Both the position numbers and the translations under genes were made by a program. A stretch of 64,000 nt of DNA, taken from positions 11,416-75,415 of the forward strand of contig BPII01000011.1 of assembly GCA_026004035.1 (NCBI GenBank), in the 5' to 3' direction. Source of the DNA: Candidatus Sericytochromatia bacterium. Lineage in GTDB: Bacteria > Cyanobacteriota > Sericytochromatia > UBA7694 > JACMQJ01. Below the pieces are notes generated by a model. It ran no database searches and was not told the origin of the DNA. It worked only from the letters and a program-made list of their open reading frames with translations. This document shows, one piece after another, positions 1 through 64,000 of the stretch (position 1 is the first letter of the stretch; each line of letters begins with the position of its first letter).

Positions 1-1
1 T

Positions 2-1174
2 AGGGAAGGATTATTAAAAGAGAATCCAAAAGTAAGAAGAGAAATAGAAGAAGCTTTGCTACTAATAGATACACCTCAAGGTAAAAGATTTTTTTCAGCA
101 GGATTACAAGAACCTGATTTAGATAATAAAGTTTTTTGCTTAAAAAACATATACAAAAGAGGTGGTTGGAGATTAGCTGAAAATCTTTTAAATATAGCTT
201 TTTCTGAAGAAACAGATATAAATATGAGCTTAGATATTATTAGTTTTATGGCAGAGTTTGCTGATTCTTCAATAATTGACTTTTTAATTGATAAGGATAT
301 TTTGATAAGAAATGAATTAAAAATACCTATTTTTCTATGCTTAATTTCAAGTAGAAGTAAAGAAGCTATAAATTTACTAGAAAAAAGTATAAATAATGAA
401 AGTGAATTAGAGAAAATTTTATATGGACTAATGTTATATCAATTTGATTTACCAGATGGAAGAAAGATATTAGATACATTTTTTATAGATAAAATTAATA
501 CTGAATATTTTAAGTTTCTTAAATATTTGGAATTTAATAAATCTAAATTTTATTTTGAAAAAAATTTGGATAAATCAAAAGAAATTCAATTAATTATAAT
601 TGATAATATAAAGGATAATAGAGGGACAGAATTAATTAAAACTTTTCTAAAGTCTAATGATAAAGAAGTTTTAATAAAATCTATAAAAAAAATAATAGAA
701 ATAGGTTCGAAAAGATTAAGTGAAAATATAGATTCAATAAATGTAGAAGATCAAGAATTAAATAAATATAAAACGATTTGTAAAGCATATTTTGGTGATA
801 AAGAAGCTATCAATAAACTATTATGTAAAGTAAATAAAAATAATATTTCAGATGAAAATATATTGGAAATTTTAGGGTATCTTTCAGACTTACAAGAAAA
901 TGATATATCAAATTATTTAAATGATTTTTTAACTGAAAAATATGAAAGTTTTTTAAACAATAAAATAGATTTGTTACTTTTAAAAAAAATAATAAAATTA
1001 TTAATTAAAAATGGTAAAATTTCATCTATACCTATTCTTAGAAAATATGTAAATAAAGATTTTCTTGATTCTAATAATTTATATAGCATATCTTCTTTAT
1101 CAGCAGCAGCTATCTTATGTATTATAGAAAAAAATACTAGTTATATTTTAAAGAAGAATGTCAAAAATTATTGA
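2..1174 (+). CDS. Helical (HEAT/ARM-like) repeat protein; 5' end runs off the window
   Basis: The frame is open from base 2 (REGLLKENPKVRREIEEAL...) into the 372-aa track ORF. The sequence is repetitive, helical and K/E/L/I-rich. No family recognised with certainty. Confidence 0.5.
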   Translation, partial: REGLLKENPKVRREIEEALLLIDTPQGKRFFSAGLQEPDLDNKVFCLKNIYKRGGWRLAENLLNIAFSEETDINMSLDIISFMAEFADSSIIDFLIDKDILIRNELKIPIFLCLISSRSKEAINLLEKSINNESELEKILYGLMLYQFDLPDGRKILDTFFIDKINTEYFKFLKYLEFNKSKFYFEKNLDKSKEIQLIIIDNIKDNRGTELIKTFLKSNDKEVLIKSIKKIIEIGSKRLSENIDSINVEDQELNKYKTICKAYFGDKEAINKLLCKVNKNNISDENILEILGYLSDLQENDISNYLNDFLTEKYESFLNNKIDLLLLKKIIKLLIKNGKISSIPILRKYVNKDFLDSNNLYSISSLSAAAILCIIEKNTSYILKKNVKNY

Positions 1175-1437
1175 AAAATAATAGTAATTTATACTCAAAC
1201 TTCCAAAGTTTGCATTTTTTCAAAAACTGAAATATTGAATAGTAGAGCTTTAATAGAAATTATAAAAAGTGCTATAATTTAACAGTAATAATGCAACACT
1301 TTAGAAAAAAATTAACAAATCCTGAAACCATTAGACTTGTTTCAACCTTTAAAATAAAGTTTTTTACAAAAATAGAAAATGGTTATAGTATAATATTTAC
1401 AATAGTTTAGCAATATAGTGTATTTTCAATAAAAATT

Positions 1438-1680
1438 TATGAAAATAAGTCCAACTGATAAAGATTGGTTTAAGAATTTAGTTTTAATAACTGATTTAGG
1501 TCATTTGAAGACTATAAATGTAAAAAGGTAATAATGAAAGATAAAAAACAAAAGTAAAAAGAATTAACAAGAAATCAAAAATTAAATAACAAGAAAAATC
1601 TAAAATGAGAATAAAAGTAGACCATTATTTATAACTTAAGCGCGGTTCCAAAAAGTGCAAACCAATTTTAGTTTAATATA
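1438..1680 (+). mobile_element. Degraded IS4/IS5-type (DDE) transposase C-terminal remnant
   Basis: Pieces appear across frames with stops between them: ...NLVLITDLGHLKTINVKR*, ...KKELTRNQKLNNKKNLK, MRIKVDHYL. They resemble the 'aDkGY.g...P.KK...Lt.eqk..Nk.ls..R..vEh' tail of IS5-family transposases. No intact ORF or clear ends. Confidence 0.35.
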
Positions 1681-1741
1681 AGTTTAAAATTAAAATCTAA
1701 GCTATAATTATATATGTTATTTTCACCAAAAATTTATATTT

Positions 1742-2461
1742 ATGAATGAAATTAAAATACTCATTATAACTTCCTGCTCAGGTGAAAAAAAAATAAATGT
1801 AGATAATCCAGCAATAGCTAAAGAAATTGACAATATAGAGTTGAGAATTAAAAAAGAAGAAGAGCTTAAAGAATATAAATTAACTGCTAAAGAAATGTTT
1901 ATAAGTAATCAAAATATCATTTTAAACTTAGCAATAAGTAATATAAAAAATATTGATATTTGTTATTTATCATCAGCTTATGGATTAATTAATCAAGATG
2001 AATTAGTTATACCTTATGATATAAATTTTTCAGCAATGTCTTTAAATGACATAGATAATCGTTCTAAATTTTTGAAGATAAATGAAGAATCCTATTATAA
2101 ATGTAAAAATTATGATTTAATATTTTTTCTATTGAATATTGAATATATAAGGTTTTTAAACTTACCAATAAATCTACCAGAAAGTAAAAAACAAATTTTT
2201 ATTATAAGTAGTAAAGATGAAAAATTTTTATCAAATATAGAAAATATTTATTATTTAGCTTTTAGTATAGATGAAATTTATAAGTTTAATATGCATTTAA
2301 ATGATTTTAGAGCAAAAATTATAAAAATAATTTGTAAAGAATATAAAAACGATAATAAAGTTTTTTTAAAGATATATAATAATCCTTTATACATAAGGGA
2401 CATAATAAGTAATTATTTGTATAAAGATAAATTTGAACAACTTAACTTTTTTGATACTTAA
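1742..2461 (+). CDS. Hypothetical protein, possibly DUF6884-like
   Basis: 239-aa ORF. The N-terminal 'ILIITSCSGEK' and the central 'YLSSAYGLINQDELVIPYDINF' resemble the DUF6884 pattern as I remember it. Function unknown. Confidence 0.5.
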   Translation: MNEIKILIITSCSGEKKINVDNPAIAKEIDNIELRIKKEEELKEYKLTAKEMFISNQNIILNLAISNIKNIDICYLSSAYGLINQDELVIPYDINFSAMSLNDIDNRSKFLKINEESYYKCKNYDLIFFLLNIEYIRFLNLPINLPESKKQIFIISSKDEKFLSNIENIYYLAFSIDEIYKFNMHLNDFRAKIIKIICKEYKNDNKVFLKIYNNPLYIRDIISNYLYKDKFEQLNFFDT

Positions 2462-2611
2462 AATAGGTTTAATTAATAATTAATTTAATTAATAATAAAC
2501 AGAAAACTAAAAAAAATAAATTTTTGTTTCAAAATATTCTAAATTTTTCTGTGAATTGGCACTGGGATTGAGTTATATAAAAAATTACCTTTAAACGATG
2601 GTAAATACTAA

Positions 2612-2698
2612 ATTTAAAGTATATTTTAATATAAATCTTTAAAATGCTTACTATTAATAGATTTTAAGCTTATCAAAAAATAACATTAGCCCAGTACC
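2612..2698. repeat. 87-bp dispersed intergenic repeat, copy A (inverted relative to copy B at 22642-22728)
   Basis: The reverse complement aligns base-for-base with 22642-22728, with about 9 mismatches in 87 by hand alignment. A short motif 'ggcactggg' at about 2553-2561 is inverted relative to 'cccagtacc' at 2690-2698. Confidence 0.8.
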
Positions 2699-2762
2699 AT
2701 AAAAAATACAAAAAATTGTTTATTTAATGCTATATTAATTTAATTCTTAATTATAATTTATT

Positions 2763-3680
2763 ATGAATAAAAAAAGTATTACTTTAGGTTTAATATTAGT
2801 TACTCTTTCTTTAATTTTTATAAAAAGGGCTAATAAAAAATGTAACTTACTAAACAATAAAGGAAAATATGTTCTAGTTACTGGAGCATCTACTGGTATT
2901 GGTAGAAGTATAGTTGAGAAATTAGCTTTAAATGATTATATAGTATTTGCAACTGCAAGAAAAGATAAGGATTTAGAAAATTTATCTAAAATAAAAAATA
3001 TTATTCCTATAAAAATGGATTTACTAGACCATAATTCGGTCTTACAAGCTAAAAGTGAAGTTAAAAAACAATTAAACGGAAATAAATTATTCTCAATAAT
3101 TAATAACGCTGGTATTGCAATAGGTGGTCCAATTGAATTAATACCAATGGAAGAATTAAGAAAACAATTTGAAGTTAATTTTTTTGGAACAGTAGATGTA
3201 ATACAAACCTTTTTTTCATTATTAGATGAAAAACATTCAAAAATTATAAACATGAGTTCTGTTGGTGGAAAAGTAGCAAATCCTTTTATGGGTCCTTACA
3301 ATGCTTCAAAGTTTGCTTTAGAAGCTATGTCTGATTCTTTAAGAAGAGAATTATTGAATACAAATATTGATGTAATAGTAATAGAACCAGGTAGAATTGT
3401 AACTCCTATATGGGATAAAGCTGAAGATATAGATCCAAAAAAGTATAAAGATTCAAGATATTATGAAGTTTTAGGAAGAGTTAAGAAATTTATAATAAGT
3501 AGAGGTAAGCTAGGAGCACCACCTGATAAAGTATCAAAAAAAGTAATAGAAATTTTATCTAACAAGAATAATAAAGCTAGATATTGGGTTTCAAGCAAAC
3601 CTTTAATAGAAGTATTTATACCTAAACTTTTACCTGATAGAGTTTTAGATAAAGTAATAAAAAGATTTCTTAAAATTTAG
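2763..3680 (+). CDS. Short-chain dehydrogenase/reductase (SDR) with N-terminal membrane anchor
   Basis: TGASTGIGRS cofactor motif, NNAG, and the catalytic YNASKFAL (YxxxK). The N-terminus is hydrophobic. Confidence 0.85.
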   Translation: MNKKSITLGLILVTLSLIFIKRANKKCNLLNNKGKYVLVTGASTGIGRSIVEKLALNDYIVFATARKDKDLENLSKIKNIIPIKMDLLDHNSVLQAKSEVKKQLNGNKLFSIINNAGIAIGGPIELIPMEELRKQFEVNFFGTVDVIQTFFSLLDEKHSKIINMSSVGGKVANPFMGPYNASKFALEAMSDSLRRELLNTNIDVIVIEPGRIVTPIWDKAEDIDPKKYKDSRYYEVLGRVKKFIISRGKLGAPPDKVSKKVIEILSNKNNKARYWVSSKPLIEVFIPKLLPDRVLDKVIKRFLKI

Positions 3681-3863
3681 TCTTTTATTAATTATTTTAT
3701 AATAATATATTGTAAGTATTTTCTAAAAAAAATCTATGAAAAAGATATTTTTTATTTTAGTTGGTAATCTGAATAACTTACAAAATTATCCAAGTGATGA
3801 TTTATCAAGTAAAATTGTTTTTTTACTTATTTGGAAAATATAAAAATGATATTATAGCTTAGT

Positions 3864-4871
3864 TTGAATATAATGATAATTTTAGCAGTTGAAAGTAGTT
3901 GTGATGAAACATCTATCGCTTTAGTTGAAAATGGAAAAAATGTTATTGAAAATTTAGTTTCATCTCAAATAGAAATACATTCAAGATATGGTGGAGTAGT
4001 TCCAGAGATAGCTTCAAGACAACATGTAAAAATCATTAATATAATTTTAGAAAAAATAATTGAAAAATTTAACTTAAATAAAATTGATGCTGTAGCTTGT
4101 ACTTATGGTCCGGGATTACAAGGATCTTTACTTATAGGACTAATTTTTGCGAAAACAATTTCTTGGATTTATAATAAACCATTTATACCAGTGAATCATT
4201 TAGAAGGACATATATATTCATCTTTTATAGAAAATAATATTGAACTACCATTTATCACATTACTTGTTTCAGGGGGACATACTCAAATAATATTATTTAG
4301 AGATTTTGAAAAATATCAGATAATAGGTAAGACCAAAGATGATGCTGTTGGTGAAGCATTTGATAAAGTAGCAAGATTACTTGATTTGTCTTATCCAGGT
4401 GGACCAGAAATAGATAAATTAGCTCAAAAAGGTAATAAATATGCTTTCAAATTTACAAAACCTATGCCAAATACTTATGACTTTAGCTTTAGTGGAATAA
4501 AAACTGCTGTTCTTTATAAATTAAAAGAGTTGAAAGAAAATAATATTGAAATAAATAAAAATGATATTGCAGCAAGTTTTAATAAAGTTATTGCAGAAAC
4601 TCTTGTTGAAAAACTTATTAAAGCATGCAGAGAGTATAATATTAATAGAGTTTCTGTTGTAGGTGGAGTATCAGCTAATACACTTATAAGAGAAGAATTA
4701 GAAGAAAAATGTAAAGAAAATAATATAAAAATGTATTTACCTTCTTTAAAATATTGCACAGATAATGCCGCTATGATTGCTACAGCAGCTTATTATAAAT
4801 TAAAAAATAAACCCTTAGATAATTTTAGAAATTTAGATATAGAAGCTATTTCAAGAGTAAATATTTTATAG
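3864..4871 (+). CDS. tsaD: tRNA N6-adenosine threonylcarbamoyltransferase TsaD
   Basis: ILAVESSCDETS, GGVVPEIASRQH, VNHLEGHI, LLVSGGHT and GGVSAN motifs. The true start may be the ATG at 3873. Confidence 0.9.
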   Translation: MNIMIILAVESSCDETSIALVENGKNVIENLVSSQIEIHSRYGGVVPEIASRQHVKIINIILEKIIEKFNLNKIDAVACTYGPGLQGSLLIGLIFAKTISWIYNKPFIPVNHLEGHIYSSFIENNIELPFITLLVSGGHTQIILFRDFEKYQIIGKTKDDAVGEAFDKVARLLDLSYPGGPEIDKLAQKGNKYAFKFTKPMPNTYDFSFSGIKTAVLYKLKELKENNIEINKNDIAASFNKVIAETLVEKLIKACREYNINRVSVVGGVSANTLIREELEEKCKENNIKMYLPSLKYCTDNAAMIATAAYYKLKNKPLDNFRNLDIEAISRVNIL

Positions 4872-4995
4872 CTTATAATTTTTTGATAAATCATGTAATG
4901 AAAAAAATGTATGTTTTAATTATAACTAGATAAAAGCATCTTTAAATGTTAAAATTTTTATTATAAAAAATTAATATTATATAAGGAGAATTAAC

Positions 4996-6465
4996 TTGGA
5001 AGCAGTAGTTAAAGATGTAGAAGAAAGTCTTTTGAAAAAATTAAGAGATAATCCTTTAGATTATATAACCCTTAATAAAATAGGATACATATACCTTCAT
5101 TCTAATAATTTAGTTAAATCTGAAGAAGTTTATTTAAAATCTATAAACATAAATCCTGACCAATTTGAACCTTATGTAAGTCTAGGATTAATTTATACAA
5201 TAACAATGAATCTTGGAAAATCATTATACTATTTGCTAAAAGCTAAACTTTTTAACTCTGAATCAGAAGAACTTATAAAATCAATAGAAGAAATTTATTC
5301 AGCTATAAAAAATAAATATTCTTCTTTATCACAAGAAGAAATTAATAATTTATTTAATGAAGCTATGTCTTTGCTAGATAAAGAATTTAATCAACAAGCT
5401 ATTGAAAAACTATTAATCTTGTTAGTTTTAATTCCAGAAAATGACTTACTTATAGAAGGCTTGTCATCTGCATTAATAAAAAATAATGATTATGATTTAA
5501 GTATATTAATTTTAAATGATTTAATAAATAAGTATAATAGCCCACTAGCACATTATTATATCGGAGTTGCTTATAACTTTTTATCTAAACCTGAAAAGTC
5601 TAAATTTTATATAAATAGGTCTATAGAGTTAAAACCATCTTTACTAAATCCATTATTAAGTAATAAAATAAGTATTAGAAAAGATTATGAAGAAGAATAT
5701 TTAAATGAATGTCCGATTTGTAAAAGTAAAGATATTGAATTAAATAAAGTATTTAACCAAAGTTTTTTGTCAATAAACTATAATATTATCAATCCAATAA
5801 GACAGTGGTATTTGTGTAAAGAATGTGATTTAATTTTTGCTAATCCAAGACCAACAAAAAGAGCATCTTATAACTATTCAGTAGAATTATTTTTGGATAA
5901 CAGAAATAAATATAATTTAGATAAATTAATGTTAGAAAGTAACGCTTATAATGATAGGCTTAACAATATTTTGAAATTTAAAAAACACGGTAAATTACTA
6001 GATATATTTTCTGATACTGGAATTTTTCTAAGTATAGCGCTAGAAAAAGATTGGGAAGTTTTTTCAGTAGAAGAAAATGATTTAAAATCTAAATTTATAA
6101 AATCAATATACCCTGAAATAAATATACAATGTGATATAAATAGTTTTTCAAAAGAAAAGTTTGATGTAATAACATTGTGGGAAAATATAGAGAGAATAAT
6201 AGACTTAGATTTTTGTTTAAAATTAATTTCAAAAATGCTTAAAAAAAAGGGATTATTTGCTATATCATTTCATAATAGAAATAGTTATATATCAAAAGTT
6301 ATTTCTAATAATGAACCTATATGGTCATACCCTGATTATGTATATATTTATAATAAAAAATATTTGGTAAATTTGTTTGAAAAATACAAATTAAGACTTG
6401 TAGATTCTCAAATTGTATGGCGTAAATATATGTCTAATACAGAATTATATTTTATTAAAGATTAA
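4996..6465 (+). CDS. TPR-repeat / Zn-ribbon / class I SAM-dependent methyltransferase fusion protein
   Basis: N-terminal TPR-like repeats, CPICKS...CKECDLIF cysteine pairs, and a C-terminal methyltransferase-like region (LLDIFSDTGIF). TTG start preceded by AAGGAG. Confidence 0.65.
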   Translation: MEAVVKDVEESLLKKLRDNPLDYITLNKIGYIYLHSNNLVKSEEVYLKSININPDQFEPYVSLGLIYTITMNLGKSLYYLLKAKLFNSESEELIKSIEEIYSAIKNKYSSLSQEEINNLFNEAMSLLDKEFNQQAIEKLLILLVLIPENDLLIEGLSSALIKNNDYDLSILILNDLINKYNSPLAHYYIGVAYNFLSKPEKSKFYINRSIELKPSLLNPLLSNKISIRKDYEEEYLNECPICKSKDIELNKVFNQSFLSINYNIINPIRQWYLCKECDLIFANPRPTKRASYNYSVELFLDNRNKYNLDKLMLESNAYNDRLNNILKFKKHGKLLDIFSDTGIFLSIALEKDWEVFSVEENDLKSKFIKSIYPEINIQCDINSFSKEKFDVITLWENIERIIDLDFCLKLISKMLKKKGLFAISFHNRNSYISKVISNNEPIWSYPDYVYIYNKKYLVNLFEKYKLRLVDSQIVWRKYMSNTELYFIKD

Positions 6466-6474
6466 ATGAAAAAA

Positions 6475-7149
6475 CTAATCATCTGATCTATTAAACCATA
6501 CTAGTAATTCAAGTATATTTTGAAATAATAATATAAAATCCAGATACAAAGTTATAGAAGCAACTATATAATCTTTATCAGAAAAATATCTTCTTATATT
6601 TGACATATCATATAATATAAAAATTGAGAAAATAACTACGGATACTGCTGATATTATTAAATTAAAAGTGCTACTACCTAAAAATATATTTACTATTGAA
6701 GCTATAATTATTCCTATTAATGAAAAAAGTAATATATTTCCTAAACCAGAAAAATCTTTTTTTGTAGTATAAGCAAAAACACCTATAACACTAAAAGTTA
6801 AAAAAGTTACTGCTAATGCTTGGACTATCACACTAACACCTGATAGTTTTAAAGCATATTGTAATATGCCTGTTAATGTAACTCCATTTATTACTGTAAA
6901 TAATGAAAAAATACCAATATTTATATTACCTTTTTCATTATAAGCCCATAATCCTGAAGTTAAAACTAGTATAAAAGACAAAATAGCACATACTATTTTA
7001 AATATAAAGCTAGTATTCCAACCTATATAAGCTCCTGCAGCTGTAAGTAAAAGTCCTATACCAAATATAGGCATAACTAAAGTTGTAAAAGCTGAGGAAC
7101 TCATTCCTCCTACATAATTAGATGAATATTTTCTTACATCTATAGCCAT
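6475..7149 (-). CDS. BAX inhibitor-1/YccA family membrane protein
   Basis: Seven hydrophobic segments. The C-terminal 'LYDMSNI...YLDFILLFQNIL' is typical of the family. Confidence 0.8.
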   Translation of the reverse strand: MAIDVRKYSSNYVGGMSSSAFTTLVMPIFGIGLLLTAAGAYIGWNTSFIFKIVCAILSFILVLTSGLWAYNEKGNINIGIFSLFTVINGVTLTGILQYALKLSGVSVIVQALAVTFLTFSVIGVFAYTTKKDFSGLGNILLFSLIGIIIASIVNIFLGSSTFNLIISAVSVVIFSIFILYDMSNIRRYFSDKDYIVASITLYLDFILLFQNILELLVWFNRSDD

Positions 7150-7350
7150 ATTTCTTAACTCCTTAAGTAAATATATTACCTAATTAAAATTTTAACATAA
7201 GAATAGAAAATTATTTCAATAGTTTTACTACTATTAAATTTTTGTTTCTTTATAAAGTTATAGTAAAATTCTTGCACTAAATATGGTATTTTTTAAATAA
7301 TTCCTTTATTTAATAAATTTAAGTGTAAAAGTATAGCATTTAAAAATAAA

Positions 7351-7423
<73 letters not shown>

Positions 7424-7503
7424 TTTATATAAATCATAGGAATGATAAACTTTATTTATAAAGTTGTCAATTCTAGTATAAAAAAACTTTACGAAATTAA
7501 ATT

Positions 7504-8343
7504 CTATAATACCACATAAACTATATAAAATAAATATGGAAATCCTAATAATATATAGCTATCTATCCTATCTAAAAGTCCTCCATGACCTGGTATAAGA
7601 TTTCCTGAATCTTTTTTTCCTAAATCTCTTTTTATTAAAGATTCTACTAAATCTCCTATTTGTGATATTATTGAAACTATAAGTCCCAGAATTATTGCAT
7701 GCATATAATTAATATTTATAAAATATGAAAATACTACTGATATAAATATAGAAGCAAAAGTTCCACCAATAGAACCTTCTAGTGTTTTGTTTGGACTTAT
7801 TTCCTGTATTAACTTATGCTTACCAAATTTTTTGCCTACAAAATAAGCGAAAATATCACAAAAAGCGCAAGAAAAAAGTAGCATTAATAAATATTTTTCA
7901 CCATTATTTATAGATCTCAATATTATTACATAACTAGGAAAAAAACCTAAGTAAATTAATCTAAATATTGAAAAAGAAAAATTACCTATACTTATTCTAG
8001 GTTTTTTAATTATATTAATAAAAAATGTGATTAAAAATAATGTTCCTATTATAAAAGTATTTTTTGTAATTATAAAAGGAAGAATATTTTTTAAAGTCAA
8101 AGTATCAAAATTTTTTAAACTTCTTACTGATAAAAAGGTATCTATTAATATTAATAGTATAAATGAACTTGTTTGAATTAGATTATCATTATATTTCTTT
8201 TCATTAACTAGTAATTGTAATTCATAGTTACATACTAATATAGCAGTAACTACCATTAAAAACCAACTTAAGAGAGAACACCAAGCAAAAATTACTCCTA
8301 ATGTAGCAATTATTATGCCACTAAATACTCTTTTTAATAACAA
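7504..8343 (-). CDS. cdsA: Phosphatidate cytidylyltransferase
   Basis: SPNKTLEGSIGG and GDLVESLIKRDLGKKDSGNLIPGHGGLLDRIDS signature. Polytopic membrane protein. Confidence 0.9.
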   Translation of the reverse strand: MLLKRVFSGIIIATLGVIFAWCSLLSWFLMVVTAILVCNYELQLLVNEKKYNDNLIQTSSFILLILIDTFLSVRSLKNFDTLTLKNILPFIITKNTFIIGTLFLITFFINIIKKPRISIGNFSFSIFRLIYLGFFPSYVIILRSINNGEKYLLMLLFSCAFCDIFAYFVGKKFGKHKLIQEISPNKTLEGSIGGTFASIFISVVFSYFININYMHAIILGLIVSIISQIGDLVESLIKRDLGKKDSGNLIPGHGGLLDRIDSYILLGFPYLFYIVYVVL

Positions 8344-8346
8344 TTT

Positions 8347-8904
8347 TTATATTTCTAGAATTTCTTTATTTTTTGCTTCTATTAGTTTATCTACTTCAGA
8401 TATAAATTTATCAGTTTGTTTTTGAACTTTATCTTGGGCTTTTTTACTTTCATCTTCTGATATTTTACTTTCTTTTTCTAATTTTTTTATTTTGTCTATT
8501 GCTGTTCTTCTTTCGTTTCTTAATGCAACTTTTCCTTCTTCTCCTATTTTATTTACTACTTTCTTTAATTCATTTCTTCTTTCTTGTGTTAATTGAGGTA
8601 TTACTATTCTAATTGAATGTCCATCATTACTTGGCATAATGCCTAAATCAGATTTTTGTATTGCTTTATCTATGACTGATAACATATTTTTTTCAAAAGG
8701 TGTTATTACTATTGTTCTAGAATCAGGTGTAGTTATATTTGCAACATTTTTAACAGGAGTCATTGTTCCATAATATTCAACATCTACTCTGTCTAACATA
8801 TTAACACTTGCTCTTCCAGCTCTAACAGATGCTAATTCTTTTTTTAGAGCTTGAATACTTTTATTCATTTTTTCTTCTAACTCTGAGAAAATACTATCAA
8901 GCAT
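8347..8904 (-). CDS. frr: Ribosome recycling factor
   Basis: 185 aa, with ...LASVRAGRASVNMLD...V.YYG...P and conserved synteny with pyrH. Confidence 0.95.
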   Translation of the reverse strand: MLDSIFSELEEKMNKSIQALKKELASVRAGRASVNMLDRVDVEYYGTMTPVKNVANITTPDSRTIVITPFEKNMLSVIDKAIQKSDLGIMPSNDGHSIRIVIPQLTQERRNELKKVVNKIGEEGKVALRNERRTAIDKIKKLEKESKISEDESKKAQDKVQKQTDKFISEVDKLIEAKNKEILEI

Positions 8905-9630
8905 TTATAAACCTCCAACAATAGTACCTATATTTTGACCCATAATTATCTTTGACATTGCACCTTTTTGAGTAAAATCAAAAACTATTATAGGTATATT
9001 ATTATCTCTACAAAGAGACAAAGCTGATGTATCCATTACTTTTAAATCTTTATTTATAACATCTTTGAAAGATATAGTTTCAAACTTTACTGCATTTGGA
9101 TTAATATTTGGATCGCTATCATATACACCATCAACTTTATTCTTTGCCATTAAAATTATATCAACATTCATTTCTGCTGCTCTTAATGATGCTGCTGTAT
9201 CTGTTGTAAAATAAGGATTTCCTGTTCCACCAGCAAATATAACAACTCTACCTTTTTCAAGATGTCTTATTGCTCTTCTTCTAATAAAAGATTCAGCTAC
9301 CTGATGAATTTGTATTGCTGTTTGAACTCTAGTTGGTATTCCTTTTTTCTCAAGAGCATCTTGTAATGCTAAACTATTCATTACAGTTGCTAACATTCCC
9401 ATGTAATCAGCTGTAGCTCTATCCATACCTTTAGCACTACCTGCTAATCCTCTAAATATATTTCCACCACCAACTACTATACAAACTTGAACACCTAATT
9501 TAACAACATCTTTTATATCATCAGCTATATCATTAACAACACTAGGATTTATACCATAGCCTCTGTCTCCCATTAAAGCTTCACCACTTAGCTTTATCAA
9601 AATTCTATGGTATTTAATCTCTTTATTCAA
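8905..9630 (-). CDS. pyrH: UMP kinase
   Basis: [21 protein letters not shown] and [11 protein letters not shown] motifs. Confidence 0.95.
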
Positions 9631-9632
9631 AA

Positions 9633-10226
9633 CTATTCACCTAAAGCAAATCTTACAAATCTTTTTACAGTTATATTTTCACCAATCTTAGCAATAGCTT
9701 CTTTTATTAATTGACCTACTGTTATATCATTATTTTTTACAAAAGGTTGATCCATTAAGCAAATTTCAGATAATATCTTATCTAATCTACCAGATATAAT
9801 TTTTTCTTTAACATTATCAGGTTTATTACTTAAGTCAGGTTGAGCAAGTAATATTTCTTTTTCTTTTTCTATAAAATCAGTAGGTACATCTTCTTTTTTT
9901 ACATAAGCAGGTTTAAATGCTGCTATATGCATAGCTAAATCTTTAACAAGTTGTTGAAAATCACTATTTCTAGCTACAAAATCAGTTTCGCAATTAACTT
10001 CAACTAAAACACCAATTTTACCGTTCATATGAATATATGAACCAATTATTCCTTCAGAAGTTTTTCTATCTAATTTGCTTTCAGCTTTTAAAGCTCCTTT
10101 TTTTCTTAATAGTTCAATAGCTTTATCTATATCACCATTAGTTTCAGATAAAGCTTTTTTGCAATCCATCATACCCAAACCAGTTCTTTCTCTTAGTTCT
10201 TTAACTAAACTAGCAGTTATTTCCAT
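9633..10226 (-). CDS. tsf: Translation elongation factor Ts (short form)
   Basis: The N-terminal [23 protein letters not shown]-like motif. Synteny with rpsB. Confidence 0.95.
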
Positions 10227-10250
10227 TATTATTACTCCTTATAAAAAATA

Positions 10251-11001
10251 CTATACGGTAGCTTCTTCTTTTTCTAATTCTTGATTATCATCTTCTTTTG
10301 TTTGTTCTAGTGTTTTATTATTTTTACCTTCTATAATAGCATCAGCTATTTTAGAAGTTATTAGTTTTATAGCCTTCATTGAATCATCATTACTTGGTAT
10401 AGGAAAATCTACTAAATCGGGATTACAATTTGTATCAACCATAGCAACTATTGGAATATTTAATTTTCTAGCTTCAGTAACAGCTAAATGTTCTTTTTCT
10501 GTATCTACTACATATAATAAATCAGGTAATCTATTCATTTCCTTTATACCACCTAATGATTTATTTAACTTACTTATTTCTTTTTCAATTTGCGCTATTT
10601 CTTTTTTATTTAGGTTATCAAAATAACCATTATTTTTTTTATCTTCTAAATCCTTTAAGTAAGCTATTCTTGATTTTATTGTATTAAAATTTGTAAGCAT
10701 ACCACCAAGCCATCTATGATTTACATAAAACATATTTGCTCTTAAAGCCTCATCTCTTATGCAATCTTGTGCTTGCTTTTTGGTTCCAACAAATAATACT
10801 ATTGTTGTTTCATTTGAACACATTTTTTTTACAAATGTGTGTGCTTTTTCTAAATAAGTAAGGGTTTTTTTTAGATTTATTATATAGACTTTATTTTTTT
10901 TCTCCAAAAATGAATTGAGCCATTTTCGGATTCCATTTTCTAGTTTGATGTCCAAAATGAACACCAGCTTGTAAAAGCTCTCTTGTTGTAAGATTTAACA
11001 T
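10251..11001 (-). CDS. rpsB: 30S ribosomal protein S2, interrupted by a +1 frameshift in an A8 run
   Basis: The ATG at 11001 (RBS AAGGAG) gives [35 protein letters not shown], then a stop. The rest of S2 ([11 protein letters not shown]...) continues in the track ORF 10251-10964, offset +1. The junction is the T8 run at 10894-10901 on the + strand, which is A8 in the mRNA sense. Confidence 0.9.
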
Positions 11002-11095
11002 AAAATTCTCCTTTTCACAGTTAAAACACCTGTGCTACTAATCTTTAACCAACTTAACTTAGTTGGACTGTGCAGATTATAAACATAGCACATGT
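11002..11095 (-). promoter_or_regulatory. Structured 5' leader of rpsB (candidate autoregulatory element)
   Basis: The RNA sense contains GUGCUA...UAGCAC (6 bp) enclosing the hairpin CCAACU-AAGUUA-AGUUGG. A second hairpin, CACAG-N9-CUGUG, abuts the SD, and an upstream second CACAG copy could compete for the CUGUG strand. The region is relatively GC-rich within an AT-rich spacer. Confidence 0.3.
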
Positions 11096-11236
11096 TTTAA
11101 AATAATAACAATTTATGATTATATCATAGTTACTAAAATTTTTTTTTTAAAAGATATTATTTTTTGTTAATAAAAATATACTTATATGCAATAAAAAATA
11201 AGTTATTTTGATATAATTTTAATAAATCAGGAGTTT

Positions 11237-11614
11237 TTGAAAGGATTATTTTTGTTTCCAAGTAATGATATTAATTATTTCTTTTTTAAGAATATATCAA
11301 AGTCTGAATTTAAAATATTTATAGAAAAAATAAATAATTTTTTAAATAAAGAAAATATTAATAAAGTTTTAAGTTTAATTACTAACAATAATAATTTTTC
11401 TAATTATCAAAAAATAATAATAATTATATTTCTAGATTTGTCAGGAAATATAAAAGAATGTTCAAAATTAGTAGATTCTTTTGAAGAAGATTTTTTACTA
11501 GAAATAGTAAAAGAAAAGTTTATATATAATAAATTATCTAGAAATATAAAACAATTAATAATAAACAAATTATCAAATAGTAAGTGGATTTCTAATTATA
11601 AAGGTTCTTTATGA
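11237..11614 (+). CDS. Hypothetical protein
   Basis: 125-aa ORF with a TTG start. No recognisable motif. Its 3' end overlaps the convergent TPR gene by 19 nt. Confidence 0.35.
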   Translation: MKGLFLFPSNDINYFFFKNISKSEFKIFIEKINNFLNKENINKVLSLITNNNNFSNYQKIIIIIFLDLSGNIKECSKLVDSFEEDFLLEIVKEKFIYNKLSRNIKQLIINKLSNSKWISNYKGSL

Positions 11615-12513
11615 TTTTCCTCTTCAATTTCTTTTTCTATTAGAGAAATTTTTTCTCTTGCATTAATATCTTTAGGATTCATCTTCAAAATTACCTTATA
11701 TTCCTCGAGAGAATTTTTTATAAATCCTGTTTGAAAGTATATTAAAGCTAACTCATTTCTTAAGTTTAAATTTCCAGGATCAGATTTTATAGCTTCATAA
11801 ATATCTTTAATTTTACTTCTCAATTTTCTTCTTTTTCTATGTGCCATTCCCATAAATTTTTGTGTTTCTTGATCGCTTGGTTCATATCTTATTGCTTCTT
11901 CAAAATATATAAGTGATTTATCTAATCTACCTAATGCTAAATAAGCTACACCTAAATTCTTATAACTTATAGCATCCATCGGATCTATTTCTATAACTTT
12001 TTTATAGCATTCAATAGCTAAATCTATTTTTCCAATTGAATAATAGACATTTCCTAAATTTATTAAAGCACTTGTAAAATTAGGATTTAAGCTTATTGCC
12101 TTTTTATAATATTCAATAGCTTTTTCATTTTTAGATTGCTCTTTATAAACTATTGCTAAGTTATAATATGCAAGAACAAAATTTGAATCTAATTCTAATG
12201 CTTTTTCATAAGCTTTTATTGCTTGTATGTACATTAATTTGTTTTTATAAGCCACACCTAGAAGATTATGATAGAAAGGATCATTAGGATTTTCTTTTAC
12301 TTTGTTTTTAGCATTTTCTAGTTCTATATCAAGATGACTTTTATTTAATAAAGTTCTATTAATTTTATTTTTTGTAGATTTTGAAAGAGTAGTACTTTTA
12401 ATCTGTTTTTGAGAATTTACTGATTTTATAGGAGTTGTTTTAGATATTTTTGATACTATAGCTTTTTTAGGTGAATTATTATCAGAATTTTGATTTCTTT
12501 TTACAACTGCCAT
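11596..12513 (-). CDS. TPR-repeat protein
   Basis: Several canonical TPR units (e.g. AYYNLAIVYKEQSKNEKAIEYYKKAISLNPNF) follow a basic S/T/K-rich N-terminus. Confidence 0.8.
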   Translation of the reverse strand: MAVVKRNQNSDNNSPKKAIVSKISKTTPIKSVNSQKQIKSTTLSKSTKNKINRTLLNKSHLDIELENAKNKVKENPNDPFYHNLLGVAYKNKLMYIQAIKAYEKALELDSNFVLAYYNLAIVYKEQSKNEKAIEYYKKAISLNPNFTSALINLGNVYYSIGKIDLAIECYKKVIEIDPMDAISYKNLGVAYLALGRLDKSLIYFEEAIRYEPSDQETQKFMGMAHRKRRKLRSKIKDIYEAIKSDPGNLNLRNELALIYFQTGFIKNSLEEYKVILKMNPKDINAREKISLIEKEIEEENHKEPL

Positions 12514-12520
12514 AATAATA

Positions 12521-13978
12521 TTATATAGGTAATTCTTTGTTTAAATTCAAAGATTTTTCTAAATTATAAGCTATCTTATATAAAGTTCCTTCTCCAAGTG
12601 GATTTGCCATAAATTGTATTCCTATTGGTAGATTATTATTATCAAAACCGCAAGGGATAGATATAGCAGGTATGCCAGCTAAATTAACAATAACCGTCAT
12701 TATATCTGTTAAATACATACTTATAGGATCAGATTTTTCACCTTTTTTAAATGCTGTATTAGCAACTGTAGGAGAAACTATGACATCGTATTTTGAAAAA
12801 ATACTTTTTAGTTCATTTATCAAAAGTGTTCTAAATTGTAATGCTTTTTTATAGTAAGCATCATAATATCCAGCACTTAATACATAAGTGCCTAACATTA
12901 TTCTTCTTTTTACCTCTTCACCAAAACCTTCACTTCTTGTTTTTAAATATAATTCTTCTAAATTATTAACATTATCTTTTGTTCTGTAACCATACTTTAC
13001 ACCGTCATATCTTGCAAGGTTTGAGCTAGCTTCGGCTGTAGCTATTATATAATAAGCAGCTAAACTATATTTAACTAAAGGTAATGATATTTCTTCAATA
13101 TTAGCTCCCATATCTTCTAACTTTTTTAGTGAATTCTCAACAGATTCTTTAACCTCATTATTTAAACCATCTTCAAACATTTCTTTTGGAACAGCAATTT
13201 TCATTCCTTTTATATCATCTTTTAAAAATGTTGTATAATCAGGTAACTGAACATTAACAGATGTAGAATCTTTTTTATCATATCCAGCTATTACATTTAA
13301 TAATAAAGCATTATCATAAACATTTCTTGAAAATGGACCTATTTGATCTAGAGATGATGCAAAAGCTATAAGTCCATATCTAGAAACTAGCCCATAAGTC
13401 GGTTTCATTCCTACTAATCCACAAAAAGAAGCTGGTAATCTTATACTTCCTCCTGTATCAGAACCTAGAGAAATAGGACTTTCAAATGATGCAACAGCAA
13501 CAGCACTACCCCCACTGCTACCGCCTGGTACTCTTTCTAAATCCCAAGGATTAGAAACACTAGAAAAAGCTGAATTTTCATTTGATGAACCCATAGCAAA
13601 TTCATCCATGTTAGTTTTTCCAATAAGTATCATATTATTTTGCAAAATTTTATCATAAACAGTTGCATTATATACAGGTACAAAATTTGATAAAATCTTT
13701 GATGAACAAGTTGTAAGTATTCCTTCTGTGCAAATATTATCTTTTATTGCAATAGGAATACCTGCAAGATCTGGTAAGTCTTCATTTTTAGCTATTTTAT
13801 TATCAATAACTTTAGCATCTTCTAATGCTTTTTTTTCTAAAACAAGATTAAATGCTTTTAATCTATCCTCTACATTATTAATCCTTTCTAAAAAACTTCT
13901 TACTATATCAGTACAACTTAATTCTTTATTTTTTAATTTACTAACTAAATCTTTGACTGAAAGTTTATATATTTCCAC
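12521..13978 (-). CDS. gatA: Glutamyl-tRNA(Gln) amidotransferase subunit A
   Basis: Amidase signature GGSSGGSAVAVA...GSDTGGSIRLPASFCG. 485 aa. Confidence 0.92.
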   Translation of the reverse strand: MEIYKLSVKDLVSKLKNKELSCTDIVRSFLERINNVEDRLKAFNLVLEKKALEDAKVIDNKIAKNEDLPDLAGIPIAIKDNICTEGILTTCSSKILSNFVPVYNATVYDKILQNNMILIGKTNMDEFAMGSSNENSAFSSVSNPWDLERVPGGSSGGSAVAVASFESPISLGSDTGGSIRLPASFCGLVGMKPTYGLVSRYGLIAFASSLDQIGPFSRNVYDNALLLNVIAGYDKKDSTSVNVQLPDYTTFLKDDIKGMKIAVPKEMFEDGLNNEVKESVENSLKKLEDMGANIEEISLPLVKYSLAAYYIIATAEASSNLARYDGVKYGYRTKDNVNNLEELYLKTRSEGFGEEVKRRIMLGTYVLSAGYYDAYYKKALQFRTLLINELKSIFSKYDVIVSPTVANTAFKKGEKSDPISMYLTDIMTVIVNLAGIPAISIPCGFDNNNLPIGIQFMANPLGEGTLYKIAYNLEKSLNLNKELPI

Positions 13979-14069
13979 TTTATAACCCCTTAAAAATTTT
14001 ATTGTTTTAAATTCTATATTAAAATATAGACACTAGCAAGTTAGAAAAAATATTTTTTATTTTTTAAAT

Positions 14070-16444
14070 ATGGAAAATAATCAAAAACTTTTAAGAATTT
14101 TAGAAAAAAATTATAAGCTAGAAAGACAAATAGGATCTGGTGGTATGGGTATTGTCTTTCTTGCAACAGATAAAAGATTAGAAAGAAAAGTAGCTATAAA
14201 AGTTTTGAAATTATCAGAAAATAATCAAGACTCAGGAATATCTAAAGAGGAAGTTCTAGAAAGGTTTCTTAGAGAAGCTAGATCAATAGCAAAGTTATCC
14301 CATCCAAATATAGTAAATATATTTGATATAGGAAATGAAGATGAAGTCTATTATATGGTTATGGAATATGTAGATGGATTTGTTTTATCTGACATTCTTA
14401 ATCAAAAAGAAAAAATAGATTATTCGGTTATACTTAATATAATTGTTCAAATTTGTAGTGCTTTAGATTTTGCTCATGAAAATGGAATAATACACAGAGA
14501 TATAAAACCAGCAAATATTATTGTTAGTAAAAAAGGTATAGCAAAATTAATGGATTTTGGAATAGCTACATTAAATAATAAAAAAGAAGCTTATAAACTA
14601 ACTCAAGCAGGTTCTATACTTGGAAGTATTATGTATATTTCACCAGAACAACTTAATGGATTCTAGTGCTGTTACTCCTCAAAGTGATATTTACTCTTTG
14701 GGAATAACTCTTTATGAACTATTAACAGGAGAATTACCTTTTATGTCTGACTCAATAAGTCAAATTGTTTTAAAAATTCTCTCCGAAATGCCTGAAAAAC
14801 CAAGTAAAATAAACCCTGAAATACCTAAAGAACTTGATGATATAATATTTAAAGCTATAAATAAAAAAGCTTCTGAAAGATACCTAAGTGCTTTAGATTT
14901 TGCTAATGATTTAAAAAAATTTATTATTGATTTTGACACAAACTTTATTATACAAAATAATGTAAATAATTCTCATAAAAACCAACAAACAATATTAATT
15001 AATTCTTATAAAGAGGAAAAAACTAGATAATTCTACAGTAATAATTACAAATAAGTTAACTGATACATTAACAAAATTAAAAGAAACAAATACCATAAAA
15101 ACAAAAATAAATGAACAACTAATAAATTCATTAGAAAATGATTTATCATGGATTAAAAATTTAATTTGTGATTGGGAAATAATAAAATCAAATAATAGTA
15201 TTAATGATTTTTTAGAAAAAAAACTTTCTGCAATTATATTAATAAATAATGAAATATTTTTATTTGTTTATGAAGGATTTACAATAGGAGCAGTTAATTC
15301 TGCTAATAGATTACAAGGTCAAGATGTATTTGATAATTTACCAATTGAATATGAAATGACAATATATGTTTCTCCAGAAGATAAATCTTATTTTCCTTTA
15401 ATAATATCAACATTATTTAATTATGAAACACCAATAGATATAAATGTCGATTCTTTAACTGTAGATGTAAGACCTTTAATAGATTCTTTATCATCTAAAG
15501 AAAATCCCTTTACAGGTATAGTCAAATGTTATATTGAAAGTAATATAATATATTATGGTTATTATAAAGGCAAACAAGTATTTAATGTATTAGCTGATAT
15601 TGAAGACGATATTGAAGAAGAAAACTACAAAGATATTAATGTCTTGATATTATATTCTGGAACTTTAATAAATACTTATCCTGTTAAAATAAGTCTTATT
15701 GGACCAAATTTAATAAATCTTTTTAAGGATACTATTATCTTATTGAAATATAACGATAATAATAATAAAAAATTAATTGATATTCTTGATTTAGGAAATG
15801 AAGAAGCACCTAACTTTCTAGTTAAAGAAGTTAAAAATAATACCAACTTAATTATTGAAAATAATAATAAATTTTTAAAAATATTTGATACTGAAATAGA
15901 TACATTAAAAACTATAAAAGAGAGTATTTACTATAAATTTTGTAATTGGCTTATAAATGAATATTTTTATAATATTAATTCTTCATTAAACACATTATCA
16001 TTTAAACCGATATATTCTTTAATACCTTATATAAATAAATTTACTTTTTATCAAAGTTTAAATAATTACTCATTTGAATTTCCTATTTTAATTAAAGGTA
16101 AGTTTAAAAATGATGAAAAGATATTTTTTATTGTTAAAATAGGTAATGGAAGTATACAAGAAGTTAATAAATTTTTAGAAGATATTATCAATTTAAAAAA
16201 CAACTATTTTCTTAAGTCTATTGATTTATCAGGATCATTTTATATATCACTAAGTAAATATGAAAATTATTCTTTAAAAGAATTTTTAGAAAAAACACAG
16301 GATAATAAAAAATCTTTTTTTAGTTTAGATAATACATACAAGTATAAAGGATTTATAAAACTTGGTTATAATAAAGGTATTCAATTACAATTTTTAGAAT
16401 ATATAAACAATAAATTTGAATTAATTGAACCTAAACTACTTTAG
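14070..16444 (+). pseudogene. Ser/Thr protein kinase fused to a ~470-aa uncharacterised C-terminal region, broken by two +1 frameshifts
   Basis: Segment 1 (14070-14666) carries GSGGMGIVF, AIK, HRDIKPANI, DFG and SPEQ. Segment 2 (14620-15030) continues with SDIYSLGITLYELLTG. A stop-free in-frame stretch of more than 100 codons runs from about 15031 into track ORF 15356-16444 and has no ATG/GTG/TTG of its own. The second shift maps to an A6 run at 15017-15022. Confidence 0.75.
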
Positions 16445-16691
16445 GATAAACACTTACTTTTTTTCTTTTAGCACCCATTCTTTCAAAAGCTACAACACCA
16501 TCTATTAAAGAAAATATTGTATAATCTTTACCTAAACCAACATTTTTACCAGGATGAAACTTTGTTCCTCTTTGTCTTACTATAATATTACCTGCTACTA
16601 CGCTTTGACCACCATATACTTTAACACCTAGTCTTTTAGATTCACTATCTCTACCATTTTTTGTACTACCTACGCCTTTTTTATGTGCCAT
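16431..16691 (-). CDS. rpmA: 50S ribosomal protein L27
   Basis: [24 protein letters not shown]... Confidence 0.97.
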
Positions 16692-16706
16692 TTTAAATCT
16701 CCTTTA

Positions 16707-17018
16707 TTAAGCTAAAATTTTTTCTATTAAAACTCTAGTAAATGGTTGTCTATGACCATTTTTTCTTCTATAATGTTTTTTAGGTCTCATTTTATAAACA
16801 ATAACTTTTTTATGTTTATCTTGCTTTAAAACTTTACCTAAAACTTTAGCATTTTCTAAATTAGGATTTCCTAATTTAACATTACTACCATCTGATATTA
16901 ACAAAACTTCTTTAAATTCAACTTGCTGTTCCAAATCATTTGGTAGTTTTTCAACATCTATAAATTTACCTTCTTCAACTTTGTATTGCTTACCACCTGT
17001 TTTTATAATGGCATACAT
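16707..17018 (-). CDS. rplU: 50S ribosomal protein L21
   Basis: MYAIIKTGGKQYKVEEG... Confidence 0.97.
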   Translation of the reverse strand: MYAIIKTGGKQYKVEEGKFIDVEKLPNDLEQQVEFKEVLLISDGSNVKLGNPNLENAKVLGKVLKQDKHKKVIVYKMRPKKHYRRKNGHRQPFTRVLIEKILA

Positions 17019-17110
17019 AAATAAAACTCCTTTTTAACAAAAAATAACGCTACGGATGGTGGGTTATATCCTCTTTTATTTACCATACATAAGCGACTAA
17101 AAATAATTAT
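17019..17110 (-). promoter_or_regulatory. Candidate structured leader upstream of rplU-rpmA
   Basis: A GC-rich island lies in an AT-rich spacer. RNA-sense CGCUUAUGUAUGGU...ACCAUCCGUAGCG (17047-17096) forms a hairpin of about 12 bp with a 21-nt A-rich loop, about 28 nt upstream of the start codon. Confidence 0.3.
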
Positions 17111-17154
17111 ATTAACATTATTAATTTATAAATTAAACAAATATTAATAAATCT

Positions 17155-17545
17155 TTAACTTAAAAACTCGTTTATTGATTTTACTAATTCTCCAGTATTA
17201 ACTGGAATAATAAAATGTTTAATACTTAAATTTGATATTTTTTTTTGATTTGTAACATTATCTTCAAAAGCTTGTGAAATAATTATTATTGGTAAATCTT
17301 TAAAATACTCATTATTTCTAATATGTTTAGCATAATCTATACTTTCTTCAAATGTTTCTTTTGAAATTATTACTAACTTTGGTTCATACATAAAAACTTT
17401 TGCAAGAAATTCTATAAATTCTTCTTCATATAAAATATAATAATCATTTATATTTTTTAAAGATTGTTCTATAAGCTTTTTACTTATCTCTAAGTCAATA
17501 GAAGCTAATATTTTTTTTTTATTTAGAATAGAAGGTTTTTTTCAT
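17155..17545 (-). CDS. Receiver-like (pseudo-receiver) domain protein; N-terminus offset by +1 at an A7 run
   Basis: The track ORF (78 aa) extends upstream in frame as KKPSILNKKKILASIDLEISKKLIEQ... with a CheY-like alternating pattern. An ATG at 17545 joins that frame only if the A7 run (17536-17542) is read as A6. The phospho-acceptor position reads LVIIS and the K-P position reads I-P. Confidence 0.45.
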
Positions 17546-17690
17546 AATTTATTTAATAATATTAAATTAATTATAGTAGAATATCAAATATTTAATAAAA
17601 CTTTGTTAATAAATTATTTAACTATGAATGTAGAAAGTTTTATTATCTAAATATAGGTTGGATAATAGTTTTTAAATTTTAGAGGATTAA

Positions 17691-18653
17691 ATGAGAAAAG
17701 AATTTTTAGGAATTCATAATTACTACTTATATAAAGATTCTGGCTTATTATTTAATAATATTAATATTTCGAAAAATATTAATTTAAGCGGACTAAGATT
17801 TTCTAGTTCAGAAGATCAAATGACAATAAGACTAAGAGGTAATATGTCATTTGAAGAAAAACTGGAGCAAATAAGAGCTATAACGGGAAATGATCCTAGA
17901 GTTGTTTTAGATAGGCAAACATTAGATGCTTTAGCTAGTGGTAAAGATGTGGCTATTCATATAGAGAAAAACACTGAAAGAAGAAACCTTCTAATAGGTT
18001 TAGGTTCTTTAGCAGCAATGCTTATTGGAGGAATAGCTGGAGCATCTTATAATAAAGAGTTAGCTAATGCTGTTGATGATAGAATAAAAGGGGATGTCGA
18101 TTTTATAAAAAGAAATCCTCATTGGGATATGAATCCTTTTGGTGGTGCTACAGCTACAAGATACAATATTACTGCTACTACTATTGATGAACCTAATAAT
18201 CCTAGTAGAACAGAGCCTAGTAAAAATTTTGATCAGTTAATAATAGAAAATATTAATAGAATTCAAAGAGAAATGGCAGTAAAACTTGGTATTAGAGCTG
18301 ATATAAATCCATTTGAAAGAGCGAAAAACTATGGTGGGAGGTTTAATGAAAGAAGTCATTTAAATACTTCTGTTTATACTTTGTCTCAAGAAGATATGCA
18401 AGATCCAGCTGTTGTAGCATATTTAAAATCAAAAGGACGTACCTTAAAAGTCGGTAGTCAATTAAGCGTGGAGGATGCTTTTCAAATAAATATGATTAAA
18501 ACATTTGGTCTTAATGTACTTCAATCAATGTCTACTGGTTTAAAAGATGGAGATGGATATGTTGCAGGCTTTTCTGATGAACTACTAAGAATGAATGATA
18601 AAGACTTATTAGAAAGAATAAATGCAATAAGAAGTTTTAAACGGATTAGGTAA
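17691..18653 (+). CDS. Hypothetical protein with one central TM helix
   Basis: 320-aa ORF. The hydrophobic segment is LLIGLGSLAAMLIGGIAGA. No family recognised. Sits immediately upstream of the 1092-aa ORF. Confidence 0.6.
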   Translation: MRKEFLGIHNYYLYKDSGLLFNNINISKNINLSGLRFSSSEDQMTIRLRGNMSFEEKLEQIRAITGNDPRVVLDRQTLDALASGKDVAIHIEKNTERRNLLIGLGSLAAMLIGGIAGASYNKELANAVDDRIKGDVDFIKRNPHWDMNPFGGATATRYNITATTIDEPNNPSRTEPSKNFDQLIIENINRIQREMAVKLGIRADINPFERAKNYGGRFNERSHLNTSVYTLSQEDMQDPAVVAYLKSKGRTLKVGSQLSVEDAFQINMIKTFGLNVLQSMSTGLKDGDGYVAGFSDELLRMNDKDLLERINAIRSFKRIR

Positions 18654-18675
18654 CATAAAACCTGAAGAATTTCAA

Positions 18676-21600
18676 TTGTTAAAAACTTATTTGAATAGAT
18701 TTTTTAGATCTAATATGCAAATGGCAGATACAGCTGGTCTTTTTGATAATGTTACACAAAATACATTGAGTCAATTAAGAGATAAAAATGGAAATAAAAT
18801 TAATGTTACAATGGAGCAATTTAATGAAATTCTACAAAAACTAAGAAATAATCCTGCTTCTTTAACAAATCAAGAACTTTATATATTAGCTAATGTTGCT
18901 GAAATAGGTTTAAAAGATGGTGGTTATAATAGACGACTTGGCAATATAGATGATGGATTTTGGGGTGCTCAACATATGACAAATATGCAAGCTGCTATAA
19001 GTGATAGGATGCAAATGATGGGTGACTCTGCAATAGTTTTAAATAAGTTTGCACGAGGAGAAGCTCTTAATGATCAAGAAAAAGAATTATTATTAAAAAT
19101 TTACAATATGGCAAATCCAAATGCTAAAATTTCAGATTTAAGTCAAGCTACAATTACAGGGATTAATAATACTTTTGATTTTATACAAAACCAAATTCAA
19201 AGAATTGTTGATGCTGTAAGTAAAACAGAAAAAGGAATGTTTGGTAGATTTAACACTGTACTCCAAGAAAATCTTAAAAGAGCTACAGGAATTATTGATC
19301 AAATAGGTAACGCTCAAGCAGTATTCAATTTAAATGCAAGTGGTAATATTATTGATGTTAATGATGATTTAAGAAATTTTTCAACAGTAGTAAGTGGGAT
19401 GATAAATCCAAAAGGTTTGACTAATGAACAAATACAAAAAGCAATAGAAACTTATAATGCTGCAAATCCAAATGCTCAAATTAAAGATTTAAGTCAAATG
19501 ACAGAAGAAGGTATTAATAATGTATATTCTTCTGTTTCAGCTTCAAGTTCTAGTTCTTCTATTGCTCAAAGTGCAGCTTCAATAACTTCACAATTAGAAG
19601 GCAATATTACAGTCTCTCAAGCTACAAAAGACAATCTTACAAAAAATTTTACAGAAGCTTTAGCAAATCAACTAAGAGCTAATTTAATAAATGGTTTTAC
19701 TAATCAAGAAATTCAAGTTGTAGCTATAGCTTTAGCTAAAAGTAATGGTGATATTGAGAAAGCAAAATCAATTTTAGGTAACAATACTAGTGCTATTTCA
19801 TTACTTGATAATATTTTCAATAGAAATAATCCTGCCTTAATAAATAATTTTCAAGCTGTTGGTAATTTGTTTAATAGATTAAATGAAGTTCAAACTGAAA
19901 AAGTAAATCTAAGAATAATTTCTTCTAATATGGAAAAAGCAGAAGCTATGATAGGAAGATTAAAAGGAAAAGAAGGAGAATATAATCTTGCTACTGCAAA
20001 AAGTTTATTTGATGGTATAAATCAAATAGAAAATCAATTAAAAGAGGCTTATGATGTTTCAGATATATCACAATTACCTCAAGATGTCCGTGATAGATTT
20101 AATAAATTAAAAGCAGATGCTAATAGTGTTATAAGAAGAATAGAAGAAGCCAATAATGGTACTCAAGTTGTTAGAAGTAATATAAGTTCAGTTAATCAAG
20201 CTAAACAGTCTGGATATAATACAGGTCAAACAGATGGTACTAACAATACTTCTAATGCAGGTCAAACAGATGGTACTAACAATACTTCTAATGCAGGTCA
20301 AACAGATGGTACTAATAATACTTCCAATACAGGTCAAACAGATGGTACTAACAATACTTCTAATGCAGGTCAAACAGATGGCACTAATAATACTTCCAAT
20401 ACAGGTCAAACAGATGGCACTAATAATACTTCCAATACAGGTCAAACAGATGGTACTAACAATACTTCTAATGCAGGTCAAACAGATGGCACTAATAATA
20501 CTTCCAATACAGGTCAAACAGATGGCACTAATAATACTTCCAATACAGGTCAAACAGATGGTACTAATAGTCAATCATCTTTTAATAAAGATGATAAATC
20601 TTTGGTAGAAAAAATATTAAATGATATTTTAGAAAATCAAGATTTATCTGATGTTGAAAAATTAGAAAAAGTTCAAGAATTAGGAAGAATTTATAGAAAT
20701 GGAAGTATATTTGCTAAAGCTGCTCTTGAAGAACTTTTAGAAAAAGGTAATGATATGATAAAACAAGAAGCAAGTGATCAACTAAATGGTTCTGGAAAAT
20801 TTTTAGAAAGTATGGATGCTATATCACAAGGCTTTACTAAATTATCAGCATTCTTTGATGAAATAGCTATTTTATTTTTTGCAATTGCTGATAAAATTAT
20901 GAAAAAAGCATTTCAAGAAGCACAATTTGACTATGGTTTTAGTGGTCAAAACAATGGTAGTATTGCTTCGCGATATAAAGATGGTGCAAATAGTCCTATT
21001 ACAGATATATATGTAAATATGAAAAAAATGTATAATGATTCTTATGCTGCTTGGATTAGTATGGCTCAGTATGAAGCTATTCTTGCTGGAGATGAGAAAA
21101 AAGTTCATAAATTATCAGAAAATATTAAAATAGCAGAAGAAAATTTTAAAGAAATGCTAAGAAATTTATATGAAGGTAATTCTCAAGAGATTAATGAACA
21201 ACTAAAGGATGCTGCTAATAAAGGTAATAGGTTGGCTAAATTTGCTATGGGATTACCTTCTTTATCATTTCAAAAATTAGGATTAAAAGTTGATTCAATA
21301 GAGCAAGCTATTAGTGAAGCAGGTAGAAATTTGAGAACAAATGATTATAAAGCTACAGCTAGATTGGCTAATGCTCTTAACAGAGGTGCTGATCCTAATA
21401 ATAGAGATCCAGATGCTATGTTTTACGCTGATAATCTAAATGCATACTTTGCCTCTAGAAATTCTCAAGATAATAATAATTATATACAAAGTCTTCAAGA
21501 AGTAGCAGTATCAAGAAACAGTAACTTTAATCAAAAAAATAGAGCTATAAGACAGATAAGAGATGAAGCAATAACAGGAAGACTAGAAAGAGCTGAAGAA

Positions 21601-21954
21601 AGTTTAAGATCATTGGAAGAAATAATAAATGACTCTAATGCTACACAAGAAGTAAAAGACAGAGCTTTAGAGGCTCTTGCTGATATTGCATTAAAAGGAA
21701 ATTTAAGGATAGCACAACAAAGTTTAGAAATATTAAAAAATAATGCTATGAGTTCTACAGCATCAAAACAAACAAAAGATAAATCTATGAGTTTAATAGT
21801 AGATGTTGCTCTTTCTGATAGACAAATTTCTAAAAATGCTACTGAACTATTAAAAAGTAATACTATAGATGATGATTTAAAACTCAAAGCAATTTACTAT
21901 GCTCAAGCAAAAGATAAAGAAAAATCTGTTGATTTAATAGGAAATAAGAAATGA
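18676..21954 (+). CDS. Large hypothetical repeat protein (1092 aa) with an internal 12-aa tandem array and a HEAT-like C-terminus
   Basis: A long uninterrupted ORF in an AT-rich genome. It has a duplicated module YN.ANPNA.I.DLSQ.T..GINN (near 19100 and 19450), a GQTDGTNNTSN[AT] x9.6 array, and helical repeats such as VKDRALEALADIALKG. The track start is TTG; the ATG at 18715 is an alternative. Confidence 0.75.
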   Translation: MLKTYLNRFFRSNMQMADTAGLFDNVTQNTLSQLRDKNGNKINVTMEQFNEILQKLRNNPASLTNQELYILANVAEIGLKDGGYNRRLGNIDDGFWGAQHMTNMQAAISDRMQMMGDSAIVLNKFARGEALNDQEKELLLKIYNMANPNAKISDLSQATITGINNTFDFIQNQIQRIVDAVSKTEKGMFGRFNTVLQENLKRATGIIDQIGNAQAVFNLNASGNIIDVNDDLRNFSTVVSGMINPKGLTNEQIQKAIETYNAANPNAQIKDLSQMTEEGINNVYSSVSASSSSSSIAQSAASITSQLEGNITVSQATKDNLTKNFTEALANQLRANLINGFTNQEIQVVAIALAKSNGDIEKAKSILGNNTSAISLLDNIFNRNNPALINNFQAVGNLFNRLNEVQTEKVNLRIISSNMEKAEAMIGRLKGKEGEYNLATAKSLFDGINQIENQLKEAYDVSDISQLPQDVRDRFNKLKADANSVIRRIEEANNGTQVVRSNISSVNQAKQSGYNTGQTDGTNNTSNAGQTDGTNNTSNAGQTDGTNNTSNTGQTDGTNNTSNAGQTDGTNNTSNTGQTDGTNNTSNTGQTDGTNNTSNAGQTDGTNNTSNTGQTDGTNNTSNTGQTDGTNSQSSFNKDDKSLVEKILNDILENQDLSDVEKLEKVQELGRIYRNGSIFAKAALEELLEKGNDMIKQEASDQLNGSGKFLESMDAISQGFTKLSAFFDEIAILFFAIADKIMKKAFQEAQFDYGFSGQNNGSIASRYKDGANSPITDIYVNMKKMYNDSYAAWISMAQYEAILAGDEKKVHKLSENIKIAEENFKEMLRNLYEGNSQEINEQLKDAANKGNRLAKFAMGLPSLSFQKLGLKVDSIEQAISEAGRNLRTNDYKATARLANALNRGADPNNRDPDAMFYADNLNAYFASRNSQDNNNYIQSLQEVAVSRNSNFNQKNRAIRQIRDEAITGRLERAEESLRSLEEIINDSNATQEVKDRALEALADIALKGNLRIAQQSLEILKNNAMSSTASKQTKDKSMSLIVDVALSDRQISKNATELLKSNTIDDDLKLKAIYYAQAKDKEKSVDLIGNKK
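20224..20568 (+). repeat. 36-bp in-frame tandem repeat array (9 full copies plus one partial)
   Basis: There are two unit variants: A = ggtcaaacagatggtactaacaatacttctaatgca and B = ggtcaaacagatggcactaataatacttccaataca. The order is A A B' A B B A B B. The 108-bp A-B-B block is exactly duplicated (20332-20439 = 20440-20547). Confidence 0.95.
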
Positions 21955-22001
21955 AACAACAATTATTACAAGCTACACATGCAATGGCTTAGTCTTATTA
22001 A

Positions 22002-22532
22002 ATGATTGATAAAATTATTCTTGGTGGTGGTTGTTTTTGGTGTATTGAAGCAATTTTTCAAAGAATTAAAGGAGTAATATCTGTTACATCAGGCTATGCT
22101 GGTGGTGATTTAGAAAATCCTTCATATAAAGACGTTTGTTCTGGAAAAACTAATCATGTTGAAGTTGTTGAAATTATATATGATACAGATTTAATAACTT
22201 TAGAAGATTTGCTTTTTATATTTTGGAGAATACATGATCCAACAACATTAAATAGACAAGGTAATGATATTGGAACTCAGTATAAATCAGTAATATTTTA
22301 TTTTAATGATAATCAAAAAGAAATTATAATTAAATCAAAAAACGATACAGAAAAATTAAAAATATGGGATACTAGAATATTAACTGAGATATTACCGTTT
22401 AAAAATTTTTATAAAGCTGAGGATTATCATCAAAACTACTATAATGAAAATACTTATCAACCATATTGTTCTTATGTTATAACACCTAAAATAAATAAAT
22501 TAAAAAAAGAATTTAGTAAATTTATAAAGTAA
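22002..22532 (+). CDS. msrA: Peptide-methionine (S)-S-oxide reductase
   Basis: GGGCFWCIEAIF active-site motif, plus HDPTTLNRQGNDIGTQY. Confidence 0.92.
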   Translation: MIDKIILGGGCFWCIEAIFQRIKGVISVTSGYAGGDLENPSYKDVCSGKTNHVEVVEIIYDTDLITLEDLLFIFWRIHDPTTLNRQGNDIGTQYKSVIFYFNDNQKEIIIKSKNDTEKLKIWDTRILTEILPFKNFYKAEDYHQNYYNENTYQPYCSYVITPKINKLKKEFSKFIK

Positions 22533-22557
22533 TATTTAAACGTCTAGTATAATTTTT

Positions 22558-22617
22558 CACTCGAAATGCAACATTTATCAATTTTATCACTCGAAATGCA
22601 ACATTTATCAATTTTAT
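22558..22617. repeat. 30-bp perfect tandem duplication
   Basis: cactcgaaatgcaacatttatcaattttat occurs twice (22558-22587 and 22588-22617). It lies just downstream of msrA and next to repeat copy B. Confidence 0.9.
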
Positions 22618-22641
22618 AAAGTAGATATGACAATGGTTTTA

Positions 22642-22728
22642 GGCACTGGTTTAATGTTATTTTTTGATAAGATCAAAATCCTTTAATAGTAAGTATTTTA
22701 AAGATTTATATTAAAAAATACTTTAAAT
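22642..22728. repeat. 87-bp dispersed intergenic repeat, copy B
   Basis: See copy A (2612-2698). Same sequence in inverted orientation. Confidence 0.8.
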
Positions 22729-22732
22729 ATTG

Positions 22733-23977
22733 TTAAGGTTTTGAAGAAAATATTTTTTTCTTTGTATCAATTATTAAGTCATAAGTTTCTTTATCTTCAT
22801 TTTTAATTTTTTCAATGAAAAACATAAATGATTCATACAAGAAATAAAAGAAAATAAATAGAAAAAGTATCAAAAATAATATTAAAGTTTTTGGTGGTTT
22901 AGATTTTTTTGTAGGAACTTGTCCATCATCTAACACTTTTAATACAACCTTTTCTTTACTTTCTTTTAATTTGGATAATTCATATTCTTTAGTTAATAAT
23001 ATAAAAACTTGCTCTAATATTTTAACATTTCTAGATAAATTAACATAATCTACAGCAAAAGATGGAATATCTAGTAAATTAACAGTAAATTCTGTATTAC
23101 TATTATTTTTTACAGTTGTATAAATGTTATTTTTACTTATTAATTTACTTAATCGTCCTTTTAAGCTAGATATTGAAGCTTTAAGCGATTGAACTTTTAG
23201 ATTATTATCAGTATATATTTTACTTAATCCTTGTAGTTCAGCTTCAGATTTTATAATATTAGATTGCAATTCAGCTATTTCACTTATAATAGCTTGTCCT
23301 TGTTTATCTAAATCTATCATTTTATTTTGAACTTGAAAGTTAGTTAATCTTTTACTAGCAATATCTAATTCTTCTTTTACTTCTTTGAGTCTTTTTTCTA
23401 AAAATTCTTTGCTATTTTTAGCACTTTCTATATTAAAATCATTTAATTGATTAGATAAGAGTAACAGATACTCTTTTGCTATTTTTGAAGATAATTCTGG
23501 TTCATCTGTAGTTACTTGTATATAAAGAACACCATCAGCTACATTTTTTTCAACTATTTTATCTAACAATCTGAGCATATCTTCTATATATTCTTTATTA
23601 TATTTTTCCATTAAATTAAATTTTCTTATTATTTTTTCATTTATTTTTCTACTATTTAATATTTGTATGTATAAGTTATAAGGTTCCTTTCCAAACAATC
23701 CTCCTCCTATTTTTGGAACAAAATTAGGTAAATTTTCTTGTAATGATAAATTTAAATCAGATGAATATGCTTGAAGACTTTCAGGTGTTGGAGGTATAAA
23801 TGAAACTGTAGCTGTAAATTGATTAGGAATAATTAATAAAATTATTGCACTTAATAATGCTACAATAATAGTATTTCTTATTATTTTTATCTTTTTATTT
23901 AAAAAATGATTTAAAAAGTCAATAAGGTTTTTTATTATTTTTTTGGTTTCGATTGTTATTATTTTATCTTCTTCCAT
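22733..23977 (-). CDS. Polysaccharide chain-length determinant (Wzz/GumC-type PCP) protein
   Basis: N- and C-terminal TM helices flank a long coiled-coil periplasmic region. The N-terminal region resembles a Wzz domain (...FTATVSFIPP...). There is no kinase domain. Confidence 0.65.
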   Translation of the reverse strand: MEEDKIITIETKKIIKNLIDFLNHFLNKKIKIIRNTIIVALLSAIILLIIPNQFTATVSFIPPTPESLQAYSSDLNLSLQENLPNFVPKIGGGLFGKEPYNLYIQILNSRKINEKIIRKFNLMEKYNKEYIEDMLRLLDKIVEKNVADGVLYIQVTTDEPELSSKIAKEYLLLLSNQLNDFNIESAKNSKEFLEKRLKEVKEELDIASKRLTNFQVQNKMIDLDKQGQAIISEIAELQSNIIKSEAELQGLSKIYTDNNLKVQSLKASISSLKGRLSKLISKNNIYTTVKNNSNTEFTVNLLDIPSFAVDYVNLSRNVKILEQVFILLTKEYELSKLKESKEKVVLKVLDDGQVPTKKSKPPKTLILFLILFLFIFFYFLYESFMFFIEKIKNEDKETYDLIIDTKKKIFSSKP

Positions 23978-24001
23978 TTTTCTATAGAATTATTATATTT
24001 T

Positions 24002-24841
24002 TTAGTTATTAACAATAGCATATTTTCTTTTTGTTAAATTGAAAATATTTTCTTGCCATTTGAATATTTCTTGATAATTATCATCTTCAGCTATATAAGG
24101 AACTTTTTTAGCTACTGACAAATGACTAGCTAGTGTTATATCTGCTATTGTTAATCTATCACCTACTAAAAAGTTTTTATTTTTAATTTTAGTTTTTACT
24201 AAACTTAAACATTCCCTAGCTTTTATTTTTATATTAGTTTTATCTTCTAATTTAGTATTTTGATTTTTTAACATAGACTTAACTATAAACGGTGCTAATT
24301 TATCTTTATTTTTATCTATAAAATCAATATCTAAATTATAATCTTCTATTTCATTTATAAATTCAGGATGTTCTAATAAATACATTAAAGCAAGTTTTCC
24401 AAATAAAGGCTCAAAAATTTCATCTGCCCAATCTTCTAATAAAAGAACTTCATTATTTAAATCTTCGTTATCTTTTATATATATACTAGGTTCAGGATAA
24501 ATATTATCTAAATACTTAGCTATTTCAGTAGAATCATAAATTATATTACCTTTATGTTTTATAACAGGTAATAGTTCTTGTCCTGAAATATTTTTTATAA
24601 AATTTTTATTAACTAGAGGTAATAAATTTAAAGTTTTATAAGGTATTCCTTTATAATCCATTACTTTAGATACTTTTAAGCAAAATGGAGAATATTTATA
24701 TTGTATTAACAGTACAGTATTATCATCAACAGGTGGTAGTTTTGGATTTAAAGAAAATTTTCTTTTCAAAAAATTAAGACTAATAAAGCTAGTCAAAAAT
24801 CCTATTCCTAGTAATAAAAGTTTTTTTTTATTTAATGCCAT
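24002..24841 (-). CDS. Membrane-anchored glutaredoxin/GST-fold protein (mPGES2-like)
   Basis: An N-terminal TM helix, then a Grx-like SPFCLKV motif and LPVI...DSTEI (GST N-domain), followed by a GST-C-like helical region. Confidence 0.6.
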   Translation of the reverse strand: MALNKKKLLLLGIGFLTSFISLNFLKRKFSLNPKLPPVDDNTVLLIQYKYSPFCLKVSKVMDYKGIPYKTLNLLPLVNKNFIKNISGQELLPVIKHKGNIIYDSTEIAKYLDNIYPEPSIYIKDNEDLNNEVLLLEDWADEIFEPLFGKLALMYLLEHPEFINEIEDYNLDIDFIDKNKDKLAPFIVKSMLKNQNTKLEDKTNIKIKARECLSLVKTKIKNKNFLVGDRLTIADITLASHLSVAKKVPYIAEDDNYQEIFKWQENIFNLTKRKYAIVNN

Positions 24842-24856
24842 AATAAAATTAACTCC

Positions 24857-26068
24857 TTATAAAACCAAATTATAACCTTTTTCTTTTAGAACTTCTAGTA
24901 TTTGATTATTGTGTTCTTGATTTATTGTTTCAAGTAATATTTCAACTTCAGTATATCCTATTTTAATATTACTTTTTAATCTATTATGATTTATGTTAAT
25001 AACACTAGCATTTAAATGATAAATTATACCTAATAATGTATATAATGAACCAGGTATATCAGAAATCATTGTAGTAAATTTCAAATATCTACCTGCCTTT
25101 AATAATCCTTTTTTAACTATACTATCAATCATTTTTATATCAACATTACCACCACTTATAACAACACAAGTTTTACCTGATAATTTATTAATTTTTTTAT
25201 TTATAATACTTGCAATTCCTACAGCTCCAGAAGGTTCTACAACTAATTTACATCTTTCTATTAGATATATCATTGCTTCAGAAATTTCTTCATCATCAAC
25301 AGTAACAATATCATCAACATATTTTTTTATAATATTAAATGTTCTTTCAGTAGGTTTTTTTATATTTATACCATCAGCAATTGTTTGAGAAAAAGAAACA
25401 TTAATTAATCTACCTTCTTTATATGACTTATATAATGCAGGTGAGCCTTCAGCTTGAACACCTATTATTTTTATTTTATCATTAATAGTTTTTACAGCAA
25501 TAGATATTCCAGAAATTAAGCCACCACCACCTATTGGAATTATTATATTTTCTATATCGTTTATTTCCTCCAATATTTCAAGTCCTATTGTTCCTTGACC
25601 AGCTATTATATAATCATCATCAAAAGGACTAATAAATAAACTACCATTAGTTTTTTGCCAATTTAAAGCTTCTTCTGTAGTTTCATCAAAATTATTTCCT
25701 GTTATTATTACATTAGCACCATAGCCTTTTGTTGCTTCTATTTTTGCAATAGGTGCATTTTTAGGCATAAAAACAGTGGCTTTTATTCCAGCCATTTTTG
25801 CAGCATAAGATAATCCTTGTGCATGATTACCAGCTGAAGCTGTCATAACTCCTTTTTCTTTTTGTTCTTGAGATAAACTACATATTTTATTATAAGCACC
25901 TCTTATTTTATAAGAACCTGTTTTTTGAAGATTTTCTGGTTTTAGATATACAGGAAAACCGCAAATATCACTGAAAGTTTGTGAAAATTGTAAAGGAGTT
26001 TTATTTATGACATTCTTTATATTTTCTCTGGCTAGTAGAATATCATTATAAGATACATTTATATTCAT
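24857..26068 (-). CDS. ilvA: Threonine ammonia-lyase (PLP-dependent, with C-terminal ACT-like domain)
   Basis: The PLP lysine motif TGSYKIRGAYNK, GNHAQG and GGGGLISG. 403 aa. Confidence 0.88.
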   Translation of the reverse strand: MNINVSYNDILLARENIKNVINKTPLQFSQTFSDICGFPVYLKPENLQKTGSYKIRGAYNKICSLSQEQKEKGVMTASAGNHAQGLSYAAKMAGIKATVFMPKNAPIAKIEATKGYGANVIITGNNFDETTEEALNWQKTNGSLFISPFDDDYIIAGQGTIGLEILEEINDIENIIIPIGGGGLISGISIAVKTINDKIKIIGVQAEGSPALYKSYKEGRLINVSFSQTIADGINIKKPTERTFNIIKKYVDDIVTVDDEEISEAMIYLIERCKLVVEPSGAVGIASIINKKINKLSGKTCVVISGGNVDIKMIDSIVKKGLLKAGRYLKFTTMISDIPGSLYTLLGIIYHLNASVININHNRLKSNIKIGYTEVEILLETINQEHNNQILEVLKEKGYNLVL

Positions 26069-26115
26069 AAAAAATTAAATACAATAAATTACTTGATTTA
26101 TTTTAACATAAAAGA

Positions 26116-27132
26116 TTAATTTAAAGTTTTTACTTTTAAAATAGTTTCATCAATTTTATTTATTGCTTCTTTTAAAATATATCTTTCAATTGAAAGATGA
26201 TTAATTTTTTTTTGGATTTTTTCATCTTCTTTTTTTTCAAGTTCTTTAGAATAATTTTTTATACTTAATTCTACTTCTTCTAAATTCTTGGACAAATAAT
26301 TTCTCTTTTCTTTTATGCTATTTATAAATAAGTTTCTATCTAACTTTAAATGCAAATAATGTTCAAATGATAAAGGATCTGTATTTGTATATACTGGTTT
26401 ATTTACAAGTATAATTAATTCTTTAACTTTTTTATTGTAAGAATCAGCTAATCTTTTTAAAGTTAAATTTAATTCTGTTTTTTTTTCGCTATTTTCTTCT
26501 TTTTCAAAAATAGGATATATTTTGTTTATTTCATTTAATATTAAGTCAGCCTGTAATTTTTTATAAATTATTTCTTCTTGATGTGTGTTAATTAAATAAT
26601 GTTTTTTTATTTCTAATTCATCAAAAGATATGTTTTTAGAACTAAAAATTAAATCCATTACTAATTCAGTATCCAAAGGTTTTTTATTTTTATCATCATC
26701 TATATTTCTTTTTGTCATAACTTCACTTATAAGTTCTGGTGTTATTAAAACTAATCTGGAATAATTAAATATTTCTTCAGAATAAAAATCAAAATCTATA
26801 TCTTCAAAGTTTGCTTTTTTTGTATTTTCATTTATATCTTCTTTTATTTCTATCTTTTTCTGCTCTTTTTTTTCTTTTAAGTATTTTAGTTTTTGGTAAA
26901 TTTTATTAGCATTTATAGATTCATTAAGGTTAAACAAAGCTTCATAAGACTTAGATAACCATAAATAAATATCAGGTTCATCAGGATAATCTTTTGATAA
27001 TTCTTTTAATAAAATAACTGCTTCATTATAATTATGGTTATTATAAAGTTCAATTGCTTTATTTAATTTACTTTTATCAAAGGCTGATAATAATAAAAAT
27101 AAAAATGATAATAAAATAGTTTTTTTTATCAT
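26116..27132 (-). CDS. Secreted TPR plus coiled-coil protein (intact paralogue)
   Basis: Signal-like N-terminus, a TPR-like unit (YNEAVILLKELSKDYPDEPDIYLWLSKSYEALFNL), and the shared motif LVNKPVYTNTDPLSFEHY. Paralogous to 27129-28346. Confidence 0.7.
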   Translation of the reverse strand: MIKKTILLSFLFLLLSAFDKSKLNKAIELYNNHNYNEAVILLKELSKDYPDEPDIYLWLSKSYEALFNLNESINANKIYQKLKYLKEKKEQKKIEIKEDINENTKKANFEDIDFDFYSEEIFNYSRLVLITPELISEVMTKRNIDDDKNKKPLDTELVMDLIFSSKNISFDELEIKKHYLINTHQEEIIYKKLQADLILNEINKIYPIFEKEENSEKKTELNLTLKRLADSYNKKVKELIILVNKPVYTNTDPLSFEHYLHLKLDRNLFINSIKEKRNYLSKNLEEVELSIKNYSKELEKKEDEKIQKKINHLSIERYILKEAINKIDETILKVKTLN

Positions 27133-28346
27133 CTTTCTTCAATTACATCTAAAATTTTCTCTTTTTTAGGTAATTTAAAATCATCTATTTTATATTTATA
27201 CAAAGGATCTATTTTTTTTATTGTTTCATTAGCTTTATTATAGGAATCTATTAAAATATTTAATTCTATAGAATAGAATAGTAAATTTAGTTTATCTTTT
27301 GAAATTTTATTTTTTAATAAATTTATCTTATTTACTATTTCAAATTCATATCCTGATAATTCTTCAATAGGTTTTAACATAATTTTTTTATCTATTTTTG
27401 AAATTAAATTACTTAATTCTTTTTCTTGAGGAACAATTATACTTTTATAATTATTTACTTGTTTGCTAATATTTTCCAAAGCTATTTTAAATATGTCTTT
27501 TTTTTGCTCTAAAAATTGTATATATTCTTGAGGTTCCTTATTAGAAATTTGGTAATATTCGAAGCTAAGAGGATCAGAATTAGTTAGAACAGGTTTATTA
27601 ATTAACTCTAAAAGTTTATTTTCACATTCCTTATATTCTTTTATAAAATCATTTATTTTTTTTTCTAGTAACAATTTTTTGTCGTTATCATTTTCCACTG
27701 AAAAGTTGTATTTTAAAGTTTCAATTTCTAACTCAATTAATGATGCTTTACTTTTATAAAAAAGTATAGATTCTTGTTGATTTGCTATACCATAATATAC
27801 TTTAATTTCAAAATTTTTATTAAATCTAGAAAGAACATCACTGTCTAATGGAACACTATCAAATAAGTCTTTAATTTCTTTAAATTCAAAATATTTTTCG
27901 TTATCATCTTTTCTTAAAGAAATAGCTTTTTCTATAAAATTATCATCTATTGGATTAATTTTAAATAAATCATTTTCTTGATTTGCTTTGTTGCTTCTTC
28001 TTCAATTCTTTCTTAAATTATTATTTTTTTTATTTTTTAGTTGCTTCGATTTCAATTTTTGAAATATTTCATTTTCTTCCATTGATCTTTGTAAATCAAA
28101 TGTTGCTTCATAAGCTTTTGAAAGCCACTGATGTGGTGTAGGATTATCAGGTTCTTCTTGAGCTGCTTTATTTAGTAATTCTATTGCTTTTTTGTAATCT
28201 CCTTGATTATACATCTTTATTCCTTCTTCAAGGTTGGTATTTGCAAAAGAGTAAGAAGGATAAAATGATACTATTAAAGTAACTAATATAATTTTTATTT
28301 TATTTTTCTTCATTGGTTTCATTTGGATTACTTCCACCTTCATCAA
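27129..28346 (-). pseudogene. Tandem paralogue of 26116-27132, split by a single in-frame TGA
   Basis: Track ORFs 28002-28346 and 27129-27698 lie in the same frame. The 101 codons between them are stop-free, and the only interruption is the TGA at 28002-28004. The downstream piece starts at a GTG with no obvious RBS. Confidence 0.7.
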
Positions 28347-29718
28347 GTATATAAGGGGTTACCATTAATATTAGCTCTACTTCTGATTCTGACCAAGAAT
28401 TAGCACCAAATAGTGGATCCTAAAAATGGTATGTCACCAAGTATTGGTAATTTTATTTGATCCAGTTGATGTATTTTTTCTTTTTAATCCACCTAGTACT
28501 ATTGACTCACCAGATTTAACTTTCATTGTTGTTTTCAGTTGTCTATCTAAGTGTTTCTGGAACAGGATTACCATTAACAATAACATCTTTACCTCTGCTA
28601 CTTATAGATGGGTTTAATTCTAAAGTAATAAATCCTTCTTCAGTATCTATCATAAGGGTTTAACTTTATGACTATCACCTATTTGTATATTTTAATATGT
28701 TTGAGTTGCTCCTGTTGCTGTTTGTGTTGTTTGTATTATAGGGACGTTTTCAGTTGCGGAAAATTCAGCTTCTTTACCACTTTGAGTAGCTATTCTAGGA
28801 TTAGAAAGAATTTTAGCTTTACTATCAGATATTAAAGCATTTAATTCAGCATTAAATTAGCTGTAAAATTTCTTAATGCTTGAAAATCTAATCTTATACC
28901 TGACGTAGTAACAGGAGGAGCACCTGCATTTGTTAATGCTGATGATTGAATAAGAGACAGTTCCAGCCACCAGCACCTTGTTGCTAAGTGCTTGAGCTGA
29001 ATTATTAAATGCCGCACCAAATTGTTTTTGACCATAGCCATAGCTCATACCTAAGTGTTTTAGCAGCTTGTTCAGTTAACTTCTACTAATTTTATTTCTA
29101 TCATAACTTGAGGTATTTTTTGATCTACTATAGATAATACAGACTCTAAAAAATCCATTTGAACTGGTCTTCCAATTACTGATAATATATTATTTTCATC
29201 AGTTGGTATCATTTCAGGTTTTGTTTTACCAGTAGTATAAAATCTTGTCATTCTTTTTAATAGCTTCTGATGGTTTCATATTTTTAATCTTATAATTTTT
29301 CATTATGGAGTCATCTATACCATTTCTTTTAAGTTCTTCTTCATCTGATATAAATATTGTTCTATTTATTTTTCTTGCTGTTAAACCTTTCATTTGTAAA
29401 ACTATACTTAAAGCTTCGCTTAATTTTACATTACTAAGTTCTATTCTATTAATAGAAGATTCTGTTACTTCTTTTTTACCACCTATTACTAAACTATAGC
29501 CTGTTTGATTCACTAAAGCTTTTAATATATCACTTACAATTGCATCACTGACTTTTAAATTAACATTAGGGTCTTTTTCTAACTTTATTAATGGTGTAAC
29601 TGATGTTTTTGTATTATTTACACTTATAGTTTGACAATCTTTCAGCTGCTAAAGTATTTGTAGATATTCCTAAGACTAAACTTAAAGACAAAATTAATTT
29701 TAATGATTTATTCATCAT
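28300..29718 (-). pseudogene. pilQ: Type IV pilus secretin PilQ, multiply frameshifted
   Basis: ATG at 29718 with RBS AAGGAG and the signal peptide MMNKSLKLILSLSLVLG. Fragments in different frames include the N-domain (track ORF 29226-29513), LNALISDSKAKILSNPRIATQSGKEAEF, KLPILGDIPFLG and the C-terminal ELILMVTPYIL. Confidence 0.8.
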
Positions 29719-29734
29719 ATTCAACTCCTTAGAT

Positions 29735-30727
29735 TTATTCTTCTTCAATTAATAATCTTGCCTTATATATTCCATCTGTTATTAAGAACAGATTTTCTAT
29801 TAAAATCTATAGAAACTATTCTTAATCTATCTCCATTATTATTTATTTCATCACCAACTCCTAGTAATTTACTTTCATCATTTACTGATAAAATAGCTAG
29901 TGGTTTAGTTCCTGTAACTATACCTGTTAATTTTAGATCCTTCTGATAAGTCGTTTTGCTTCTGAGACTAATATTTCTTCTTCTGTATTTTTATTATCAA
30001 CAATAATTTTTTTACCCGCATCTGTTTTTGGTATTTGTACAGGAGGTTTAACTTTGCTTTTATTTGTAGTTAATATTTTTATTATTTATATTTTTAGTAC
30101 AATAGATTATTATTTTTAATTTTAACATCATTTTTACTCGCATCAATTTTTGCTTGTTTCAGTAATGCTTCTCTTTCTTTTTCCATTTTCATAGCTAGTA
30201 AAGCTTTCTTTTCTTCTATTAATTCTTGAGGTACTTCTGGTAAGTTTATCTATTTTTGGTGGTTTCAGAGATATAAAAGGATCTACTCTACCACTATTTA
30301 ATCTTGCTTCTAATATTATCTCTTTAAAATCTTTCTGTTTTATTATTTCATCTTTAGGTAACTTCTACTATTTGTTCTATAGTTGTACTTTGAATTGGTT
30401 CAGGTGTTTGTAAAGGTTCAGGTGTTTTTATAACTTTAGGCGTTTCAATTGGTTCAGCTGTTTTATGATATTTCGATTTTTGGTAGTTTCTTTGACTATT
30501 TTTTCAGTTGGTTTTGGTATGGGTTTTATACTTTCTTTAATAGATATCTGATTGCTTTTATTTGATTTGTAGGTTGCGTTGTTATTGTAGGCGCTAACTG
30601 GTTCAGATGTTTGAATTGGATTATATACAATCTCTTCAGGTTCTTCTATGTAGTAAGAAAGTACATGTAATGATACTGCTGAAGTTATCAGTGCTGGTAA
30701 TATTATAGCATGTTTATTTATATTCAC
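29735..30727 (-). pseudogene. PilP-like pilus assembly protein with extended N-terminal region, frameshifted
   Basis: The N-terminal TM ORF is 30428-30727. The C-terminal piece LKLTGIVTGTKPLAILSVNDESKLLGVGDEI...RLRIVSIDFN resembles the PilP beta-domain. The pieces are in different frames. Confidence 0.45.
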
Positions 30728-30730
30728 TAC

Positions 30731-31400
30731 TTAATTTCCTCCTTCAGGTAAAAGGTAAGCTCTTAAATTAAGAGTTACTTTTAAAGCACTAAATTTATAA
30801 TCATTATCAGTTATAGGTGATAATGATATAGAAGCGGGATTTATAGCTCTTTGGTATTTTTCTAAATCTTTAAATAAACTTATTATATTAGGATAACTTG
30901 ATTCTAATGAAAGGTTTAAAGGAGTTTGACTTAAATTTAAATCAGCAGGTACACCACTTGCTAAATTTGAGGTAAATTAACTCTTTGTATAGAACCTGGG
31001 ACTAAATCAAATAAATCAGATTTATTATTTAATTCAACAAATTTTCCATATCATATATTAATGATGGAAGATTTTCTTTTGTAGGTATTCTTTCTTGTAG
31101 TTTTGCTATTTCTTTATTTAAATCTTCTATTGCTTTTTCTGTTTCATCTATTTTTCTATATCTTTTAGTTGTAGGGTTATAACCTAATTTTGTTTCTAAT
31201 GCTTGATTATCAGAAGATAGTTTTTCATTTTCTTCTAATAAAGTTTGATATTCTGTATATATTGGATATAATAAGTAATATCCTCCACCTAATAAAATTA
31301 GTAGAGATAAAACTCCACCAGCTATTAACTTATAAGATTCAGGTATATTTTTAAAAGAATCTGTATTTATTGTTATACCAAATACTTTTGTTTCTGCCAT
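30731..31400 (-). pseudogene. pilO: Type IV pilus assembly protein PilO, two frameshifts
   Basis: A 123-aa N-terminal ORF (TM plus coiled coil) is followed by VELNNKSDLFDLVPGSIQRVNLPQ and then NLASGVPADLNLSQTPLNLSLESSYPNIISLFKDLEKYQRAINPASISL..., each in a different frame. Confidence 0.6.
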
Positions 31401-31436
31401 TTTTCACCTAATTCATATTAATTTCAAATCTTAGAT

Positions 31437-32097
31437 TAAACTTTAGTTACAGATGAAAATTCTCTATCAACAGCTAAATTATTTTTTAATTTTGAAGAAT
31501 CTACTTTTTCTAAATCTCTTATTTTATATCACTTGTCTTTTTTGTATAATCTAAAACTACATTACTAAATCTTGGAGAATCTTGTATATTTGCAAGAAAT
31601 ATAGCTACTGTTTTATGATCAAAAGTTTCTCCAGACATAGTAATTTTATTTTCATTTATATCTATTTTATCAACCCAAAATTAGATGGTATTCTATCTCT
31701 GATTTCTTCAAGTAATTCTGACCATTTAAAATTACTTCCACTAGCCCATGCTAATATATCTCTTTTTTTCTCTACATTAGTTTTACAGCAAGTTTTTCTG
31801 TAAGAAGTTTATCTTGTTGCTCTAACTCAGCTTTTCTTCTTTCTAATTCTTGTTTTCTTTCAGCTTCTTCATCTCTTAAACTAGTTAAAACTAATATAAC
31901 CTACTGATAAAGCTCATTAAAGATATAAATAAAAATAAAACTGATAATATAATTCCTTTGCTTACTTTAGTTCCAGATATAGTTTTTTCTATTTCTTCTC
32001 TTACTTGATAACCAAGAAGATTTATATTTATTGATACAGTTAAATTTGTTCCTGTAGCAGATTTACTACCATCTTCTTTTTTTTCTAAATCTATCAC
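31437..32097 (-). pseudogene. pilN: Type IV pilus assembly protein PilN, frameshifted
   Basis: The N-terminal ININLLGYQVREE plus a TM helix (68-aa ORF). Later fragments (WSELLEEIRDRIPSNFWVDKIDINENKITMSGETFDHKTVAIFLANIQDSPRFSNVVL) are in other frames. Confidence 0.55.
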
Positions 32098-32140
32098 AGC
32101 TAAAAATTTTTACTCCTTAATCATTATATTTATTCTAACA

Positions 32141-32905
32141 TTATAAATTTAATTTTTCTAAATATAGTTCAAATAAATAATTATTGCTAAAAAAACTTAT
32201 TAAACTTCCAAGAGCTAAAAATGGTCCAAAAGGAAAATAATCACTTTTTTTTCTATATATAGTAAAGAGCTATTCCAAATAAAGAACCCAATAAAAAACC
32301 TATAAATAAAGTACCAAATAAATAGTTAATTCCAAGCCAAGCACCTATCATTGTTGTTAATGTTACATCTCCCAAACCCATTCCTTCTTTTTTTAAAAAA
32401 AATAAACTCCCCTTAGCAATTAAAAACAATAATTAAATATCCTAAAACTGCTCCTAAAATAGAATCAATAATTTTATTATCTAAAAAATTATAAATTATA
32501 CCTATTGCAATACCTGGATAAGTTAAGCTATCTAATATTAACATATAATCTATATCTATCCATGATATTACGATAATAAGACATATAAAATATGTAATAA
32601 AAATCCATTTCCAACTTATACCAAAAGTAAAGAAAGCAATACATAATAATAGAGCTGTTATAAATTCATTTAAAGGATATCTTATACTTATTGTCTTCTT
32701 TACAATATCTACATTTACCCCCTAAAATAATCCAACTTAAAATTGGTATATTATCATAAAACTTTATATCATTATTACATTTAGGACATTTTGAATTTGG
32801 ATATATTATAGATTTTTCTCTTGGAAGTCTATATATAACAACATTTAAAAAACTTCCAAGCATAGAACCAAAAATAAAAATTAATATAATATTTAAAATA
32901 TTCAT
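32141..32905 (-). pseudogene. pilD: Prepilin peptidase (A24 family) PilD, frameshifted
   Basis: The N-terminal Zn-finger region (CPKCNNDIKFYDNIPILSWIILGGKCRYC) is in the 79-aa ORF. The catalytic-region fragment KKEGMGLGDVTLTTMIGAWLG and the C-terminal PFGPFLALGSL are in other frames. Confidence 0.75.
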
Positions 32906-32989
32906 TGAAACCTATTTTGTATTTTATAACCTTAAATAAATTATAATGCTGTGATTATATACACATAAAATATTACTTTTAATTAAGTG

Positions 32990-33530
32990 TTAATTTACCC
33001 CTCTTGATGATAGTAATACAGGAAAAGTTTTAATAAAAATTTTTAAATCAAGACAAAATGATAAATTATTTATATATTCTATATCATATTTTAATTTAGT
33101 ATCAATACTTAAATCATCTCTTCCATGTATTTGTGCCCAACCTGTAAGTCCTGGTTTTACTTTAAAAACATTTTTTTTGTTCTTCTGTATATGTTTTTAC
33201 TATTGAAGGAACTTCTGGTCTAGGTCCTATTAAACTCATTTCACCTTTTAAAATATTTATTAATTGAGGTAATTCATCTATACTAGTTCTTCTTAATATT
33301 TTACCTACTTTTGTTATTCTAGGATCATTATCTTGAGTAAAACTGGTCCAATTTTATCAGCATTTACAACCATTGTTCTAAATTTATAAATTAAAAACTC
33401 CTTTTGATTTTTACCAACTCTTATTTGTTTAAAAAATATTGGTCCATTATCTGTAATTTTATTAGTATAGATACTATTATAAATAAAGGTATTAATAATA
33501 TTAATGAAAATAAAGAAAAAAAAAATCTAA
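32990..33530 (-). pseudogene. Undecaprenyl-phosphate sugar phosphotransferase (bacterial sugar transferase family), multiply frameshifted
   Basis: The fragments [65 protein letters not shown] and KPGLTGWAQIHGRDD lie in three frames. Confidence 0.75.
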
Positions 33531-33566
33531 TAATGGTTTAATTTTTATATACATTAAAATATAATT

Positions 33567-34885
33567 TTATATACCTATACAAAAATACTCAAAACCTAAT
33601 TGTTTCATTGTGTCTAATTCATACTGATTTCTACCATCAAATATAACAGGATTTTTTCAATAATAATTTCATCTTATTAAAATTAGGTCTTCTAAATTGT
33701 GGCCATTCTGTAACAAGTACAAGAAAGTCAGCATTTTCTAAACATTTGTACATATCTTGATTAAATTCAATTCTTAAATTGTCTTTAAAATACAATTTAG
33801 TTTTTTCAATAGCTTCTGGATCAAAAGCTGATATATAGGCATTTAAAACTTAAAAGTTTTTCTATTATTTTTAAAGAAGGAGCTTCTCTTATATCATCAG
33901 TATAAGGTTTATATGAAAGTCCCCAAATTGCAACTTTCATATTTTCAATACTATTGAATCTTTTCAAGATTTTATTTATTAGTATTAATTTTTGTTTATC
34001 ATTAACTTCCTTAGTAGCTTTAATAATTTTAGAACTATAGCCTTTTTCTTCAGCTATATAGTCAAGAATTTTTATATCTTTTGGAAAACAAGAACCACCA
34101 AAGCCAATACCTGGAAATAAAAATTTATGACCTATTCTACTATCATAAGACATTCCTTTTCTAACATTATTAATATTTGCTCCTAAAATCTCACATATAT
34201 TTGCTATTTCGTTTATAAAAGAAATTTTCATTGCTAAAAAAGCATTAGAAGCATACTTTGTCATCTCAGCTGATTTTATATCCATTTCAAGTATTGGATT
34301 ATCATTTCTAACAAATGGCAAGTATAATTCTTTCAGTACTTTTAAAGATTTCTGTGTTTCAAAACCTATTACTATTCTATCAGGTTTCATAAAATCTTCA
34401 ATTGCTGATCCTTCTTTAAGAAATTCAGGATTACTTAAAACATCAAATTCTAATTTTAAATTTCTTTTTTCTAAAGAATCTTTTATAATATTTTTTATAG
34501 TTTCACAAGTCCCTACTGGTGCTGTAGATTTATTAACAATAATTTTATAATCATTTATATTTTCTCCAATATCTTTAGCTACTTTTAAAAGATTTTTTAA
34601 ATTTGGTTTTCCTTCTTCATTAGAAGGAGTATCTACTGTTATAAAAACAATTGAAGAATTATCTAAAGCATATTTAATATTTGTAGAAAAAACTAATCTC
34701 TTTTCTTTTATATTTTTTTTTATTAATTCTTCAAGTCCTTTTTCATATATTACTGATTGACCTTTTGATAATTTATTTATTTTATCTTCATTAATATCTA
34801 CACAAATAACATTATTGCCCATTTCGGCAAAACATGTGCCTGTAACTAATCCAACATAACCAGTACCTATTATACAAAGATTCAT
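33567..34885 (-). pseudogene. ugd: UDP-glucose 6-dehydrogenase, C-terminal third displaced by two +1 frameshifts
   Basis: The 354-aa ORF has IIGTGYVGLVTG and GFGGSCFPKD. The continuation is NAYISAFDPEAIEKTKLYF...VLVTEWPQFR, then NPVIFDGRNQYELDTMKQLGFEYFCIGI* in shifted frames. The second shift is in a T6 run at 33652-33657 (A6 in the mRNA sense). Confidence 0.8.
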
Positions 34886-36333
34886 TTTTTAAATGGAAAT
34901 TTATTAGGAACTTTACCCAAGAATTTTTCAGGATTTAAAATATCACCGTAAGTAGAATCACCAACTTTCATTTGAGTTTCTAAAGCTTTCATCATCTTTT
35001 TTAATTGTTTTCCTTTTTTACCAAAACCACCTCCAAAAAGACCCATATTAGACATTTCTTTTATCATTTTTCTCATTTCTGAAAATTGTTTAAGCAATTT
35101 ATTCACTTCCTGTATAGTAGTTCCACTTCCCTTTGCAACTCTGTTTTTTCTACTTACATTAAATATTTCTGGATTTCTTCTTTCTTCTTTTGTCATAGAA
35201 TTTATTATTGCTTCTATTTTTTTCATTTGTTTCTCGCCTTCAGCTATTTCTTCAGATTTTAATTTACCACCAAGTCCAGGTAACATACCTATTAATTGCT
35301 CTAAACTACCTAATTTTTTCATACTTTTCATTTGATTTAAGAAATCTTCTAAATTAAATTCACTTTTTCGTAATTTTTTTTCTAGTTCTTTTGCTTCTTT
35401 TTCATCAATAGTAGCTTGAGCTTTTTCTACTAATGTAATAATGTCTCCCATACCTAATATTCTTGATGCAATTCTTTCAGGATGAAATAATTCAAGAGCT
35501 TCTAATTTTTCACCTAAGGCCATAAATTTTATAGGTTTTCCTGTTACAGCTTTAACAGATAAAGCAGCACCACCTCTTGTATCACCATCTAGTTTTGTTA
35601 TTATAACCCCAGTTATATTTAAATATTCATCAAATGTTTTTGCCATATTAACAGCATCCTGACCTATCATTGCATCAACAACAAGTAATATTTCAGTAGG
35701 TTTTGCTAAATCTCTTACTCTTACTAATTCATTCATTAGTTCAATATCAATATGCAATCTTCCTGCTGTATCTAGAATTATAAAATCATGGCCATTTTTT
35801 TTAGCATATTTTATTGCTTGTTCTGCTATATCTACAGGATCTATTTGTCCTAAACTAAAGACAGGAATATTTATTTGTTTTCCTAAAACTTCTAATTGTT
35901 TTATAGCAGCTGGTCTATAAATATCAGCTGCTACAAGTAAAGGCCTTTTACCTTGCTTTTTTAAAAATAAAGCCAATTTTGCACTAGTTGTAGTTTTACC
36001 AGACCCTTGAAGTCCAACCATCATGTATATTGTAGGAGTTTTTTCAGAAATTTCTAAAGATTTATTTTCTCCTCCCATTAATTCTACTAATTCATCATTA
36101 ACTATTTTTATAAATTGTTGTCCTGGAGATATACTTTTTATTACATCATGTCCTATAGCTTTTTCTTTTACATTATTAATAAAATCTTTTACAACTTTTA
36201 AATTTACATCAGCTTCAAGTAATGCTCTTTTAACTTCTCTTATTGCTTCAGAAATATTTTCTTCTGTAATTTTTCCTTTACCAGAAATTTTTTTAAAAAC
36301 TTCTTGTAATCTTTCAGATAAACTTTCAAACAT
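34882..36333 (-). CDS. ffh: Signal recognition particle protein Ffh
   Basis: GLQGSGKTTT, DTAGR and TKLDGD G-domain motifs, plus a Met-rich M domain. Confidence 0.95.
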   Translation of the reverse strand: MFESLSERLQEVFKKISGKGKITEENISEAIREVKRALLEADVNLKVVKDFINNVKEKAIGHDVIKSISPGQQFIKIVNDELVELMGGENKSLEISEKTPTIYMMVGLQGSGKTTTSAKLALFLKKQGKRPLLVAADIYRPAAIKQLEVLGKQINIPVFSLGQIDPVDIAEQAIKYAKKNGHDFIILDTAGRLHIDIELMNELVRVRDLAKPTEILLVVDAMIGQDAVNMAKTFDEYLNITGVIITKLDGDTRGGAALSVKAVTGKPIKFMALGEKLEALELFHPERIASRILGMGDIITLVEKAQATIDEKEAKELEKKLRKSEFNLEDFLNQMKSMKKLGSLEQLIGMLPGLGGKLKSEEIAEGEKQMKKIEAIINSMTKEERRNPEIFNVSRKNRVAKGSGTTIQEVNKLLKQFSEMRKMIKEMSNMGLFGGGFGKKGKQLKKMMKALETQMKVGDSTYGDILNPEKFLGKVPNKFPFKK

Positions 36334-36451
36334 AATATTAAAATAATTAAATAAAAATAATAGACAAATGAATTATATCATAACTATAAATGAAATTTTT
36401 TAAAATGAATTTTTAGTTTTGTAATAAGTTAAATGTTTTTGTATTTTTTTA

Positions 36452-38539
36452 TTAATGTGCTATACTTATCCAAGATGCTATTATTGGTGCTATAAGTAAA
36501 GCAACTATATTTATAACTTTAATAACAGGATTAAAAGCAGGACCTGCTGTATCTTTAAAAGGATCTCCTACAGTATCACCAACAACAGCTGCTTTATGAG
36601 CATCTGAACCTTTACCTCCATGATGACCTTCTTCTATATACTTTTTAGCATTATCCCAAGTTCCACCACCAGTTGACATTTGTATAGCTAATAATAATCC
36701 TGTTACAATACTTCCAATCAATACACCACCTAACATTTCAGCAGCTATTTTTGGATTAAATAAACCTACTCCTAAACCAACAATCATAGGAACTATAACA
36801 GGCAATAAACTAGGTATTATCATTTCTTTTAAAGCAGCTTTTGTTACTATATCAACACACTTACCATAATCAGGCTTGTCTATACCTTCTAATATTTTTT
36901 TTGTAGCAAACTGATTTTTTACTTCTTCTATTATTGAATAAGCTGCTTTTCCTACAGATTCCATACAATATGCACCGAAAATAAAAGGAACAACTCCACC
37001 AACAAATATACCAACTAAAACATAAGGTGAATCAACTGATAAATTCAAAATAGGTATATTATTGCTTATAAACTTATGTCCATAATCAGCAAATAAAACT
37101 AAAGCTGCTAAAGCTGCTGAACCTATTGCATAACCTTTTGTAACAGCTTTTGTTGTATTACCAACTGCATCCAAAGCATCAGTTGTTTTTCTTATATTTG
37201 GAGGTAATTGAGACATTTCAGCTATACCACCAGCATTATCAGTAATAGGTCCATAAGAATCTAATGCAACAATTATACCAGCCATAGATAACATTGACAT
37301 TGCTGCTATAGCAACACCATATAAATTGCCTAATGAATAAGCTGAAAGTATTGCTAAAACAATTACAACTATTGGATAACCTGTACTTTTTAATCCAACA
37401 GCTAAACCTGATATAATATTTGTAGCAGCCCCCATTTCACTTTGTTTTGAAACTTCTCTAACAGGCTTAAATGCTGTTGATGTGTAATATTCTGTTATTA
37501 TAACCATTAAAGCTGTTACAATAATACCTATTAAAGAACATAAAAACAATGACATAGAGCTATTTATTCCTTTTTCCAACATTTCAGATTTATAAAGTAA
37601 TTTAGAAATAAAATAAAAACCAATTGTTCCTGCAATACCACTGACAGCTAAACTTTTGTATAATGCTCCCATTATATTATTAGATGATCCTAATTTAACA
37701 AAGAATGTTCCTATTATAGAAGCGATAATAGCAACAGCACCTATAGCTAAAGGTATAGCTAATCCTTCAACTAAATTAGGAAAAGTTAGATATCCTATTA
37801 ACATAGAAGCTGTAGCAGTAACGACATAAGTTTCAAATAAATCTGCTGCCATACCAGCACAATCACCAACATTATCACCAACATTATCAGCTATAACTGC
37901 TGGATTTCTAGGATCATCTTCAGGAATTCCTGCAACAACTTTACCGACTAAATCACCTCCAACGTCAGCAGCTTTTGTATAAATACCTCCCCCAATTCTG
38001 GCAAACAGACATATTAAACTTGCTCCAAATGCTAAACCTACCATTGGTTGAGTTCCTTCTACTCCCATAGAGCTTATTAGTATATAAAAACCACTAACTC
38101 CTAACAAACCCAAACCAACAACAAACAAACCTGTAACAGCACCACCCTTAAAAGCAACTTCTAAAGCTTCTTGTAGACCTTTGCTTGCTGCTTGAGCTGT
38201 TCTACTATTAGCTCTAACAGATACATTCATACCTATATAGCCAGCAGCTGCTGAAAATATAGCACCAATAACAAATCCTAAAGATGTTATTTTATCTATA
38301 AATAGAGCTATTAATATTGCTATTGGAATACCTATTAAAGTAATAGTTTTATATTGTCTATTTAAATATGCACTTGCTCCTTCTTGAATATGATTAGCAA
38401 TACTTTTCATTTTTTCATTTCCTGGATCTTGTTTCATAATCCAGCTTGCTAAAAAGCCTCCATATAGTAGTGCTAAAATAGCACTTATAGGAGCAATATA
38501 AATGAAGAAATTTGTATCCACTACTACCTCCAAATACAA
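36452..38539 (-). CDS. hppA: Membrane-bound H+-translocating pyrophosphatase, K+-independent type
   Basis: Motifs of the family: [36 protein letters not shown] and [30 protein letters not shown] carries the Lys/Thr pair associated with K+ independence. Confidence 0.92.
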
Positions 38540-38690
38540 AAAAAAATTTTATTGTAAAGTAAAAGTTAAAATTAATTTAAAACTAATATATTAGCAACTT
38601 AATATACAAATTTATTTCTTACTTAAAGAAAATTTATCTAAATTTAGTTTCTATAAAACGTCTGAATTATACTAAACTAAAATCAATTTA

Positions 38691-38712
38691 TTTTTTTTTT
38701 TTTTTTTTTTTT
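38691..38712. repeat. T22 homopolymer
   Basis: 22 consecutive T in the spacer upstream of hppA. Confidence 0.95.
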
Positions 38713-38911
38713 GAGTTTTATAAAGTATTATTATTCAACAATAGACTTGTTGTTAAAAATAACTGATATTAATCTATATAACAGGATTATAGGTATATAA
38801 GAATCGAATTGTCATGCAAAATACTTTTTTTTCAATAGGAATTTTAAAATGTTACATAACTTTCTGTACTATGCATAGTTTTAATGCTGTATAGATGCTG
38901 TTAGGTGCTAT

Positions 38912-39213
38912 TTAACTAATTTTTATTTCAAGACTTCTTTTCAATTCATTAATATCTAATATCTTATCATATTTTTCTTTTCTAATTTCTCTACTAGTTA
39001 AGTCTAATTTAATTCTTTTTAGAAATTCTCTAAAATTTGGATTTACTTGTGCAATTTTGTTGATAGTATCAATATCAATAATTTCTTTTTCTCTGGCTGG
39101 AAATAATATTTCTGATGAATCAGGATCAACTATATCAAGTTTTATTATACCTATTCCAAAGGAATTTGTTAGTCGATTAATTTCTTGTTGAAATTCTTCA
39201 TCTGTTTCAACTA
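38912..39213 (-). pseudogene. C-terminal remnant (~100 codons) of a restriction-endonuclease-like (HrgA/Mrr-type?) gene
   Basis: A stop-free frame with no start codon: VETDEEFQQEINRLTNSFGIGIIKLDIVDPDSSEILFPAREKEIIDIDTINKIAQVNPNFREFLKRIKLDL...*. The family assignment is from memory only. Confidence 0.3.
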
Positions 39214-39250
39214 TTTAACCTCATTATATTTTTTATACTGAAATGTCTAG

Positions 39251-39410
39251 TAATTTAATACCTTGAACATTTTAATATAATTTGACAAACAAGATTAATA
39301 TATGATATCTCTAAATTTTGCTAATTTTGATGACAAAAAATTAAATAAAACTCAAAGAAAACTATTCTCAATTATCAATTATAAACTTAGAATTCATAAT
39401 GAAAAACTAC
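39251..39410. repeat. ~158-bp repeat, copy 1 (inverted relative to 53012-53168)
   Basis: The reverse complement of 39313-39410 appears identical to 53012-53109 (about 98 nt). The remaining ~60 nt match with scattered substitutions and a 2-nt indel. Confidence 0.85.
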
Positions 39411-39563
39411 TTAAAGTATTTTTATTCAATTTTGATATTGAAGCTAAATTTACAATAAATCAAAAAAATTATATAGAATCATTTAATTATTGTACTATTT
39501 ATTCTTAAATATGTTCACAGTATTGTTATAATAGATGATGAATAATTAAGAGTTAAAAATAAA

Positions 39564-41550
39564 CTAAAGAATAAAGTTCATTAAATTATAAGTTAAAAAA
39601 GCTGATATATAAGCAAATATTGTCATATAAATAAACATATAAATAGAATATTTCCAATGTCCTGTTTCTTTTTTAACAATAACTAGTGTGCTCATACATT
39701 GACAACAAAAAGCAAAAAATATTAATAATGAACAAGCAAGAGGAAGAGTATATATAGGTTTATTTGTTATTGGATCTTTTTCTTGTAAAAGTCTTTCTTT
39801 CAAAGATTTTGAGTTTTCATCTACATCACCTAAAGAATATATAGTTCCTAATGCAGATATAAAAAGTTCTCTAGCACCAAAAGCTACACTTATTCCAACA
39901 CCTATCTTCCAATCATAACCTAAAGGTCTTATTATAGGCTCAATAGCTTTTCCAAATTGTCCTATAAAAGAATTTTCAAGTTTTATTGAAGCTATTTCTT
40001 CACTTGATTTATTTATTAGTAATTCTTCTTTTGGATTAGGATAAATAGATAAAAACCATATTATTATTGATAATAAAAATATTATACTACCAGCTTTTTT
40101 TAAAAAAACTTTTCCTTGTCTAATCATTTGTTTATAAGCAACTTTTAATCTTGGTATTTGATATAAAGGCATTTCCATAAAGAAAGACTTAGATTTACTT
40201 TTAAAAAAAGATAATCTAAATATTTTTGCAAAAATTAAAGCAATAAAACTACCTAAAAAATACATAAAAAATAAAGCTAATCCTTGAGTATCTATAAATC
40301 CAAATATTTTATATGAAGGTATAAATATTCCTATAAGTAAGACATAGACAGGTAGTCTAGCACTACAAGTTATAAATGGTAAAACCATCAATGTTGCCAT
40401 TCTTTCAGCTTTATCAGGTATTGTTCTAGTAGCCATAATTGCAGGCACAGAACAAGCAAAACCAGAGAGAAAAGGTAAAAATGCTTTACCATTTAAACCA
40501 AAGTATGACATAAATTTATCGGTTATAAAAGCAGCTCTTGATATATAACCAGATTGTTCCATTAAACTTAATAAGAAAAATAATATCATTATTTGTGGTA
40601 AAAATACTAATACTCCTCCAACCCCAGCAAAAATTCCATCAACTACAAGGCTTTTTAAAGTTTCATTTTCTATAAATTTACCTACAAAATTACCAATTTC
40701 TGATATTGAGTTTTCTAAAAAACTCATTAATGGTTGAGAAAATGTATATAATGATTGAAATACTAGAAAAAATATTAATACAAAAAATATAAATCCTTTT
40801 ACAGGATGTAGTAAAACTTTATCAATTTTATATGATATATCAGCTATTTTTAAAGTTTTATTACCTATAACTTCATTAATTATATATCTAGCTTGCAACT
40901 GATATTTTTTCATTTTTTCAATTATATATTCTTCATCAACTAAATTAATGTTTTGTGGATTACTAGGTAATAAACTCAATGACTTATTAGTAATTTCAAG
41001 TGATTTTATAACATTATTATTTGCAGTTTTTTTAGCTTCATTATGCAAAAAATTACTTATTTTTTTTTTTTGCTTCTTCTTCATTAATTGTTGAACATAA
41101 TAAAACCTTTAAACCTAAATATTCTTCTAACTTTTTTAAATTTATATCTTTATATGATAATAAATCAGATTTATTAACTATTACTAAAATATCTTCATTA
41201 TTTATTATTTCTTTAACTGCTAAAATTAAAGATATACCAGCTTCTAACTTTGATGAATCTACTATTATTACAACTTTACTAAAGTCTTTAATATTTTCAT
41301 TTAGTTTTAATAGTGTCCCTATTGTAACAGCTTCATCTAAAGTTGTAGGTATTAGATTATATACTCCAGGTAAATCTATTATTTTTATTTTTTGTTCTTC
41401 AGAATAATTTTTATTATCACTTAATTCAGCTATTGCATAATCTACACTTATACCTGAATAGTTTGAAACTTTTCTTGATTTTCCAGAAAGTATGTTAAAT
41501 ATACTTGATTTTCCAGAATTTGGAAATCCAAGAAGAAGAAAGTTTTTCAT
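39564..41550 (-). CDS. feoB: Ferrous iron transporter FeoB, split by a +1 frameshift in an A12 run
   Basis: The G-domain ORF is 41053-41550 (GFPNSGKSS, DLPG, NKSD). The membrane-domain ORF is 39564-41084. They overlap at the T12 run 41060-41071 (A12 in the mRNA sense). Reading A11 gives a continuous ...EEEAKKKISNFLH... Confidence 0.85.
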
Positions 41551-41798
41551 AATTCTACCTCTATAAACTTAGCTTGATTTTTTCTTATTGTAAAAAAATT
41601 TGTATCAAAGTGTTTTAAGAAAATAGGATCTCCCAAAGGAGATTTACTTACTATTTCTATTTCATCACCGGGTAATACACCTAATGATATAAGAAATAAT
41701 TTTGTTTCTATATCATTTTTTAAATCCAATATTTTTACTTTTTTACCAACAGGTATATTAGATAATATGTCTTTATTCTTAATTTTTGCTTCTATCAT
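41547..41798 (-). CDS. feoA: FeoA-family protein
   Basis: 83 aa with an SH3-like pattern (GKKVKILDL...LGVLPGDEIEIV). 4-nt overlap with feoB. Confidence 0.8.
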   Translation of the reverse strand: MIEAKIKNKDILSNIPVGKKVKILDLKNDIETKLFLISLGVLPGDEIEIVSKSPLGDPIFLKHFDTNFFTIRKNQAKFIEVEL

Positions 41799-42289
41799 AT
41801 TTCCTCTTGTGATAAATAAGAATCCCCTACTTGAAGTTTTACGAATTCATTATAATTTTTAAAATTAAATTTTTTATTTTTACTACTATAAAAAGATTTC
41901 ATGAACTCAAAGAATTTTTCTCTTGTCTCGTCACTTATAAGATGTTCTATTAAACAAGAATCAGTGTGAGCTGTTTTTTCACTTACATTTAATATATCTT
42001 TTAAAAAGTAATATAATAAAGTTCTTGAAGATAAAATATCATGGACCTTTTCATGTCCATAATTTGATAGAGAATAAAACTTATTATTTTCTACTATTAA
42101 ATTTTTTTTTAATAGATTATTTAAAGCAATAGAAACAGTAGCTTTAGATAATTTCATTTCTTTTGCTATATCTGTAACTCTAGCATAGCCTAAATTTTCT
42201 TTTAGCTTATGAATTGTAAGTAAATAATGTGTCATAGAGTGAGATAAGTCACTAGATTTCTTTTCAATTTTTTTTTCTACTAAGCACAT
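41795..42289 (-). CDS. DtxR/MntR-family metal-dependent transcriptional repressor
   Basis: An N-terminal wHTH (MTHYLLTIHKLKENLGYARVTDIAKEMKLSKATVSIALNNLLKKNLI). 4-nt overlap with feoA. Confidence 0.75.
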   Translation of the reverse strand: MCLVEKKIEKKSSDLSHSMTHYLLTIHKLKENLGYARVTDIAKEMKLSKATVSIALNNLLKKNLIVENNKFYSLSNYGHEKVHDILSSRTLLYYFLKDILNVSEKTAHTDSCLIEHLISDETREKFFEFMKSFYSSKNKKFNFKNYNEFVKLQVGDSYLSQEEI

Positions 42290-42411
42290 ATAATTATTAT
42301 ATACTAACTTTTGTTAGATAATACTAACAAAATGTAAAATTATGTTAAACTTAAGCAAGTCTTATATTATTCTTAATATATATAACCTAGTTTTATAATA
42401 GAAGGTGAAAA

Positions 42412-43641
42412 ATGAAAAAAATAATTTCAAGTATTCTAGGTTTTCTAGTCTTATCAGCTTGTAATACTCAGATTAATGAGAATCTGTCACTTGATAATGA
42501 GGATTTGTCAATACAAAGTAATAATTCTTTTAAAGTAGTTCAAATAAAATTGAAAAATAGTAAAGATTTAGTAAATTTAGCAACAAAAGGATTAGACTTA
42601 TTCGGTTTTGATTCAAAATCAAAAACTATAAAAGCTAAAATTTCTACTAAAGAAGAACAAGATTTGAAAGCATCTAAGTATGATTTTTCACCTGTTGCTG
42701 AAGTAAATATGTCTTCAAGAGGATTGTTACCAGGATATATGACTTATAATGAAATGAAGAATAAGTTAAAACAACTTGCTGACTTTAACCCTGATATAGC
42801 AACTTTAAATGATATAGGTGATACATGGGAAAAAACACAAGGTAAATCACCTAATAATGATATATGGTGCTTAACGATAACAAATAAAAAAGTAAAAAAT
42901 CAAAAACCAGCAAGTTTATTTATAGGTGGGATGCACGCTAGAGAATTAGCACCACCAGAAATAATGTACAAACTAGCTGAATACTTAGTAAAAAATTATG
43001 GTAAAGATTCTCAAGTAACAGAATTAGTAGATACAAGAGATATAAATATAGTTCCTATGGTTAATGTTGATGGTAGAATAAAGGTAGAACAAGGTAATAA
43101 TTGGCAAAGAAAAAATACTCATGGAACAGGTGTTGATTTAAATAGAAATTTTGATAGTTATTGGAATTATCAAGGTCTAGATGTTCCTTCTAGTTGGATT
43201 GGAAGTTCTACAAATCCAAATAGTGAAACTTATAGTGGAACAGCACCTGCTTCTGAACCTGAAGTTCAAGCTATACAGAATTATTATAAGGTTAAAAAAT
43301 TAAACTTGGTTTTAGACATGCACTCTTACGGAGAAATGTTCTTTTGGCCTGTAGGATACAGTGACAAGCCTATTCCTGAAGTAAATATATTTAAAAATAT
43401 TTACGAAAACTCTTTCAAAAAAATAGGTTATCAAGGTGGAACAAGTATGACTTTATTATATCCTACTACAGGAACAACAGATGATTACGCTTATGTAAAA
43501 CATAAAGCTTTAGGATTAGGAATGGAAATAGGGCAAAGTTTTAGACCATCATATCAAGAAGTTGAATCTATGTGGAATGAATTAAGACCTAATTTATTGT
43601 ATTTAATAAAAGTTAGTAATACTACATTAACAAGAAAATAG
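42412..43641 (+). CDS. M14-family zinc carboxypeptidase, lipoprotein
   Basis: Lipobox LVLSAC. Motifs GGMHARELAPPE, NVDGR, DLNRNF and LDMHSYGEMFFWP. Confidence 0.88.
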   Translation: MKKIISSILGFLVLSACNTQINENLSLDNEDLSIQSNNSFKVVQIKLKNSKDLVNLATKGLDLFGFDSKSKTIKAKISTKEEQDLKASKYDFSPVAEVNMSSRGLLPGYMTYNEMKNKLKQLADFNPDIATLNDIGDTWEKTQGKSPNNDIWCLTITNKKVKNQKPASLFIGGMHARELAPPEIMYKLAEYLVKNYGKDSQVTELVDTRDINIVPMVNVDGRIKVEQGNNWQRKNTHGTGVDLNRNFDSYWNYQGLDVPSSWIGSSTNPNSETYSGTAPASEPEVQAIQNYYKVKKLNLVLDMHSYGEMFFWPVGYSDKPIPEVNIFKNIYENSFKKIGYQGGTSMTLLYPTTGTTDDYAYVKHKALGLGMEIGQSFRPSYQEVESMWNELRPNLLYLIKVSNTTLTRK

Positions 43642-43862
43642 CCCTTAGCGTTTTATTACCTTAGCGTAGAGATATTTTTATTTTTATCGTTTTTTATACT
43701 AATACCAATTTTCTCTTAATATTTTTTTGTTACAAAATGTCATAACTACTGTGAAAAATTATATAAAACCTCGACAATGAAACTATAAATTTAGTATAAA
43801 GTAGTATTTATAGGGAATAGTATTAAATTGAAAAAACACAAGATATTTTATTATTTTTCAAG

Positions 43863-43902
43863 TAATTTTTAAATTATACTAATAATTTTTAAATTATACT
43901 AA
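43863..43902. repeat. 20-bp perfect tandem duplication
   Basis: taatttttaaattatactaa occurs twice in the 412-bp spacer. Confidence 0.85.
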
Positions 43903-44053
43903 TTGTTTTATTAATATTAACTTATTATCAAGTAAAGAAAATATTTTTAGCTGGTTACTAATTTCGTTGTTAAAGTTATAAAATGTTTTTAATTTTTTTT
44001 AAAAACATTTTATTGATAAGTGATATAATTAAATTAATTATAATTTTACCTAT

Positions 44054-44536
44054 ATGATAAAAAAAAATATTTGTGTATTATTAAGTCTTTTTATAACTTT
44101 ATTATTTCCTTTAAGCTCTTATGCAAATAATGAATATTATTACCCTGGGCTAGATATACCTACATTACAGCCTAACAGAAAACTTTTACTAAATCAGATG
44201 GTTGATCCAGCTAAATCAGCTATATTATCAGCAATATATCCAGGATTAGGACAACTTTATTCAGGAAAAAAAGAAAAAGGAGCTTTAATAATGACATTAA
44301 GCACTTTATCTTTAGTAGGTGCTTTTGGATTTATTTTACCAAGACTTGCAAATAGACAAGAACAAGTTACAGCTTTAGGTTCTTCATTGGTATATATTTT
44401 ATTATTGGTAGCTCATGTTGTAAATATAAGAGATGCTTTTGATACTGCTGAATTAATTAACTCTGAAATTAGAGAAAAATTATTATTATCTTTTGATAAT
44501 AACTTTAATATTTCATATGCATTAGTAAAATTTTAG
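44054..44536 (+). CDS. Small membrane protein with PGLGQxY motif (DUF5683/TM2-like)
   Basis: A signal peptide, then AILSAIYPGLGQLYSGKKEKGALIM followed by two hydrophobic helices. Confidence 0.55.
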   Translation: MIKKNICVLLSLFITLLFPLSSYANNEYYYPGLDIPTLQPNRKLLLNQMVDPAKSAILSAIYPGLGQLYSGKKEKGALIMTLSTLSLVGAFGFILPRLANRQEQVTALGSSLVYILLLVAHVVNIRDAFDTAELINSEIREKLLLSFDNNFNISYALVKF

Positions 44537-44537
44537 A

Positions 44538-45116
44538 ATGCAAAAAGTAAAAATAACTGAAAAAAATTTTTCTTCAAATTCTAATTTAAAAAAAATATCT
44601 TATAATAACTATGGAGATATTTTTAAATTAAGTAAAATTAAAATACCCGTAAGAAATGATGAAGAGTTATCAAATATTTTAAATATAAAAGTTTCTGCAG
44701 ATAAGTTTTGTGAGAAAATTAAAAAAGAAATTAAAGAAAATGAAAATACTAATAAAGAAATATTGATTTTCTCTTATAAAAATGAAAATAAAAATGGTTC
44801 ATTAAAAAATGAAGATAATTCTTTAAGATTCATACTTAAAGTTATTCATAAAATTGATTATGATAGAGAAAATATTGAAATATATAAATTGAATAATAAA
44901 ACTTTTCCAATATCCAAAACTATTCAGGTAAAAGGTTATGGAAATTGTAAAGATACTGCTATTAGCAATGCTTTAAAAAATACTTTGAAAAAACTTGATA
45001 TTATGCTTGATTATAACGATATAATAATACATAGTTATAAACTTGTTTGTTTTGATAATATAGATAATTCAGGTACAAGCTGTAAAGTTAATGTTGTCCT
45101 TGGAGACATAGGATAA
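44538..45116 (+). CDS. Hypothetical protein
   Basis: 192-aa ORF starting 2 nt after the preceding gene's stop. No motif recognised. Confidence 0.5.
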   Translation: MQKVKITEKNFSSNSNLKKISYNNYGDIFKLSKIKIPVRNDEELSNILNIKVSADKFCEKIKKEIKENENTNKEILIFSYKNENKNGSLKNEDNSLRFILKVIHKIDYDRENIEIYKLNNKTFPISKTIQVKGYGNCKDTAISNALKNTLKKLDIMLDYNDIIIHSYKLVCFDNIDNSGTSCKVNVVLGDIG

Positions 45117-45126
45117 TTAAATTTTT

Positions 45127-46389
45127 ATGATAGAAACTAATAAACCAACGGAAAAAGCATTTATAGTTGCTGTTAAATTAAATGAAAATTCAGAAGATGA
45201 TATAAAAGAATCTTTAAATGAACTTAAATCGTTGCTTGATACAGCAGGTGCTAAAGTAATTAAATCTTTTATACAAAATAGAAGTAGTATAGATCCTGCT
45301 TTTTATATAGGTATAGGAAAAGTTGAAGAAATAAAAAAAGAAGCTAAAGAAAATAATATAGATACTATAGTATTTGATACTGAATTATCACCTAGACAAA
45401 TAAGAAATTTAGAAAAGGAAATAGGTAAAAAAATATTAGATAGAAGTTGGGTTATATTAGATATATTCGCACTTAGAGCAAAAACAAGAGAAGCTAAAAC
45501 ACAAGTTGAATTAGCACAACTAAAATACTTTATGCCAAGATTAACTAGACAATGGACACACTTATCGCGTCAAGTTGGAGGTGGTGTTGGAACAAAAGGA
45601 CCAGGAGAAACACAATTAGAAACAGATAAAAGATTAATAAAAACAAGAATTGCTTTTTTAGAAAAAGAGTTAAAAGAAATAGAAAAACAAAGAATAGTTC
45701 AAAGAAAATCAAGAGAAGATGAATTTAAAGCTGTTTTGGTAGGTTATACAAATGTTGGAAAATCAACCTTACTTAATAAATTATCTAATGCTAATGTTTT
45801 AGCAGAAAATAGACTATTTGCAACTTTGGATTCAACTACAAGAATAGTAGAATTAAAAAATAAGAAGTATTTTTTGCTAAGTGATACAGTAGGATTTATA
45901 AGAAAATTACCGCATCATTTAGTAGCATCTTTTAAAAGTACTTTAGAGGAAATAAAGTATGCTGATTTAATATTACATGTTATAGATGTAAGTCATAGCC
46001 ATTTTAGAGAACAAATTAAAACAGTAGAGCAAGTTTTAGCAGATTTAAAAGTTTTAAATAAAAGAACTATATATGTATTTAATAAGGTAGATATGTTACC
46101 TAAAGAAGATTTAGAAATAATAAATCTTGAACACTTTAAAAGTGATAAAATTTTTATATCAGCTGAAAAAAATATCAATATTGATAAATTAAAAGATAAA
46201 ATATTAAAAATTATTGAAGAAGATTTCAGAATAAAAGAATTTAAAGTCCCAATAGAAAACTCAAAATTATTATCTTTTATATATCAAAATTCTGAGGTAA
46301 TAAGGGAAGATTATGATGATAGTCACATAAAAATTTTAATAAAAGCTAAAACACCAAATATGGAGAAAATAGAAAGCAATTTTAAATGA
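45127..46389 (+). CDS. hflX: GTPase HflX
   Basis: The HflX N-domain (LSPRQIRNLE..., GPGETQLE) and the G-domain (GYTNVGKST, DTVGF, NKVD). Confidence 0.92.
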   Translation: MIETNKPTEKAFIVAVKLNENSEDDIKESLNELKSLLDTAGAKVIKSFIQNRSSIDPAFYIGIGKVEEIKKEAKENNIDTIVFDTELSPRQIRNLEKEIGKKILDRSWVILDIFALRAKTREAKTQVELAQLKYFMPRLTRQWTHLSRQVGGGVGTKGPGETQLETDKRLIKTRIAFLEKELKEIEKQRIVQRKSREDEFKAVLVGYTNVGKSTLLNKLSNANVLAENRLFATLDSTTRIVELKNKKYFLLSDTVGFIRKLPHHLVASFKSTLEEIKYADLILHVIDVSHSHFREQIKTVEQVLADLKVLNKRTIYVFNKVDMLPKEDLEIINLEHFKSDKIFISAEKNINIDKLKDKILKIIEEDFRIKEFKVPIENSKLLSFIYQNSEVIREDYDDSHIKILIKAKTPNMEKIESNFK

Positions 46390-47903
46390 TAAATAATAAT
46401 ATATTATTAATACCATTAGACGATAGACCATGTAATTATGATTTTCCAATAAAATTAGCTAAAATAGCAGATTGTAATTTAATTATTCCTGATAAAAATT
46501 TACTAGGAAATATATTTAGAGTAGGAAATAGAAAAAAAATTTATAAATTTATAGAAAGTAATTTTAAAATATGTTCATCTGTAATAATATCTTTTGATAC
46601 ATTATTATATGGTGGATTAGTACCATCAAGAAGAAATTATGATACTTTTGAAGAAATAAAATCATTCTTATCTATTATAAATGAAATAAAAAATTATAAT
46701 AAAAAGATTAAAATATATGCTAATACAACAATAATGAGAATATCTAATAATAACTATAATGAAGAAGAAAAAGAGTATTGGAAAGATTATGGAAAAGAAA
46801 TATATAAATTATCATATTTTCTACATAAAAATAAAATCATAAATCAAAATAATTATGAGAATTTTAGTATAGAAGAATATTCAGATAAAATACCTAGAAA
46901 AATAATAAATGATTACTTTAAAGGAAGGCTAAAAAATTTTTTTATCAACAAAGAAATAATTAATTTAGCTATTAATAAAAAAATAGATTTTTTATCAATA
47001 TCCTGTGATGATTCAGGTAAATATGGTTTTAATGTACTAGAGAAGAAAATTTTAAAAGAATATTGCAAGAATTTTAAAAATATAATTATATATCCCGGAG
47101 CTGATGAAGCACTATTGATATTATTAACTAGATTTATAAATCATAAAGGTAAAATAAAACCAAAATTTTTTACCTTATTTGATTGTAGAACAAAAAAAGA
47201 TAAAACAATAACTATTTATGAAGGTGTTAGTATTAAAAATACATTAAAAAGCCAATTAAAAGTGATAGGGGGTAAAATTGTTAATGATATAAATAAATGT
47301 GATATAGTTTTGTATTTTCATTTACTTAATAAATCACAAGAAGATCAATACTTAAATTCTATTTATAAAAAGAAGAGTTATGAACTCTCCACTAAATTTA
47401 TAAAGAATGAAATAGAAAATATAGAAAATATTACAAAATTAAAAGACTTAGCAATAGTTGATATTGCTTATGCAAATGGCGCAGATAAAAAATTCACAGA
47501 ATGTCTTTTAAAAAAAATTAATCCTTTAAATTTTATTTCTTATTCAGCATGGAATACAGCTGGAAATACCATAGGAACGATAATTTCTCATTCTAGTATA
47601 GCTAAATTTAATAATAAGAACAAATTAATAAATCTAGAATTCTTAATTGAAAGATTTTTAGATGATTATCTATATCAAAGCAAATTAAGATTAGAATATG
47701 CTAAAAAATATTTATATCCAATAAGTGAAAGCAAACTTGAAGAATTAAAATCTTATTTTATAAAAGAATCAAATAAATTTATAGATAATATTAGTAAAAA
47801 TAATAAACTTAAAATAAAAATAAAAAAAGTTGAGTTTCCTTGGAATAGATTATTTGAAATAAATGTTCAAGTTATAGTACAATATTCCAAGAAGCAGATT
47901 TAA
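46386..47903 (+). CDS. DUF4127-family protein
   Basis: The N-terminal IPLDDRPCNYDFP pattern and the length (505 aa) fit DUF4127 as I recall it. 4-nt overlap with hflX. Confidence 0.55.
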   Translation: MINNNILLIPLDDRPCNYDFPIKLAKIADCNLIIPDKNLLGNIFRVGNRKKIYKFIESNFKICSSVIISFDTLLYGGLVPSRRNYDTFEEIKSFLSIINEIKNYNKKIKIYANTTIMRISNNNYNEEEKEYWKDYGKEIYKLSYFLHKNKIINQNNYENFSIEEYSDKIPRKIINDYFKGRLKNFFINKEIINLAINKKIDFLSISCDDSGKYGFNVLEKKILKEYCKNFKNIIIYPGADEALLILLTRFINHKGKIKPKFFTLFDCRTKKDKTITIYEGVSIKNTLKSQLKVIGGKIVNDINKCDIVLYFHLLNKSQEDQYLNSIYKKKSYELSTKFIKNEIENIENITKLKDLAIVDIAYANGADKKFTECLLKKINPLNFISYSAWNTAGNTIGTIISHSSIAKFNNKNKLINLEFLIERFLDDYLYQSKLRLEYAKKYLYPISESKLEELKSYFIKESNKFIDNISKNNKLKIKIKKVEFPWNRLFEINVQVIVQYSKKQI

Positions 47904-48202
47904 AAATATATGCAAAAGATATCAATTGAAAAAATGTTTTTGTGTTTTAAAAGCAAAAGATTTAATTTAGAAGATACAAAAATGACAGAACCTAAAAAAA
48001 AATTAATAAATTAATAGTTCTAATATCAATTGCTTTTTGTTAGTGTTTTATAGTAGATAATTATTCAAAAAGTATTTTTAAATTAGGACTTGAAACTATT
48101 AGAAATACTTTATTCAATCCGTTAACTAAACAAAAAATACTTTATATTAACATATTTTAATTTTTTGGAAAAAAATTTTTATTTTAAAATATATATAAAG
48201 TA

Positions 48203-48907
48203 TTAGTTAAGGTTATCAAATATTATTCTTAAATCTTTTATATATATTTTTTTCTTTCTAGTTTCTATAATATTTTCTGCAACAAAATTACTAATAACTC
48301 TAACAGTAGTTTCTGTAGTTGCACCTAACATACTTGATAATTCATTTCTGGTTAATGATATGTTAATTTTTATTGTTCCGTCAGCTTGTTTAACACCATA
48401 AAGCTTTTGAAGTTCTATTAATAAGTCTATAAACCTTTCTTTTACAGGCTTACAAGCTAAATCTCTTGATTTATTAAGTAAATAATTTAGATTTTTTGTC
48501 ATAAGATTAAATATTTCAAAAGCAAAGTTTTTTTCTTCATTTATAAAATAGTAAAATAAATCCTTATTAAAAAAACAAACAGTTGTATCTTCTAAAGCCT
48601 CAGCTGTTTCAGAATATTTTTCTCCCATAAAAAAAGATTGATAGCCTATTAATTCAGTAGGGTTAGCTATTTTATATATAAATCTTCTATCATTAAACAT
48701 CATAATTTTTTCTAACTTTACTTTGCCACTTTTTATACAATAGAAGCCAAAAGATACTCTACCTTCATGAAATATAGTTTGACCTTTTTTATAAAAATTA
48801 TTAACTTTAAATTTTGATATTTCCTTTAATGCCTTATTTGAAAGATTTTTAAATACACCATTTTTAAAATTTACACATTCACGGCAATCAGAGATACAAC
48901 TCTTCAT
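48203..48907 (-). CDS. Crp/Fnr-family transcriptional regulator with N-terminal Cys cluster
   Basis: A cNMP-binding-like beta-roll and a C-terminal HTH (LTRNELSSMLGATTETTVRVISNF). The N-terminus is MKSCISDCRECVNF. Confidence 0.8.
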   Translation of the reverse strand: MKSCISDCRECVNFKNGVFKNLSNKALKEISKFKVNNFYKKGQTIFHEGRVSFGFYCIKSGKVKLEKIMMFNDRRFIYKIANPTELIGYQSFFMGEKYSETAEALEDTTVCFFNKDLFYYFINEEKNFAFEIFNLMTKNLNYLLNKSRDLACKPVKERFIDLLIELQKLYGVKQADGTIKINISLTRNELSSMLGATTETTVRVISNFVAENIIETRKKKIYIKDLRIIFDNLN

Positions 48908-48917
48908 ATATCACCTC

Positions 48918-50093
48918 TTAATTACTTAAACCATCTATTCTAGGACTTACAAGTATTTTCCAATATTTAAATATAAAAATAGAAAATACTAATATCCAAA
49001 GAAATCCAGATATATTAATTGCTAATTTAGTATAATTACTCAAAAATAACGGAATAAAAACTCTTATAAAAACAGACAAATTTATTATATAGTAAGCTAA
49101 AACTATTACTTTACTAGCTACTATAGGACGGCCAGTATGTCCTAGTGATACTCTTGTAATCATCCCATATATTATTACTGACATTCCACCTAATGTTAGT
49201 AAGTGTGTTGATAACGAATAGCTTATGTCTAAAAATAAACTTATACCTTTCATAAAAAATCCTAATATAAACCAAAAGTAGCCTATAAATAATATCCATA
49301 ATATAGGTATTTTAGCAGTTTGAATTGGATGCCAATTTCTAAATCTTTCAAAATGTAAAAATGTTAATAAGAAGCATACCAATGAATTTATGACTTTTGA
49401 TTCAAAAAATGAATTTGTTATTATAAATAAAAAACTAAGTATAAATAAATATTTTTCAATCCATTCTTTCACTTCAATTTTTTCTTCTAAAATAGCTTTT
49501 TTTGTAAAAAATGGTATAATTCTACCTGTTATAATAGTTATCATCATTAATATTGAGCTCAAAGCAATCATAATAGCTTTTCTGCTAAAATTTTCTAAGA
49601 AACCGAATATTTCTAGATGTATAATAAAGTTAGATATGAATATAAAAAAGAATAATAAAATAAATATCCTATTTTTTCTTTGATTTTCTATTGAAAAATA
49701 ATTGTATAAATAATATATTAGTAATAAATAAAAAAATAAATCAAAAAACATTATTATTATATTTTTTTCTTTACAAATAAAAGATAATATTCTAGGAACA
49801 ATCCAAAAAAAGAATAATAATTTTAATCTAAAAAATTTCAAAGGTTCTTTAGCGGTCCAATTTGCTGAGGCTGTAAATATAAAGCCTGTAACTATTGCAA
49901 TTACAAATCCAAATATCATTTCATGAGCGTGCCAATTGACAACATTATAATAATTATTTATTTTAAAATTTCCAGAATAAAAACTTATCCAAAAGTAAAC
50001 TATAAATATACTATAAATACTACCAAATAAAAAAAATGGCCTAAATGCTATTTGCCATAAAGACTTTGTAGGAATAATATATTCAAATTTCAT
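48918..50093 (-). CDS. nnrS: NnrS-family heme/copper membrane protein
   Basis: A polytopic protein with WHAHEMIFGF and RVSLGHTGRP, which are characteristic of NnrS. Confidence 0.8.
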   Translation of the reverse strand: MKFEYIIPTKSLWQIAFRPFFLFGSIYSIFIVYFWISFYSGNFKINNYYNVVNWHAHEMIFGFVIAIVTGFIFTASANWTAKEPLKFFRLKLLFFFWIVPRILSFICKEKNIIIMFFDLFFYLLLIYYLYNYFSIENQRKNRIFILLFFFIFISNFIIHLEIFGFLENFSRKAIMIALSSILMMITIITGRIIPFFTKKAILEEKIEVKEWIEKYLFILSFLFIITNSFFESKVINSLVCFLLTFLHFERFRNWHPIQTAKIPILWILFIGYFWFILGFFMKGISLFLDISYSLSTHLLTLGGMSVIIYGMITRVSLGHTGRPIVASKVIVLAYYIINLSVFIRVFIPLFLSNYTKLAINISGFLWILVFSIFIFKYWKILVSPRIDGLSN

Positions 50094-51180
50094 TTATAAC
50101 ATCCTTTCTTATTTGATAATTAATTTTTATTGATATAAGAGTATTTATTAAAAATAATAAAATCGCCATAGAGTTTAATATTGTAGATATTTTCAAAAGA
50201 TAATATAGATTCATTATATCTGCTATTATTCTAGTAATAATAGATATATTTAAAAATACTAAATGAGTATAAAATATATGACTATAATTTATCTTTATCC
50301 TCAAAATAGCAGGAAATATAATTGGTGCATGAGCAAAAATCATGCTAATAACAAAACCTAAAAAGAATGAATGTAGAAAAGCATCATAAAGAAAATTACC
50401 AATTATAAACTGACCATTAATGATAATTATCATTGAAGAAATACCTAACCATAAATAACCATTTATAATACAAATTGCTATAAATCTTGTAAGTGAGTTA
50501 TTTTTTAGCATGTTTAGTGCAATATCATATTTGAAAAACCATAACATGATTATAAAAAAGCTTATTCCTAGAATTCGAGTAGAAATATTGTAAGAATAAA
50601 AACTAAGAAATAAACTAGATGTTGTTAATAATATTGATAAAATAAAAATTTTTTTACTAGTATTAGAAAAATTTTTTAGTTTAGATAATTCTAATCTTTC
50701 TCCTGAAATTGTGAATAATAGAAAAGAGATCCACCATAAAGATATATGAGTAAAATAATAATTATAAATCCATAGTATATTACCAATTATTAGAAAACAA
50801 GTTCCCATTATTTGAATATAAATATGAATCTCTTTATCTATTTTCAAAGCATAAAGATAAATGAATATTAAATTAAATGAAGATAATAATATTAAAAATT
50901 TAATTATTAATTGATCTACCTCAAGAAATAATAAAAAAAATGATATTCCTGATAAAAAGGCTCCAATAAAAGCTACTTTTTTTCTAATTGCTACAGTTCT
51001 TTCAAGATTTATAAGAGTAAGCAAGAAACCATTTATCATTATTGGACCATGTAAGTACACAATATCCTGATTTACAAAATTGATTTGCCAACCACTACGA
51101 TATAGTCCAATTAAAATTCCAATAACAATGTTAAATATTGCCAATAATAAAAAAGGTATGAGCTTATAGTTAATAGTCAT
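50083..51180 (-). CDS. Polytopic membrane protein, distant NnrS-like paralogue
   Basis: About 12 hydrophobic segments. LHGPIMINGF and HSFFLGFVISMIFAHAPIIFP echo the His motifs of NnrS. It overlaps both neighbours (11 nt and 4 nt). Confidence 0.55.
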   Translation of the reverse strand: MTINYKLIPFLLLAIFNIVIGILIGLYRSGWQINFVNQDIVYLHGPIMINGFLLTLINLERTVAIRKKVAFIGAFLSGISFFLLFLEVDQLIIKFLILLSSFNLIFIYLYALKIDKEIHIYIQIMGTCFLIIGNILWIYNYYFTHISLWWISFLLFTISGERLELSKLKNFSNTSKKIFILSILLTTSSLFLSFYSYNISTRILGISFFIIMLWFFKYDIALNMLKNNSLTRFIAICIINGYLWLGISSMIIIINGQFIIGNFLYDAFLHSFFLGFVISMIFAHAPIIFPAILRIKINYSHIFYTHLVFLNISIITRIIADIMNLYYLLKISTILNSMAILLFLINTLISIKINYQIRKDVINEI

Positions 51181-51512
51181 ACTAGGTGATTTTTTACCTC
51201 TTCTGAAATCATTTCTCTATTCCATCTTGGTTCCCATACTAACTCAACATCAACAGGTATATCTACAATTTCTTTTATAGATTGAATTACACTATCTATA
51301 AGATATGAAGTCATAGGACATATAGGTGTTGTCATTGTCATTTTTATGTTTATTTTTTCCTTGTAAATTTTTATATCATAAATTAAACCTAAATCAATAA
51401 TGTTTATATTAGTTTCAGGATCAATTACCTCATTTAAAACTTTAGTAATATCTTTTATTGTTATATTACTTAATTTAGTTTTTTCTTTTTTAATAAATTT
51501 AAAAATACTCAT
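51177..51512 (-). CDS. DUF59 (SufT/MIP18-like) Fe-S assembly-related protein
   Basis: VIDPETNINIIDLGLIYDI...MTMTTPICPM is the DUF59 signature. Confidence 0.8.
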   Translation of the reverse strand: MSIFKFIKKEKTKLSNITIKDITKVLNEVIDPETNINIIDLGLIYDIKIYKEKINIKMTMTTPICPMTSYLIDSVIQSIKEIVDIPVDVELVWEPRWNREMISEEVKNHLV

Positions 51513-51622
51513 TTAATTATCTCCATAAATTCAAATTTGTTATATTCTCCAATATTTTCAGAAAAAACACATTTGAAAGAACCATTACCATTATCTATAT
51601 AAAATTTACAATTTGAACACAT
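51509..51622 (-). CDS. Unannotated 37-aa Cys-containing small ORF, translationally coupled to the DUF59 gene
   Basis: MCSNCKFYIDNGNGSFKCVFSENIGEYNKFEFMEIIK*. Its TGA overlaps the DUF59 ATG (ATGA). It is too short to appear in the supplied ORF track. Confidence 0.35.
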   Translation of the reverse strand: MCSNCKFYIDNGNGSFKCVFSENIGEYNKFEFMEIIK

Positions 51623-51648
51623 AATTTGTATTGAAATAATTCTTTTAT

Positions 51649-52068
51649 TTAAAAGACTGTGTAAAATATACATAAGTAATTCAAAAAATATTTTTTTTTA
51701 TCATATTCAATTTTCAAAATTAAATCTTTTAATTGATTTGTAAATCCCATAATATTTGATGCAATATTTTTTCCTTTTTCTGTTAAATTTAGTATTTCTT
51801 TTTTTGAGGTATTATTTTTTATTCTAAAGACTATCTCTTTTTTTTCTAAATTCTTTATTGAATCACTTACACTAGCCTTACTTATATTAAACTCTCTTGA
51901 TATAAAAGAAACATTACGATTACTTTCATTTGAATTAAACATAAGAAAATTTAGTATTTTTAGCTGTATAAAACTTAAGCCTTGCTTTTTGTTATACTCC
52001 CACATCATAACATTAAAAGCTTCTGATATTCTTTCCAAAGCTATTATTATATTTTCATCTATATTCAT
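51649..52068 (-). CDS. MarR-family transcriptional regulator
   Basis: A winged-HTH pattern (LSFIQLKILNFL...VSFISREFNISKASVSDSIKNLEKKEIV). Confidence 0.75.
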   Translation of the reverse strand: MNIDENIIIALERISEAFNVMMWEYNKKQGLSFIQLKILNFLMFNSNESNRNVSFISREFNISKASVSDSIKNLEKKEIVFRIKNNTSKKEILNLTEKGKNIASNIMGFTNQLKDLILKIEYDKKKYFLNYLCIFYTVF

Positions 52069-52518
52069 ATTATTTATGTTAGGTATCCTAACAAAATATT
52101 ATTCTATTTAAAAATAATAAATCAATGACTAGAATCATTTTATAAATTGATATAAATCAATGATTTTTAGTAATAATTTGAATTTATTGATATTTATCTA
52201 TACTCAAACTTTTGTATTTTGCATTTTTTTTTTCTAAAACTCAAATATTCTATAGTAGAAGTTTATAAGAATTAAAAATCATAGTAGATAGTTCTGATAA
52301 TCCTGTCATAGAGTTAGATAGTTCTTTAAATGTTAGTTGAGTACCTTCATAATGGACGACAATTCCTTTAGATATGTTATTTTGAAGAGTTGTAGAAATA
52401 TTTTGTATATCATTTTGTAATCTTTGCCTATACTCAAATTCAGTTTCAGAAGGTGCTTTTGGTAGTAATGGTAGTTGTAAATCTAAAAAAAAACAGAGAG
52501 TTGTCTTAAATCTTTTGT

Positions 52519-53035
52519 ATGAAAATCCCAAAAACATTTTATAGATTGATTTCAAATATGTATAAACAAAACTTTTTTGATAACTCTCATATAGATCCAT
52601 CATTAGGTACAGGTGTTCATCCAGCTTTCCTTGTTAATGGTGTAGAAAAATCTGAAATCTTTATAGGAAAATTTCAATCTATTGTTCATGATGGTGTAGC
52701 TTTATCATTACCTAATCAATCACCAATTGTTTCTATCAATTTCGATAACGCTAAAGCAAGATGTACTGATAAATGGTACAGCTAGAGTTTTATCAGGCTC
52801 CGGACCTATGAGCTGGTATCATGATAATACTCCTTTTGGAATCTCTGATTTAGTCGGAAATGTCTGGGAATGGATATATCTCGTTAAAACTAATAATGGA
52901 CAAATTATTTGTCCTTCTGACAATCATTTCACACTAAGTGAAAACAATTGGACAGCAAGAAATATATATTTTGACTCTATTAATCCTGATAATTCTAACT
53001 CAACTAATGAAGTAGTTTTTCATTATGAATTCTAA
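52519..53035 (+). pseudogene. Remnant of an FGE-sulfatase / C-type-lectin-fold protein, frameshifted and probably internally deleted
   Basis: Two overlapping frames: ...GVHPAFLVNGVEKSEIFIGKFQ...SLPNQSPIVSINFDNAKARC and ...GISDLVGNVWEWI.... GNVWEW is the hallmark of the fold. The last 24 nt lie inside the 158-bp repeat. Confidence 0.55.
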
Positions 53036-53168
53036 GTTTATAATTGATAATTGAGAATAGTTTTCTTTGAGTTTTATTTAATTTTTTGTCATCAAAATTA
53101 GCAAAATTTGGGGATATCATATTAATCTTGTTTGTTGAATTATGTTAATGTTTAAGGTATTGTAAATA
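53012..53168. repeat. ~158-bp repeat, copy 2
   Basis: See copy 1 (39251-39410). Confidence 0.85.
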
Positions 53169-53243
53169 TTTTTACTTTTTAAATAACCTTGAGTAATTAA
53201 AAATTATATGCTAATTTATAAATAATATTATTTTTTTAAAATT

Positions 53244-55169
53244 ATGCAATTATTTCTCACTGATCCTTTATTAGAAGGTTTAAATGATCAACAGATAGAA
53301 GCTGTTAAATCTGTTGAAAGACCAATACAATTAGTAGCAAGTGCAGGAAGTGGAAAAACAACGGTACTAACAAGAAGAATAGCATATATGTTAAATGAAG
53401 GAATAAAACCAGAAAATATATTTGCTGTAACTTTTACAAAGAAAGCTGCTGATGAAATGATTAGTAGATTAAAATCTTTAGTTAATAATAAAAAATTAGT
53501 TGAAAAAATTTCAATAGGAACTTATCACTCGTTACTTTTACAGATAATAAAAAAATATTTTAAAGAATTAAATTTTACAAAAGAACCCACTTTATGTCTT
53601 GAAAATAGACAAATGAATATTATTAAAACTATAATAGATGATTTAAATTCAGAAATATTAAAGGAAGAAGCAATTTCATATATTGGAAAATTAAAAAACA
53701 TGGGAATTTTTTCAAGTGAATTTTCTAATATGATAAATAAAAATATTAATCCAATAAATATAGGTAAAGACTACATTTTAGATATCTCTAATATTTATAA
53801 AAAGTATCAAGATTATTTATTGGAAAATGACTTAATAGATTTTGATGATATTTTATTATTAACAAGAAAATTGTTACAAGATAATCAAAAAGTTAGATAT
53901 GAAATTCAAAGTAAATATAAATATGTCCTTGTTGATGAGTTTCAAGATGTTAATAAAGTTCAATATGATATAAGTAGAATAATAGCTTCTCCTGAAAATA
54001 ATATATTTGTAGTAGGTGATGATTATCAAAGTATATATGAGTTTAGAGGTTCTGATGTTAATATAATCCTAAATTTCTCAAAAGATTATAAAAATACTAA
54101 ATTAATAAAACTAGAAAGTAATTATAGATCAACACCAGAAATAATAAGTATTTCTAATAAATTAATAAAAAATAATTTAGGACAAATAGAAAAAAATGTA
54201 AAATCTGAAAATAAAAGCATTGCAGATTCTGTTAATTATTATGTTGCTGAAGATATATATGATGAAAGCTTTTATGTAGCAAAACAAATAAGAAGCTATA
54301 TTTTTAAAGGTATAAAACCTGAAGAAATAGCTGTTTTGTATAGAACACATTCTCAATCAGCTTATCTTGAAGAAGATTTAGTAGCTTGGAATATACCATA
54401 TACTATACATAAAAATACAAGTTTTTATGATTTGAACGAAGTTCAAGACTTATTAGCTTTTTTAAGATTAGCTAGAAATAAAGAGGATGATTTACAAATA
54501 GGATTTGAAAGACTTTTTAAGTTTTTCAATTTAAATAAGATTACTTATGATTTTATAAAAAATAATTTTAAAAGTAGTGGTAATTTAATGAGTGCTTTTA
54601 TAGAAACATCTTACTCAAATATACATCCAGGTCAAAGAATTTTACTAAACAAAATGATAGATAATATATTAAGATGGCAAAAAATTGCTGAAAATAATGA
54701 TGTTGCTTATGTTATAGATTATATTTTAGAAAGTTCAGGATATAAGAAAAGACTAGAAAATAAACATACTGAATCAGCTGAAAATTCTTTAAATATTTTA
54801 GAATCTATGTATGATAAAGCTATTAAATGGAAATCTAAAAATATAGATGATTTTTTTAAAGAAATACAAACTCAAGAAATAAAAAAGAAAGAAAATAAAA
54901 ATAAGAAAAATGCAGTTCAATTAATGACAATACATAATTCTAAAGGTATGGAATTTGACGTTGTATTTTTAATAGGATTAGAAGAAAATAAACTACCTAG
55001 TAGAAAATCAATAGCTGATGGTAATATACAAGAAGAAAGAAGATTATGTTATGTTGCTTTAACAAGAGCTAGAAAATATTTACATATAACAAGAGCAAAG
55101 CAGAAAAACTCATTTGGAAAAGTAAATAAATATGAAGTTTCAAGATTTTGGCATGAAATTAATTCATAA
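53244..55169 (+). CDS. UvrD/PcrA/Rep-family ATP-dependent DNA helicase
   Basis: ASAGSGKTTVLT (Walker A), VDEFQDVN, NYRST, TIHNSKGMEFDVVFL and ERRLCYVALTRARKYL. Confidence 0.9.
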   Translation: MQLFLTDPLLEGLNDQQIEAVKSVERPIQLVASAGSGKTTVLTRRIAYMLNEGIKPENIFAVTFTKKAADEMISRLKSLVNNKKLVEKISIGTYHSLLLQIIKKYFKELNFTKEPTLCLENRQMNIIKTIIDDLNSEILKEEAISYIGKLKNMGIFSSEFSNMINKNINPINIGKDYILDISNIYKKYQDYLLENDLIDFDDILLLTRKLLQDNQKVRYEIQSKYKYVLVDEFQDVNKVQYDISRIIASPENNIFVVGDDYQSIYEFRGSDVNIILNFSKDYKNTKLIKLESNYRSTPEIISISNKLIKNNLGQIEKNVKSENKSIADSVNYYVAEDIYDESFYVAKQIRSYIFKGIKPEEIAVLYRTHSQSAYLEEDLVAWNIPYTIHKNTSFYDLNEVQDLLAFLRLARNKEDDLQIGFERLFKFFNLNKITYDFIKNNFKSSGNLMSAFIETSYSNIHPGQRILLNKMIDNILRWQKIAENNDVAYVIDYILESSGYKKRLENKHTESAENSLNILESMYDKAIKWKSKNIDDFFKEIQTQEIKKKENKNKKNAVQLMTIHNSKGMEFDVVFLIGLEENKLPSRKSIADGNIQEERRLCYVALTRARKYLHITRAKQKNSFGKVNKYEVSRFWHEINS

Positions 55170-55174
55170 AAAAA

Positions 55175-57404
55175 ATGAAGATACTAATATTTTCAATATA
55201 TAATCAACCTGAACAATTAATAAGTTCTTTTAAAGTATATGAAAGTAATAAAAATGAAGATGTGTATTTTTTAAATTGTTCAAATTCTTTAAAATTTTGT
55301 GATATTAATTCTGATAATTATTTTCAAAAATGTTTTGAATGTATTGCTGACAAATTTTTTTTGTTTAGATTATTTAATATTGAAGAAAAAAAATTAATTG
55401 ATATTGATAGTTATGAAAAAATAAATGTTGATATTCCTTTATTTGATAGTATAGACGATTTAAAATCATTTACTTATAATAATATAAATTATGGTTTATA
55501 TGCTTATAAATCTGTTGTAAATATTACAAAGAAAGAAAAATTTAATATTAAATTTGTAAGATACCTTATAAAAAATATAATAAATGAAGCAATAAATTTT
55601 TATAATAAAATTTCAAATATTATTGATAATATAAAACCTGATAAATTTTATATATATAAGAATAATAGTATAATTTACTTACCGATTATAGAACTTGCTT
55701 TAATCAAAAATATTGAAACAATAACTTTTTATGTAGATAATAATGTTTTATATTTTTACAATGCAAAAACTAATGAACAATTAAATTACAATATTTTTTT
55801 AGAAAAAATTGATAATGAATATCTTATTAATGGCCAAAAAATTAGTAAAATTATTTATGCTAGAACTAAAAATGAAATTTTAAAGGCTATCGTTAAGTAT
55901 AATCATGACTTGTTTTCTAATAACGTTGAAACTTTTAAATTTTTTAGAGATTTAGAAAAACAAAATTTTTGGACAGAAGAAGAATCTAATATTATCAAAA
56001 ATAAAGTTTTAGAAATATATAATAAATTAGATAAAAAGAGCAAAGAAGCAAAAGAAAATGTAAAAATAAGTGCATGTATGATAGTTAAAAATGAAGAGAA
56101 AAATTTAGAAAGATGTCTTAATAGTATAAAAAATATTGTAGATGAAATAATAATATTAGATACAGGTTCAACAGATAATACCATTAATATAGCAAAGAAA
56201 TATACTTCAAAAATTTTTGAATATAAATGGAAAGACGATTTTTCTGATGCAAGAAATAAAAGTATTTCTTATGCAAAAAATGATTGGATACTAATAATAG
56301 ATGCTGACGAAGAGCTAACAGAAAATACTCAAAAAAATCTTTTAATAACAATATATGATGAACCATTATTTAAAGAAGAACTTGTATTTTGGTTTAAATG
56401 TTTTAATAAATATCCAAATGAACAAGAAAGCACTTTTTACTTTAAACACTTTTTATTCAATAAAAAACATGGATTTGTATTTGAAGGAAAAGTTCATGAA
56501 TATTTGGTTAATCCTAATCAAAAAGAGAAAGATAAAGTTTTTAAAAAAACATCTACATCAATTCACAGTAAATCATTATTGTAATACTGAAAAAAACAAA
56601 GAAAAATCTAAATATTATTTACAAATTCTAGAAGATCAGTTAAATTTTGAAAAAACTTTAAAAGGTAAAATATCTATATTAAGTCATTTAGCTAATGAAT
56701 ATCAAAAAGTAGGAGATTCTGATAAAGCATTTAAAACTCTTTTAGAATGTCATAATTTGTTCCAAAAAGATAAAGAATTAAAATCTACATTAACATATAT
56801 TTCCAATTTAATAAGTATATCAGCAAATTTAATATTTAATCAGCTTAATTTTGAAAAAGCAAGAAAATATGTTGATGAAGCTCTTGAGTTAATAGAAGAT
56901 CATAACTTTACAGATGCTTTTTATTTAAAAGCTCTTATAGAACATAATACAAATAATTATCAAAAAGCTATTGATTTATACATTAAACTAATAAATCTTT
57001 TTAGAAGTAGTAATTTTGATAAAGAAAGTTCTTATGGCTTAAGTTCAAAAGGTAAAACATTATATCCTTTTACAGTAATACAACTTTATAAGCTTTATAT
57101 GACTCTTAATAAAGAAAGCTTAGCTTTAAATGTTTTACTAGGTAATGAGAATAATTACTATTTAGTTAATATGTATGTAATAAAACATTTTCTTTTAAAG
57201 AGAGATTTAAAAAATTCTGCAAATGCTTATTTTAGAAACATATTAATAAGTCAAAAAAATAAAGATTTATTGTACAAATTATTAAGTGAAAATAAATATA
57301 AGCAAGCTATTTATCAAATGATTAATGAATTGCTAAACACTAAAGAAGTATTTTCTGATGATGATAAAGAAGAATTACAAAAATTACTACAAAGTATTAT
57401 TTAA
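55175..57404 (+). CDS. Unknown N-domain / GT2 glycosyltransferase / TPR fusion, +1 frameshift at an A7 run
   Basis: The GT2 core is ISACMIVKNEEKNLERCLNSI...ILDTGSTDNT...IDADEEL. ORF 55175-56584 and ORF 56355-57404 join as ...KDKVFKKHLHQFTVNHYCNTEKNKEKSKYYLQILE if the A7 run at 56543-56549 is read as A6. The C-terminus is TPR-like. Confidence 0.75.
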
Positions 57405-58425
57405 ATTATTAATAGTATTTTTATTTTTAATAACTAATAATTCAATTGCTAATGCAAAACTAATTGATTACATATTTTTTAAAGATACATTTAACGGAAA
57501 AAAAATTAATTGTCATGCTATAAAAGTTGATTTAAATCATCCTTTTGTAAAAATAGATTTAGCTTTAGCATATAATAATACAAATAGAAGAGAAACCGTA
57601 AAAAGTATGGCTAAAAGAACAGGGGCTTTAGTTGCTATTAATGGAAGTTTTTTTCATTCTAGAAGAGGAATAGATAGTGTTGTCGGATTACTTATTTCTA
57701 ATAATATTGTTTTAGCTGATTCAGGTCATAGAAGAACATCTTTAGGAATAACAGAAGATAGAAAAATAATTATTGGAATACCAAAGATAAGAAATATACT
57801 AGTTTTACCTGAATTAGGTAAAGTTTTTAAAATAAATGGTATAAATCAGATTAGAGGTAATAAACACTTAACAATATATAATAGATATTTTGGTACTCAT
57901 ACAAGAACTAATAAACTAGGAAGAGAAATATTGGTAGATAAAAATAATATGATAGTTGCTTATAAAATAAAAAATTCTCCGATACCTCAAGGTGGATTTG
58001 TTATATCAATAGATAAAGCAGGTTCTGAAATTGCAGAAGAGTTTCCATTAGGTGCAAGAGTATATATTGATTCTATAAGAGAAGCAGAATGGAAAAATGT
58101 TAGAACACTTATAACAGGTAGTCCTCAATTAGTTAAAAATGGTAAAATTTATAACACATTTTTTAAAGAAAAACTTAATCCTTCTATAAAATATCCAGCT
58201 CAAAGAAGTGCTATTGGTTTAACACATAATAATAAATTTATTATGCTTACTGCTATAGGAAAATTAACACTGACAAAACTTGCTCAAATTATGAAAAGAT
58301 TAGGTTGTATAGAAGCTTTAGCTTTAGATGGTGGTGGTTCTGTAGATTTATATATGAAAGGTAAAAATATTACAAATAACAATAGACCTGTTACAAACTC
58401 AATTATAGTTAGACTTGAAAATTAG
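57358..58425 (+). CDS. Phosphodiester glycosidase (NAGPA/DUF2233) family protein, secreted
   Basis: A signal peptide, then AINGSFF, SPQLVKNGK, RSAIGLT and ALALDGGGS. Confidence 0.75.
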   Translation: MMIKKNYKNYYKVLFKLLIVFLFLITNNSIANAKLIDYIFFKDTFNGKKINCHAIKVDLNHPFVKIDLALAYNNTNRRETVKSMAKRTGALVAINGSFFHSRRGIDSVVGLLISNNIVLADSGHRRTSLGITEDRKIIIGIPKIRNILVLPELGKVFKINGINQIRGNKHLTIYNRYFGTHTRTNKLGREILVDKNNMIVAYKIKNSPIPQGGFVISIDKAGSEIAEEFPLGARVYIDSIREAEWKNVRTLITGSPQLVKNGKIYNTFFKEKLNPSIKYPAQRSAIGLTHNNKFIMLTAIGKLTLTKLAQIMKRLGCIEALALDGGGSVDLYMKGKNITNNNRPVTNSIIVRLEN

Positions 58426-58498
58426 AAAGAAAAATTATGATATACTTTAAGATTAATACCTTTATAGGTAAATATATTTTTAGAATAGGAGATTTATT

Positions 58499-59428
58499 AT
58501 GAATGAGAATGTAGAAAATATTATAGTCATTGGTTCAGGTCCAGCAGGATTAACAGCAGCTATATATTTAGCAAGAGCAAATTTAAATCCTTTAATAATA
58601 GAAGGTTATGGAGCTGGTGGTCAATTAATGCTCACAACTGAAGTTGAAAATTTCCCAGGTTTTCCTGAAGGAATAATGGGACCAGATTTAATGATGAATT
58701 TTAGAAAACAAGCTGAAAGATTTGGAGCTAGATTTTTAACAGAAGATGTTACAAGTGTAGATTTTTCTAAGAGACCTTTTAAAATAGAAGTAGATAATAA
58801 AGTTTTTTATTCTAAAGCTATTATAGTTTCAACAGGTGCAAGTGCTAAATTATTAGGGTTACCTTCAGAAAAAAGATTAATGGGACATGGAGTGTCAACT
58901 TGTGCTACATGTGATGGTGCTTTCTTTAGAAATAAAATAGTTTGTGTTGTAGGTGGTGGTGATTCAGCTTTGGAAGAAGCAAATTTTCTTACTAGATTTG
59001 CAAATAAAGTTTATGTAATACATAGAAGAGATAAATTAAGAGCTTCAAAAATAATGCAAGATAGAGCTTTTAAAAATCCTAAAATAGAATTTATTTTTAA
59101 TAGTGTTATAGAAGATATTTTAGGTGAAAAAAAAGTTTCTTCTGTAAAAATAAGAAATGTTGAAAATAATGAATTAAAAGAAATATCATTAGACGGAGTA
59201 TTTATTGCAATAGGACATACACCTAATACAAAATTATTTAAAGATTTTTTAGAATTAGATGAGCAAGGTTACATAATAACAAAAGGTAAAAGTTCTAAAA
59301 CAAATGTAGAAGGAGTTTTTGCTTGTGGTGATGTTCAAGACCATACATATAGACAAGCTATAACAGCAGCAGGAAGTGGTTGTATGGCTGCAATAGATAC
59401 AGAAAGGTATTTAGAAAGTTTAGAATAA
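58499..59428 (+). CDS. trxB: Thioredoxin-disulfide reductase
   Basis: GSGPAG, the redox-active CATCDG, GGGDSA and GDVQD. Confidence 0.95.
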   Translation: MNENVENIIVIGSGPAGLTAAIYLARANLNPLIIEGYGAGGQLMLTTEVENFPGFPEGIMGPDLMMNFRKQAERFGARFLTEDVTSVDFSKRPFKIEVDNKVFYSKAIIVSTGASAKLLGLPSEKRLMGHGVSTCATCDGAFFRNKIVCVVGGGDSALEEANFLTRFANKVYVIHRRDKLRASKIMQDRAFKNPKIEFIFNSVIEDILGEKKVSSVKIRNVENNELKEISLDGVFIAIGHTPNTKLFKDFLELDEQGYIITKGKSSKTNVEGVFACGDVQDHTYRQAITAAGSGCMAAIDTERYLESLE

Positions 59429-61009
59429 ATGTCACTAGGTTATTCTTCAATTGTTTTACATGCACACCTACCTTTTGTAAGACATCCTGAATATGACTTT
59501 TTTTTAGAAGAACATTGGTTATTTGAAGCTATAACAGAAACTTATATACCTTTAATTACTGTATTTGAAGGTTTAATAAATGATGGTATAGACTTTAAAA
59601 TAACTATGTCTTTAACACCACCTTTAATAGCAATGCTTAAAGATGATTTACTACAAAGAAGATATTTAGTTTATATAGGAAAATTAATAGAATTATCAGA
59701 AAAAGAACTTATTAGAACAAAGGGGGATATTAATTTTGAGCCTTTAGCTAAATATTATCATCAAAGATTTTTAGCAACTTATGATATCTTTGAAAGAAAA
59801 TATAAAAGAAACTTAGTTAATGCTTTTAAATCACTACAAGATTACGGTGTTTTAGAAATTATAACTTGTGGAGCAACTCATGGTTTTTTACCACTTATGC
59901 AAAATATACCTCAAGCTGTAAAAGCTCAAATCTCTGTTGCTGTTGAAAATTATAAATTGAATTTAGGAAGAGAACCAAAAGGAATTTGGTTACCTGAATG
60001 TGGTTATTATCAAGGTTTAGATATTTTATTAAGAGAAAATAATATAAATTATTTTTTTACAGATACTCATGGTATATTAAATTCAAATCCTAGACCAAGG
60101 TATGGTGCTTATGCACCTATTATATGCCCAAATTCTGGGGTAGCAGTTTTTTGTAGAGATAAAGAATCATCCGAACAAGTTTGGAGTTCTGAAATAGGTT
60201 ATCCAGGAAATCCTTATTATAGAGAATATTATAGAGATATAGGTTATGACTTACCTTTCGAATATATAAAAGACTATATTCAACCAGATGGAGCAAGAAA
60301 AAATACAGGTATAAAATATTATAGAGTTACAGGTAAAACAGACAAAAAAGAACCATATAACTTAGAAATGGCAAAAAAAATTGCCAAAGAACATGCACTA
60401 GATTTTTTAGTAAAAAGACAAAATCAAATTATAAATTTAAATTCTATAATGGGAAGAAGTCCTATTGTAGTATCACCTTATGATGCTGAACTTTATGGGC
60501 ACTGGTGGTTTGAAGGTCCTTTATTTTTAAATTATCTTATAAGATTTGTAAATGAACAAAATATATATAAACTAATTACTCCTAGTGAATATTTATATTT
60601 AAATCCTGTAAATCAGTTATCACAACCTTCTGAATCAAGTTGGGGAGCTAATGGTTATAATAGTTTTTGGTTAAATCCAAATAATGATTATATATATAGG
60701 TACTTACATAAATGTGCTAAAAAAATGGTTGAGTTTGCTTATATTTACCAAAAGCCTTATCCATTACAAAAAAGAGCTTTAAATCAAATGGCAAGAGAGT
60801 TACTACTTTTACAAAGTAGTGATTGGGCATTTATAATACAGACTGGAACTATGCCTGAATATGCTGAGAAAAGAATAAAAACCCATTTTCATAGATTTGA
60901 AAAATTATCAAAAATGGTTATTAATGACAATATAAATGAAAATTGGTTGAGTAAAATTGAATATATAGATAACATTTTTCCTGAAATAGATTATTCAGTA
61001 TATAGATAA
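59429..61009 (+). CDS. Glycoside hydrolase family 57 protein (GH57-type alpha-glucan branching enzyme-like)
   Basis: LHAHLPFVRHPE..., ITCGATHGFLPL, WLPECGY and SPYDAELYGHWWFEG are typical of GH57/DUF1957 enzymes. It starts immediately after the trxB stop. Confidence 0.8.
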   Translation: MSLGYSSIVLHAHLPFVRHPEYDFFLEEHWLFEAITETYIPLITVFEGLINDGIDFKITMSLTPPLIAMLKDDLLQRRYLVYIGKLIELSEKELIRTKGDINFEPLAKYYHQRFLATYDIFERKYKRNLVNAFKSLQDYGVLEIITCGATHGFLPLMQNIPQAVKAQISVAVENYKLNLGREPKGIWLPECGYYQGLDILLRENNINYFFTDTHGILNSNPRPRYGAYAPIICPNSGVAVFCRDKESSEQVWSSEIGYPGNPYYREYYRDIGYDLPFEYIKDYIQPDGARKNTGIKYYRVTGKTDKKEPYNLEMAKKIAKEHALDFLVKRQNQIINLNSIMGRSPIVVSPYDAELYGHWWFEGPLFLNYLIRFVNEQNIYKLITPSEYLYLNPVNQLSQPSESSWGANGYNSFWLNPNNDYIYRYLHKCAKKMVEFAYIYQKPYPLQKRALNQMARELLLLQSSDWAFIIQTGTMPEYAEKRIKTHFHRFEKLSKMVINDNINENWLSKIEYIDNIFPEIDYSVYR

Positions 61010-61110
61010 GTGTTATTTAATTTTAGTATAATTTTAGTTTAAGACAAGCAAGAGAAATATAGTAAATACTATATTTTTATTAGAATAGCTAAATTATTAG
61101 GAGTAAATAA

Positions 61111-62148
61111 GTGACAAGTGTAGGCTCTGCTGGTTATAATCCTTATCAATATCAAAACTACAATAATCAATATAATCAAGGTTATGCTACAACAGGTGTC
61201 AATCCATATGGGACTACTGATGGTTACATGGCTTCTCCTTATGCAACAGGTTATATGCAAGGAGCAAACGCTATTGCTGGTCCTGCTATGGGCATAAGCT
61301 CTATGGTAACAGGAATAAGTAGCATGACAAATAGTATAGGTGGTATATTAGGTACTATATGTAATTTAGTTGCTAGTATAATAAATTCAGTTATAGATTT
61401 AGTAGTTGGTCTTGTAAAAGGAGTTTTAGGTTTATTTGGAATAGGTAAAGATAAAGGAAACCAAAATATGCCTATGAATATGCAAATGAATCCAAATATG
61501 CAAATGAATAATATGACAATGCCAAATCATAATTATCAGGGTATTAGAACACCAGCAGGATCTAATGTTCCACCACCGCCACCAGGAACAGATATAAATG
61601 TAGCATATAATATAGTTGCAGGAGATTTAGCAAATGTAAGAGATCCTAATCAAGGAATACAAATTGTAGATATTCATGCATTGAAAGCTAAAGATTATAG
61701 AGAAAAAGCTGAACAATTTGCAAAAGAAGCTGAAAAAGAAGCAAGAGAAGCAGCTTATGCAGCTGAAGAATTACAAAGGAGAATAGCACAAAGAACAGGA
61801 GATATAAACACTTTAGTTGCAAAAATACAACAACATAAATCAAAAGCTATGGAATTACTTAAAACTTCTCAAGAATACACAAAAGCTGTATATGATGAAG
61901 CTTTATATGCTCAAGCTGCAAATGATATATTAAGTCAAAGATTTGGTCCAGCTTTTGGAACAACAGGAGCTCAAAAAGTTTTTGATGCTTGGAAAAATTG
62001 GATTGGTGGATATGAAGAAAGAAAGTTCCTAATATTTAAAGATAAAGTTAAACCAGCACCTGAAGTATTTATGAATGCTTTAAATGCTGTAAATGCTAAT
62101 ATAGGAAGAGCTACACAAGTATTACAAAGTTTAGCACCTATGAGATAA
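61111..62148 (+). CDS. Hypothetical protein: N/Q/Y-rich N-terminus, Gly/Ser/Ile-rich hydrophobic segment, M/N/P-rich tract, PPPPPP, coiled-coil C-domain
   Basis: 345-aa ORF with a GTG start after AGGAG. The C-terminal motif AWKNWIGGY is shared with the next ORF. Confidence 0.7.
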   Translation: MTSVGSAGYNPYQYQNYNNQYNQGYATTGVNPYGTTDGYMASPYATGYMQGANAIAGPAMGISSMVTGISSMTNSIGGILGTICNLVASIINSVIDLVVGLVKGVLGLFGIGKDKGNQNMPMNMQMNPNMQMNNMTMPNHNYQGIRTPAGSNVPPPPPGTDINVAYNIVAGDLANVRDPNQGIQIVDIHALKAKDYREKAEQFAKEAEKEAREAAYAAEELQRRIAQRTGDINTLVAKIQQHKSKAMELLKTSQEYTKAVYDEALYAQAANDILSQRFGPAFGTTGAQKVFDAWKNWIGGYEERKFLIFKDKVKPAPEVFMNALNAVNANIGRATQVLQSLAPMR

Positions 62149-62157
62149 ATAAATATT

Positions 62158-63111
62158 ATGCAAGTAGGAAATTATCAGAATACAAATTATATAGTTCCAG
62201 TTCAGAGTAATGTTTCAAATCAACAATATAGTAATATTAGCGATCCTTTAGCATCTTATCCTTACGGCCAAGATGTTTTTTCAGGGCAATATGCTAGTTT
62301 TAAAACTATGTATTCAAATTTTGATACTTCTGTATCAAGATTTTCTCCTTTTTATGGAAAAATGGGAAATCAAAATAACAGTAGTTTTAATAATATTCCT
62401 AGTAATAATAACAATCAAGTAATTACACAAACAAATACAAATAATATTCCTGCAAATACAATGAGTAATAATCCTGTTATTAACACACAAAATACAATAC
62501 CTGCTGTTATTCCAAAAAAAATTACTCCTAAAGGACCGGCTTTGACTAATATTCAAGAGTTATTACAAAATGAAGTTAAACAAATAAGCACTCCTCAAAA
62601 AGCAATAGAAACTATTGCACAACATGCTATGATTTCAAGACAAGAAAGAACTATGGCTAATAATATATCATGGGGAGCAAGATTTTATGCTAAAAAAGCA
62701 CTAGAACTAGCTCAAGAACTCGAAAGAAATAGAGTTAATATGAATCAATCACAAATAAACTCTCTAATAATGAATATAGAAAATTTAAAAATAAAATCTA
62801 TTAGCTTACTTAATGAAGCTAAAAAAAGAGCAATAAATACTTATAATGAAGCATTAAAAGCTACACTATTATATAATCACTTTTTCACTGAAAATGGACA
62901 ATATACTACAATTTTAAATGATAATGATAGAAAATTTGTAGAAGATGAGTTGGATAAAACATGGAAACATTGGGAAGGTGGATTTCAAAAAGAATGGCAA
63001 GGTTCTATAGTTAAAGCTGATGAAGCACCTTTAGTTATTGATAAATCAGCTCAAGAGATTTATAATTATATTAATAGTATAGATAACATATTAGCTAAAC
63101 TTAAAAATTGA
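62158..63111 (+). CDS. Hypothetical protein, divergent paralogue of 61111-62148
   Basis: 317-aa ORF. N/Q/S-rich N-terminal half, coiled-coil C-terminal half with TWKHWEGGF. It starts 9 nt after the preceding stop. Confidence 0.7.
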   Translation: MQVGNYQNTNYIVPVQSNVSNQQYSNISDPLASYPYGQDVFSGQYASFKTMYSNFDTSVSRFSPFYGKMGNQNNSSFNNIPSNNNNQVITQTNTNNIPANTMSNNPVINTQNTIPAVIPKKITPKGPALTNIQELLQNEVKQISTPQKAIETIAQHAMISRQERTMANNISWGARFYAKKALELAQELERNRVNMNQSQINSLIMNIENLKIKSISLLNEAKKRAINTYNEALKATLLYNHFFTENGQYTTILNDNDRKFVEDELDKTWKHWEGGFQKEWQGSIVKADEAPLVIDKSAQEIYNYINSIDNILAKLKN

Positions 63112-63335
63112 TTTTTATAGAAATAAGTTTAATCAGAAAAAATAATACCAATCTATTAAATTAATATTGAATTAAAAGAAAATTATTACTCTTGGATAGA
63201 AGATCAATTAAAACCTACTAAACTTTACTCATCTATAATAACTTTTTCAAGATAATTTTTCTAAGTGTAATAAGTATTACTAATTTATCTGTTTTATCTA
63301 TGATAAAATAACTATATATAGCTTTTAGGTTTTGT

Positions 63336-63968
63336 ATGAGAACAAGAGAAGTCCTTCAAAGACTAAATTTAACAAAACATGAATTATTTAAATGCATAGA
63401 AGATTTTAGAATAAAAATAAAAAAGAATTCAAATAATGAACTAGATTTTTCAGAGGAAGATGTGGCTTTTATAGCTAATGTTATTAAATTAAAAGAAGAA
63501 GACCACGGTGTTAATACTATAAAAAATATGTTAGGTAATGTTCATGAACTTAATTTTTTATCTCAAAATGATAAATCTTATTATGATGATGTAAAAGATA
63601 CATTATTTAAAAAAATTCCAGATAATTATGTTTATGAACCTGAAATAAAAGTTTTTGACAGTAAATTAAGTTCTGATATAGAAAATAACATTTTAGATTT
63701 AAATTTTAAAATTGACAAAATTTATGAAATGTTAGAAAAATCTTTGGAATTAGTAGCTGAAAATTCAAAACTTAAAGAAAAAATAGAACATCAGGAAGAA
63801 AAAATAAAAATTTCAAAAGAATCTTTTCAAAAAGATATAGAAAACTTAAATAAAGAAATAGAAAGAAAATCTATTGAATGTAATCAATTAAATGATAGAA
63901 TAAAATATTTAGAAGAACAATTAAATAAGGATAAAGGTAAATCTAGTATTAAATTTTTTGGTAAATGA
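63336..63968 (+). CDS. MerR-like HTH plus coiled-coil protein
   Basis: The N-terminal TREVLQRLNLTKHELFKCIEDF...FSEEDVAFIANVIKLKEE fits a MerR-type HTH. The C-terminal half is a heptad-rich coiled coil. Confidence 0.55.
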   Translation: MRTREVLQRLNLTKHELFKCIEDFRIKIKKNSNNELDFSEEDVAFIANVIKLKEEDHGVNTIKNMLGNVHELNFLSQNDKSYYDDVKDTLFKKIPDNYVYEPEIKVFDSKLSSDIENNILDLNFKIDKIYEMLEKSLELVAENSKLKEKIEHQEEKIKISKESFQKDIENLNKEIERKSIECNQLNDRIKYLEEQLNKDKGKSSIKFFGK

Positions 63969-64000
63969 TAGATAAGTTTTTAAAAACAGCTTTAGATAAT

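Follow-up and report, generated by a model that had tools for sequence, protein, structure and literature searches.

The gene for ribosomal protein S2 (rpsB) is the first gene of a standard rpsB-tsf-pyrH-frr-cdsA cluster in the window, by which we mean the whole 64-kb stretch of DNA analysed here, and as deposited it is divided between two reading frames (Table 1). The 5' segment encodes S2 residues 1-35 plus one extra lysine and closes at a TAA codon (10893-10891) lying immediately 3' of a run of eight adenines, and the 3' segment continues in the +1 frame to a stop codon at 10253-10251, inside an ORF that the ORF list places at 10251-10964. The initial annotation had reported just such a +1 frameshift downstream of a good ribosome-binding site and ATG, and the deposited sequence agrees with that report in every detail. 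It had also held that one A fewer would restore the protein; deleting one A from the A8 run does yield a 249-aa S2 with the expected junction, and this repaired protein aligned to the window by tblastn with residues 1-35 in frame -2 and residues 21-249 in frame -3.

Table 1. Features of the rpsB locus, interrupted genes, and differences between the window and the Logan assembly of the same reads
Feature	Position	Strand	Details
Shine-Dalgarno AAGGAG	11008..11013	-	Read from sequence; 6 nt upstream of rpsB ATG
rpsB ATG	11001-10999	-	Start codon, read from sequence
rpsB 5' segment	10891..11001	-	Frame 0, 36 codons + TAA; ORF list, tblastn 100% identity
A8 homopolymer (T8 on + strand), rpsB	10894..10901	-	Frameshift site; in-frame length A7; discordant: window A8, Logan A7
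rpsB 3' segment	10251..10900	-	+1 frame; S2 residues about 36-249 including stop codon
Substitution	10310	-	CTA (Leu) in window, ATA (Ile) in Logan; blastn, the only one against the Logan rpsB contig
Ser/Thr protein kinase	14070-15030	+	Two overlapping ORFs, junction about 14640-14666
Discordant homopolymer, intergenic	38691..38712	+	Window T22, Logan 23
feoB	39564-41550	-	Split at A12 run 41060-41071
TPR/glycosyltransferase-2 gene	55175-57404	+	One 686-aa protein in Logan
Discordant homopolymer, TPR/glycosyltransferase-2 gene	56543..56549	+	Window A7, Logan A6
Discordant homopolymer, same gene	57206..57208	+	Window T3, Logan T4
Substitution	58404		NAGPA-domain ORF 57358-58425; window versus Logan

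GenBank annotates the two pieces separately under KatS3mg068_ locus tags, the 5' piece as a 36-aa 'hypothetical protein' (GIW22605.1, exact match) and the 3' piece as a 218-aa S2 with a TTG start (GIW22604.1, exact match). The Pfam model Ribosomal_S2 (PF00318) matches the deposited truncated S2 (P0002) as well as the intact product of the second assembly described below, and S2 homologues at E<=1e-40 number in the thousands. A tblastn search of the 64-kb window with the repaired protein found no second S2 copy.

The source assembly and a second assembly of its reads

The window is part of a 78,297-bp contig of KatS3mg068, a genome recorded as Candidatus Sericytochromatia bacterium. Kato et al. 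(2022; PMC9671151) sequenced sediment from the Katase hot spring on one PacBio Sequel II SMRT cell and assembled the CCS reads above Q20 with metaFlye 2.8.3; they make no mention of polishing or of short-read data. The supplementary table of that study lists KatS3mg068 as a 'medium' quality genome of 46 contigs, 2.64 Mb and 2,801 CDS, with a read coverage of 3.97x, completeness of 73%, contamination of 4.3%, a GC fraction of 0.2415 and GTDB taxonomy o__UBA7694; f__JACMQJ01 (PMC9671151). At 3.97x about four reads determine the consensus of each homopolymer, and some of them may be only 99% accurate; residual HiFi errors are concentrated in homopolymers (DeepConsensus preprint, bioRxiv 10.1101/2021.08.31.458403). 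The window holds 59 A/T runs of at least 8 bases. We also observed that 24.2% GC is an extreme base composition for a lineage filed under Cyanobacteria/Sericytochromatia.

A second assembly of these reads is available from Logan under run DRR290133, the only DDBJ dataset in the data-availability statement of the BASALT paper, whose hot-spring HiFi dataset cites Kato 2022 (PMC10928208). Within it, the neighbouring tsf protein led us to a contig of 7,347 bp (DRR290133_300934; hereafter L001) that aligned by blastn to window positions 14735-7388 with 99.973% identity over 7,347 bp, the differences being one gap and one substitution. The sole gap is the A-run in rpsB, where L001 has A7 against A8 in the window, and rpsB in L001 is a single intact 249-aa PF00318 protein; no Logan protein matching either of the two A8-derived fragments was found. 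Logan is built with k=31 and discards k-mers seen once (PMC12424806); every 31-mer kept was thus seen at least twice, and at least two reads must contain the A7 junction. The initial annotation had named A7 in high-accuracy DNA reads as the observation that would speak against a real frameshift, and the closest approach to that observation, an assembly of the same HiFi run, does carry A7.

Extending the comparison to five Logan contigs of DRR290133 (31,581 bp compared) revealed six differences, namely four indels, all of them in homopolymers, and two substitutions (Table 1). All three indels that fall in coding sequence break the frame in the window version and none does so in Logan (3/3 versus 0/3). 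The 4:2 ratio of indels to substitutions, together with this one-sided damage, fits consensus error and not natural strain variation. For the ugd ORF, the pilO-like ORF and a 1092-aa ORF, no Logan contig was found, so that the comparison bears on sequence outside 14.7-34 kb and 48-53 kb.

Other interrupted genes and irregularities in the window

Several other genes on the contig are interrupted, and they do not all behave as rpsB does. The TPR/glycosyltransferase-2 gene resembles it: the A7 run of the window divides this gene into two overlapping ORFs and the T3 run alters its end, and Logan has one protein there. The feoB gene, by comparison, is separated at its A12 run into a 165-aa G-domain ORF (41053-41550) and a 506-aa membrane ORF (39564-41084) that overlap by 32 nt, and unlike the rpsB A8 this A12 is also in the Logan assembly. 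Among the 120 best matches, all 119 complete feoB homologues are fused proteins of 641-689 aa, and an 87% identical relative has 11 nt (TAAAAATAAAA) at the A12 site, from which it follows that A11 would be in frame in feoB. The A12 run has two possible readings: a true +1 frameshift, in a tract prone to slippage, or a miscall that at least two HiFi reads have in common.

The Ser/Thr protein kinase gene is broken in a different manner. Its two ORFs cover Pfam Pkinase positions 1-169 and 169-252, and the junction lies outside any homopolymer, at GGATTCTAG, where GGA-GA-TTCT or TTA-TGG would be in frame. The junction is identical in the Logan contig, and we regard the split as probably a genuine frameshift or pseudogene. 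The kinase frameshift (at about 14650) and the feoB A12 are the two shared by Logan and the window, and their reproduction by Logan means that not every broken gene here is an artefact of metaFlye alone.

A further irregular stretch occupies 28400-34885 on the minus strand, where about 6 kb contain short ORFs only. Fragments of a secretin (pilQ), a prepilin peptidase (pilD, in at least two pieces) and a pilO-like gene were recognised there, such that the type IV pilus cluster at 28.4-33 kb appears shredded, and ugd, encoding UDP-glucose dehydrogenase (33600-34885), is in three pieces, each join of which is repaired by deleting one A (sites at an AAA at about 33843 and an A6 at about 33652). 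Logan gave no contig for the 28400-34885 stretch, the nearby contig L086 stopping at 33955, and the stretch looks like one of very thin read support instead of a pseudogene island.

Two further observations complete this survey. The intergenic T22 run, of uncertain true length, lies upstream of the H+-pyrophosphatase gene and is longer than is usual for homopolymers in bacterial genomes. A small dispersed repeat of about 85 nt occurs at 39257-39342 and 53080-53161 in opposite orientation with about 88% identity, and the start of one Logan contig (L088) matches both copies.

Relatives' S2 genes and the origin of the extra adenine

Comparing the site across related S2 genes revealed the same in-frame arrangement in each. 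An in-frame G-A7-C stands at the same codons in an S2 gene at 85% identity (JGI contig L084) and in S2 genes at 80% identity (JGI L082 and Logan L083), these 80-85% relatives being three independent contigs, and a more distant relative at 65% identity (L002) has GAAAGAAAC at the corresponding site, likewise in frame. With L001 included, rpsB is in frame in L001, L082, L083, L084 and L002, and the frameshift is seen only in this deposit. From these sequences we take A7 to be the ancestral in-frame state, as is expected from GAA AAA AAT/C in an AT-rich genome. As to how near these relatives are, among the best 80 of more than 600 matches in GTDB representative genomes the closest S2 was 65% identical, and closer relatives (80-87%) were present only on short metagenome contigs (JGI 3300036768, 3300044993 and 3300002925; Logan SRR11728137).

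We therefore favour, with a probability of roughly 90%, the explanation that the extra A in rpsB is a homopolymer-length consensus error in a metaFlye/HiFi genome of about 4x coverage. It rests on how the genome was assembled and at what coverage, on the A8 of the deposit against the A7 of the second assembly and of the relatives, and on the further homopolymers that are discordant. Under this explanation the organism's rpsB would carry an in-frame A7 (GAA AAA AAT, read as E K N) and would give a normal 249-aa S2, translated conventionally from the AAGGAG/ATG at 11001 with no recoding mechanism, and any reads supporting A8 would be miscalls and not a minority allele. At least some read signal for A8 probably does exist, given that metaFlye output A8, and almost certainly the A8 does not reflect the organism's own DNA. 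The initial annotation had offered a homopolymer miscall, transcriptional slippage and ribosomal frameshifting without ranking them; the first of these is the one that the comparisons uphold, and the other two fare poorly, as follows.

The strongest competitor is that A8 is a real allele in some or all cells and that RNA polymerase slippage on the A-run yields functional S2, where transcripts with one A fewer or two more would restore the frame, as in insect endosymbionts. A genome of 24% GC with many long A/T runs is a plausible setting for this, a second frameshift in a long A-run (the feoB A12) is common to both assemblies, and the substitution at 10310, which lies 590 bp from the A-run, is compatible with two haplotypes and could reflect their co-existence instead of a read error. 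However, at least two reads of DRR290133 have A7, so that the genomic frameshift was not reproduced; it is missing from all relatives compared; and the 4:2 ratio between assemblies, with every coding indel breaking the window version only, fits sequencing error and not natural variation. For a ribosomal protein needed in stoichiometric amounts, correction of only a small fraction would also be a heavy cost. Rescue of this kind has been documented in Buchnera and Blochmannia, where long poly(A) runs gave 12-50% corrected transcripts (PMC5009743), but the rpsB run has 8 A's and the bacterial slippage runs in that review have 9 A's or T's (PMC5009743). Taken together, we consider slippage on a real A8 allele unlikely. 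For a real A8 sub-population in particular, with S2 restored either by polymerase slippage or by a +1 slip of tRNA-Lys on the A-run, our expectation is decidedly low.

Another possibility is a programmed +1 frameshift of the prfB (RF2) type, in which the ribosome would pause at the TAA, the tRNA-Lys on AAA would shift, and the GGAG would assist. The deposited sequence does place a slippery A-run directly before the stop (AAA AAA TAA A) with GGAG just upstream, and slipping by +1 within the run would restore the wild-type GEKNK. Against it, every orthologue examined is in frame, including one assembled from the same reads, and for this absence from orthologues the prfB-like site was rejected. 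Moreover, the GGAG encodes a conserved Gly-Glu and ends 5 nt before the last AAA codon, where in prfB the spacing from the Shine-Dalgarno-like element to the shift codon is 3 nt, and no regulatory logic is known for S2. The AAA AAA TAA A 'site' arises because one A has been added to GGA GAA AAA AAT AAA and is a trivial by-product of that addition, which leaves programmed frameshifting highly improbable.

Equally improbable is the reading that rpsB here is a true pseudogene and that an intact second rpsB elsewhere in the genome supplies S2. The genome is 73% complete, which leaves room for a second copy, and the window holds some probably real pseudogenes, such as the kinase. The window contains no second S2, however, and the copy in question sits in the canonical rpsB-tsf-pyrH-frr cluster without decay, one indel and one conservative substitution being all that sets it apart from the intact rpsB of Logan. 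An alternative genetic code was rejected, as TGG encodes Trp, table 11 gives full-length neighbours and the stop involved is TAA.

Significance and comparison with known systems

As a consensus error, the rpsB frameshift would not be a real biological feature and would have little biological significance. Its practical value is as a warning. Set against another assembly of the reads it was built from, KatS3mg068 differs in homopolymer length about once every 8 kb, often enough for an essential marker gene to end up as a 'hypothetical protein' next to a truncated S2. Searches for recoding events or pseudogenes can be expected to keep returning such false positives where AT-rich organisms are represented by low-coverage HiFi or metaFlye genomes. 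Were the A8 real, an essential ribosomal protein would, unusually, rely on slippage, and the evidence points the opposite way. If an A8 sub-population does exist, it and the feoB A12 would carry the poly(A) rescue seen in endosymbionts over to a free-living environmental bacterium and, with rpsB, to a ribosomal protein that is essential.

Among known systems, the rpsB case is most like the long-read artefacts in which homopolymer indels split gene calls, a known problem of such assemblies (PMC9262707). As in those, an A/T homopolymer is altered in length by one base within a low-coverage, long-read-only assembly, the gene is called separately as two adjacent ORFs, and other genes on the contig are hit likewise. 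It departs from the usual artefacts in that the platform here is PacBio HiFi, usually deemed accurate enough without polishing, and we attribute the homopolymer problem in this case to the coverage of about 4x, the Q20 read filter and the 24% GC genome. The likeness to prfB (RF2), where a stop also directly follows a shift-prone codon and a Shine-Dalgarno-like GGAG also lies upstream as in the deposited rpsB, ends there, as the rpsB 'site' is unconserved, has the wrong spacing and no autoregulatory rationale, and vanishes on removing one base.

The poly(A) frameshifts of Buchnera and Blochmannia are a further point of comparison, and some of them are conserved between strains. As summarised in a review (PMC5009743) of work by Tamas et al. 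(2008), these likewise combine an AT-rich genome, a +1 shift in an A-run and a gene that ought to be needed. In the cases that the review summarises, the frameshift was confirmed in genomic DNA and the tracts were long (PMC5009743), whereas the rpsB run is 8, the same reads also give A7 and the relatives are in frame.

What the first reader, a model, noticed from the sequence alone, without database searches (positions are those of the whole stretch)
10894..56549. Recurrent pattern: six gene disruptions are all +1 shifts in sense-strand poly(A) runs
Wherever I could localise a frameshift to a homopolymer, it has the same form: one surplus A in an mRNA-sense A-run. The six cases are below.
- rpsB: A8, 10894-10901
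- Kinase/C-domain junction: A6, 15017-15022
- Receiver-like gene start: A7, 17536-17542
- ugd: A6, 33652-33657
- feoB: A12, 41060-41071
- GT2-TPR: A7, 56543-56549
These genes are on both DNA strands, yet in every case the run is A, not T, in the coding sense. AT-rich insect endosymbionts are known to tolerate frameshifts in poly(A) tracts because RNA polymerase slippage restores the frame in a fraction of transcripts. The same bias could also arise from a systematic insertion error of the sequencing or assembly method. Other breaks, such as those in pilO and the first kinase shift, are not in long runs, so both processes may be present.
Basis: partly seen in the sequence, partly recalled or inferred. 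Interest (0 to 1): 0.75.

Follow-up and report, generated by a model that had tools for sequence, protein, structure and literature searches.

The report
Long-read homopolymer insertion errors, not slippage
The six "extra A" gene breaks are real in this sequence, but near-identical independent assemblies of the same bacterium carry one base fewer and intact genes at every site, so the pattern is most likely a PacBio HiFi assembly artefact and not biology.

Summary
All six runs are at the stated coordinates. Each is A in the coding sense and one base too long. The window matches a DDBJ-deposited Candidatus Sericytochromatia MAG (24% GC), very probably the HiFi/metaFlye assembly of Katase hot-spring sediment.

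Logan assemblies of two read sets, DRR290133 (D) and SRR27215045 (S), are at least 99.97% identical to the window outside one divergent island. At every one of the six sites, D or S has the run one base shorter and the gene intact:
- rpsB: A7
- kinase: A5
- receiver: A6
- ugd: A5
- feoB: A11
- GT2-TPR: A6

Across 36 kb of comparison the window has 8 extra bases in coding sequence and none missing, against only 5 substitutions. D and the window disagree with each other at four homopolymers.

The "always A, never T" bias is simply the base rate. 74% of coding A/T runs of 6 nt or more are sense-A, so six out of six has P = 0.16-0.25. Extra bases in short sense-T runs also occur (ugd T4 in the window; T4 in the GT2-TPR gene in D).

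Published tests show Sequel II CCS reads over-call A/T homopolymers. Transcriptional slippage mostly adds bases, so it would rescue a surplus-A break poorly. Only the feoB A12 and the kinase GG, both shared with D, could be real variants.

The parts
10894..10901 (-). rpsB run: A8 in the sense strand of the window. This is one base too long and splits ribosomal protein S2.
   Evidence: Frames shown. The Logan DRR290133 contig L001 has A7 and an intact 249-aa Ribosomal_S2 gene. It differs from the window by 1 SNP and this indel over 7,348 bp.
14658..14659 (+). First kinase break: GG in the window against a single G in the in-frame allele. It is not a long run.
   Evidence: S contig L002 has one G and an intact 790-aa kinase. 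D contig L001 shares GG with the window. This could therefore be a true variant of the hot-spring population, or an error shared by two assemblies of the same reads.
15017..15022 (+). Kinase/C-domain run: A6 in the window against A5 in the in-frame allele.
   Evidence: L002 (SRR27215045) has 0 mismatches over 4,083 bp and only three 1-bp gaps, and this is one of them. The kinase is intact there: 790 aa with Pkinase and DUF7527.
17536..17542 (-). Run at the start of the receiver-like gene: ATG followed by A7 in the window, against A6 in the in-frame allele.
   Evidence: L002 has A6 and a 129-aa ORF starting at that ATG.
33845..33848 (-). First ugd break: sense-strand T4 in the window against T3.
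   Evidence: S contig L088 has T3. Its intact 438-aa Ugd (P0001) is 100% identical to my repaired translation.
33652..33657 (-). Second ugd break: sense A6 in the window against A5.
   Evidence: L088 (SRR27215045) has A5 and an intact 438-aa Ugd carrying all three UDPG_MGDP_dh domains.
41060..41071 (-). feoB run: sense A12 in the window against A11 in the in-frame allele.
   Evidence: S contig L006 has A11 and reads through (341 aa or more). D contig L005 is 100% identical to the window over 4,330 bp, including the A12 and the split feoB of 165 + 506 aa.
56543..56549 (+). GT2-TPR run: sense A7 in the window against A6.
   Evidence: D contig L087 has A6 and a fused 686-aa GT2-TPR gene. The same contig carries its own extra T (T4 against the window's T3 at 57206-57208), which truncates the gene downstream.
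28000..33545 (-). Strain-variable type IV pilus and sugar-transferase island: sugar transferase, pilD, pilN, pilO, orf305, secretin and a TPR protein. It has about 25 frame switches (a rough count from tblastn segments).
   Evidence: Pfam finds only fragments. tblastn with the intact genes of the relative L090 shows in-frame segments that keep 86-91% amino-acid identity between the frame switches. The island is 11% divergent in nucleotides from S (L089), while the flanks are about 100% identical. The extra bases in the window here are not in homopolymers.

Best explanation
**Proposed explanation.** The six surplus-A breaks, together with the ugd T4 break and most of the breaks in the pilus island, are single-base insertion errors. 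They sit in an unpolished, low-coverage PacBio HiFi (CCS) metagenome assembly of a very AT-rich (24% GC) Sericytochromatia genome.

**Inferred steps:**
1. CCS consensus calling over-calls A/T homopolymer length by one base.
2. At low coverage, the long-read assembler's consensus keeps some of these over-calls.
3. In a genome whose proteins are rich in lysine (AAA), about three quarters of coding A/T runs are A in the sense strand. Errors spread evenly over the runs therefore look like a sense-poly(A) rule.
4. Every over-call in a coding run gives the same +1 frame break.

**What is shown directly:**
- the one-base excess at each site
- the in-frame alleles in near-identical assemblies
- the excess of insertions over deletions
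- the base rate of sense-A runs

**What is inferred:**
- that the window was built from the HiFi read set DRR290133
- that coverage was low
For: **1. Independent assemblies have the shorter, in-frame run at all six sites.**

| Site | Window | In-frame allele |
|---|---|---|
| rpsB | A8 | A7 (D) |
| GT2-TPR | A7 | A6 (D) |
| kinase | A6 | A5 (S) |
| receiver | A7 | A6 (S) |
| ugd | A6 | A5 (S) |
| ugd (first break) | T4 | T3 (S) |
| feoB | A12 | A11 (S) |

The genes at these sites are full length in D or S: 249-aa S2, 790-aa kinase and 438-aa Ugd. The Ugd is 100% identical to my repaired translation.

**2. The ratio of indels to substitutions is not what evolution gives.** I compared 28.7 kb with D and 7.4 kb with S. 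There are 5 substitutions. The window has 8 extra bases in coding sequence and none missing (P = 0.008).

**3. D and the window disagree with each other at homopolymers.** The four sites are rpsB A7/A8, GT2 A6/A7, T4/T3 at 57206 and T23/T22 at 38691. They share other oddities (feoB A12, kinase GG). This fits two consensus calls made from one noisy read set.

**4. Provenance.**
- The window ORF is identical to GIW22635.1, 'MAG: Candidatus Sericytochromatia bacterium', on a 78,297-bp contig.
- DRR290133 is described as hot-spring reads that were assembled with a long-read assembler.
- The Katase hot-spring study used Sequel II HiFi reads above Q20 and metaFlye 2.8.3. Its main text does not contain the word 'polish'. 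The data went to DDBJ.

**5. Published error behaviour.** Sequel II CCS allele calls at A/T homopolymers are 'biased toward insertions' (PMC11878640).

**6. The sense-A bias equals the base rate**.

**7. The pilus island looks recently intact.** It keeps 86-91% amino-acid identity to a relative between its roughly 25 frame switches. An old pseudogene would not look like this.
Against: - I could not inspect reads or coverage.
- The feoB A12 and the kinase GG are reproduced in the k-mer assembly of DRR290133, so most reads there probably carry them. A 2-nt G run is not a typical HiFi error site, so at least that break may be a real variant of the hot-spring population.
- The sequencing technology and origin of SRR27215045 are unknown to me.
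- S differs from the window by 11% in the pilus island, so it is a different strain. Real strain differences at the other sites cannot be formally excluded.
- The link from the window to DRR290133 and metaFlye is circumstantial.
- Insertions at runs as short as A5 to A6 are uncommon for HiFi unless coverage is very low.
Confidence: 0.8

Rival explanations
1. The surplus-base alleles are genuine mutations of one strain in the hot-spring population. They arose by replication slippage at A/T runs in an AT-rich, possibly repair-poor lineage, and they are simply pseudogenes or low-frequency variants with no rescue mechanism.
For: - The feoB A12 and the kinase GG appear in both the window and the DRR290133 k-mer assembly.
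- S is demonstrably another strain, with the pilus island 11% divergent.
- D contig L004 ends at 33955, next to a SNP at 33956. This suggests a strain branch point.
Against: - rpsB is an essential gene, and its break is absent from D.
- Eight frameshifting insertions against 5 substitutions in 36 kb, with no deletions, does not look like a natural mutation spectrum.
- The window and D disagree at four homopolymers.
- Between the frame switches, coding sequence in the island is conserved at 86-91% amino-acid identity.
Confidence: 0.13
2. The breaks are real and fixed, and they are tolerated because RNA-polymerase slippage (or ribosome sliding on poly(A)) restores the frame in a fraction of products. 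This is the mechanism described for Buchnera and Blochmannia.
For: - The genome is very AT-rich (24% GC) with many A runs.
- All breaks in long runs lie in sense-A.
- The feoB tract, at 11-12 A, is long enough for appreciable slippage. Insertion frequency rises exponentially with run length (PMC5574713).
Against: - In-frame alleles exist at all six sites in assemblies that are at least 99.97% identical, so the frameshifts are neither fixed nor conserved.
- Five of the six runs are only 6-8 nt long.
- Restoring the frame needs a 1-nt deletion or a 2-nt insertion. In A/T runs transcription errors are insertions, 80% of them of one nucleotide, and deletions are rarely in homopolymers.
- The sense-A bias equals the base rate.
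- Breaks also occur in sense-T runs and outside runs.
- The source is a sediment MAG, not an endosymbiont.
Confidence: 0.03
3. The feoB A11/A12 tract alone is a true hypermutable, phase-variable switch that turns ferrous-iron uptake on and off within the population.
For: - Both lengths exist in public data: A12 in the window and D, A11 in S.
- The tract lies between the G domain and the membrane domain of FeoB, so one base changes expression of the membrane part.
Against: - An 11-12 nt homopolymer is exactly where CCS length calling is least reliable.
- There is one observation per sample and no read-level frequencies.
- I have no evidence for similar tracts in relatives.
Confidence: 0.08

Closest known systems
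Insertion-biased homopolymer length errors of PacBio CCS/HiFi reads, carried into unpolished low-coverage long-read MAGs and seen as fragmented gene calls
   Same: - The errors are single-base indels concentrated in A/T homopolymers.
- Insertions far outnumber deletions (8:0).
- Genes are split into adjacent ORFs in the +1 frame.
- The breaks are not reproduced in other assemblies of the same organism.
- Break density is much higher in a probably low-coverage, strain-variable island.
   Different: - Two of the breaks (feoB A12, kinase GG) are reproduced by a k-mer assembly of the presumed same reads.
- Several affected runs are short (A5 to A6, T3 to T4).
- The island insertions that could be localised are not in homopolymers.
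Poly(A)-tract frameshifts rescued by transcriptional slippage in Buchnera and Blochmannia. I name Tamas et al. 2008 and Wernegreen et al. 2010 from my own knowledge. The slippage spectra are from Traverse & Ochman 2017, PMC5574713.
   Same: - The genome is AT-rich.
- The frameshifts lie in sense-strand A runs inside otherwise conserved genes, including an essential one.
   Different: - The frameshifts are not fixed or conserved. In-frame alleles exist in near-identical genomes.
- The runs are mostly 6-8 nt, not 9-10 nt or longer.
- The direction (a surplus base) is the one that slippage insertions do not correct.
- The organism is not a host-restricted endosymbiont.
- No RNA evidence is available.
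Phase-variable contingency loci controlled by simple-sequence repeats
   Same: feoB has a long A11/A12 tract whose length differs between samples and switches the reading frame.
   Different: - Only one of the six sites has a tract long enough.
- There is no evidence that both alleles coexist as real DNA.
- The other genes, rpsB and ugd, are housekeeping genes and not typical contingency genes.

Membership tests
Slippage-rescued poly(A) frameshifts (endosymbiont type) | The frameshifted run length is the true, fixed genomic sequence. | tested here: not met
   The shorter in-frame run is found at all six sites in assemblies at least 99.97% identical to the window. Two sites (rpsB, GT2-TPR) differ between the window and the assembly of what is probably the same read set.
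Slippage-rescued poly(A) frameshifts (endosymbiont type) | The tract is long enough for efficient slippage (about 9-10 A or more). | tested here: not met
   Run lengths are 8, 6, 7, 6, 12 and 7, so only feoB qualifies. Insertion frequency rises exponentially with run length (PMC5574713).
Slippage-rescued poly(A) frameshifts (endosymbiont type) | The frameshift is conserved across related lineages, that is, maintained by selection. | tested here: not met
   Strain S has intact kinase, receiver, ugd and feoB. Ugd homologues at 77-83% identity are full length, 438-441 aa.
Slippage-rescued poly(A) frameshifts (endosymbiont type) | mRNA shows run-length heterogeneity that restores the frame. | not testable with these tools
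   No RNA data are available. From the literature, the correction needed here (1-nt deletion or 2-nt insertion) is the minority outcome in A/T runs.
PacBio CCS homopolymer insertion artefact in a long-read assembly | The sequence derives from PacBio HiFi reads without short-read polishing. | tested here: inconclusive
   The evidence is circumstantial:
- GIW22635.1, a DDBJ-type MAG protein, is identical to the window ORF.
- DRR290133 is described as hot-spring reads that were assembled with a long-read assembler, and its Logan contigs share idiosyncratic alleles with the window.
- The Katase hot-spring study used Sequel II HiFi and metaFlye 2.8.3 and does not mention polishing.
PacBio CCS homopolymer insertion artefact in a long-read assembly | The errors are single-base indels enriched in A/T homopolymers and biased toward insertions. 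| tested here: met
   Six of 8 breaks lie in runs of 6 nt or more, against 4.2% of coding bases (P = 1e-7). The window has 8 extra bases and 0 missing (P = 0.008). The published insertion bias for Sequel II CCS at A/T homopolymers is in PMC11878640.
PacBio CCS homopolymer insertion artefact in a long-read assembly | The errors are not reproducible in independent assemblies or reads. | tested here: met
   All six sites are shorter in D or in S. The exceptions are feoB A12 and kinase GG, which are reproduced in D.
Phase-variable contingency locus | A long simple-sequence tract with ON and OFF alleles coexisting in one population. | not tested
   Only feoB A11/A12 is a candidate, and the two alleles come from different samples. 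No read frequencies are available.

The most novel reading that the evidence does not exclude
The two breaks reproduced in both assemblies from the hot-spring sample (feoB A12 and kinase GG) are genuine. On this reading, feoB in this free-living, extremely AT-rich Sericytochromatia carries a hypermutable A11/A12 tract. The tract acts as a phase switch, or the gene is partly rescued by transcriptional or ribosomal slippage. That would extend poly(A)-tract frameshift tolerance beyond insect endosymbionts.
Probability: 0.08. Interest if true: 0.4.

Novelty: not a real feature. Interest (0 to 1): 0.1.

Why it matters
As biology it does not matter much. The apparent rule of "+1 shifts only in sense poly(A)" comes from two ordinary things combined:
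- an insertion-biased homopolymer error of the sequencing chemistry
- the roughly 3:1 excess of sense-A over sense-T runs in a lysine-rich, 24% GC genome

It does matter as a caution.
- This deposited MAG carries frame-breaking errors about every 5-8 kb in core genes, and about every 250 bp in a strain-variable island.
- Pseudogene counts, "genome decay" inferences or recoding claims made from it, or from similar low-coverage AT-rich HiFi MAGs, would be wrong without read-level checks.

If the breaks had been real, a disrupted essential rpsB in a free-living bacterium would have demanded a recoding mechanism. That is why the check was worth making.

Tried and rejected
**Searches that failed or gave nothing useful**
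- The genome-contig scan with GatA found no relative above 60% identity; the best hits were cyanobacterial, Poribacteria and Gastranaerophilales MAGs. This gave no syntenic relatives for comparing run lengths, and the species is apparently not among those representatives.
- Exact-protein look-ups found nothing for window ORF 57358-58425 (probably a different start-codon call), for P0006, and for island ORF 31029-31400. The last result is consistent with the window's island allele being too rare in DRR290133 to be assembled, but it does not prove this.
- A paper search for SRR27215045 found nothing, so its origin and platform remain unknown.

**Ideas considered and dropped**
- *Programmed +1 ribosomal frameshifting at AAA-TAA in rpsB.* Rejected because the same-sample assembly simply has A7.
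- *The 28-33.5 kb island as an old, eroded pilus pseudogene cluster.* Rejected because the segments between frame switches keep 86-91% amino-acid identity to a relative.
- *The sugar-transferase break at 33170 as another A8 over-call.* This was my first guess, and it was wrong. S has the same A8, and the window has an extra T after it.

Full report
**1. The observation**

On the plus strand they read T8, A6, T7, T6, T12 and A7, which is A in the coding sense in every case.

Three-frame translations show that each break needs the reading frame to move +1 downstream. Two examples:
- rpsB reads "...FIFGEKK*" and continues as "[11 protein letters not shown]..." in the next frame.
- feoB reads "...EEEAKKKNK*" and continues as "...ISNFLHNEAKK...".

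So the description is accurate. It is not complete, however:
- The kinase has an earlier break at a GG dinucleotide (14658-14659).
- ugd has an earlier break in a sense-strand T run (plus strand 33845-33848).
- The stretch from 28.0 to 33.5 kb has no long ORFs at all.

**2. Is "always A, never T" more than chance?**

No. Using open frames of 100 codons or more as the coding map, sense-A runs of 6 nt or more number 257 and sense-T runs 91, which is 74% A. The share rises to 80% at 7 nt or more and 87% at 8 nt or more.
- The chance that six run-associated breaks are all sense-A is 0.16.
- Matched to the six observed lengths, it is 0.25.
- Fisher's test of 6/257 against 0/91 gives P = 0.35.

This is the expected make-up of a lysine-rich, AT-rich proteome. 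Two other features are significant:
- Breaks concentrate in homopolymers. Six of the 8 breaks localised outside the island lie in runs that make up 4.2% of coding bases (P = 1e-7).
- The direction is biased: the window has 8 extra bases and none missing (P = 0.008).

**3. Independent assemblies of the same organism**

Exact-protein look-ups found Logan contigs from two read sets, DRR290133 (D) and SRR27215045 (S). Outside the island they match the window almost perfectly.

| Site | Window | D | S | Gene in D or S |
|---|---|---|---|---|
| rpsB | A8 | A7 | not covered | intact 249-aa S2 (D) |
| kinase, first break | GG | GG | G | intact 790-aa kinase (S) |
| kinase run | A6 | not covered | A5 | same 790-aa kinase (S) |
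| receiver-like start | A7 | not covered | A6 | 129-aa ORF (S) |
| ugd, first break | T4 (sense) | not covered | T3 | intact 438-aa Ugd (S) |
| ugd run | A6 | not covered | A5 | same 438-aa Ugd (S) |
| feoB | A12 | A12 | A11 | reads through (S); split 165 + 506 aa (D) |
| GT2-TPR | A7 | A6 | not covered | fused 686-aa gene (D) |

Further details:
- D contig L001 covers 7,348 bp with 1 SNP and 1 indel. The indel is the rpsB run.
- S contig L002 covers 4,083 bp with 0 mismatches and three 1-bp gaps. These are the receiver run, the kinase run and the first kinase break.
- The intact S Ugd is 100% identical to the protein I had reconstructed by deleting those two bases.
- D contig L005 is 100% identical to the window over 4,330 bp, including the A12.
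- D contig L087 carries an extra T of its own in a sense-T run (T4 against T3 at 57206), which truncates the GT2-TPR gene.

The consolidated tally covers 28.7 kb against D and 7.4 kb against S. There are 5 substitutions. The window has 8 extra bases in coding sequence and none missing, and there are two sites where D has the extra base.

Every one of the six listed sites therefore has a one-base-shorter, in-frame allele in an assembly that is at least 99.97% identical.

**4. Provenance**

- The truncated 354-aa Ugd ORF of the window is identical to GIW22635.1, [quoted passage not shown], on a 78,297-bp contig.
- DRR290133 is described as hot-spring reads that were assembled with a long-read assembler, and it is cited as a DDBJ dataset.
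- The Katase hot-spring sediment study produced Sequel II HiFi reads (above Q20) and assembled them with metaFlye 2.8.3. Its main text does not contain the word "polish". It deposited the data in DDBJ under DRA011957/PRJDB11609.

I infer, but cannot prove, that the window is a contig of that assembly and that D is a k-mer assembly of the same reads. This would explain two things:
- The window and D share idiosyncratic alleles (feoB A12, kinase GG).
- They nevertheless disagree at four other homopolymers: rpsB, GT2-TPR, T3/T4 at 57206 and T22/T23 at 38691.

**5. Mechanism**

[quoted passage not shown] It attributes the bias to the CCS algorithm (PMC11878640). That matches the 8:0 insertion excess and the restriction to A/T runs seen here.

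Indels in homopolymers that survive into long-read consensus are a known cause of fragmented gene calls, particularly at low coverage. This is reported for Nanopore data in PMC9262707.

**6. Why the slippage reading fails**

Transcriptome-wide measurements in E. coli and Buchnera (PMC5574713) show that:
- transcription errors in A/T runs are insertions, 80% of them of a single nucleotide
- their frequency rises exponentially with run length
- deletions are rarely associated with homopolymers

A surplus-A allele needs a 1-nt deletion or a 2-nt insertion to be read in frame, so it is the poorly rescued kind. Five of the six runs are also only 6-8 nt long.

In addition, the frameshifts are neither fixed nor conserved (section 3). 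The organism is a sediment MAG that encodes pili, a eukaryote-type Ser/Thr kinase and polysaccharide synthesis, so it is not a host-restricted endosymbiont.

**7. The island at 28.0-33.5 kb**

- Pfam finds only fragments here: prepilin peptidase in three pieces, sugar transferase in two, and a secretin STN domain.
- A relative from ERR7850097 (L090) has the intact order pilD, pilN, pilO, orf305, secretin, TPR, orf338.
- tblastn of those proteins against the window gives many short segments in alternating frames, about 25 switches by a rough count. The in-frame segments keep 86-91% amino-acid identity. This argues for very recent or artefactual indels and against an old pseudogene cluster.
- Strain S has an intact 253-aa PilD, but it is only 89% identical in nucleotides to the window, although the flanks are about 100% identical. 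The island is therefore a strain-variable locus.
- Relative to S, the window has 5 extra and 0 missing bases across pilD, none of them in a homopolymer.
- D contig L004 stops at 33955, next to a SNP at 33956. No D contig was found for an island ORF.

My inference is that the window follows a rare strain variant here, covered by one or very few reads near the Q20 limit. An error rate of about 0.4% would fit that. This part remains unverified.

**8. What may be real**

- The kinase GG and the feoB A12 are reproduced in D. A G-to-GG change is not a typical HiFi error, so the hot-spring population may truly carry a frameshifted kinase.
- feoB A11/A12 could be a hypermutable tract.
- Either could equally be an error shared by two assemblies of the same few reads.

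**9. Verdict**

- The sense-strand asymmetry is the base rate.
- The homopolymer association and the insertion bias are real but technical.
- The finding is best filed as an assembly artefact (confidence about 0.8).
- There is a small residual chance that one or two sites are genuine strain variants.

Noticed in passing
window 28000-33545 (minus strand): The type IV pilus and sugar-transferase island has about 25 frame switches (a rough count). It is 11% divergent in nucleotides from strain S, although the flanking genes are about 100% identical. Segments between the switches keep 86-91% amino-acid identity to an intact relative (L090). It is probably a strain-variable locus assembled from very few reads.
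   Followed up: partly
window 14658-14659: The first kinase break (GG against G) is shared by the window and the DRR290133 k-mer assembly but is absent from SRR27215045. It is not a homopolymer-type error, so it may be a genuine frameshift variant of the hot-spring population.
   Followed up: partly
window 38691-38712: An intergenic T22 run, the longest homopolymer in the window, lies near the start of the H+-pyrophosphatase gene. It is T23 in the DRR290133 assembly.
   Followed up: no
window 57206-57208; L087 4126-4129: The DRR290133 Logan contig has its own extra T in a sense-T run (T4 against the window's T3). This truncates the GT2-TPR gene to 686 aa and shows that the same kind of error hits sense-T runs.
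   Followed up: yes
window 53080-53161 and 39257-39342: A repeat of about 85 bp is present in two copies in opposite orientation, about 88% identical. One copy lies upstream of the UvrD-like helicase gene and the other in the gap downstream of feoB. Its function is unknown.
   Followed up: no
window 28002-28004: A single in-frame stop splits the homologue of the 396-aa TPR protein into 118-aa and 290-aa frames. It sits in a low-complexity Lys/Asn-rich linker. I did not resolve whether it is a substitution or a pair of compensating indels.
   Followed up: no
window 33170: The sugar-transferase break sits next to an A8 run but is not a run-length change. Strain S has the same A8, and the window has an extra T after it.
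   Followed up: yes
whole window: At 24.2% G+C this is unusually low for a Sericytochromatia MAG from hot-spring sediment. The best GatA matches among 185,579 species-representative genomes are only 60% identical or less, so no close representative is present there. Ugd relatives at 77-83% identity do exist in JGI, MGnify and Logan data.
   Followed up: no

What the first reader, a model, noticed from the sequence alone, without database searches (positions are those of the whole stretch)
17691..21954. Orphan two-gene unit: single-pass membrane protein plus 1092-aa modular repeat protein
Neither protein matches anything I recognise, and neither has an obvious Sec signal. The small one has one central TM helix. 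The large one has a duplicated ~40-aa module (…Y N . A N P N A . I . D L S Q . T . . G I N N…), a Ser run, a 12-aa T/N/G-rich tandem array acting as a probable flexible linker, and C-terminal HEAT-like helical repeats. Its amino-acid composition (A/Q/G-rich) differs from the K/I/N-dominated hypotheticals nearby. An ORF this long and intact, in a window with much gene decay, implies selection. It is a candidate surface, host-interaction or scaffold system of unknown type.
Basis: inference. Interest (0 to 1): 0.65.

Follow-up and report, generated by a model that had tools for sequence, protein, structure and literature searches.

The report
One frameshift-split gene, new Sericytochromatia family
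The "two-gene unit" is really one large gene of a previously undescribed protein family found only in Sericytochromatia (non-photosynthetic relatives of cyanobacteria), cut in two here by a one-base frameshift in a genome assembled from only about 4x read coverage; its function is still unknown.

Summary
They are not two orphan genes. An exhaustive phmmer search, then a profile search, found about ten homologues. All are from Sericytochromatia/Cyanobacteriota MAGs, and every complete one is a single 835-1778-aa protein whose N-terminus matches ORF A and whose body matches ORF B, in the same order. An HMM built without the window gives A E=1.6e-46 (positions 27-276) and B E=4.8e-30 (positions 351-916). 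In the window, B's frame is already open 45 nt upstream of its TTG and overlaps A's frame by 23 nt. One extra base in GAAGTTTTAAA (18631-18641) explains the split. A's last codons (AAA CGG ATT AGG TAA) look like out-of-frame read-through. The MAG (KatS3mg068) has 3.97x PacBio HiFi coverage and several other broken genes, but the junction k-mers were seen at least twice. No Pfam, NCBIfam, PHROGs, PADLOC, PDB-sequence or Foldseek match exists. The family has an invariant PERRNL motif followed by a G/A-rich hydrophobic helix, has no cysteines, carries a hypervariable low-complexity linker, and usually sits beside a divergent TPR gene. My best guess, at low confidence, is a membrane-anchored fibrous envelope scaffold. 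Interest is moderate to low.

The parts
17681..17686 (+). Shine-Dalgarno-like AGAGGA, 4 nt upstream of the ATG of ORF A
   Evidence: Read from the sequence. About 40 % of window ORFs have a comparable AAGGAG/AGGA element.
17691..18653 (+). ORF A (320 aa): the N-terminal part of the ancestral single gene
   Evidence: A family HMM built without the window gives E=1.6e-46 over HMM positions 27-276. A is 44 % identical to P0018 residues 60-181, E=8e-31.
17691..17720 (+). Conserved extreme N-terminus, MRKEFLGIHN (family consensus MKNYF[FY]GIN). It fixes the start codon.
   Evidence: M1, F5 and G7 are invariant in alignment A2. See also A4.
17853..18185 (+). Conserved N-terminal module (A residues 55-165): EITGNxP..., PERRNL, hydrophobic helix, GDxDF, LNPFGGA
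   Evidence: Alignments A2 and A4. AF2 with a 7-sequence MSA gives pLDDT 68-79 for residues 41-100.
17976..17990 (+). ERRNL motif (twin arginine). It is invariant in all type-1 members and reads ERVNL in type-2 paralogues.
17985..18050 (+). G/A-rich hydrophobic segment NLLIGLGSLAAMLIGGIAGASY, the putative membrane anchor
   Evidence: Kyte-Doolittle 19-residue mean is 2.04 here and 1.43-1.87 in homologues. The N-side flank carries RR and the C-side flank is acidic.
18132..18149 (+). NPFGGA motif, nearly invariant in the family
   Evidence: It was used as the search pattern.
18631..18653 (+). The 23-nt zone where A's frame and B's frame are both open; this is the site of the +1 frame change. The probable extra base lies in GAAGTTTTAAA (18631-18641). 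The tail AAA CGG ATT AGG TAA holds the only in-frame CGG seen in about 14,000 codons (18642-18644).
   Evidence: The sequence is identical in the Logan contig L001.
18676..21954 (+). ORF B (1092 aa from TTG; 1079 aa from ATG 18715): the body of the ancestral gene. No SD-like element precedes either start.
   Evidence: The family HMM gives E=4.8e-30 over HMM positions 351-916. BLASTP against P0018 gives E=2e-16.
18940..18990 (+). Conserved motif GNIDDGFWGAQHMTNMQ (family consensus TGNKDDxxLGGQHITNxQ)
19063..19191 (+). Module copy 1 (...YNMANPNAKISDLSQATITGINNTF...). This is the copy that aligns with the [FY]NxAN...SGNxTG module of the other family members.
19414..19542 (+). Module copy 2, a lineage-specific internal duplication that appears as an insertion relative to all homologues
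   Evidence: 64 % DNA identity, 18/43 aa.
19528..19560 (+). Serine run SSVSASSSSSS
19645..19875 (+). Conserved motifs NFTEALANQLRANLING and NNPALINNFQAVGNLFN
20218..20569 (+). 36-nt x 9.8 tandem array (12-aa unit GQTDGTNNTSN[AT]). It sits where the homologues have P/S/T/Q-rich low-complexity linkers.
   Evidence: It accounts for all but one of the non-self hits in the exhaustive search. The ORFs at 20188-20574(-) and 20234-20608(+) are shadows of the repeat.
20851..20961 (+). Conserved amphipathic helix plus the FDYGFSG motif
   Evidence: Kyte-Doolittle mean is 1.57, the segment contains D/E, and it is probably not a TM helix.
21568..21915 (+). It is absent from all homologues.
   Evidence: AF2 helices 991-1079 with pLDDT 63-75. 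Foldseek hits to DHR/ARM/HEAT have E>=0.07. No Pfam hit. Alignment A2.

Best explanation
ORFs A and B are the two halves of one ancestral gene of about 1,410 codons. The gene belongs to a previously undescribed protein family that has been seen only in Sericytochromatia/Cyanobacteriota MAGs. In every complete homologue, the A-like N-terminal module and the B-like helical body form a single polypeptide of 835-1778 aa. In this MAG, one extra base within GAAGTTTTAAA (18631-18641) shifts the reading frame by +1. A therefore ends after four out-of-frame codons (K-R-I-R-stop), and the body continues as ORF B. These points are shown directly: the collinear homology, the single-ORF state of all complete relatives, the 23-nt overlap of the two frames, the lack of an SD before B, and the presence of the junction sequence in at least two HiFi reads. 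The function is inferred, with confidence of about 0.35. On this reading the family proteins are bitopic fibrous proteins. The first ~95 residues, with a conserved MKNYFFGIN start, stay in the cytoplasm. The invariant PERRNL motif and the G/A-rich hydrophobic helix anchor the protein in the cytoplasmic membrane, N-terminus inside. The cysteine-free, A/Q/N/S/T-rich helical body, with its hypervariable low-complexity spacer, extends into the envelope as a scaffold or spacer. The cytoplasmic TPR protein that is divergently encoded next to most family members would bind the cytoplasmic N-terminus. If this topology is right, a free ORF B has no way across the membrane. The split copy is then either recently inactivated or depends on some rescue mechanism.
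For: One hit of the exhaustive phmmer search, P0018 (865 aa), matched outside the repeat. P0018 aligns to A at residues 60-181 (44 % identity, E=8e-31) and to B at residues 342-734 (E=2e-16), in the same order. A profile search then found P0088-P0092, and a scan of GTDB genomes found L006-L010. All complete members are single ORFs. An HMM built from 8 relatives without the window gives A E=1.6e-46 (HMM 27-276) and B E=4.8e-30 (HMM 351-916). B's frame is open from 18631, A stops at 18653, and the frames differ by +1. The only in-frame CGG in about 14,000 codons, plus a rare AGG, lie in A's last four codons. This is what one expects if those codons are B-frame codons (AAC GGA TTA GGT) read out of frame. 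No SD precedes B. The Logan contig L001, built only from k-mers seen at least twice (PMC12424806), is identical across the junction. For the functional guess: PERRNL is invariant in all type-1 members, RR lies on the N-side and acidic residues on the C-side of a 19-22-residue hydrophobic segment, and there are no cysteines in 835-1253 residues in any complete type-1 member. P/S/T/Q-rich linkers sit at the position of the tandem array. A divergent ~630-aa TPR gene with no TM segment or signal peptide lies next to type-1 genes in six loci.
Against: The MAG has only 3.97x HiFi coverage and 73 % completeness (PMC9671151 supplement). The window also contains other broken genes: a kinase, FeoB at an A11 run, a secretin, a prepilin peptidase and UDP-glucose dehydrogenase. 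A residual read error at the junction therefore cannot be excluded. The HMM does not align across the junction itself (HMM 277-350 is a variable linker), so continuity there rests on the frame geometry and not on residue-level homology. On function: the hydrophobic segment is only borderline in several homologues (Kyte-Doolittle mean 1.43-1.58), and most members have a polar Q in the middle of it. The overall charge asymmetry is weak. All conserved neighbours are predicted to be cytoplasmic. Both AF2 models are of low confidence (pLDDT 44.5 and 46.9), and no structural or profile match supports any function.
Confidence: 0.78

Rival explanations
1. Sequencing or assembly artefact. The gene is a single intact ORF in the organism, and the extra base is a residual PacBio HiFi or metaFlye indel in a 3.97x-coverage bin.
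For: Coverage is 3.97x, reads are >Q20 CCS assembled with metaFlye, and there are no short reads. One homopolymer differs between the MAG (T7) and the Logan contig (T6) at ~17536-17542, and this changes an upstream ORF from 129 to 78 aa. The FeoB break lies in an A11 run. The window shows roughly one frame break per 5-6 kb, so one break in a 4.3-kb gene is about what that rate predicts.
Against: The junction context is only T4/A3, which is not a long homopolymer. Logan discards k-mers seen once, so at least two reads carry this exact junction. The Logan contigs agree with the MAG at 11,149 of 11,150 aligned positions, including the kinase and FeoB breaks. No fused variant of the protein exists in the 5.8-billion-protein collection.
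Confidence: 0.17
2. Functional gene fission. The frameshift is real, and both pieces are made and work together. A acts as the membrane anchor, and B is a separately translated partner that re-initiates 22 nt after A's stop and binds A non-covalently. If PERRNL is a Tat motif, B could be carried across the membrane bound to A ('hitchhiking').
For: Both ORFs keep all family-invariant motifs. B has acquired its own elaborations: a duplicated module, a tandem array and a C-terminal helical extension. The break falls in the family's least conserved linker. ERRNL followed by a moderately hydrophobic G/A-rich segment ending in A-G-A fits the Z-R-R-x-hydrophobic-hydrophobic Tat pattern (established knowledge; sequence).
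Against: There is no SD or intergenic spacer for B. The frames overlap, which is what a fresh indel produces. A's tail uses codons that this genome otherwise avoids. No other family member is split. The elaborations in B could predate the frameshift. The RR motif lies 96-131 residues from the N-terminus, and type-2 paralogues have RV.
Confidence: 0.2
3. Recoding. Ribosomes reaching the never-used CGG codon (18642-18644), with tRNA-Lys on AAA in the P site, stall and slip +1 (AAA to AAC, then GGA...). This restores the full-length fusion ...AIRSFK-GLGNIKPEEF... at some frequency.
For: CGG occurs 0 times in 12,634 codons of 34 window ORFs and once in A, exactly inside the 23-nt overlap. A +1 shift at AAA-C enters B's frame. 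+1 shifts driven by a 'hungry' codon are an established mechanism (prfB, Ty1/Ty3; general knowledge).
Against: All CGN codons are very rare here (9 of 347 Arg codons), so zero CGG is not statistically remarkable. The CGG is more simply explained as out-of-frame reading of AAC GGA. No homologue has a shift site, since all are in frame. There is no SD-like stimulator, and tRNA-Lys re-pairs on AAC only at two of three positions. The tRNA complement is unknown (one search finds only tRNA-Phe in the window).
Confidence: 0.07
4. The architecture is the same single split gene, but the function differs. The family would be a cytoplasmic cytoskeletal or polar scaffold, and the G/A-rich segment would be a buried or peripheral helix and not a transmembrane pass.
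For: The hydrophobicity of the segment is borderline in several members, and most have a central Gln. All conserved neighbours (TPR, 674-aa and 139-aa proteins) lack TM segments and signal peptides. The body is coiled-coil-like, with weak hits only to coiled-coil families. Under this reading a split B would stay in the correct compartment.
Against: The invariant RR sits immediately N-terminal to a 19-22-residue apolar stretch that ends in small residues. There are no cysteines in >800-1200 residues, and P/S/T-rich linkers are typical of extracytoplasmic bacterial proteins. This evidence is suggestive only.
Confidence: 0.3
5. One reading: an independent, orphan two-gene surface or host-interaction system.
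For: There are two adjacent same-strand ORFs, one with a hydrophobic helix, and no database annotation.
Against: The two ORFs are collinear fragments of one protein family whose other members are single chains. About ten loci carry homologues, so the genes are not orphans. The MAGs come from hot-spring sediment and other environmental metagenomes, and nothing suggests a host.
Confidence: 0.04

Closest known systems
Bitopic, envelope-spanning fibrous scaffold proteins (TolA, TonB, FimV/HubP type)
   Same: A single N-proximal hydrophobic anchor is followed by a long, helical, low-complexity body rich in A/Q/K/E/S/T, whose length varies through repeats. There are no cysteines.
   Different: No sequence or profile similarity was detected (Pfam, NCBIfam, PDB). 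The anchor lies ~95-130 residues from the N-terminus, behind a conserved cytoplasmic segment. There is no TolA-III, TonB-C or LysM domain. The only FimV_Cterm hit has E=0.38.
Tat signal-anchored proteins (Rieske PetC/QcrA, hydrogenase small subunits)
   Same: The pattern (polar)-R-R-x-hydrophobic-hydrophobic sits directly before a weakly hydrophobic G/A-rich stretch that ends in A-x-A. An internal, uncleaved Tat anchor has a precedent in actinobacterial Rieske proteins (general knowledge).
   Different: The motif is far from the N-terminus, and the preceding ~95 residues are conserved. The three type-2 paralogues have R-V. There is no cofactor domain. The NCBIfam hits to the hydrogenase-2 small subunit and the FDH Tat region are insignificant (E=0.0055 at 15.7 bits against a 659-bit cutoff; E=0.18) and do not align the signal region.
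Frameshift-interrupted genes in low-coverage MAGs or decaying genomes
   Same: Two overlapping ORFs in different frames together cover one homologous protein. The same window has similar breaks in a kinase, FeoB, a secretin, a prepilin peptidase and UDP-glucose dehydrogenase.
   Different: The junction is not in a long homopolymer, and it was seen in at least two reads.
HEAT/ARM alpha-solenoid repeats
   Same: The last ~120 residues of B are predicted as 14-17-residue helices. The best Foldseek hits are to designed helical repeats, armadillo and HEAT proteins.
   Different: Foldseek E-values are >=0.07 from a model with pLDDT 63-75 in that region. There is no Pfam HEAT/ARM hit at E<=10. The region is absent from all homologues.
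Phage tail tape-measure proteins
   Same: They are long and helical, with G/A-rich hydrophobic segments and an A/Q/S/T-rich composition.
   Different: There are no PHROGs hits for six family members, no relatives in IMG/VR, and no phage genes nearby.

Membership tests
New Sericytochromatia family (operational definition from alignment A2/A4) | Conserved N-terminal start M-[KR]-x-x-F-x-G (consensus MKNYF[FY]GIN) | tested here: met
   Window A begins MRKEFLGIH. M1, F5 and G7 are invariant in A2.
New Sericytochromatia family (operational definition from alignment A2/A4) | PERRNL motif plus a G/A-rich hydrophobic segment ending G-A-[AS]-Y, then GDxDF and LNPFGGA | tested here: met
   A residues 96-153 carry all of these. 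The HMM gives E=1.6e-46.
New Sericytochromatia family (operational definition from alignment A2/A4) | Body motifs GNxDDxxxGxQHxTNxQ, QLxANxI, NPxLxxNFxAxGxL and FDYGFSG, in that order | tested here: met
   B residues 89-105, 324-340, 384-400 and 748-754. The HMM gives E=4.8e-30.
New Sericytochromatia family (operational definition from alignment A2/A4) | N-terminal module and body encoded as one polypeptide | tested here: not met
   In the window they are separated by a +1 frame change at 18631-18653. All complete homologues are single ORFs.
New Sericytochromatia family (operational definition from alignment A2/A4) | Divergent ~630-aa TPR gene immediately upstream (seen at 6 of the type-1 loci) | tested here: not met
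   An unrelated small ORF and rplU-rpmA lie upstream of A. The only TPR gene in the window is a short one (305 aa, 11596-12513), with 25 % identity to the TPR part.
Tat (twin-arginine) exported or anchored proteins | Z-R-R-x-hydrophobic-hydrophobic motif followed by a moderately hydrophobic h-region | tested here: met
   T-E-R-R-N-L-L-I plus a 19-residue segment with Kyte-Doolittle mean 2.04 that ends A-G-A.
Tat (twin-arginine) exported or anchored proteins | Motif lies within a short N-terminal n-region | tested here: not met
   RR is at residue 97 of A, and the ERRNL motif starts at residues 91-131 in the homologues, behind a conserved N-terminal segment.
Tat (twin-arginine) exported or anchored proteins | Twin arginine conserved across homologues | tested here: inconclusive
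   It is invariant in all type-1 sequences aligned, but reads R-V in all three type-2 paralogues.
Tat (twin-arginine) exported or anchored proteins | tatA/tatC present in the genome, and export depends on them | not testable with these tools
   Only a 64-kb window of a 2.64-Mb, 73 %-complete MAG is available.
HEAT/ARM repeat proteins | Match to HEAT/ARM profile models | tested here: not met
   No such Pfam hit for B residues 901-1092 at E<=10, nor for the whole protein.
HEAT/ARM repeat proteins | Alpha-solenoid fold of paired helices | tested here: inconclusive
   AF2 predicts helices 991-1079 at pLDDT 63-75. Foldseek hits to DHR14, ARM and HEAT have E 0.07-1.8.
Programmed +1 frameshift genes (prfB type) | Shift site conserved in orthologues | tested here: not met
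   All homologues are in frame.
Programmed +1 frameshift genes (prfB type) | Slow or unassigned A-site codon next to a P-site tRNA that can re-pair in the +1 frame | tested here: inconclusive
   AAA-CGG with CGG unused elsewhere. However, all CGN codons are rare, and re-pairing on AAC is imperfect.
Phage tape-measure proteins | Match to phage protein families, or a phage gene neighbourhood | tested here: not met
   with neighbourhoods.
Anti-phage defence systems | Match to PADLOC models | tested here: not met

The most novel reading that the evidence does not exclude
The frameshift is real but is suppressed at the level of translation. CGG may be effectively unassigned in this 24 %-GC genome, so ribosomes stall at AAA-CGG (18639-18644) and slip +1 into B's frame. 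The cell would then still make the full-length ~1,410-aa anchored protein. This would be a natural case of frameshift rescue by a hungry codon in an uncultured relative of cyanobacteria.
Probability: 0.07. Interest if true: 0.6.

Novelty: new variant of a known kind. Interest (0 to 1): 0.33.

Why it matters
Three practical points follow. First, the locus should be annotated as one interrupted gene and not as two hypothetical proteins. Second, the 'gene decay' in this window has to be read against 3.97x HiFi coverage. Third, a small, well-defined protein family specific to Sericytochromatia now exists. It has an invariant PERRNL anchor module, a cysteine-free fibrous body, a usual TPR neighbour and a paralogous gene cluster. 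Sericytochromatia are uncultured, and their cell biology is unknown. A lineage-specific envelope or cytoskeletal scaffold with a conserved partner set is a concrete target for anyone who obtains a culture or good metaproteomes. Beyond that, nothing here overturns current understanding.

Tried and rejected
**Family and sequence searches**
- Pfam, NCBIfam, PHROGs and PADLOC scans of A, B, sub-segments and homologues found nothing above threshold.
- PDB sequence searches with single proteins and with two family profiles gave only compositional hits: scytovirin to the repeat, and coronavirus S2 HR1 at E>=0.06.
- The word-indexed search with A and with B alone returned only self-hits. B's candidate list hit the 8000-candidate scoring cap.
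- In the exhaustive phmmer search with B, every non-self hit except P0018 was to the tandem repeat.

**Structure**
- AF2 of B without an MSA gave pLDDT 44.5, and AF2 of A with a 7-sequence MSA gave pLDDT 46.9. Foldseek against the PDB gave no hit at E<=1e-3 for either.

**Wider collections**
- The IMG/VR scan found no relatives.
- Two JGI metagenome scans found nothing, and then only a contig already known.

**Hypotheses considered and rejected**
- Horizontal transfer as the cause of the higher GC: rejected, because GC3 is native and the GC excess comes from amino-acid composition.
- An rRNA operon as the reason for the ORF-poor stretch at 28-33 kb: rejected, because Rfam finds only one tRNA.
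- -1 frameshifting at the TTTAAAC heptamer: rejected, because it would run from B's frame into A's frame, which is the wrong direction (read from the sequence).
- A homologue of the TPR / 674-aa / 139-aa / type-2 cluster inside the window: none found.
- Calling the upstream small ORF a response regulator: there is no Pfam support for this, even for the intact 129-aa version.

Full report
**The observation.** The window is a contig of the MAG 'Candidatus Sericytochromatia bacterium KatS3mg068'. The two ORFs are its genes KatS3mg068_1622 and _1623. ORF A is 17691-18653 (320 aa). ORF B is 18676-21954 (1092 aa from TTG, or 1079 aa from the annotated ATG at 18715). With 24 % GC, a random codon is a stop with P=0.09, and B's two alternative forward frames hold 102 and 178 stops. 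The ORFs are therefore real.

- One hydrophobic segment in A, at residues 99-120.
- A duplicated ~43-aa module in B, with local score 100 against shuffles 31.7 +/- 5.7.
- A Ser run.
- A 36-nt tandem array with 9.8 copies, encoding GQTDGTNNTSN[AT].
- An A/Q/G-rich composition. GC3 is the same as the rest of the genome, so the locally higher GC reflects amino-acid content and not foreign origin.

No curated family matches either protein. No solved structure matches by sequence.

**The ORFs are not orphans, and they are not two genes.** Word-indexed searches with A or B alone returned only self-hits. In the exhaustive phmmer search with B, every non-self hit but one was to the low-complexity array. 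The exception was P0018 (865 aa). Its residues 60-181 align to A (44 % identity, E=8e-31). Its residues 342-734 align to B residues 89-792 (E=2e-16 and 6e-5). The order is the same as in the window.

A profile built from this alignment recovered P0088, P0089, P0090, P0091 and P0092. A scan of one genome per GTDB species recovered five more loci. All five are from 'Candidatus Sericytochromatia' or 'Cyanobacteriota' MAGs. IMG/VR and the JGI metagenome collection added nothing.

Every complete member is a single ORF of 835-1778 aa. An HMM built from eight relatives, with no window sequence in it, scores A at E=1.6e-46 over HMM positions 27-276 and B at E=4.8e-30 over positions 351-916. The extreme N-terminus is conserved (MKNYF[FY]GIN against MRKEFLGIH), which fixes A's start codon.

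**The junction.** A's frame ends at TAA 18651-18653. B's frame is already open from 18631, so the two frames overlap by 23 nt and there is no intergenic spacer. They differ by +1. Removing one base from the window sequence would fuse them.

A's last codons are AAA CGG ATT AGG TAA. CGG is used 0 times in 12,634 codons of 34 other ORFs in the window, and AGG only 18 times. The single in-frame CGG in A or B is this one. The simplest reading is that these are B-frame codons (AAC GGA TTA GGT AAC, all ordinary) read out of frame. That places the extra base in GAAGTTTTAAA (18631-18641). Neither candidate start of B has an SD-like element, whereas A has AGAGGA.

**Is the frameshift real?** The MAG was assembled with metaFlye from a single PacBio HiFi run (>Q20 reads) with no short reads (PMC9671151). 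Its supplement lists KatS3mg068 at 3.97x coverage, 46 contigs, 2.64 Mb, 24.2 % GC, 73 % completeness, and GTDB placement c__Sericytochromatia; o__UBA7694; f__JACMQJ01.

The window contains several other interrupted genes:
- A Ser/Thr kinase (14070-15030).
- FeoB, broken in an A11 run (39564-41550).
- Secretin and prepilin-peptidase fragments (28.4-32.9 kb).
- UDP-glucose dehydrogenase (33637-34885).

An independent k-mer assembly of the same run (Logan) discards k-mers seen only once (PMC12424806). Three Logan contigs covering 11,150 bp agree with the window everywhere except one T6/T7 homopolymer. At that site the Logan version gives an intact 129-aa upstream ORF where the window has 78 aa. 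The A/B junction, the kinase break and the FeoB break are identical in both assemblies.

The junction was therefore seen in at least two reads, and it lies in a short T4/A3 context. I put the chance that it is an artefact at about 0.17, and otherwise treat it as a true mutation. A recent mutation leaves the downstream frame open whether or not selection is acting. B's intactness therefore shows that the gene was under selection until recently, not that it is now.

**Anatomy of the family (alignments A2 and A4).**
1. A conserved start and an NNYxHVR segment.
2. A module EITGNNPNxKLS...AIASGxDV...
3. The invariant PERRNL, directly followed by a 19-22-residue G/A-rich apolar stretch ending GAAY. 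Its Kyte-Doolittle mean is 1.43-2.04, and most members have a central Gln.
4. GDADF...LNPFGGAE.
5. A variable linker. The window's break falls here.
6. The body motifs DYLxLAxxAGLI, TGNKDDxxLGGQHITNxQ, [FY]NxAN...SGNxTG, QLxANGI and NPxLxxNFxAxG.
7. A P/S/T/Q-rich low-complexity spacer. The window's tandem array sits at exactly this position.
8. An amphipathic helix followed by FDYGFSG.
9. Unrelated C-termini.

The complete type-1 members contain no cysteine at all in 835-1253 residues. Three lineage-specific features of the window copy are the second copy of the [FY]NxAN module, the tandem array, and the ~330-residue C-terminal extension whose last ~120 residues form short helices. The 'HEAT-like' label for that region is unproven.

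A second subfamily, type 2 (L009, L010 and the gene downstream of P0090), has PERVNL in place of PERRNL.

**Genomic context.** In six loci a ~630-aa TPR protein with no TM segment or signal peptide is encoded divergently, immediately upstream of the type-1 gene. In several loci the type-1 gene is followed by a ~670-aa protein, a ~140-aa protein and a type-2 paralogue, or directly by the paralogue. None of these neighbours has a Pfam domain other than TPR. The window has lost this arrangement. It contains only a short, weakly similar TPR gene about 5 kb upstream, and no copy of the other genes.

**Mechanism (inference).** Several features fit a bitopic protein with about 95 cytoplasmic residues, one membrane pass and a long fibrous extracytoplasmic body of variable length:
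- RR immediately before the apolar stretch, with an acidic flank after it.
- The absence of cysteine.
- The P/S/T-rich spacer.
- The very long helical body.

The cytoplasmic TPR neighbour is a natural candidate to bind the conserved N-terminal peptide. I hold this at about 0.35.

The main alternative is a cytoplasmic scaffold in which the apolar stretch is not a membrane pass. It is favoured by the borderline hydrophobicity and by the purely cytoplasmic partner set. The PERRNL motif also fits the twin-arginine pattern, and an internal Tat signal-anchor is possible. However, the motif's distance from the N-terminus and the R-V in the paralogues argue against a simple Tat signal.

If the body is exported, then ORF B alone has no route across the membrane. 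The split copy is then either newly inactivated, or rescued by re-initiation plus association with A, or rescued by a +1 ribosomal slip at the unused CGG codon. These cannot be told apart with the data available.

**Comparison with known systems, and verdict.** No membership in a characterised family can be claimed. Every profile and fold comparison was negative. In architecture, the nearest analogues are the TolA, TonB and FimV/HubP-type anchored fibrous proteins.

The finding is best described as one frameshift-interrupted member of a new, narrowly distributed protein family of unknown function. The family is new at the level of sequence, its architecture is a familiar kind, and the 'two-gene system' is not real. 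Interest is moderate to low.

Noticed in passing
window 17155-17545 (- strand); L001 63-452: The small ORF upstream of A is 78 aa in the window and 129 aa in the Logan contig from the same run. The only difference is a T7 (window) against T6 (Logan) homopolymer at ~17536-17542. This is direct evidence of a homopolymer-length error in one of the two assemblies. Neither version of the protein has a Pfam match.
   Followed up: yes
window 14070-15030 (+): A Ser/Thr protein kinase is split into two overlapping ORFs (198 aa and 136 aa; Pkinase positions 1-169 and 169-252). The frame change is near AATGGATTCTAG, which is not a long homopolymer. The Logan contig L014 has the identical sequence.
   Followed up: partly
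window 39564-41550 (- strand): FeoB is split into a G-domain ORF (165 aa) and a membrane-domain ORF (506 aa), which overlap by 32 nt. The break lies in an A11 run. The Logan contig L013 has the identical sequence.
   Followed up: partly
window 28000-34885 (- strand): This ORF-poor stretch is not an rRNA operon (Rfam finds nothing). It holds a shattered type IV pilus / secretin cluster: Secretin and STN fragments, and prepilin peptidase A24 in at least two pieces. It also holds a UDP-glucose dehydrogenase that is broken near its C-terminus.
   Followed up: partly
whole window / MAG: KatS3mg068 has only 3.97x HiFi coverage, 73 % completeness and 4.3 % contamination (PMC9671151, supplementary file 4). 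Any claim of 'gene decay' for this genome needs read-level checking.
   Followed up: yes
L005, L006, L007, L011, L012, P0018 contig; L009, L010: Related MAGs share a conserved gene cluster: a divergent ~630-aa TPR protein, the type-1 family gene, then (in some loci) a ~670-aa protein, a ~140-aa protein and a type-2 paralogue. All of these partners are uncharacterised.
   Followed up: partly
L009 10001-15337: The 1778-aa type-2 paralogue of MAG STL-CYA2 contains the core module (DYLxLAxxAGI... LGxEHxxSLQ) twice. Internal duplication of modules therefore recurs in this family.
   Followed up: no
window 15356-16444 (+): A 362-aa protein with a DUF7527 match (E=5e-11) lies directly after the broken kinase gene.
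   Followed up: no
window, 34 ORFs: Arginine codon usage is extreme: AGA 320, AGG 18, CGT 5, CGA 4, CGC 0, CGG 0 in 12,634 codons. CGG may be unassigned or nearly so in this 24 %-GC genome.
   Followed up: partly
window 20188-20608, both strands: Two ORFs listed over the tandem array (128 aa on the - strand, 124 aa in another + frame) are repeat shadows and not genes. The Logan contig L001 ends 30 nt into the array, so the copy number rests on the few long reads alone.
   Followed up: partly

Follow-up and report, generated by a model that had tools for sequence, protein, structure and literature searches.

A paralogous gene pair of Sericytochromatia and its possible role as a membrane-tethered scaffold

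The cell biology of Sericytochromatia, a sister lineage of cyanobacteria that is uncultured and does not photosynthesise, is almost entirely unexplored. A MAG of Candidatus Sericytochromatia with a GC content of about 24% is the source of the stretch of DNA analysed in this study (64,000 nucleotides, hereafter the window). Two adjacent genes in the window, A and B, raise the question of what kind of proteins they encode, what these proteins might do together, and whether the next gene, ORF3, belongs with them. The original prediction described A and B as a paralogous pair with prion-like heads and a shared coiled-coil tail, accompanied by a MerR-like coiled-coil protein. Every sequence feature that it listed was found at its coordinates: A contains a Y/N/Q/G head and a hydrophobic stretch of about 57 aa, as well as the NMPMNMQMNPNMQMNNMTMP tract and a run of prolines, and its C-terminal part is helical (Table 1). 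The spacing of 9 nt between the ORF1 stop and the ORF2 start (62148 to 62158) and the absence of a hydrophobic stretch from ORF2 were also as described. The proline run, however, consists of five residues (PPPPP) and not of six.

Table 1. Features of the A-B locus, given as positions in the window.
Feature	Position	Strand	Description and basis
Shine-Dalgarno sequence AGGAG	61099-61103	+	7 nt 5' of the GTG of gene A; direct sequence reading
Gene A (ORF1, KatS3mg068_1670)	61111-62148	+	345 aa, GTG start; carries the amphipathic helix of the pair
Head of A, aa 1-55	61111-61275	+	Alignment, pLDDT, composition, dN/dS
Amphipathic hydrophobic helix of A, aa 56-112	61276-61446	+	Hydrophobicity, periodicity, conservation
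Low-complexity linker of A, aa 113-152	61447-61566	+	M/N/P/Q-rich here; identity, dN/dS, pLDDT
C-domain of A, aa 153-345	61567-62145	+	AF2 three-helix bundle with beta-hairpin, invariant columns
A-B junction	62143-62157	+	Terminal Arg codon AGA, stop, 9-nt spacer; junctions of 20 loci
Gene B (ORF2, KatS3mg068_1671)	62158-63111	+	317 aa; paralogue without the hydrophobic helix
Head and linker of B, aa 1-118	62158-62511	+	Disordered; alignments, pLDDT
C-domain of B, aa 119-317	62512-63108	+	Same fold as C-domain of A; AF2 and hhalign
ORF3, MerR-type HTH and long coiled coil	63336-63968	+	210 aa; Pfam MerR_1; neighbour outside the A-B module

Paralogy, pairing and neighbourhood of A and B

A and B proved to be true paralogues, with a similarity far above chance. 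BLASTP aligned the two proteins with an E-value of 5e-12 (24% identity across 156 aa), and comparison of the two family alignments by hhalign gave a probability of 99.1% and an E-value of 6e-19 over 183 columns. In the alignment, AWKNWIGGY of A (aa 293-301) corresponds to TWKHWEGGF of B (aa 268-276).

The cluster counts of the two families were 48 for A and 39 for B. When 1.84 billion representatives were scanned exhaustively with HMMER, only about 20 relatives came up, and all of the named ones belong to Sericytochromatia. From these searches, the A-B module appears to be restricted to this class. It also appears to be inherited vertically. The claim that no described family has this architecture stood up as well, since profile and structure searches gave no match that would explain it. 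A and B yielded only sub-threshold coiled-coil noise in Pfam, NCBIfam, PHROGs and PADLOC, including a very weak match of ORF2 to the NCBIfam EzrA family (E=0.0011; the score of 17.5 bits is far below the cut-off of 556). The sequence-profile search of the PDB gave no match for A, B or ORF3. Foldseek found no match with E<1e-3 for the model of A (PDB and BFVD) or for that of B (PDB), the best matches of both being generic three-helix bundles, and the literature on Sericytochromatia contained nothing on either protein.

The genes are also a conserved pair. B was located directly 3' of A, with a gap of 2-14 nt, in all 20 distinct loci that have a canonical A, and the pairing was kept even in a locus with 62% GC. 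At the orthologous junctions (20 loci), a terminal AGG together with the stop codon forms a Shine-Dalgarno-like sequence, GAGG or AAGG, 5-12 nt before the ATG of B. A strong Shine-Dalgarno sequence and a GTG start of A were observed in 17 of the 20 orthologous loci. Since the Shine-Dalgarno-like sequence lies within the last codons of A and the GTG start of A is conserved, the two genes appear to be translationally coupled. Divergence of A and divergence of B were strongly correlated (r=0.98, 190 locus pairs); this co-divergence reflects shared phylogeny and does not necessarily imply physical contact. The dN/dS ratio of close pairs was about 0.04 overall, which indicates purifying selection and rules out artefactual ORFs as an explanation of A and B. 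By segment, the close pairs gave a ratio of 0.01-0.02 for the C-domains, of 0.05 for the helix of A and of 0-0.05 for its head. The linker of A is the least conserved segment, with 35% identity and a dN/dS of up to 0.47.

The genes around the pair vary by lineage. In the window, a gene of the GH57 glycogen-branching type lies directly upstream of A, and in a Blackallbacteria-like clade a PHB_acc_N (PhaR-type) gene is located two genes downstream of the pair (6 loci). A Ser/Thr kinase gene and an ORF of about 150 aa each recur near A-B in only two lineage groups, DUF2227 is found in one lineage group, and EF-hand proteins are found in two loci. All-against-all clustering of the neighbours at 22 loci revealed no conserved third gene, and genes for secretion, immunity or mobile elements did not recur beside A-B in about 20 neighbourhoods. 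A-B would therefore seem to be an autonomous module.

This bears on ORF3, which had been proposed as a third component. Its description as a MerR-type HTH followed by a coiled coil was borne out: residues 1-66 gave a borderline match to Pfam PF13411 MerR_1 (E=4.4e-5, 24.0 bits, cut-off 21.6), which was also obtained for the relative P0111 and for the homologue in the locus L009, and the C-terminal 140 aa matched only generic coiled-coil families. The original prediction would make the three genes one system, consisting of two prion-like proteins and a MerR-like coiled-coil regulator or partner. ORF3 is indeed on the same strand as the pair, 225 nt downstream of B, and in one other genome a full-length ORF3 homologue (29% identity; BLASTP E=2e-13 to 2e-18, phmmer E of about 4e-16) stands beside an A-like gene, being convergent to a divergent, helix-less paralogue of A. 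On the other hand, ORF3 and the RNase_T gene downstream of it overlap each other by 4 nt in both L001 and L025, and in L025, a relative with 78% ORF3 identity, the RNase_T partner is kept while the preceding gene is a different one and not B. A profile search near A-family genes found ORF3 matches only in the lineage of the window and at one A' locus, and no ORF3 homologue came closer than 10 kb to A-B in the other lineages that were sampled. Because ORF3 is coupled to RNase_T and is missing from the A-B loci of these lineages, and because the N/Q richness of the heads is not conserved (see below), we consider a three-gene system very improbable.

Predicted architecture of the two proteins

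The heads of A and B have several properties in common: disorder, richness in Tyr and other aromatic residues, near absence of charge, a D-x-[YF] motif and a flexible low-complexity linker of variable length behind the head. The head of A (pLDDT <50) is rich in Tyr, almost without charge, and has the conserved motif D-x-Y..S-P-Y-x-T-G-Y-x-Q-G; in the family alignment, Y48 and G51 are invariant and Y14, Y33, D37, Y39 and Y44 nearly so. Conserved in the head of B is the aromatic motif YPYG-x-D-V-F..F-K..Y-x-N-F-D, and S-P-F at aa 63-65, which precedes the linker, is invariant. Head and linker of B together span 92-194 aa over the family (pLDDT <55).

These heads had been called prion-like on account of their composition. 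In the window, N+Q amounts to 22% in the head of A and about 30% in the head of B, and the best 60-aa windows reach 28% in A (within the linker) and 37% in B. The N/Q bias was not kept in the orthologues, where N+Q falls to 12-26% and N is replaced by P, G and Q. In the head of B, N+Q drops from 30% to 12-16% in the Blackallbacteria-like clade, and in the head of A, the share of N drops from 13% to 2-7%, with P and G instead. The proteome of the window itself contains 8.5% Asn. On these compositions, the Asn richness of the heads is an AT-bias effect of this AT-rich lineage. What is conserved instead is Tyr (10-23%) and the D-x-[YF] motif, and the designation as prion-like is not supported.

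The hydrophobic segment of A was as well conserved as the C-domain (54% versus 57% identity). All canonical members had a 19-residue Kyte-Doolittle maximum of 1.5-2.1, which for the most part equals or exceeds the customary threshold of 1.6, and at most three charged residues. The periodicity of the family-mean hydrophobicity over all 51 columns peaked at exactly 100°, with a power of 1.44, as compared with at most 0.35 at beta angles. This profile describes a helix of about 50 residues with a hydrophobic face of I/L/V/F and a polar face of Gly/Ser/Thr/Asn that is almost without charge. In canonical members the fraction of G+S+A+T was 0.36-0.56 and that of charged residues 0.00-0.08. The designation as glycine-zipper-like, in contrast, did not survive: of 28 family members, 27 have no GxxxGxxxG, and the whole P0036-P0046 clade lacks even GxxxG. 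The segment appears rather to be a heptad-like amphipathic helix.

Such a long helix, greasy on one side, probably ties A to a membrane. Since a crude, position-independent Hessa sum gave +2 to +5 kcal/mol (+5 to +7 kcal/mol in distant members), it does not seem to be a classical transmembrane helix. It is worth noting that a genuine transmembrane helix or hairpin could show such Kyte-Doolittle values too. In that event, A would have another topology, and its head might be in a different compartment. Alternatively, the helix could drive the formation of oligomers, either soluble or embedded in the membrane; the best PDB sequence match of the segment was a coronavirus S2 heptad repeat (E=0.0096). 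GKK or GKDK follows directly after the segment in the family alignment, which fits a cytoplasmic location of the downstream part. The original suggestion of a membrane-inserting or self-assembling system is plausible for the hydrophobic segment of A.

The linker of A (pLDDT <50) ends immediately before the conserved PPPPPGTD. The two homologous C-domains that follow the linkers (about 190 aa) were predicted by AlphaFold2 (AF2) with confidence to have the same fold, a long three-helix bundle with a beta-hairpin. In A (pLDDT >90), the helices comprise residues 179-227, 232-278, 280-295 and 316-340, with the hairpin at 301-313; in B (pLDDT mostly 85-95), they comprise residues 146-194, 197-243, 255-273 and 290-316, with the hairpin at 276-287. 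The shared tail is therefore predicted to be a compact bundle instead of the coiled coil that had been assumed. The C-domain of A bears TKAVYDEALYAQ and W294-x-x-W297-x-x-G300 (nt 61987-62013), and that of B bears WGARYYA, NEAKKxAIxTYNEALKA and W269-x-x-W272-x-G-G-F (nt 62959-62985). The hairpins, YEERKFLIFKDKV in A and FQKEWQGSIVKAD in B, are polar or charged across both families. Inspection of the protein sequences revealed no signal peptide in A or B, and an export signal is thus absent.

Possible role of the pair

From the sequence features and the predicted models, we tentatively propose that A and B form a membrane-tethered scaffold complex with a lineage-specific housekeeping role in Sericytochromatia, a proposal to which we would give somewhat less than an even chance. 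The helix of A would lie in, or self-associate at, the cytoplasmic face of the membrane, where it would anchor the protein at the interface in the manner of an ALPS helix and would not span the membrane in the classical way. A and B may pair through their paralogous C-domains, giving a heterodimer or a higher oligomer. Anchoring by A, combined with pairing of A and B, would result in a scaffold that is tethered to the membrane and presents aromatic-motif heads of two kinds on flexible linkers. The scaffold might serve envelope or cell organisation, for example division, shape or membrane architecture. A signature cell-organising machine of the class, in the form of a heteromeric membrane-bound scaffold in which the helix also senses or shapes membrane curvature and in which the Tyr heads form a multivalent recruiting layer, seems unlikely to us. 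This layer, possibly condensate-like, would recruit envelope or division factors. If this curvature-scaffold reading were true, it would represent a cytoskeletal or membrane-architecture solution without a homologue in cyanobacteria or other bacteria.

Quite different roles can also be considered. A and B might together damage membranes as a binary system, secreted or released, in the style of the two-component alpha-pore-forming toxins (ClyA/XaxAB/YaxAB), the helical bundles being the soluble form and the helix of A inserting into the target membrane with B as a partner. Adjacent paralogous genes, elongated helical bundles with a beta-hairpin, and an amphipathic helix that is marginally hydrophobic and bears no charge on its polar face would all suit such a system, and ClyA was among the Foldseek matches of B (E=0.059, 19% identity). 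This match, however, was not significant (TM 0.23, rmsd 17 Å), and the lead was dropped when hhalign gave a probability of only 4% for the C-domain profile against ClyA (HlyE) of E. coli. The polar hairpins provide no hydrophobic tongues, the proteins have no signal peptide, no secretion, immunity or mobile-element gene recurs nearby, and co-divergence within a single class with a dN/dS of 0.04 is more typical of core genes. We therefore regard a toxin as rather unlikely. Also improbable is a function comparable in principle with that of phasins and perilipins, in which the pair would coat or organise a hydrophobic surface inside the cell (a storage granule, a lipid body or an internal membrane) and the long uncharged helix of A would bind a monolayer or packing defects. 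The properties of the helix would fit, as would PHB_acc_N near the 6 Blackallbacteria-like loci and the GH57 gene upstream in the window; yet each of these neighbours is limited to one lineage, neither Pfam nor NCBIfam gave a match to a phasin or perilipin family, and a coat would leave B and the aromatic heads without a role.

The W-x-G motifs raised the possibility of type VII secretion-like WXG substrates forming an Esx-like heterodimer. In its favour, both families conserve the motif (W297-I-G in A, W272-E-G in B), and A and B occur as a pair. Nevertheless, A and B gave no match to Pfam WXG100 (PF06013) even at E<=1, and with 345 and 317 aa they are three times too long. In the predicted fold, W-x-x-W-x-G closes helix 4 and the beta-hairpin comes after it, while the turn between the two long helices lies elsewhere (aa 227-232 in A, aa 194-197 in B). 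An FtsK/EssC-type ATPase was found in none of about 20 neighbourhoods by Pfam annotation or clustering. With both the profile and the position of the motif in the fold against it, WXG100 identity was rejected, and this reading is scarcely credible.

The importance of the pair is modest, for lineage-specific families of unknown function are common, and the finding has no direct bearing on any long-standing open question. Being always paired, under very strong purifying selection, restricted to one class and without resemblance to a known family, A-B is nonetheless a good candidate for a lineage-defining structural function, and it could be used as a phylogenetic marker for Sericytochromatia. 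Unusually, A joins a disordered head rich in aromatic residues to an uncharged amphipathic helix of 50 residues, followed by a flexible tether and by a helical-bundle domain of a new kind. It would be cheap to examine the architecture of A and B in heterologous hosts.

Comparison with known systems

ORF3 resembles RacA of Bacillus subtilis, which has a MerR-type HTH and a long coiled coil, in that a protein of about 200 aa begins with a MerR_1 HTH and continues with a coiled coil of about 90 aa. In NCBIfam and among PDB sequences, however, ORF3 matched neither RacA nor any MerR structure, and it is coupled to an RNase_T/DnaQ-like gene.

The elongated helical bundle with a beta-hairpin recalls the ClyA family, the multi-component members of which are adjacent paralogues. 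A and B differ from this family in having three helices rather than five, a polar hairpin, no secretion context and a core-gene-like evolution; the NCBIfam MakE match concerned only the coiled coil of ORF3. With WXG100/Esx proteins they share a conserved W-x-G and the pairing of paralogous helical proteins, but size and fold differ and the motif lies outside the hairpin turn. The bundles of A and B also resemble those of Smac/DIABLO, MIC60 and designed proteins, with TM scores of up to 0.6-0.75 when normalised to the short target. Since these matches cover the bundle only (E 0.03-0.1, 6-12% identity), they reflect a likeness of fold class and not homology.

The helix of A is similar to the eukaryotic amphipathic lipid-packing-sensor (ALPS) helices of ArfGAP1 and GMAP-210. 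Like them it is long, has a polar face of Ser/Thr/Gly(/Asn) with very few charges, and is predicted as disordered or with low confidence in isolation; helical periodicity extends over 51 columns. Its hydrophobic face is wider and more aliphatic (mean Eisenberg H of about 0.55), with Kyte-Doolittle values of up to 2.1 that come close to those of transmembrane segments. It is unrelated in sequence to ALPS motifs, and the likeness would be one of functional class and not of a homologous family.

Scaffolds of the ZipA, EzrA and DivIVA/SepF type are membrane-tethered helical-bundle scaffolds of bacterial cell organisation. A-B has no sequence or structural homology to them, and its paralogue pair and aromatic heads are without counterpart among them. 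They are anchored by an N-terminal transmembrane helix or a short MTS, whereas the anchor of A would be an uncharged amphipathic helix of about 50 aa, and A-B is not linked to division genes. The order of a membrane element, a variable P/Q-rich linker and a helical bundle is nevertheless common to A and these scaffolds, and would seem to be a functional analogy.

Conservation and coupling of a paralogous gene pair

The original prediction placed two adjacent genes, here gene A (ORF1) and gene B (ORF2), ahead of a MerR-like coiled-coil gene, ORF3, and all of the described features were found in place. A and B are identical to hypothetical proteins KatS3mg068_1670 and KatS3mg068_1671 of a Candidatus Sericytochromatia MAG. 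The GC content of the window is about 24%, and L001, a Logan contig from the same organism, is 99.97% identical to it over 10.9 kb.

Coordinates of the features discussed in the text (window positions unless a contig is named)
Feature	Position	Strand	Remarks
Gene A	61111-62148	+	345 aa; GTG start 7 nt after AGGAG
Gene B	62158-63111	+	317 aa; start 9 nt past A stop
ORF3	63336-63968	+	210 aa; Pfam MerR_1 at residues 1-66, E=4.4e-5, 24 bits against a cut-off of 21.6
Prepilin-peptidase A24 N-terminal domain	32666-32905	-	79-aa ORF, E=4.5e-29
Secretin STN domain	29226-29513	-	95-aa ORF
PilO-like TM plus coiled-coil ORF	31029-31400	-	
P0047	L009:6001-7739 (L009/L015, contig CAYRDV010000019.1)		A-family paralogue, 381 aa

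The proposed paralogy of A and B was supported by BLASTP (E=5e-12 over 156 aa) and by comparison of the family alignments (hhalign probability 99.1%, E=6e-19, 183 columns). The heads share a motif (P-Y-x-x-D-G-Y..S-P-Y in A, Y-P-Y-G-x-D-V-F in B) and the extreme N-termini are alike (M-x-x-[VI]-x..[QN]-P). These facts suggest that the duplication spanned the whole protein.

We fetched 27 related loci, 20 of which were distinct and contained a canonical A. In all 20, B was located on the same strand 2-14 nt after A, in agreement with the idea of a conserved pair; one seeming overlap was an artefact of ORF start choice. A distant member on a 62% GC contig also carries the pair, with a 1 nt gap. 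On the 66% GC contig L027 (Logan SRR27850975), two tandem A-like genes, P0103 and P0099 (5715-7674), replace A plus B. Each has a Gly-rich hydrophobic segment. The genes that follow 3' encode a probable membrane protein of 468 aa, rich in Gly and Ala, and a Cys-rich protein resembling FdhE_C.

The GTG start of A, with a strong Shine-Dalgarno sequence, was kept in 17 of the 20 loci, which span 35-100% protein identity. The last sense codon of A was AGG or AGA (Arg) in 18 of 20, and in most loci it forms, 5-12 nt ahead of the ATG of B, a Shine-Dalgarno-like GAGG/AAGG, a signature of translational coupling. Together with the conserved GTG, this arrangement suggests a tuned A:B expression ratio.

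The dN/dS ratio was about 0.04 for both genes (Nei-Gojobori, unsaturated pairs), with values of 0.01-0.02 for the C-domains, 0.05 for the hydrophobic segment, 0-0.05 for the head of A and higher values for the linkers. A and B are therefore real genes, and most of each protein is strongly constrained. Across loci, the pairwise identities of A correlated with those of B at r=0.98, which shows co-inheritance, not contact.

The genes flanking the pair vary by lineage, and clustering of all neighbours gave no broadly recurring third gene. In two lineages (L005:10112-11497, minus strand, and L008:8073-9341, plus strand) the gene adjoining B encodes a protein of about 420-460 aa whose N-terminal EF-hand leads into a long helical region; the two proteins were not clustered by BLAST.

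Heads, hydrophobic segment and C-domain

The heads had been described as prion-like. The head of A in the window contains 13% N and 9% Q, but in orthologues N falls to 2-7%, with P/G/Q instead, and Tyr is kept at 10-23%. N+Q in the head and linker of B (92-194 aa long) is 30% in the window versus 12-16% in the Blackallbacteria-like clade. Since N richness is not kept and Asn already makes up 8.5% of the window's own large ORFs, the prion-like description was not supported. The Asn richness probably reflects compositional drift in an AT-rich genome; what the orthologues do share is a disordered region that is rich in aromatic residues, low in charge and marked by short conserved motifs. The proline run of A, given as six, has five residues.

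Every canonical A has a hydrophobic segment of 50-57 aa, with at most 3 charged residues, Kyte-Doolittle 19-residue maxima of 1.5-2.1 and a conservation equal to that of the C-domain (54% vs 57%). Family-averaged hydrophobicity over all 51 columns showed its strongest periodicity at exactly 100° (power 1.44, against at most 0.35 at beta-strand angles), and the segment is therefore a single long amphipathic alpha-helix, with I/L/V/F at heptad-like spacing on the hydrophobic face and Gly/Ser/Thr/Asn on the polar face. The proposed glycine zipper-like character was not borne out: canonical GxxxGxxxG is missing in 27 of 28 members, and GxxxG too is missing in one clade. A crude Hessa-scale sum for the best 19-mers was +2 to +5 kcal/mol (+5 to +7 in distant members), making the segment marginal as a classical transmembrane span. 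We read it as a putative interfacial, ALPS-like or self-associating helix; alternatively, it may form a transmembrane hairpin. Basic GKK/GKDK directly follows the segment and no signal peptide was found in A or B, so that a cytoplasmic location of the C-domains is favoured.

The AlphaFold2 model of A, built from the family alignment, had pLDDT above 90 at residues ~145-345 and low confidence at 1-141. A short helix comes first, and two helices of about 48 residues follow at 179-227 and 232-278, the second of them running on to 295. Then come a beta-hairpin at 301-313 and the last helix at 316-340. The model of B has the same order of elements (pLDDT mostly 85-95). The tail is thus not the plain coiled coil proposed originally. 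The shared W-x-x-W-x-G-G lies at the end of the fourth helix, right before the hairpin. Foldseek gave no match below E=1e-3 for either model against the PDB or for A against viral models; the best matches, designed three-helix bundles, Smac and the MIC60 bundle, show fold-class resemblance only.

ORF3 and other observations in the window

The MerR-like gene had been regarded as a third component. Beyond its MerR_1 domain, ORF3 matches coiled-coil families only, and it overlaps by 4 nt the start of a downstream RNase_T (DnaQ-like exonuclease) gene, an arrangement that runs past the window end (L001:10257-11710). The overlap recurs in L025, a relative whose ORF3 is 78% identical and has a gene other than B upstream. 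When the other lineages sampled were searched with a profile built from ORF3 relatives, no homologue turned up within 10 kb of an A-B pair. We therefore judged ORF3 to be a neighbour, coupled to RNase_T. A DNA-binding coiled-coil protein is an unusual partner for an exonuclease, and the architecture of ORF3 is reminiscent of RacA-type chromosome anchors.

In the MAG binchicken_co248_139, canonical A-B lies on one contig (L012) and the divergent A paralogue P0047 on another. P0047 has an N-terminal extension, a charged segment where canonical A has its amphipathic helix, and no B beside it. It is convergent to a full-length ORF3 homologue (MerR plus coiled coil, 29% identity), after which come a DUF7527 gene and a Ser/Thr kinase. 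Adjacency of ORF3 to the A family, 2 in about 20 loci, is suggestive at most.

Elsewhere in the window, a GT2 glycosyltransferase/TPR gene (55175-57404, plus strand) is split into overlapping ORFs 55175-56584 and 56355-57404. The same region of L001 is a single 686-aa gene, the sole differences being homopolymer indels at 56543 (A7 vs A6) and 57206 (missing T); the split probably stems from a frameshift that arose during sequencing or assembly in one of the two data sets. On the minus strand, 28300-33800 is a 5.5 kb region without an ORF of at least 200 aa, containing type IV pilus gene fragments, and the cluster looks frameshifted, pseudogenised or mis-assembled. Three consecutive minus-strand ORFs lie at 26116-28346. 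ORFs 26116-27132 and 28002-28346 share an N-terminal TPR-like motif (YN..Y..A..LLK....P..P....WLSKSYEA.F.L), and 26116-27132 and 27129-27698 share the block L..L.NKPV.TN.DPLSFE.Y; the three are probably local paralogues or fragments of one gene.

Possible role of the pair and comparison with known systems

Word-indexed searches of 5.8 billion proteins gave 48 clusters for A and 39 for B. A combined C-domain profile, run exhaustively with HMMER on 1.84 billion representatives, gave only 24 hits, about 20 of them real. All organism-named matches were from Sericytochromatia, Blackallbacteria or unclassified Cyanobacteriota. The statement that no described family has this architecture stands: no Pfam, NCBIfam, PHROGs or PADLOC family and no PDB sequence matched A or B. 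With no known relative for the combination of protein family and fold, A-B is new as a family.

A conserved, coupled two-gene module thus encodes paralogues with head, linker and C-domain, plus a helix in A; we infer, rather than demonstrate, the kind of system they form. In the reading that we tentatively prefer, A would be held at the cytoplasmic membrane face by its amphipathic helix, the homologous C-domains of A and B would pair, and the complex would expose flexibly tethered aromatic heads of two kinds. A structural housekeeping role is suggested by the vertical inheritance, single copy per locus and very low dN/dS of the pair and by the lack of secretion or immunity genes nearby.

That the pair is a binary system, pore-forming or secreted, appears unlikely; ClyA was rejected on an hhalign probability of 4% and on the polar hairpins of A and B. 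A granule or lipid-surface coat seems slightly less probable again. For the three-gene prion-like system of A, B and ORF3 we see very little chance, and WXG/T7SS substrates are the most improbable reading; WXG100 was rejected on profile, size and motif position. None of the family memberships tested for A-B was supported.

The pair is one among many families of unknown function and has no tie to a long-standing question; it is, at the same time, a clean, testable, lineage-defining orphan module. As a membrane-attached, C-domain-paired complex, A-B would be functionally comparable, by analogy, to membrane-tethered helical scaffolds of the ZipA/EzrA/DivIVA type, and the anchor of A to ALPS helices.
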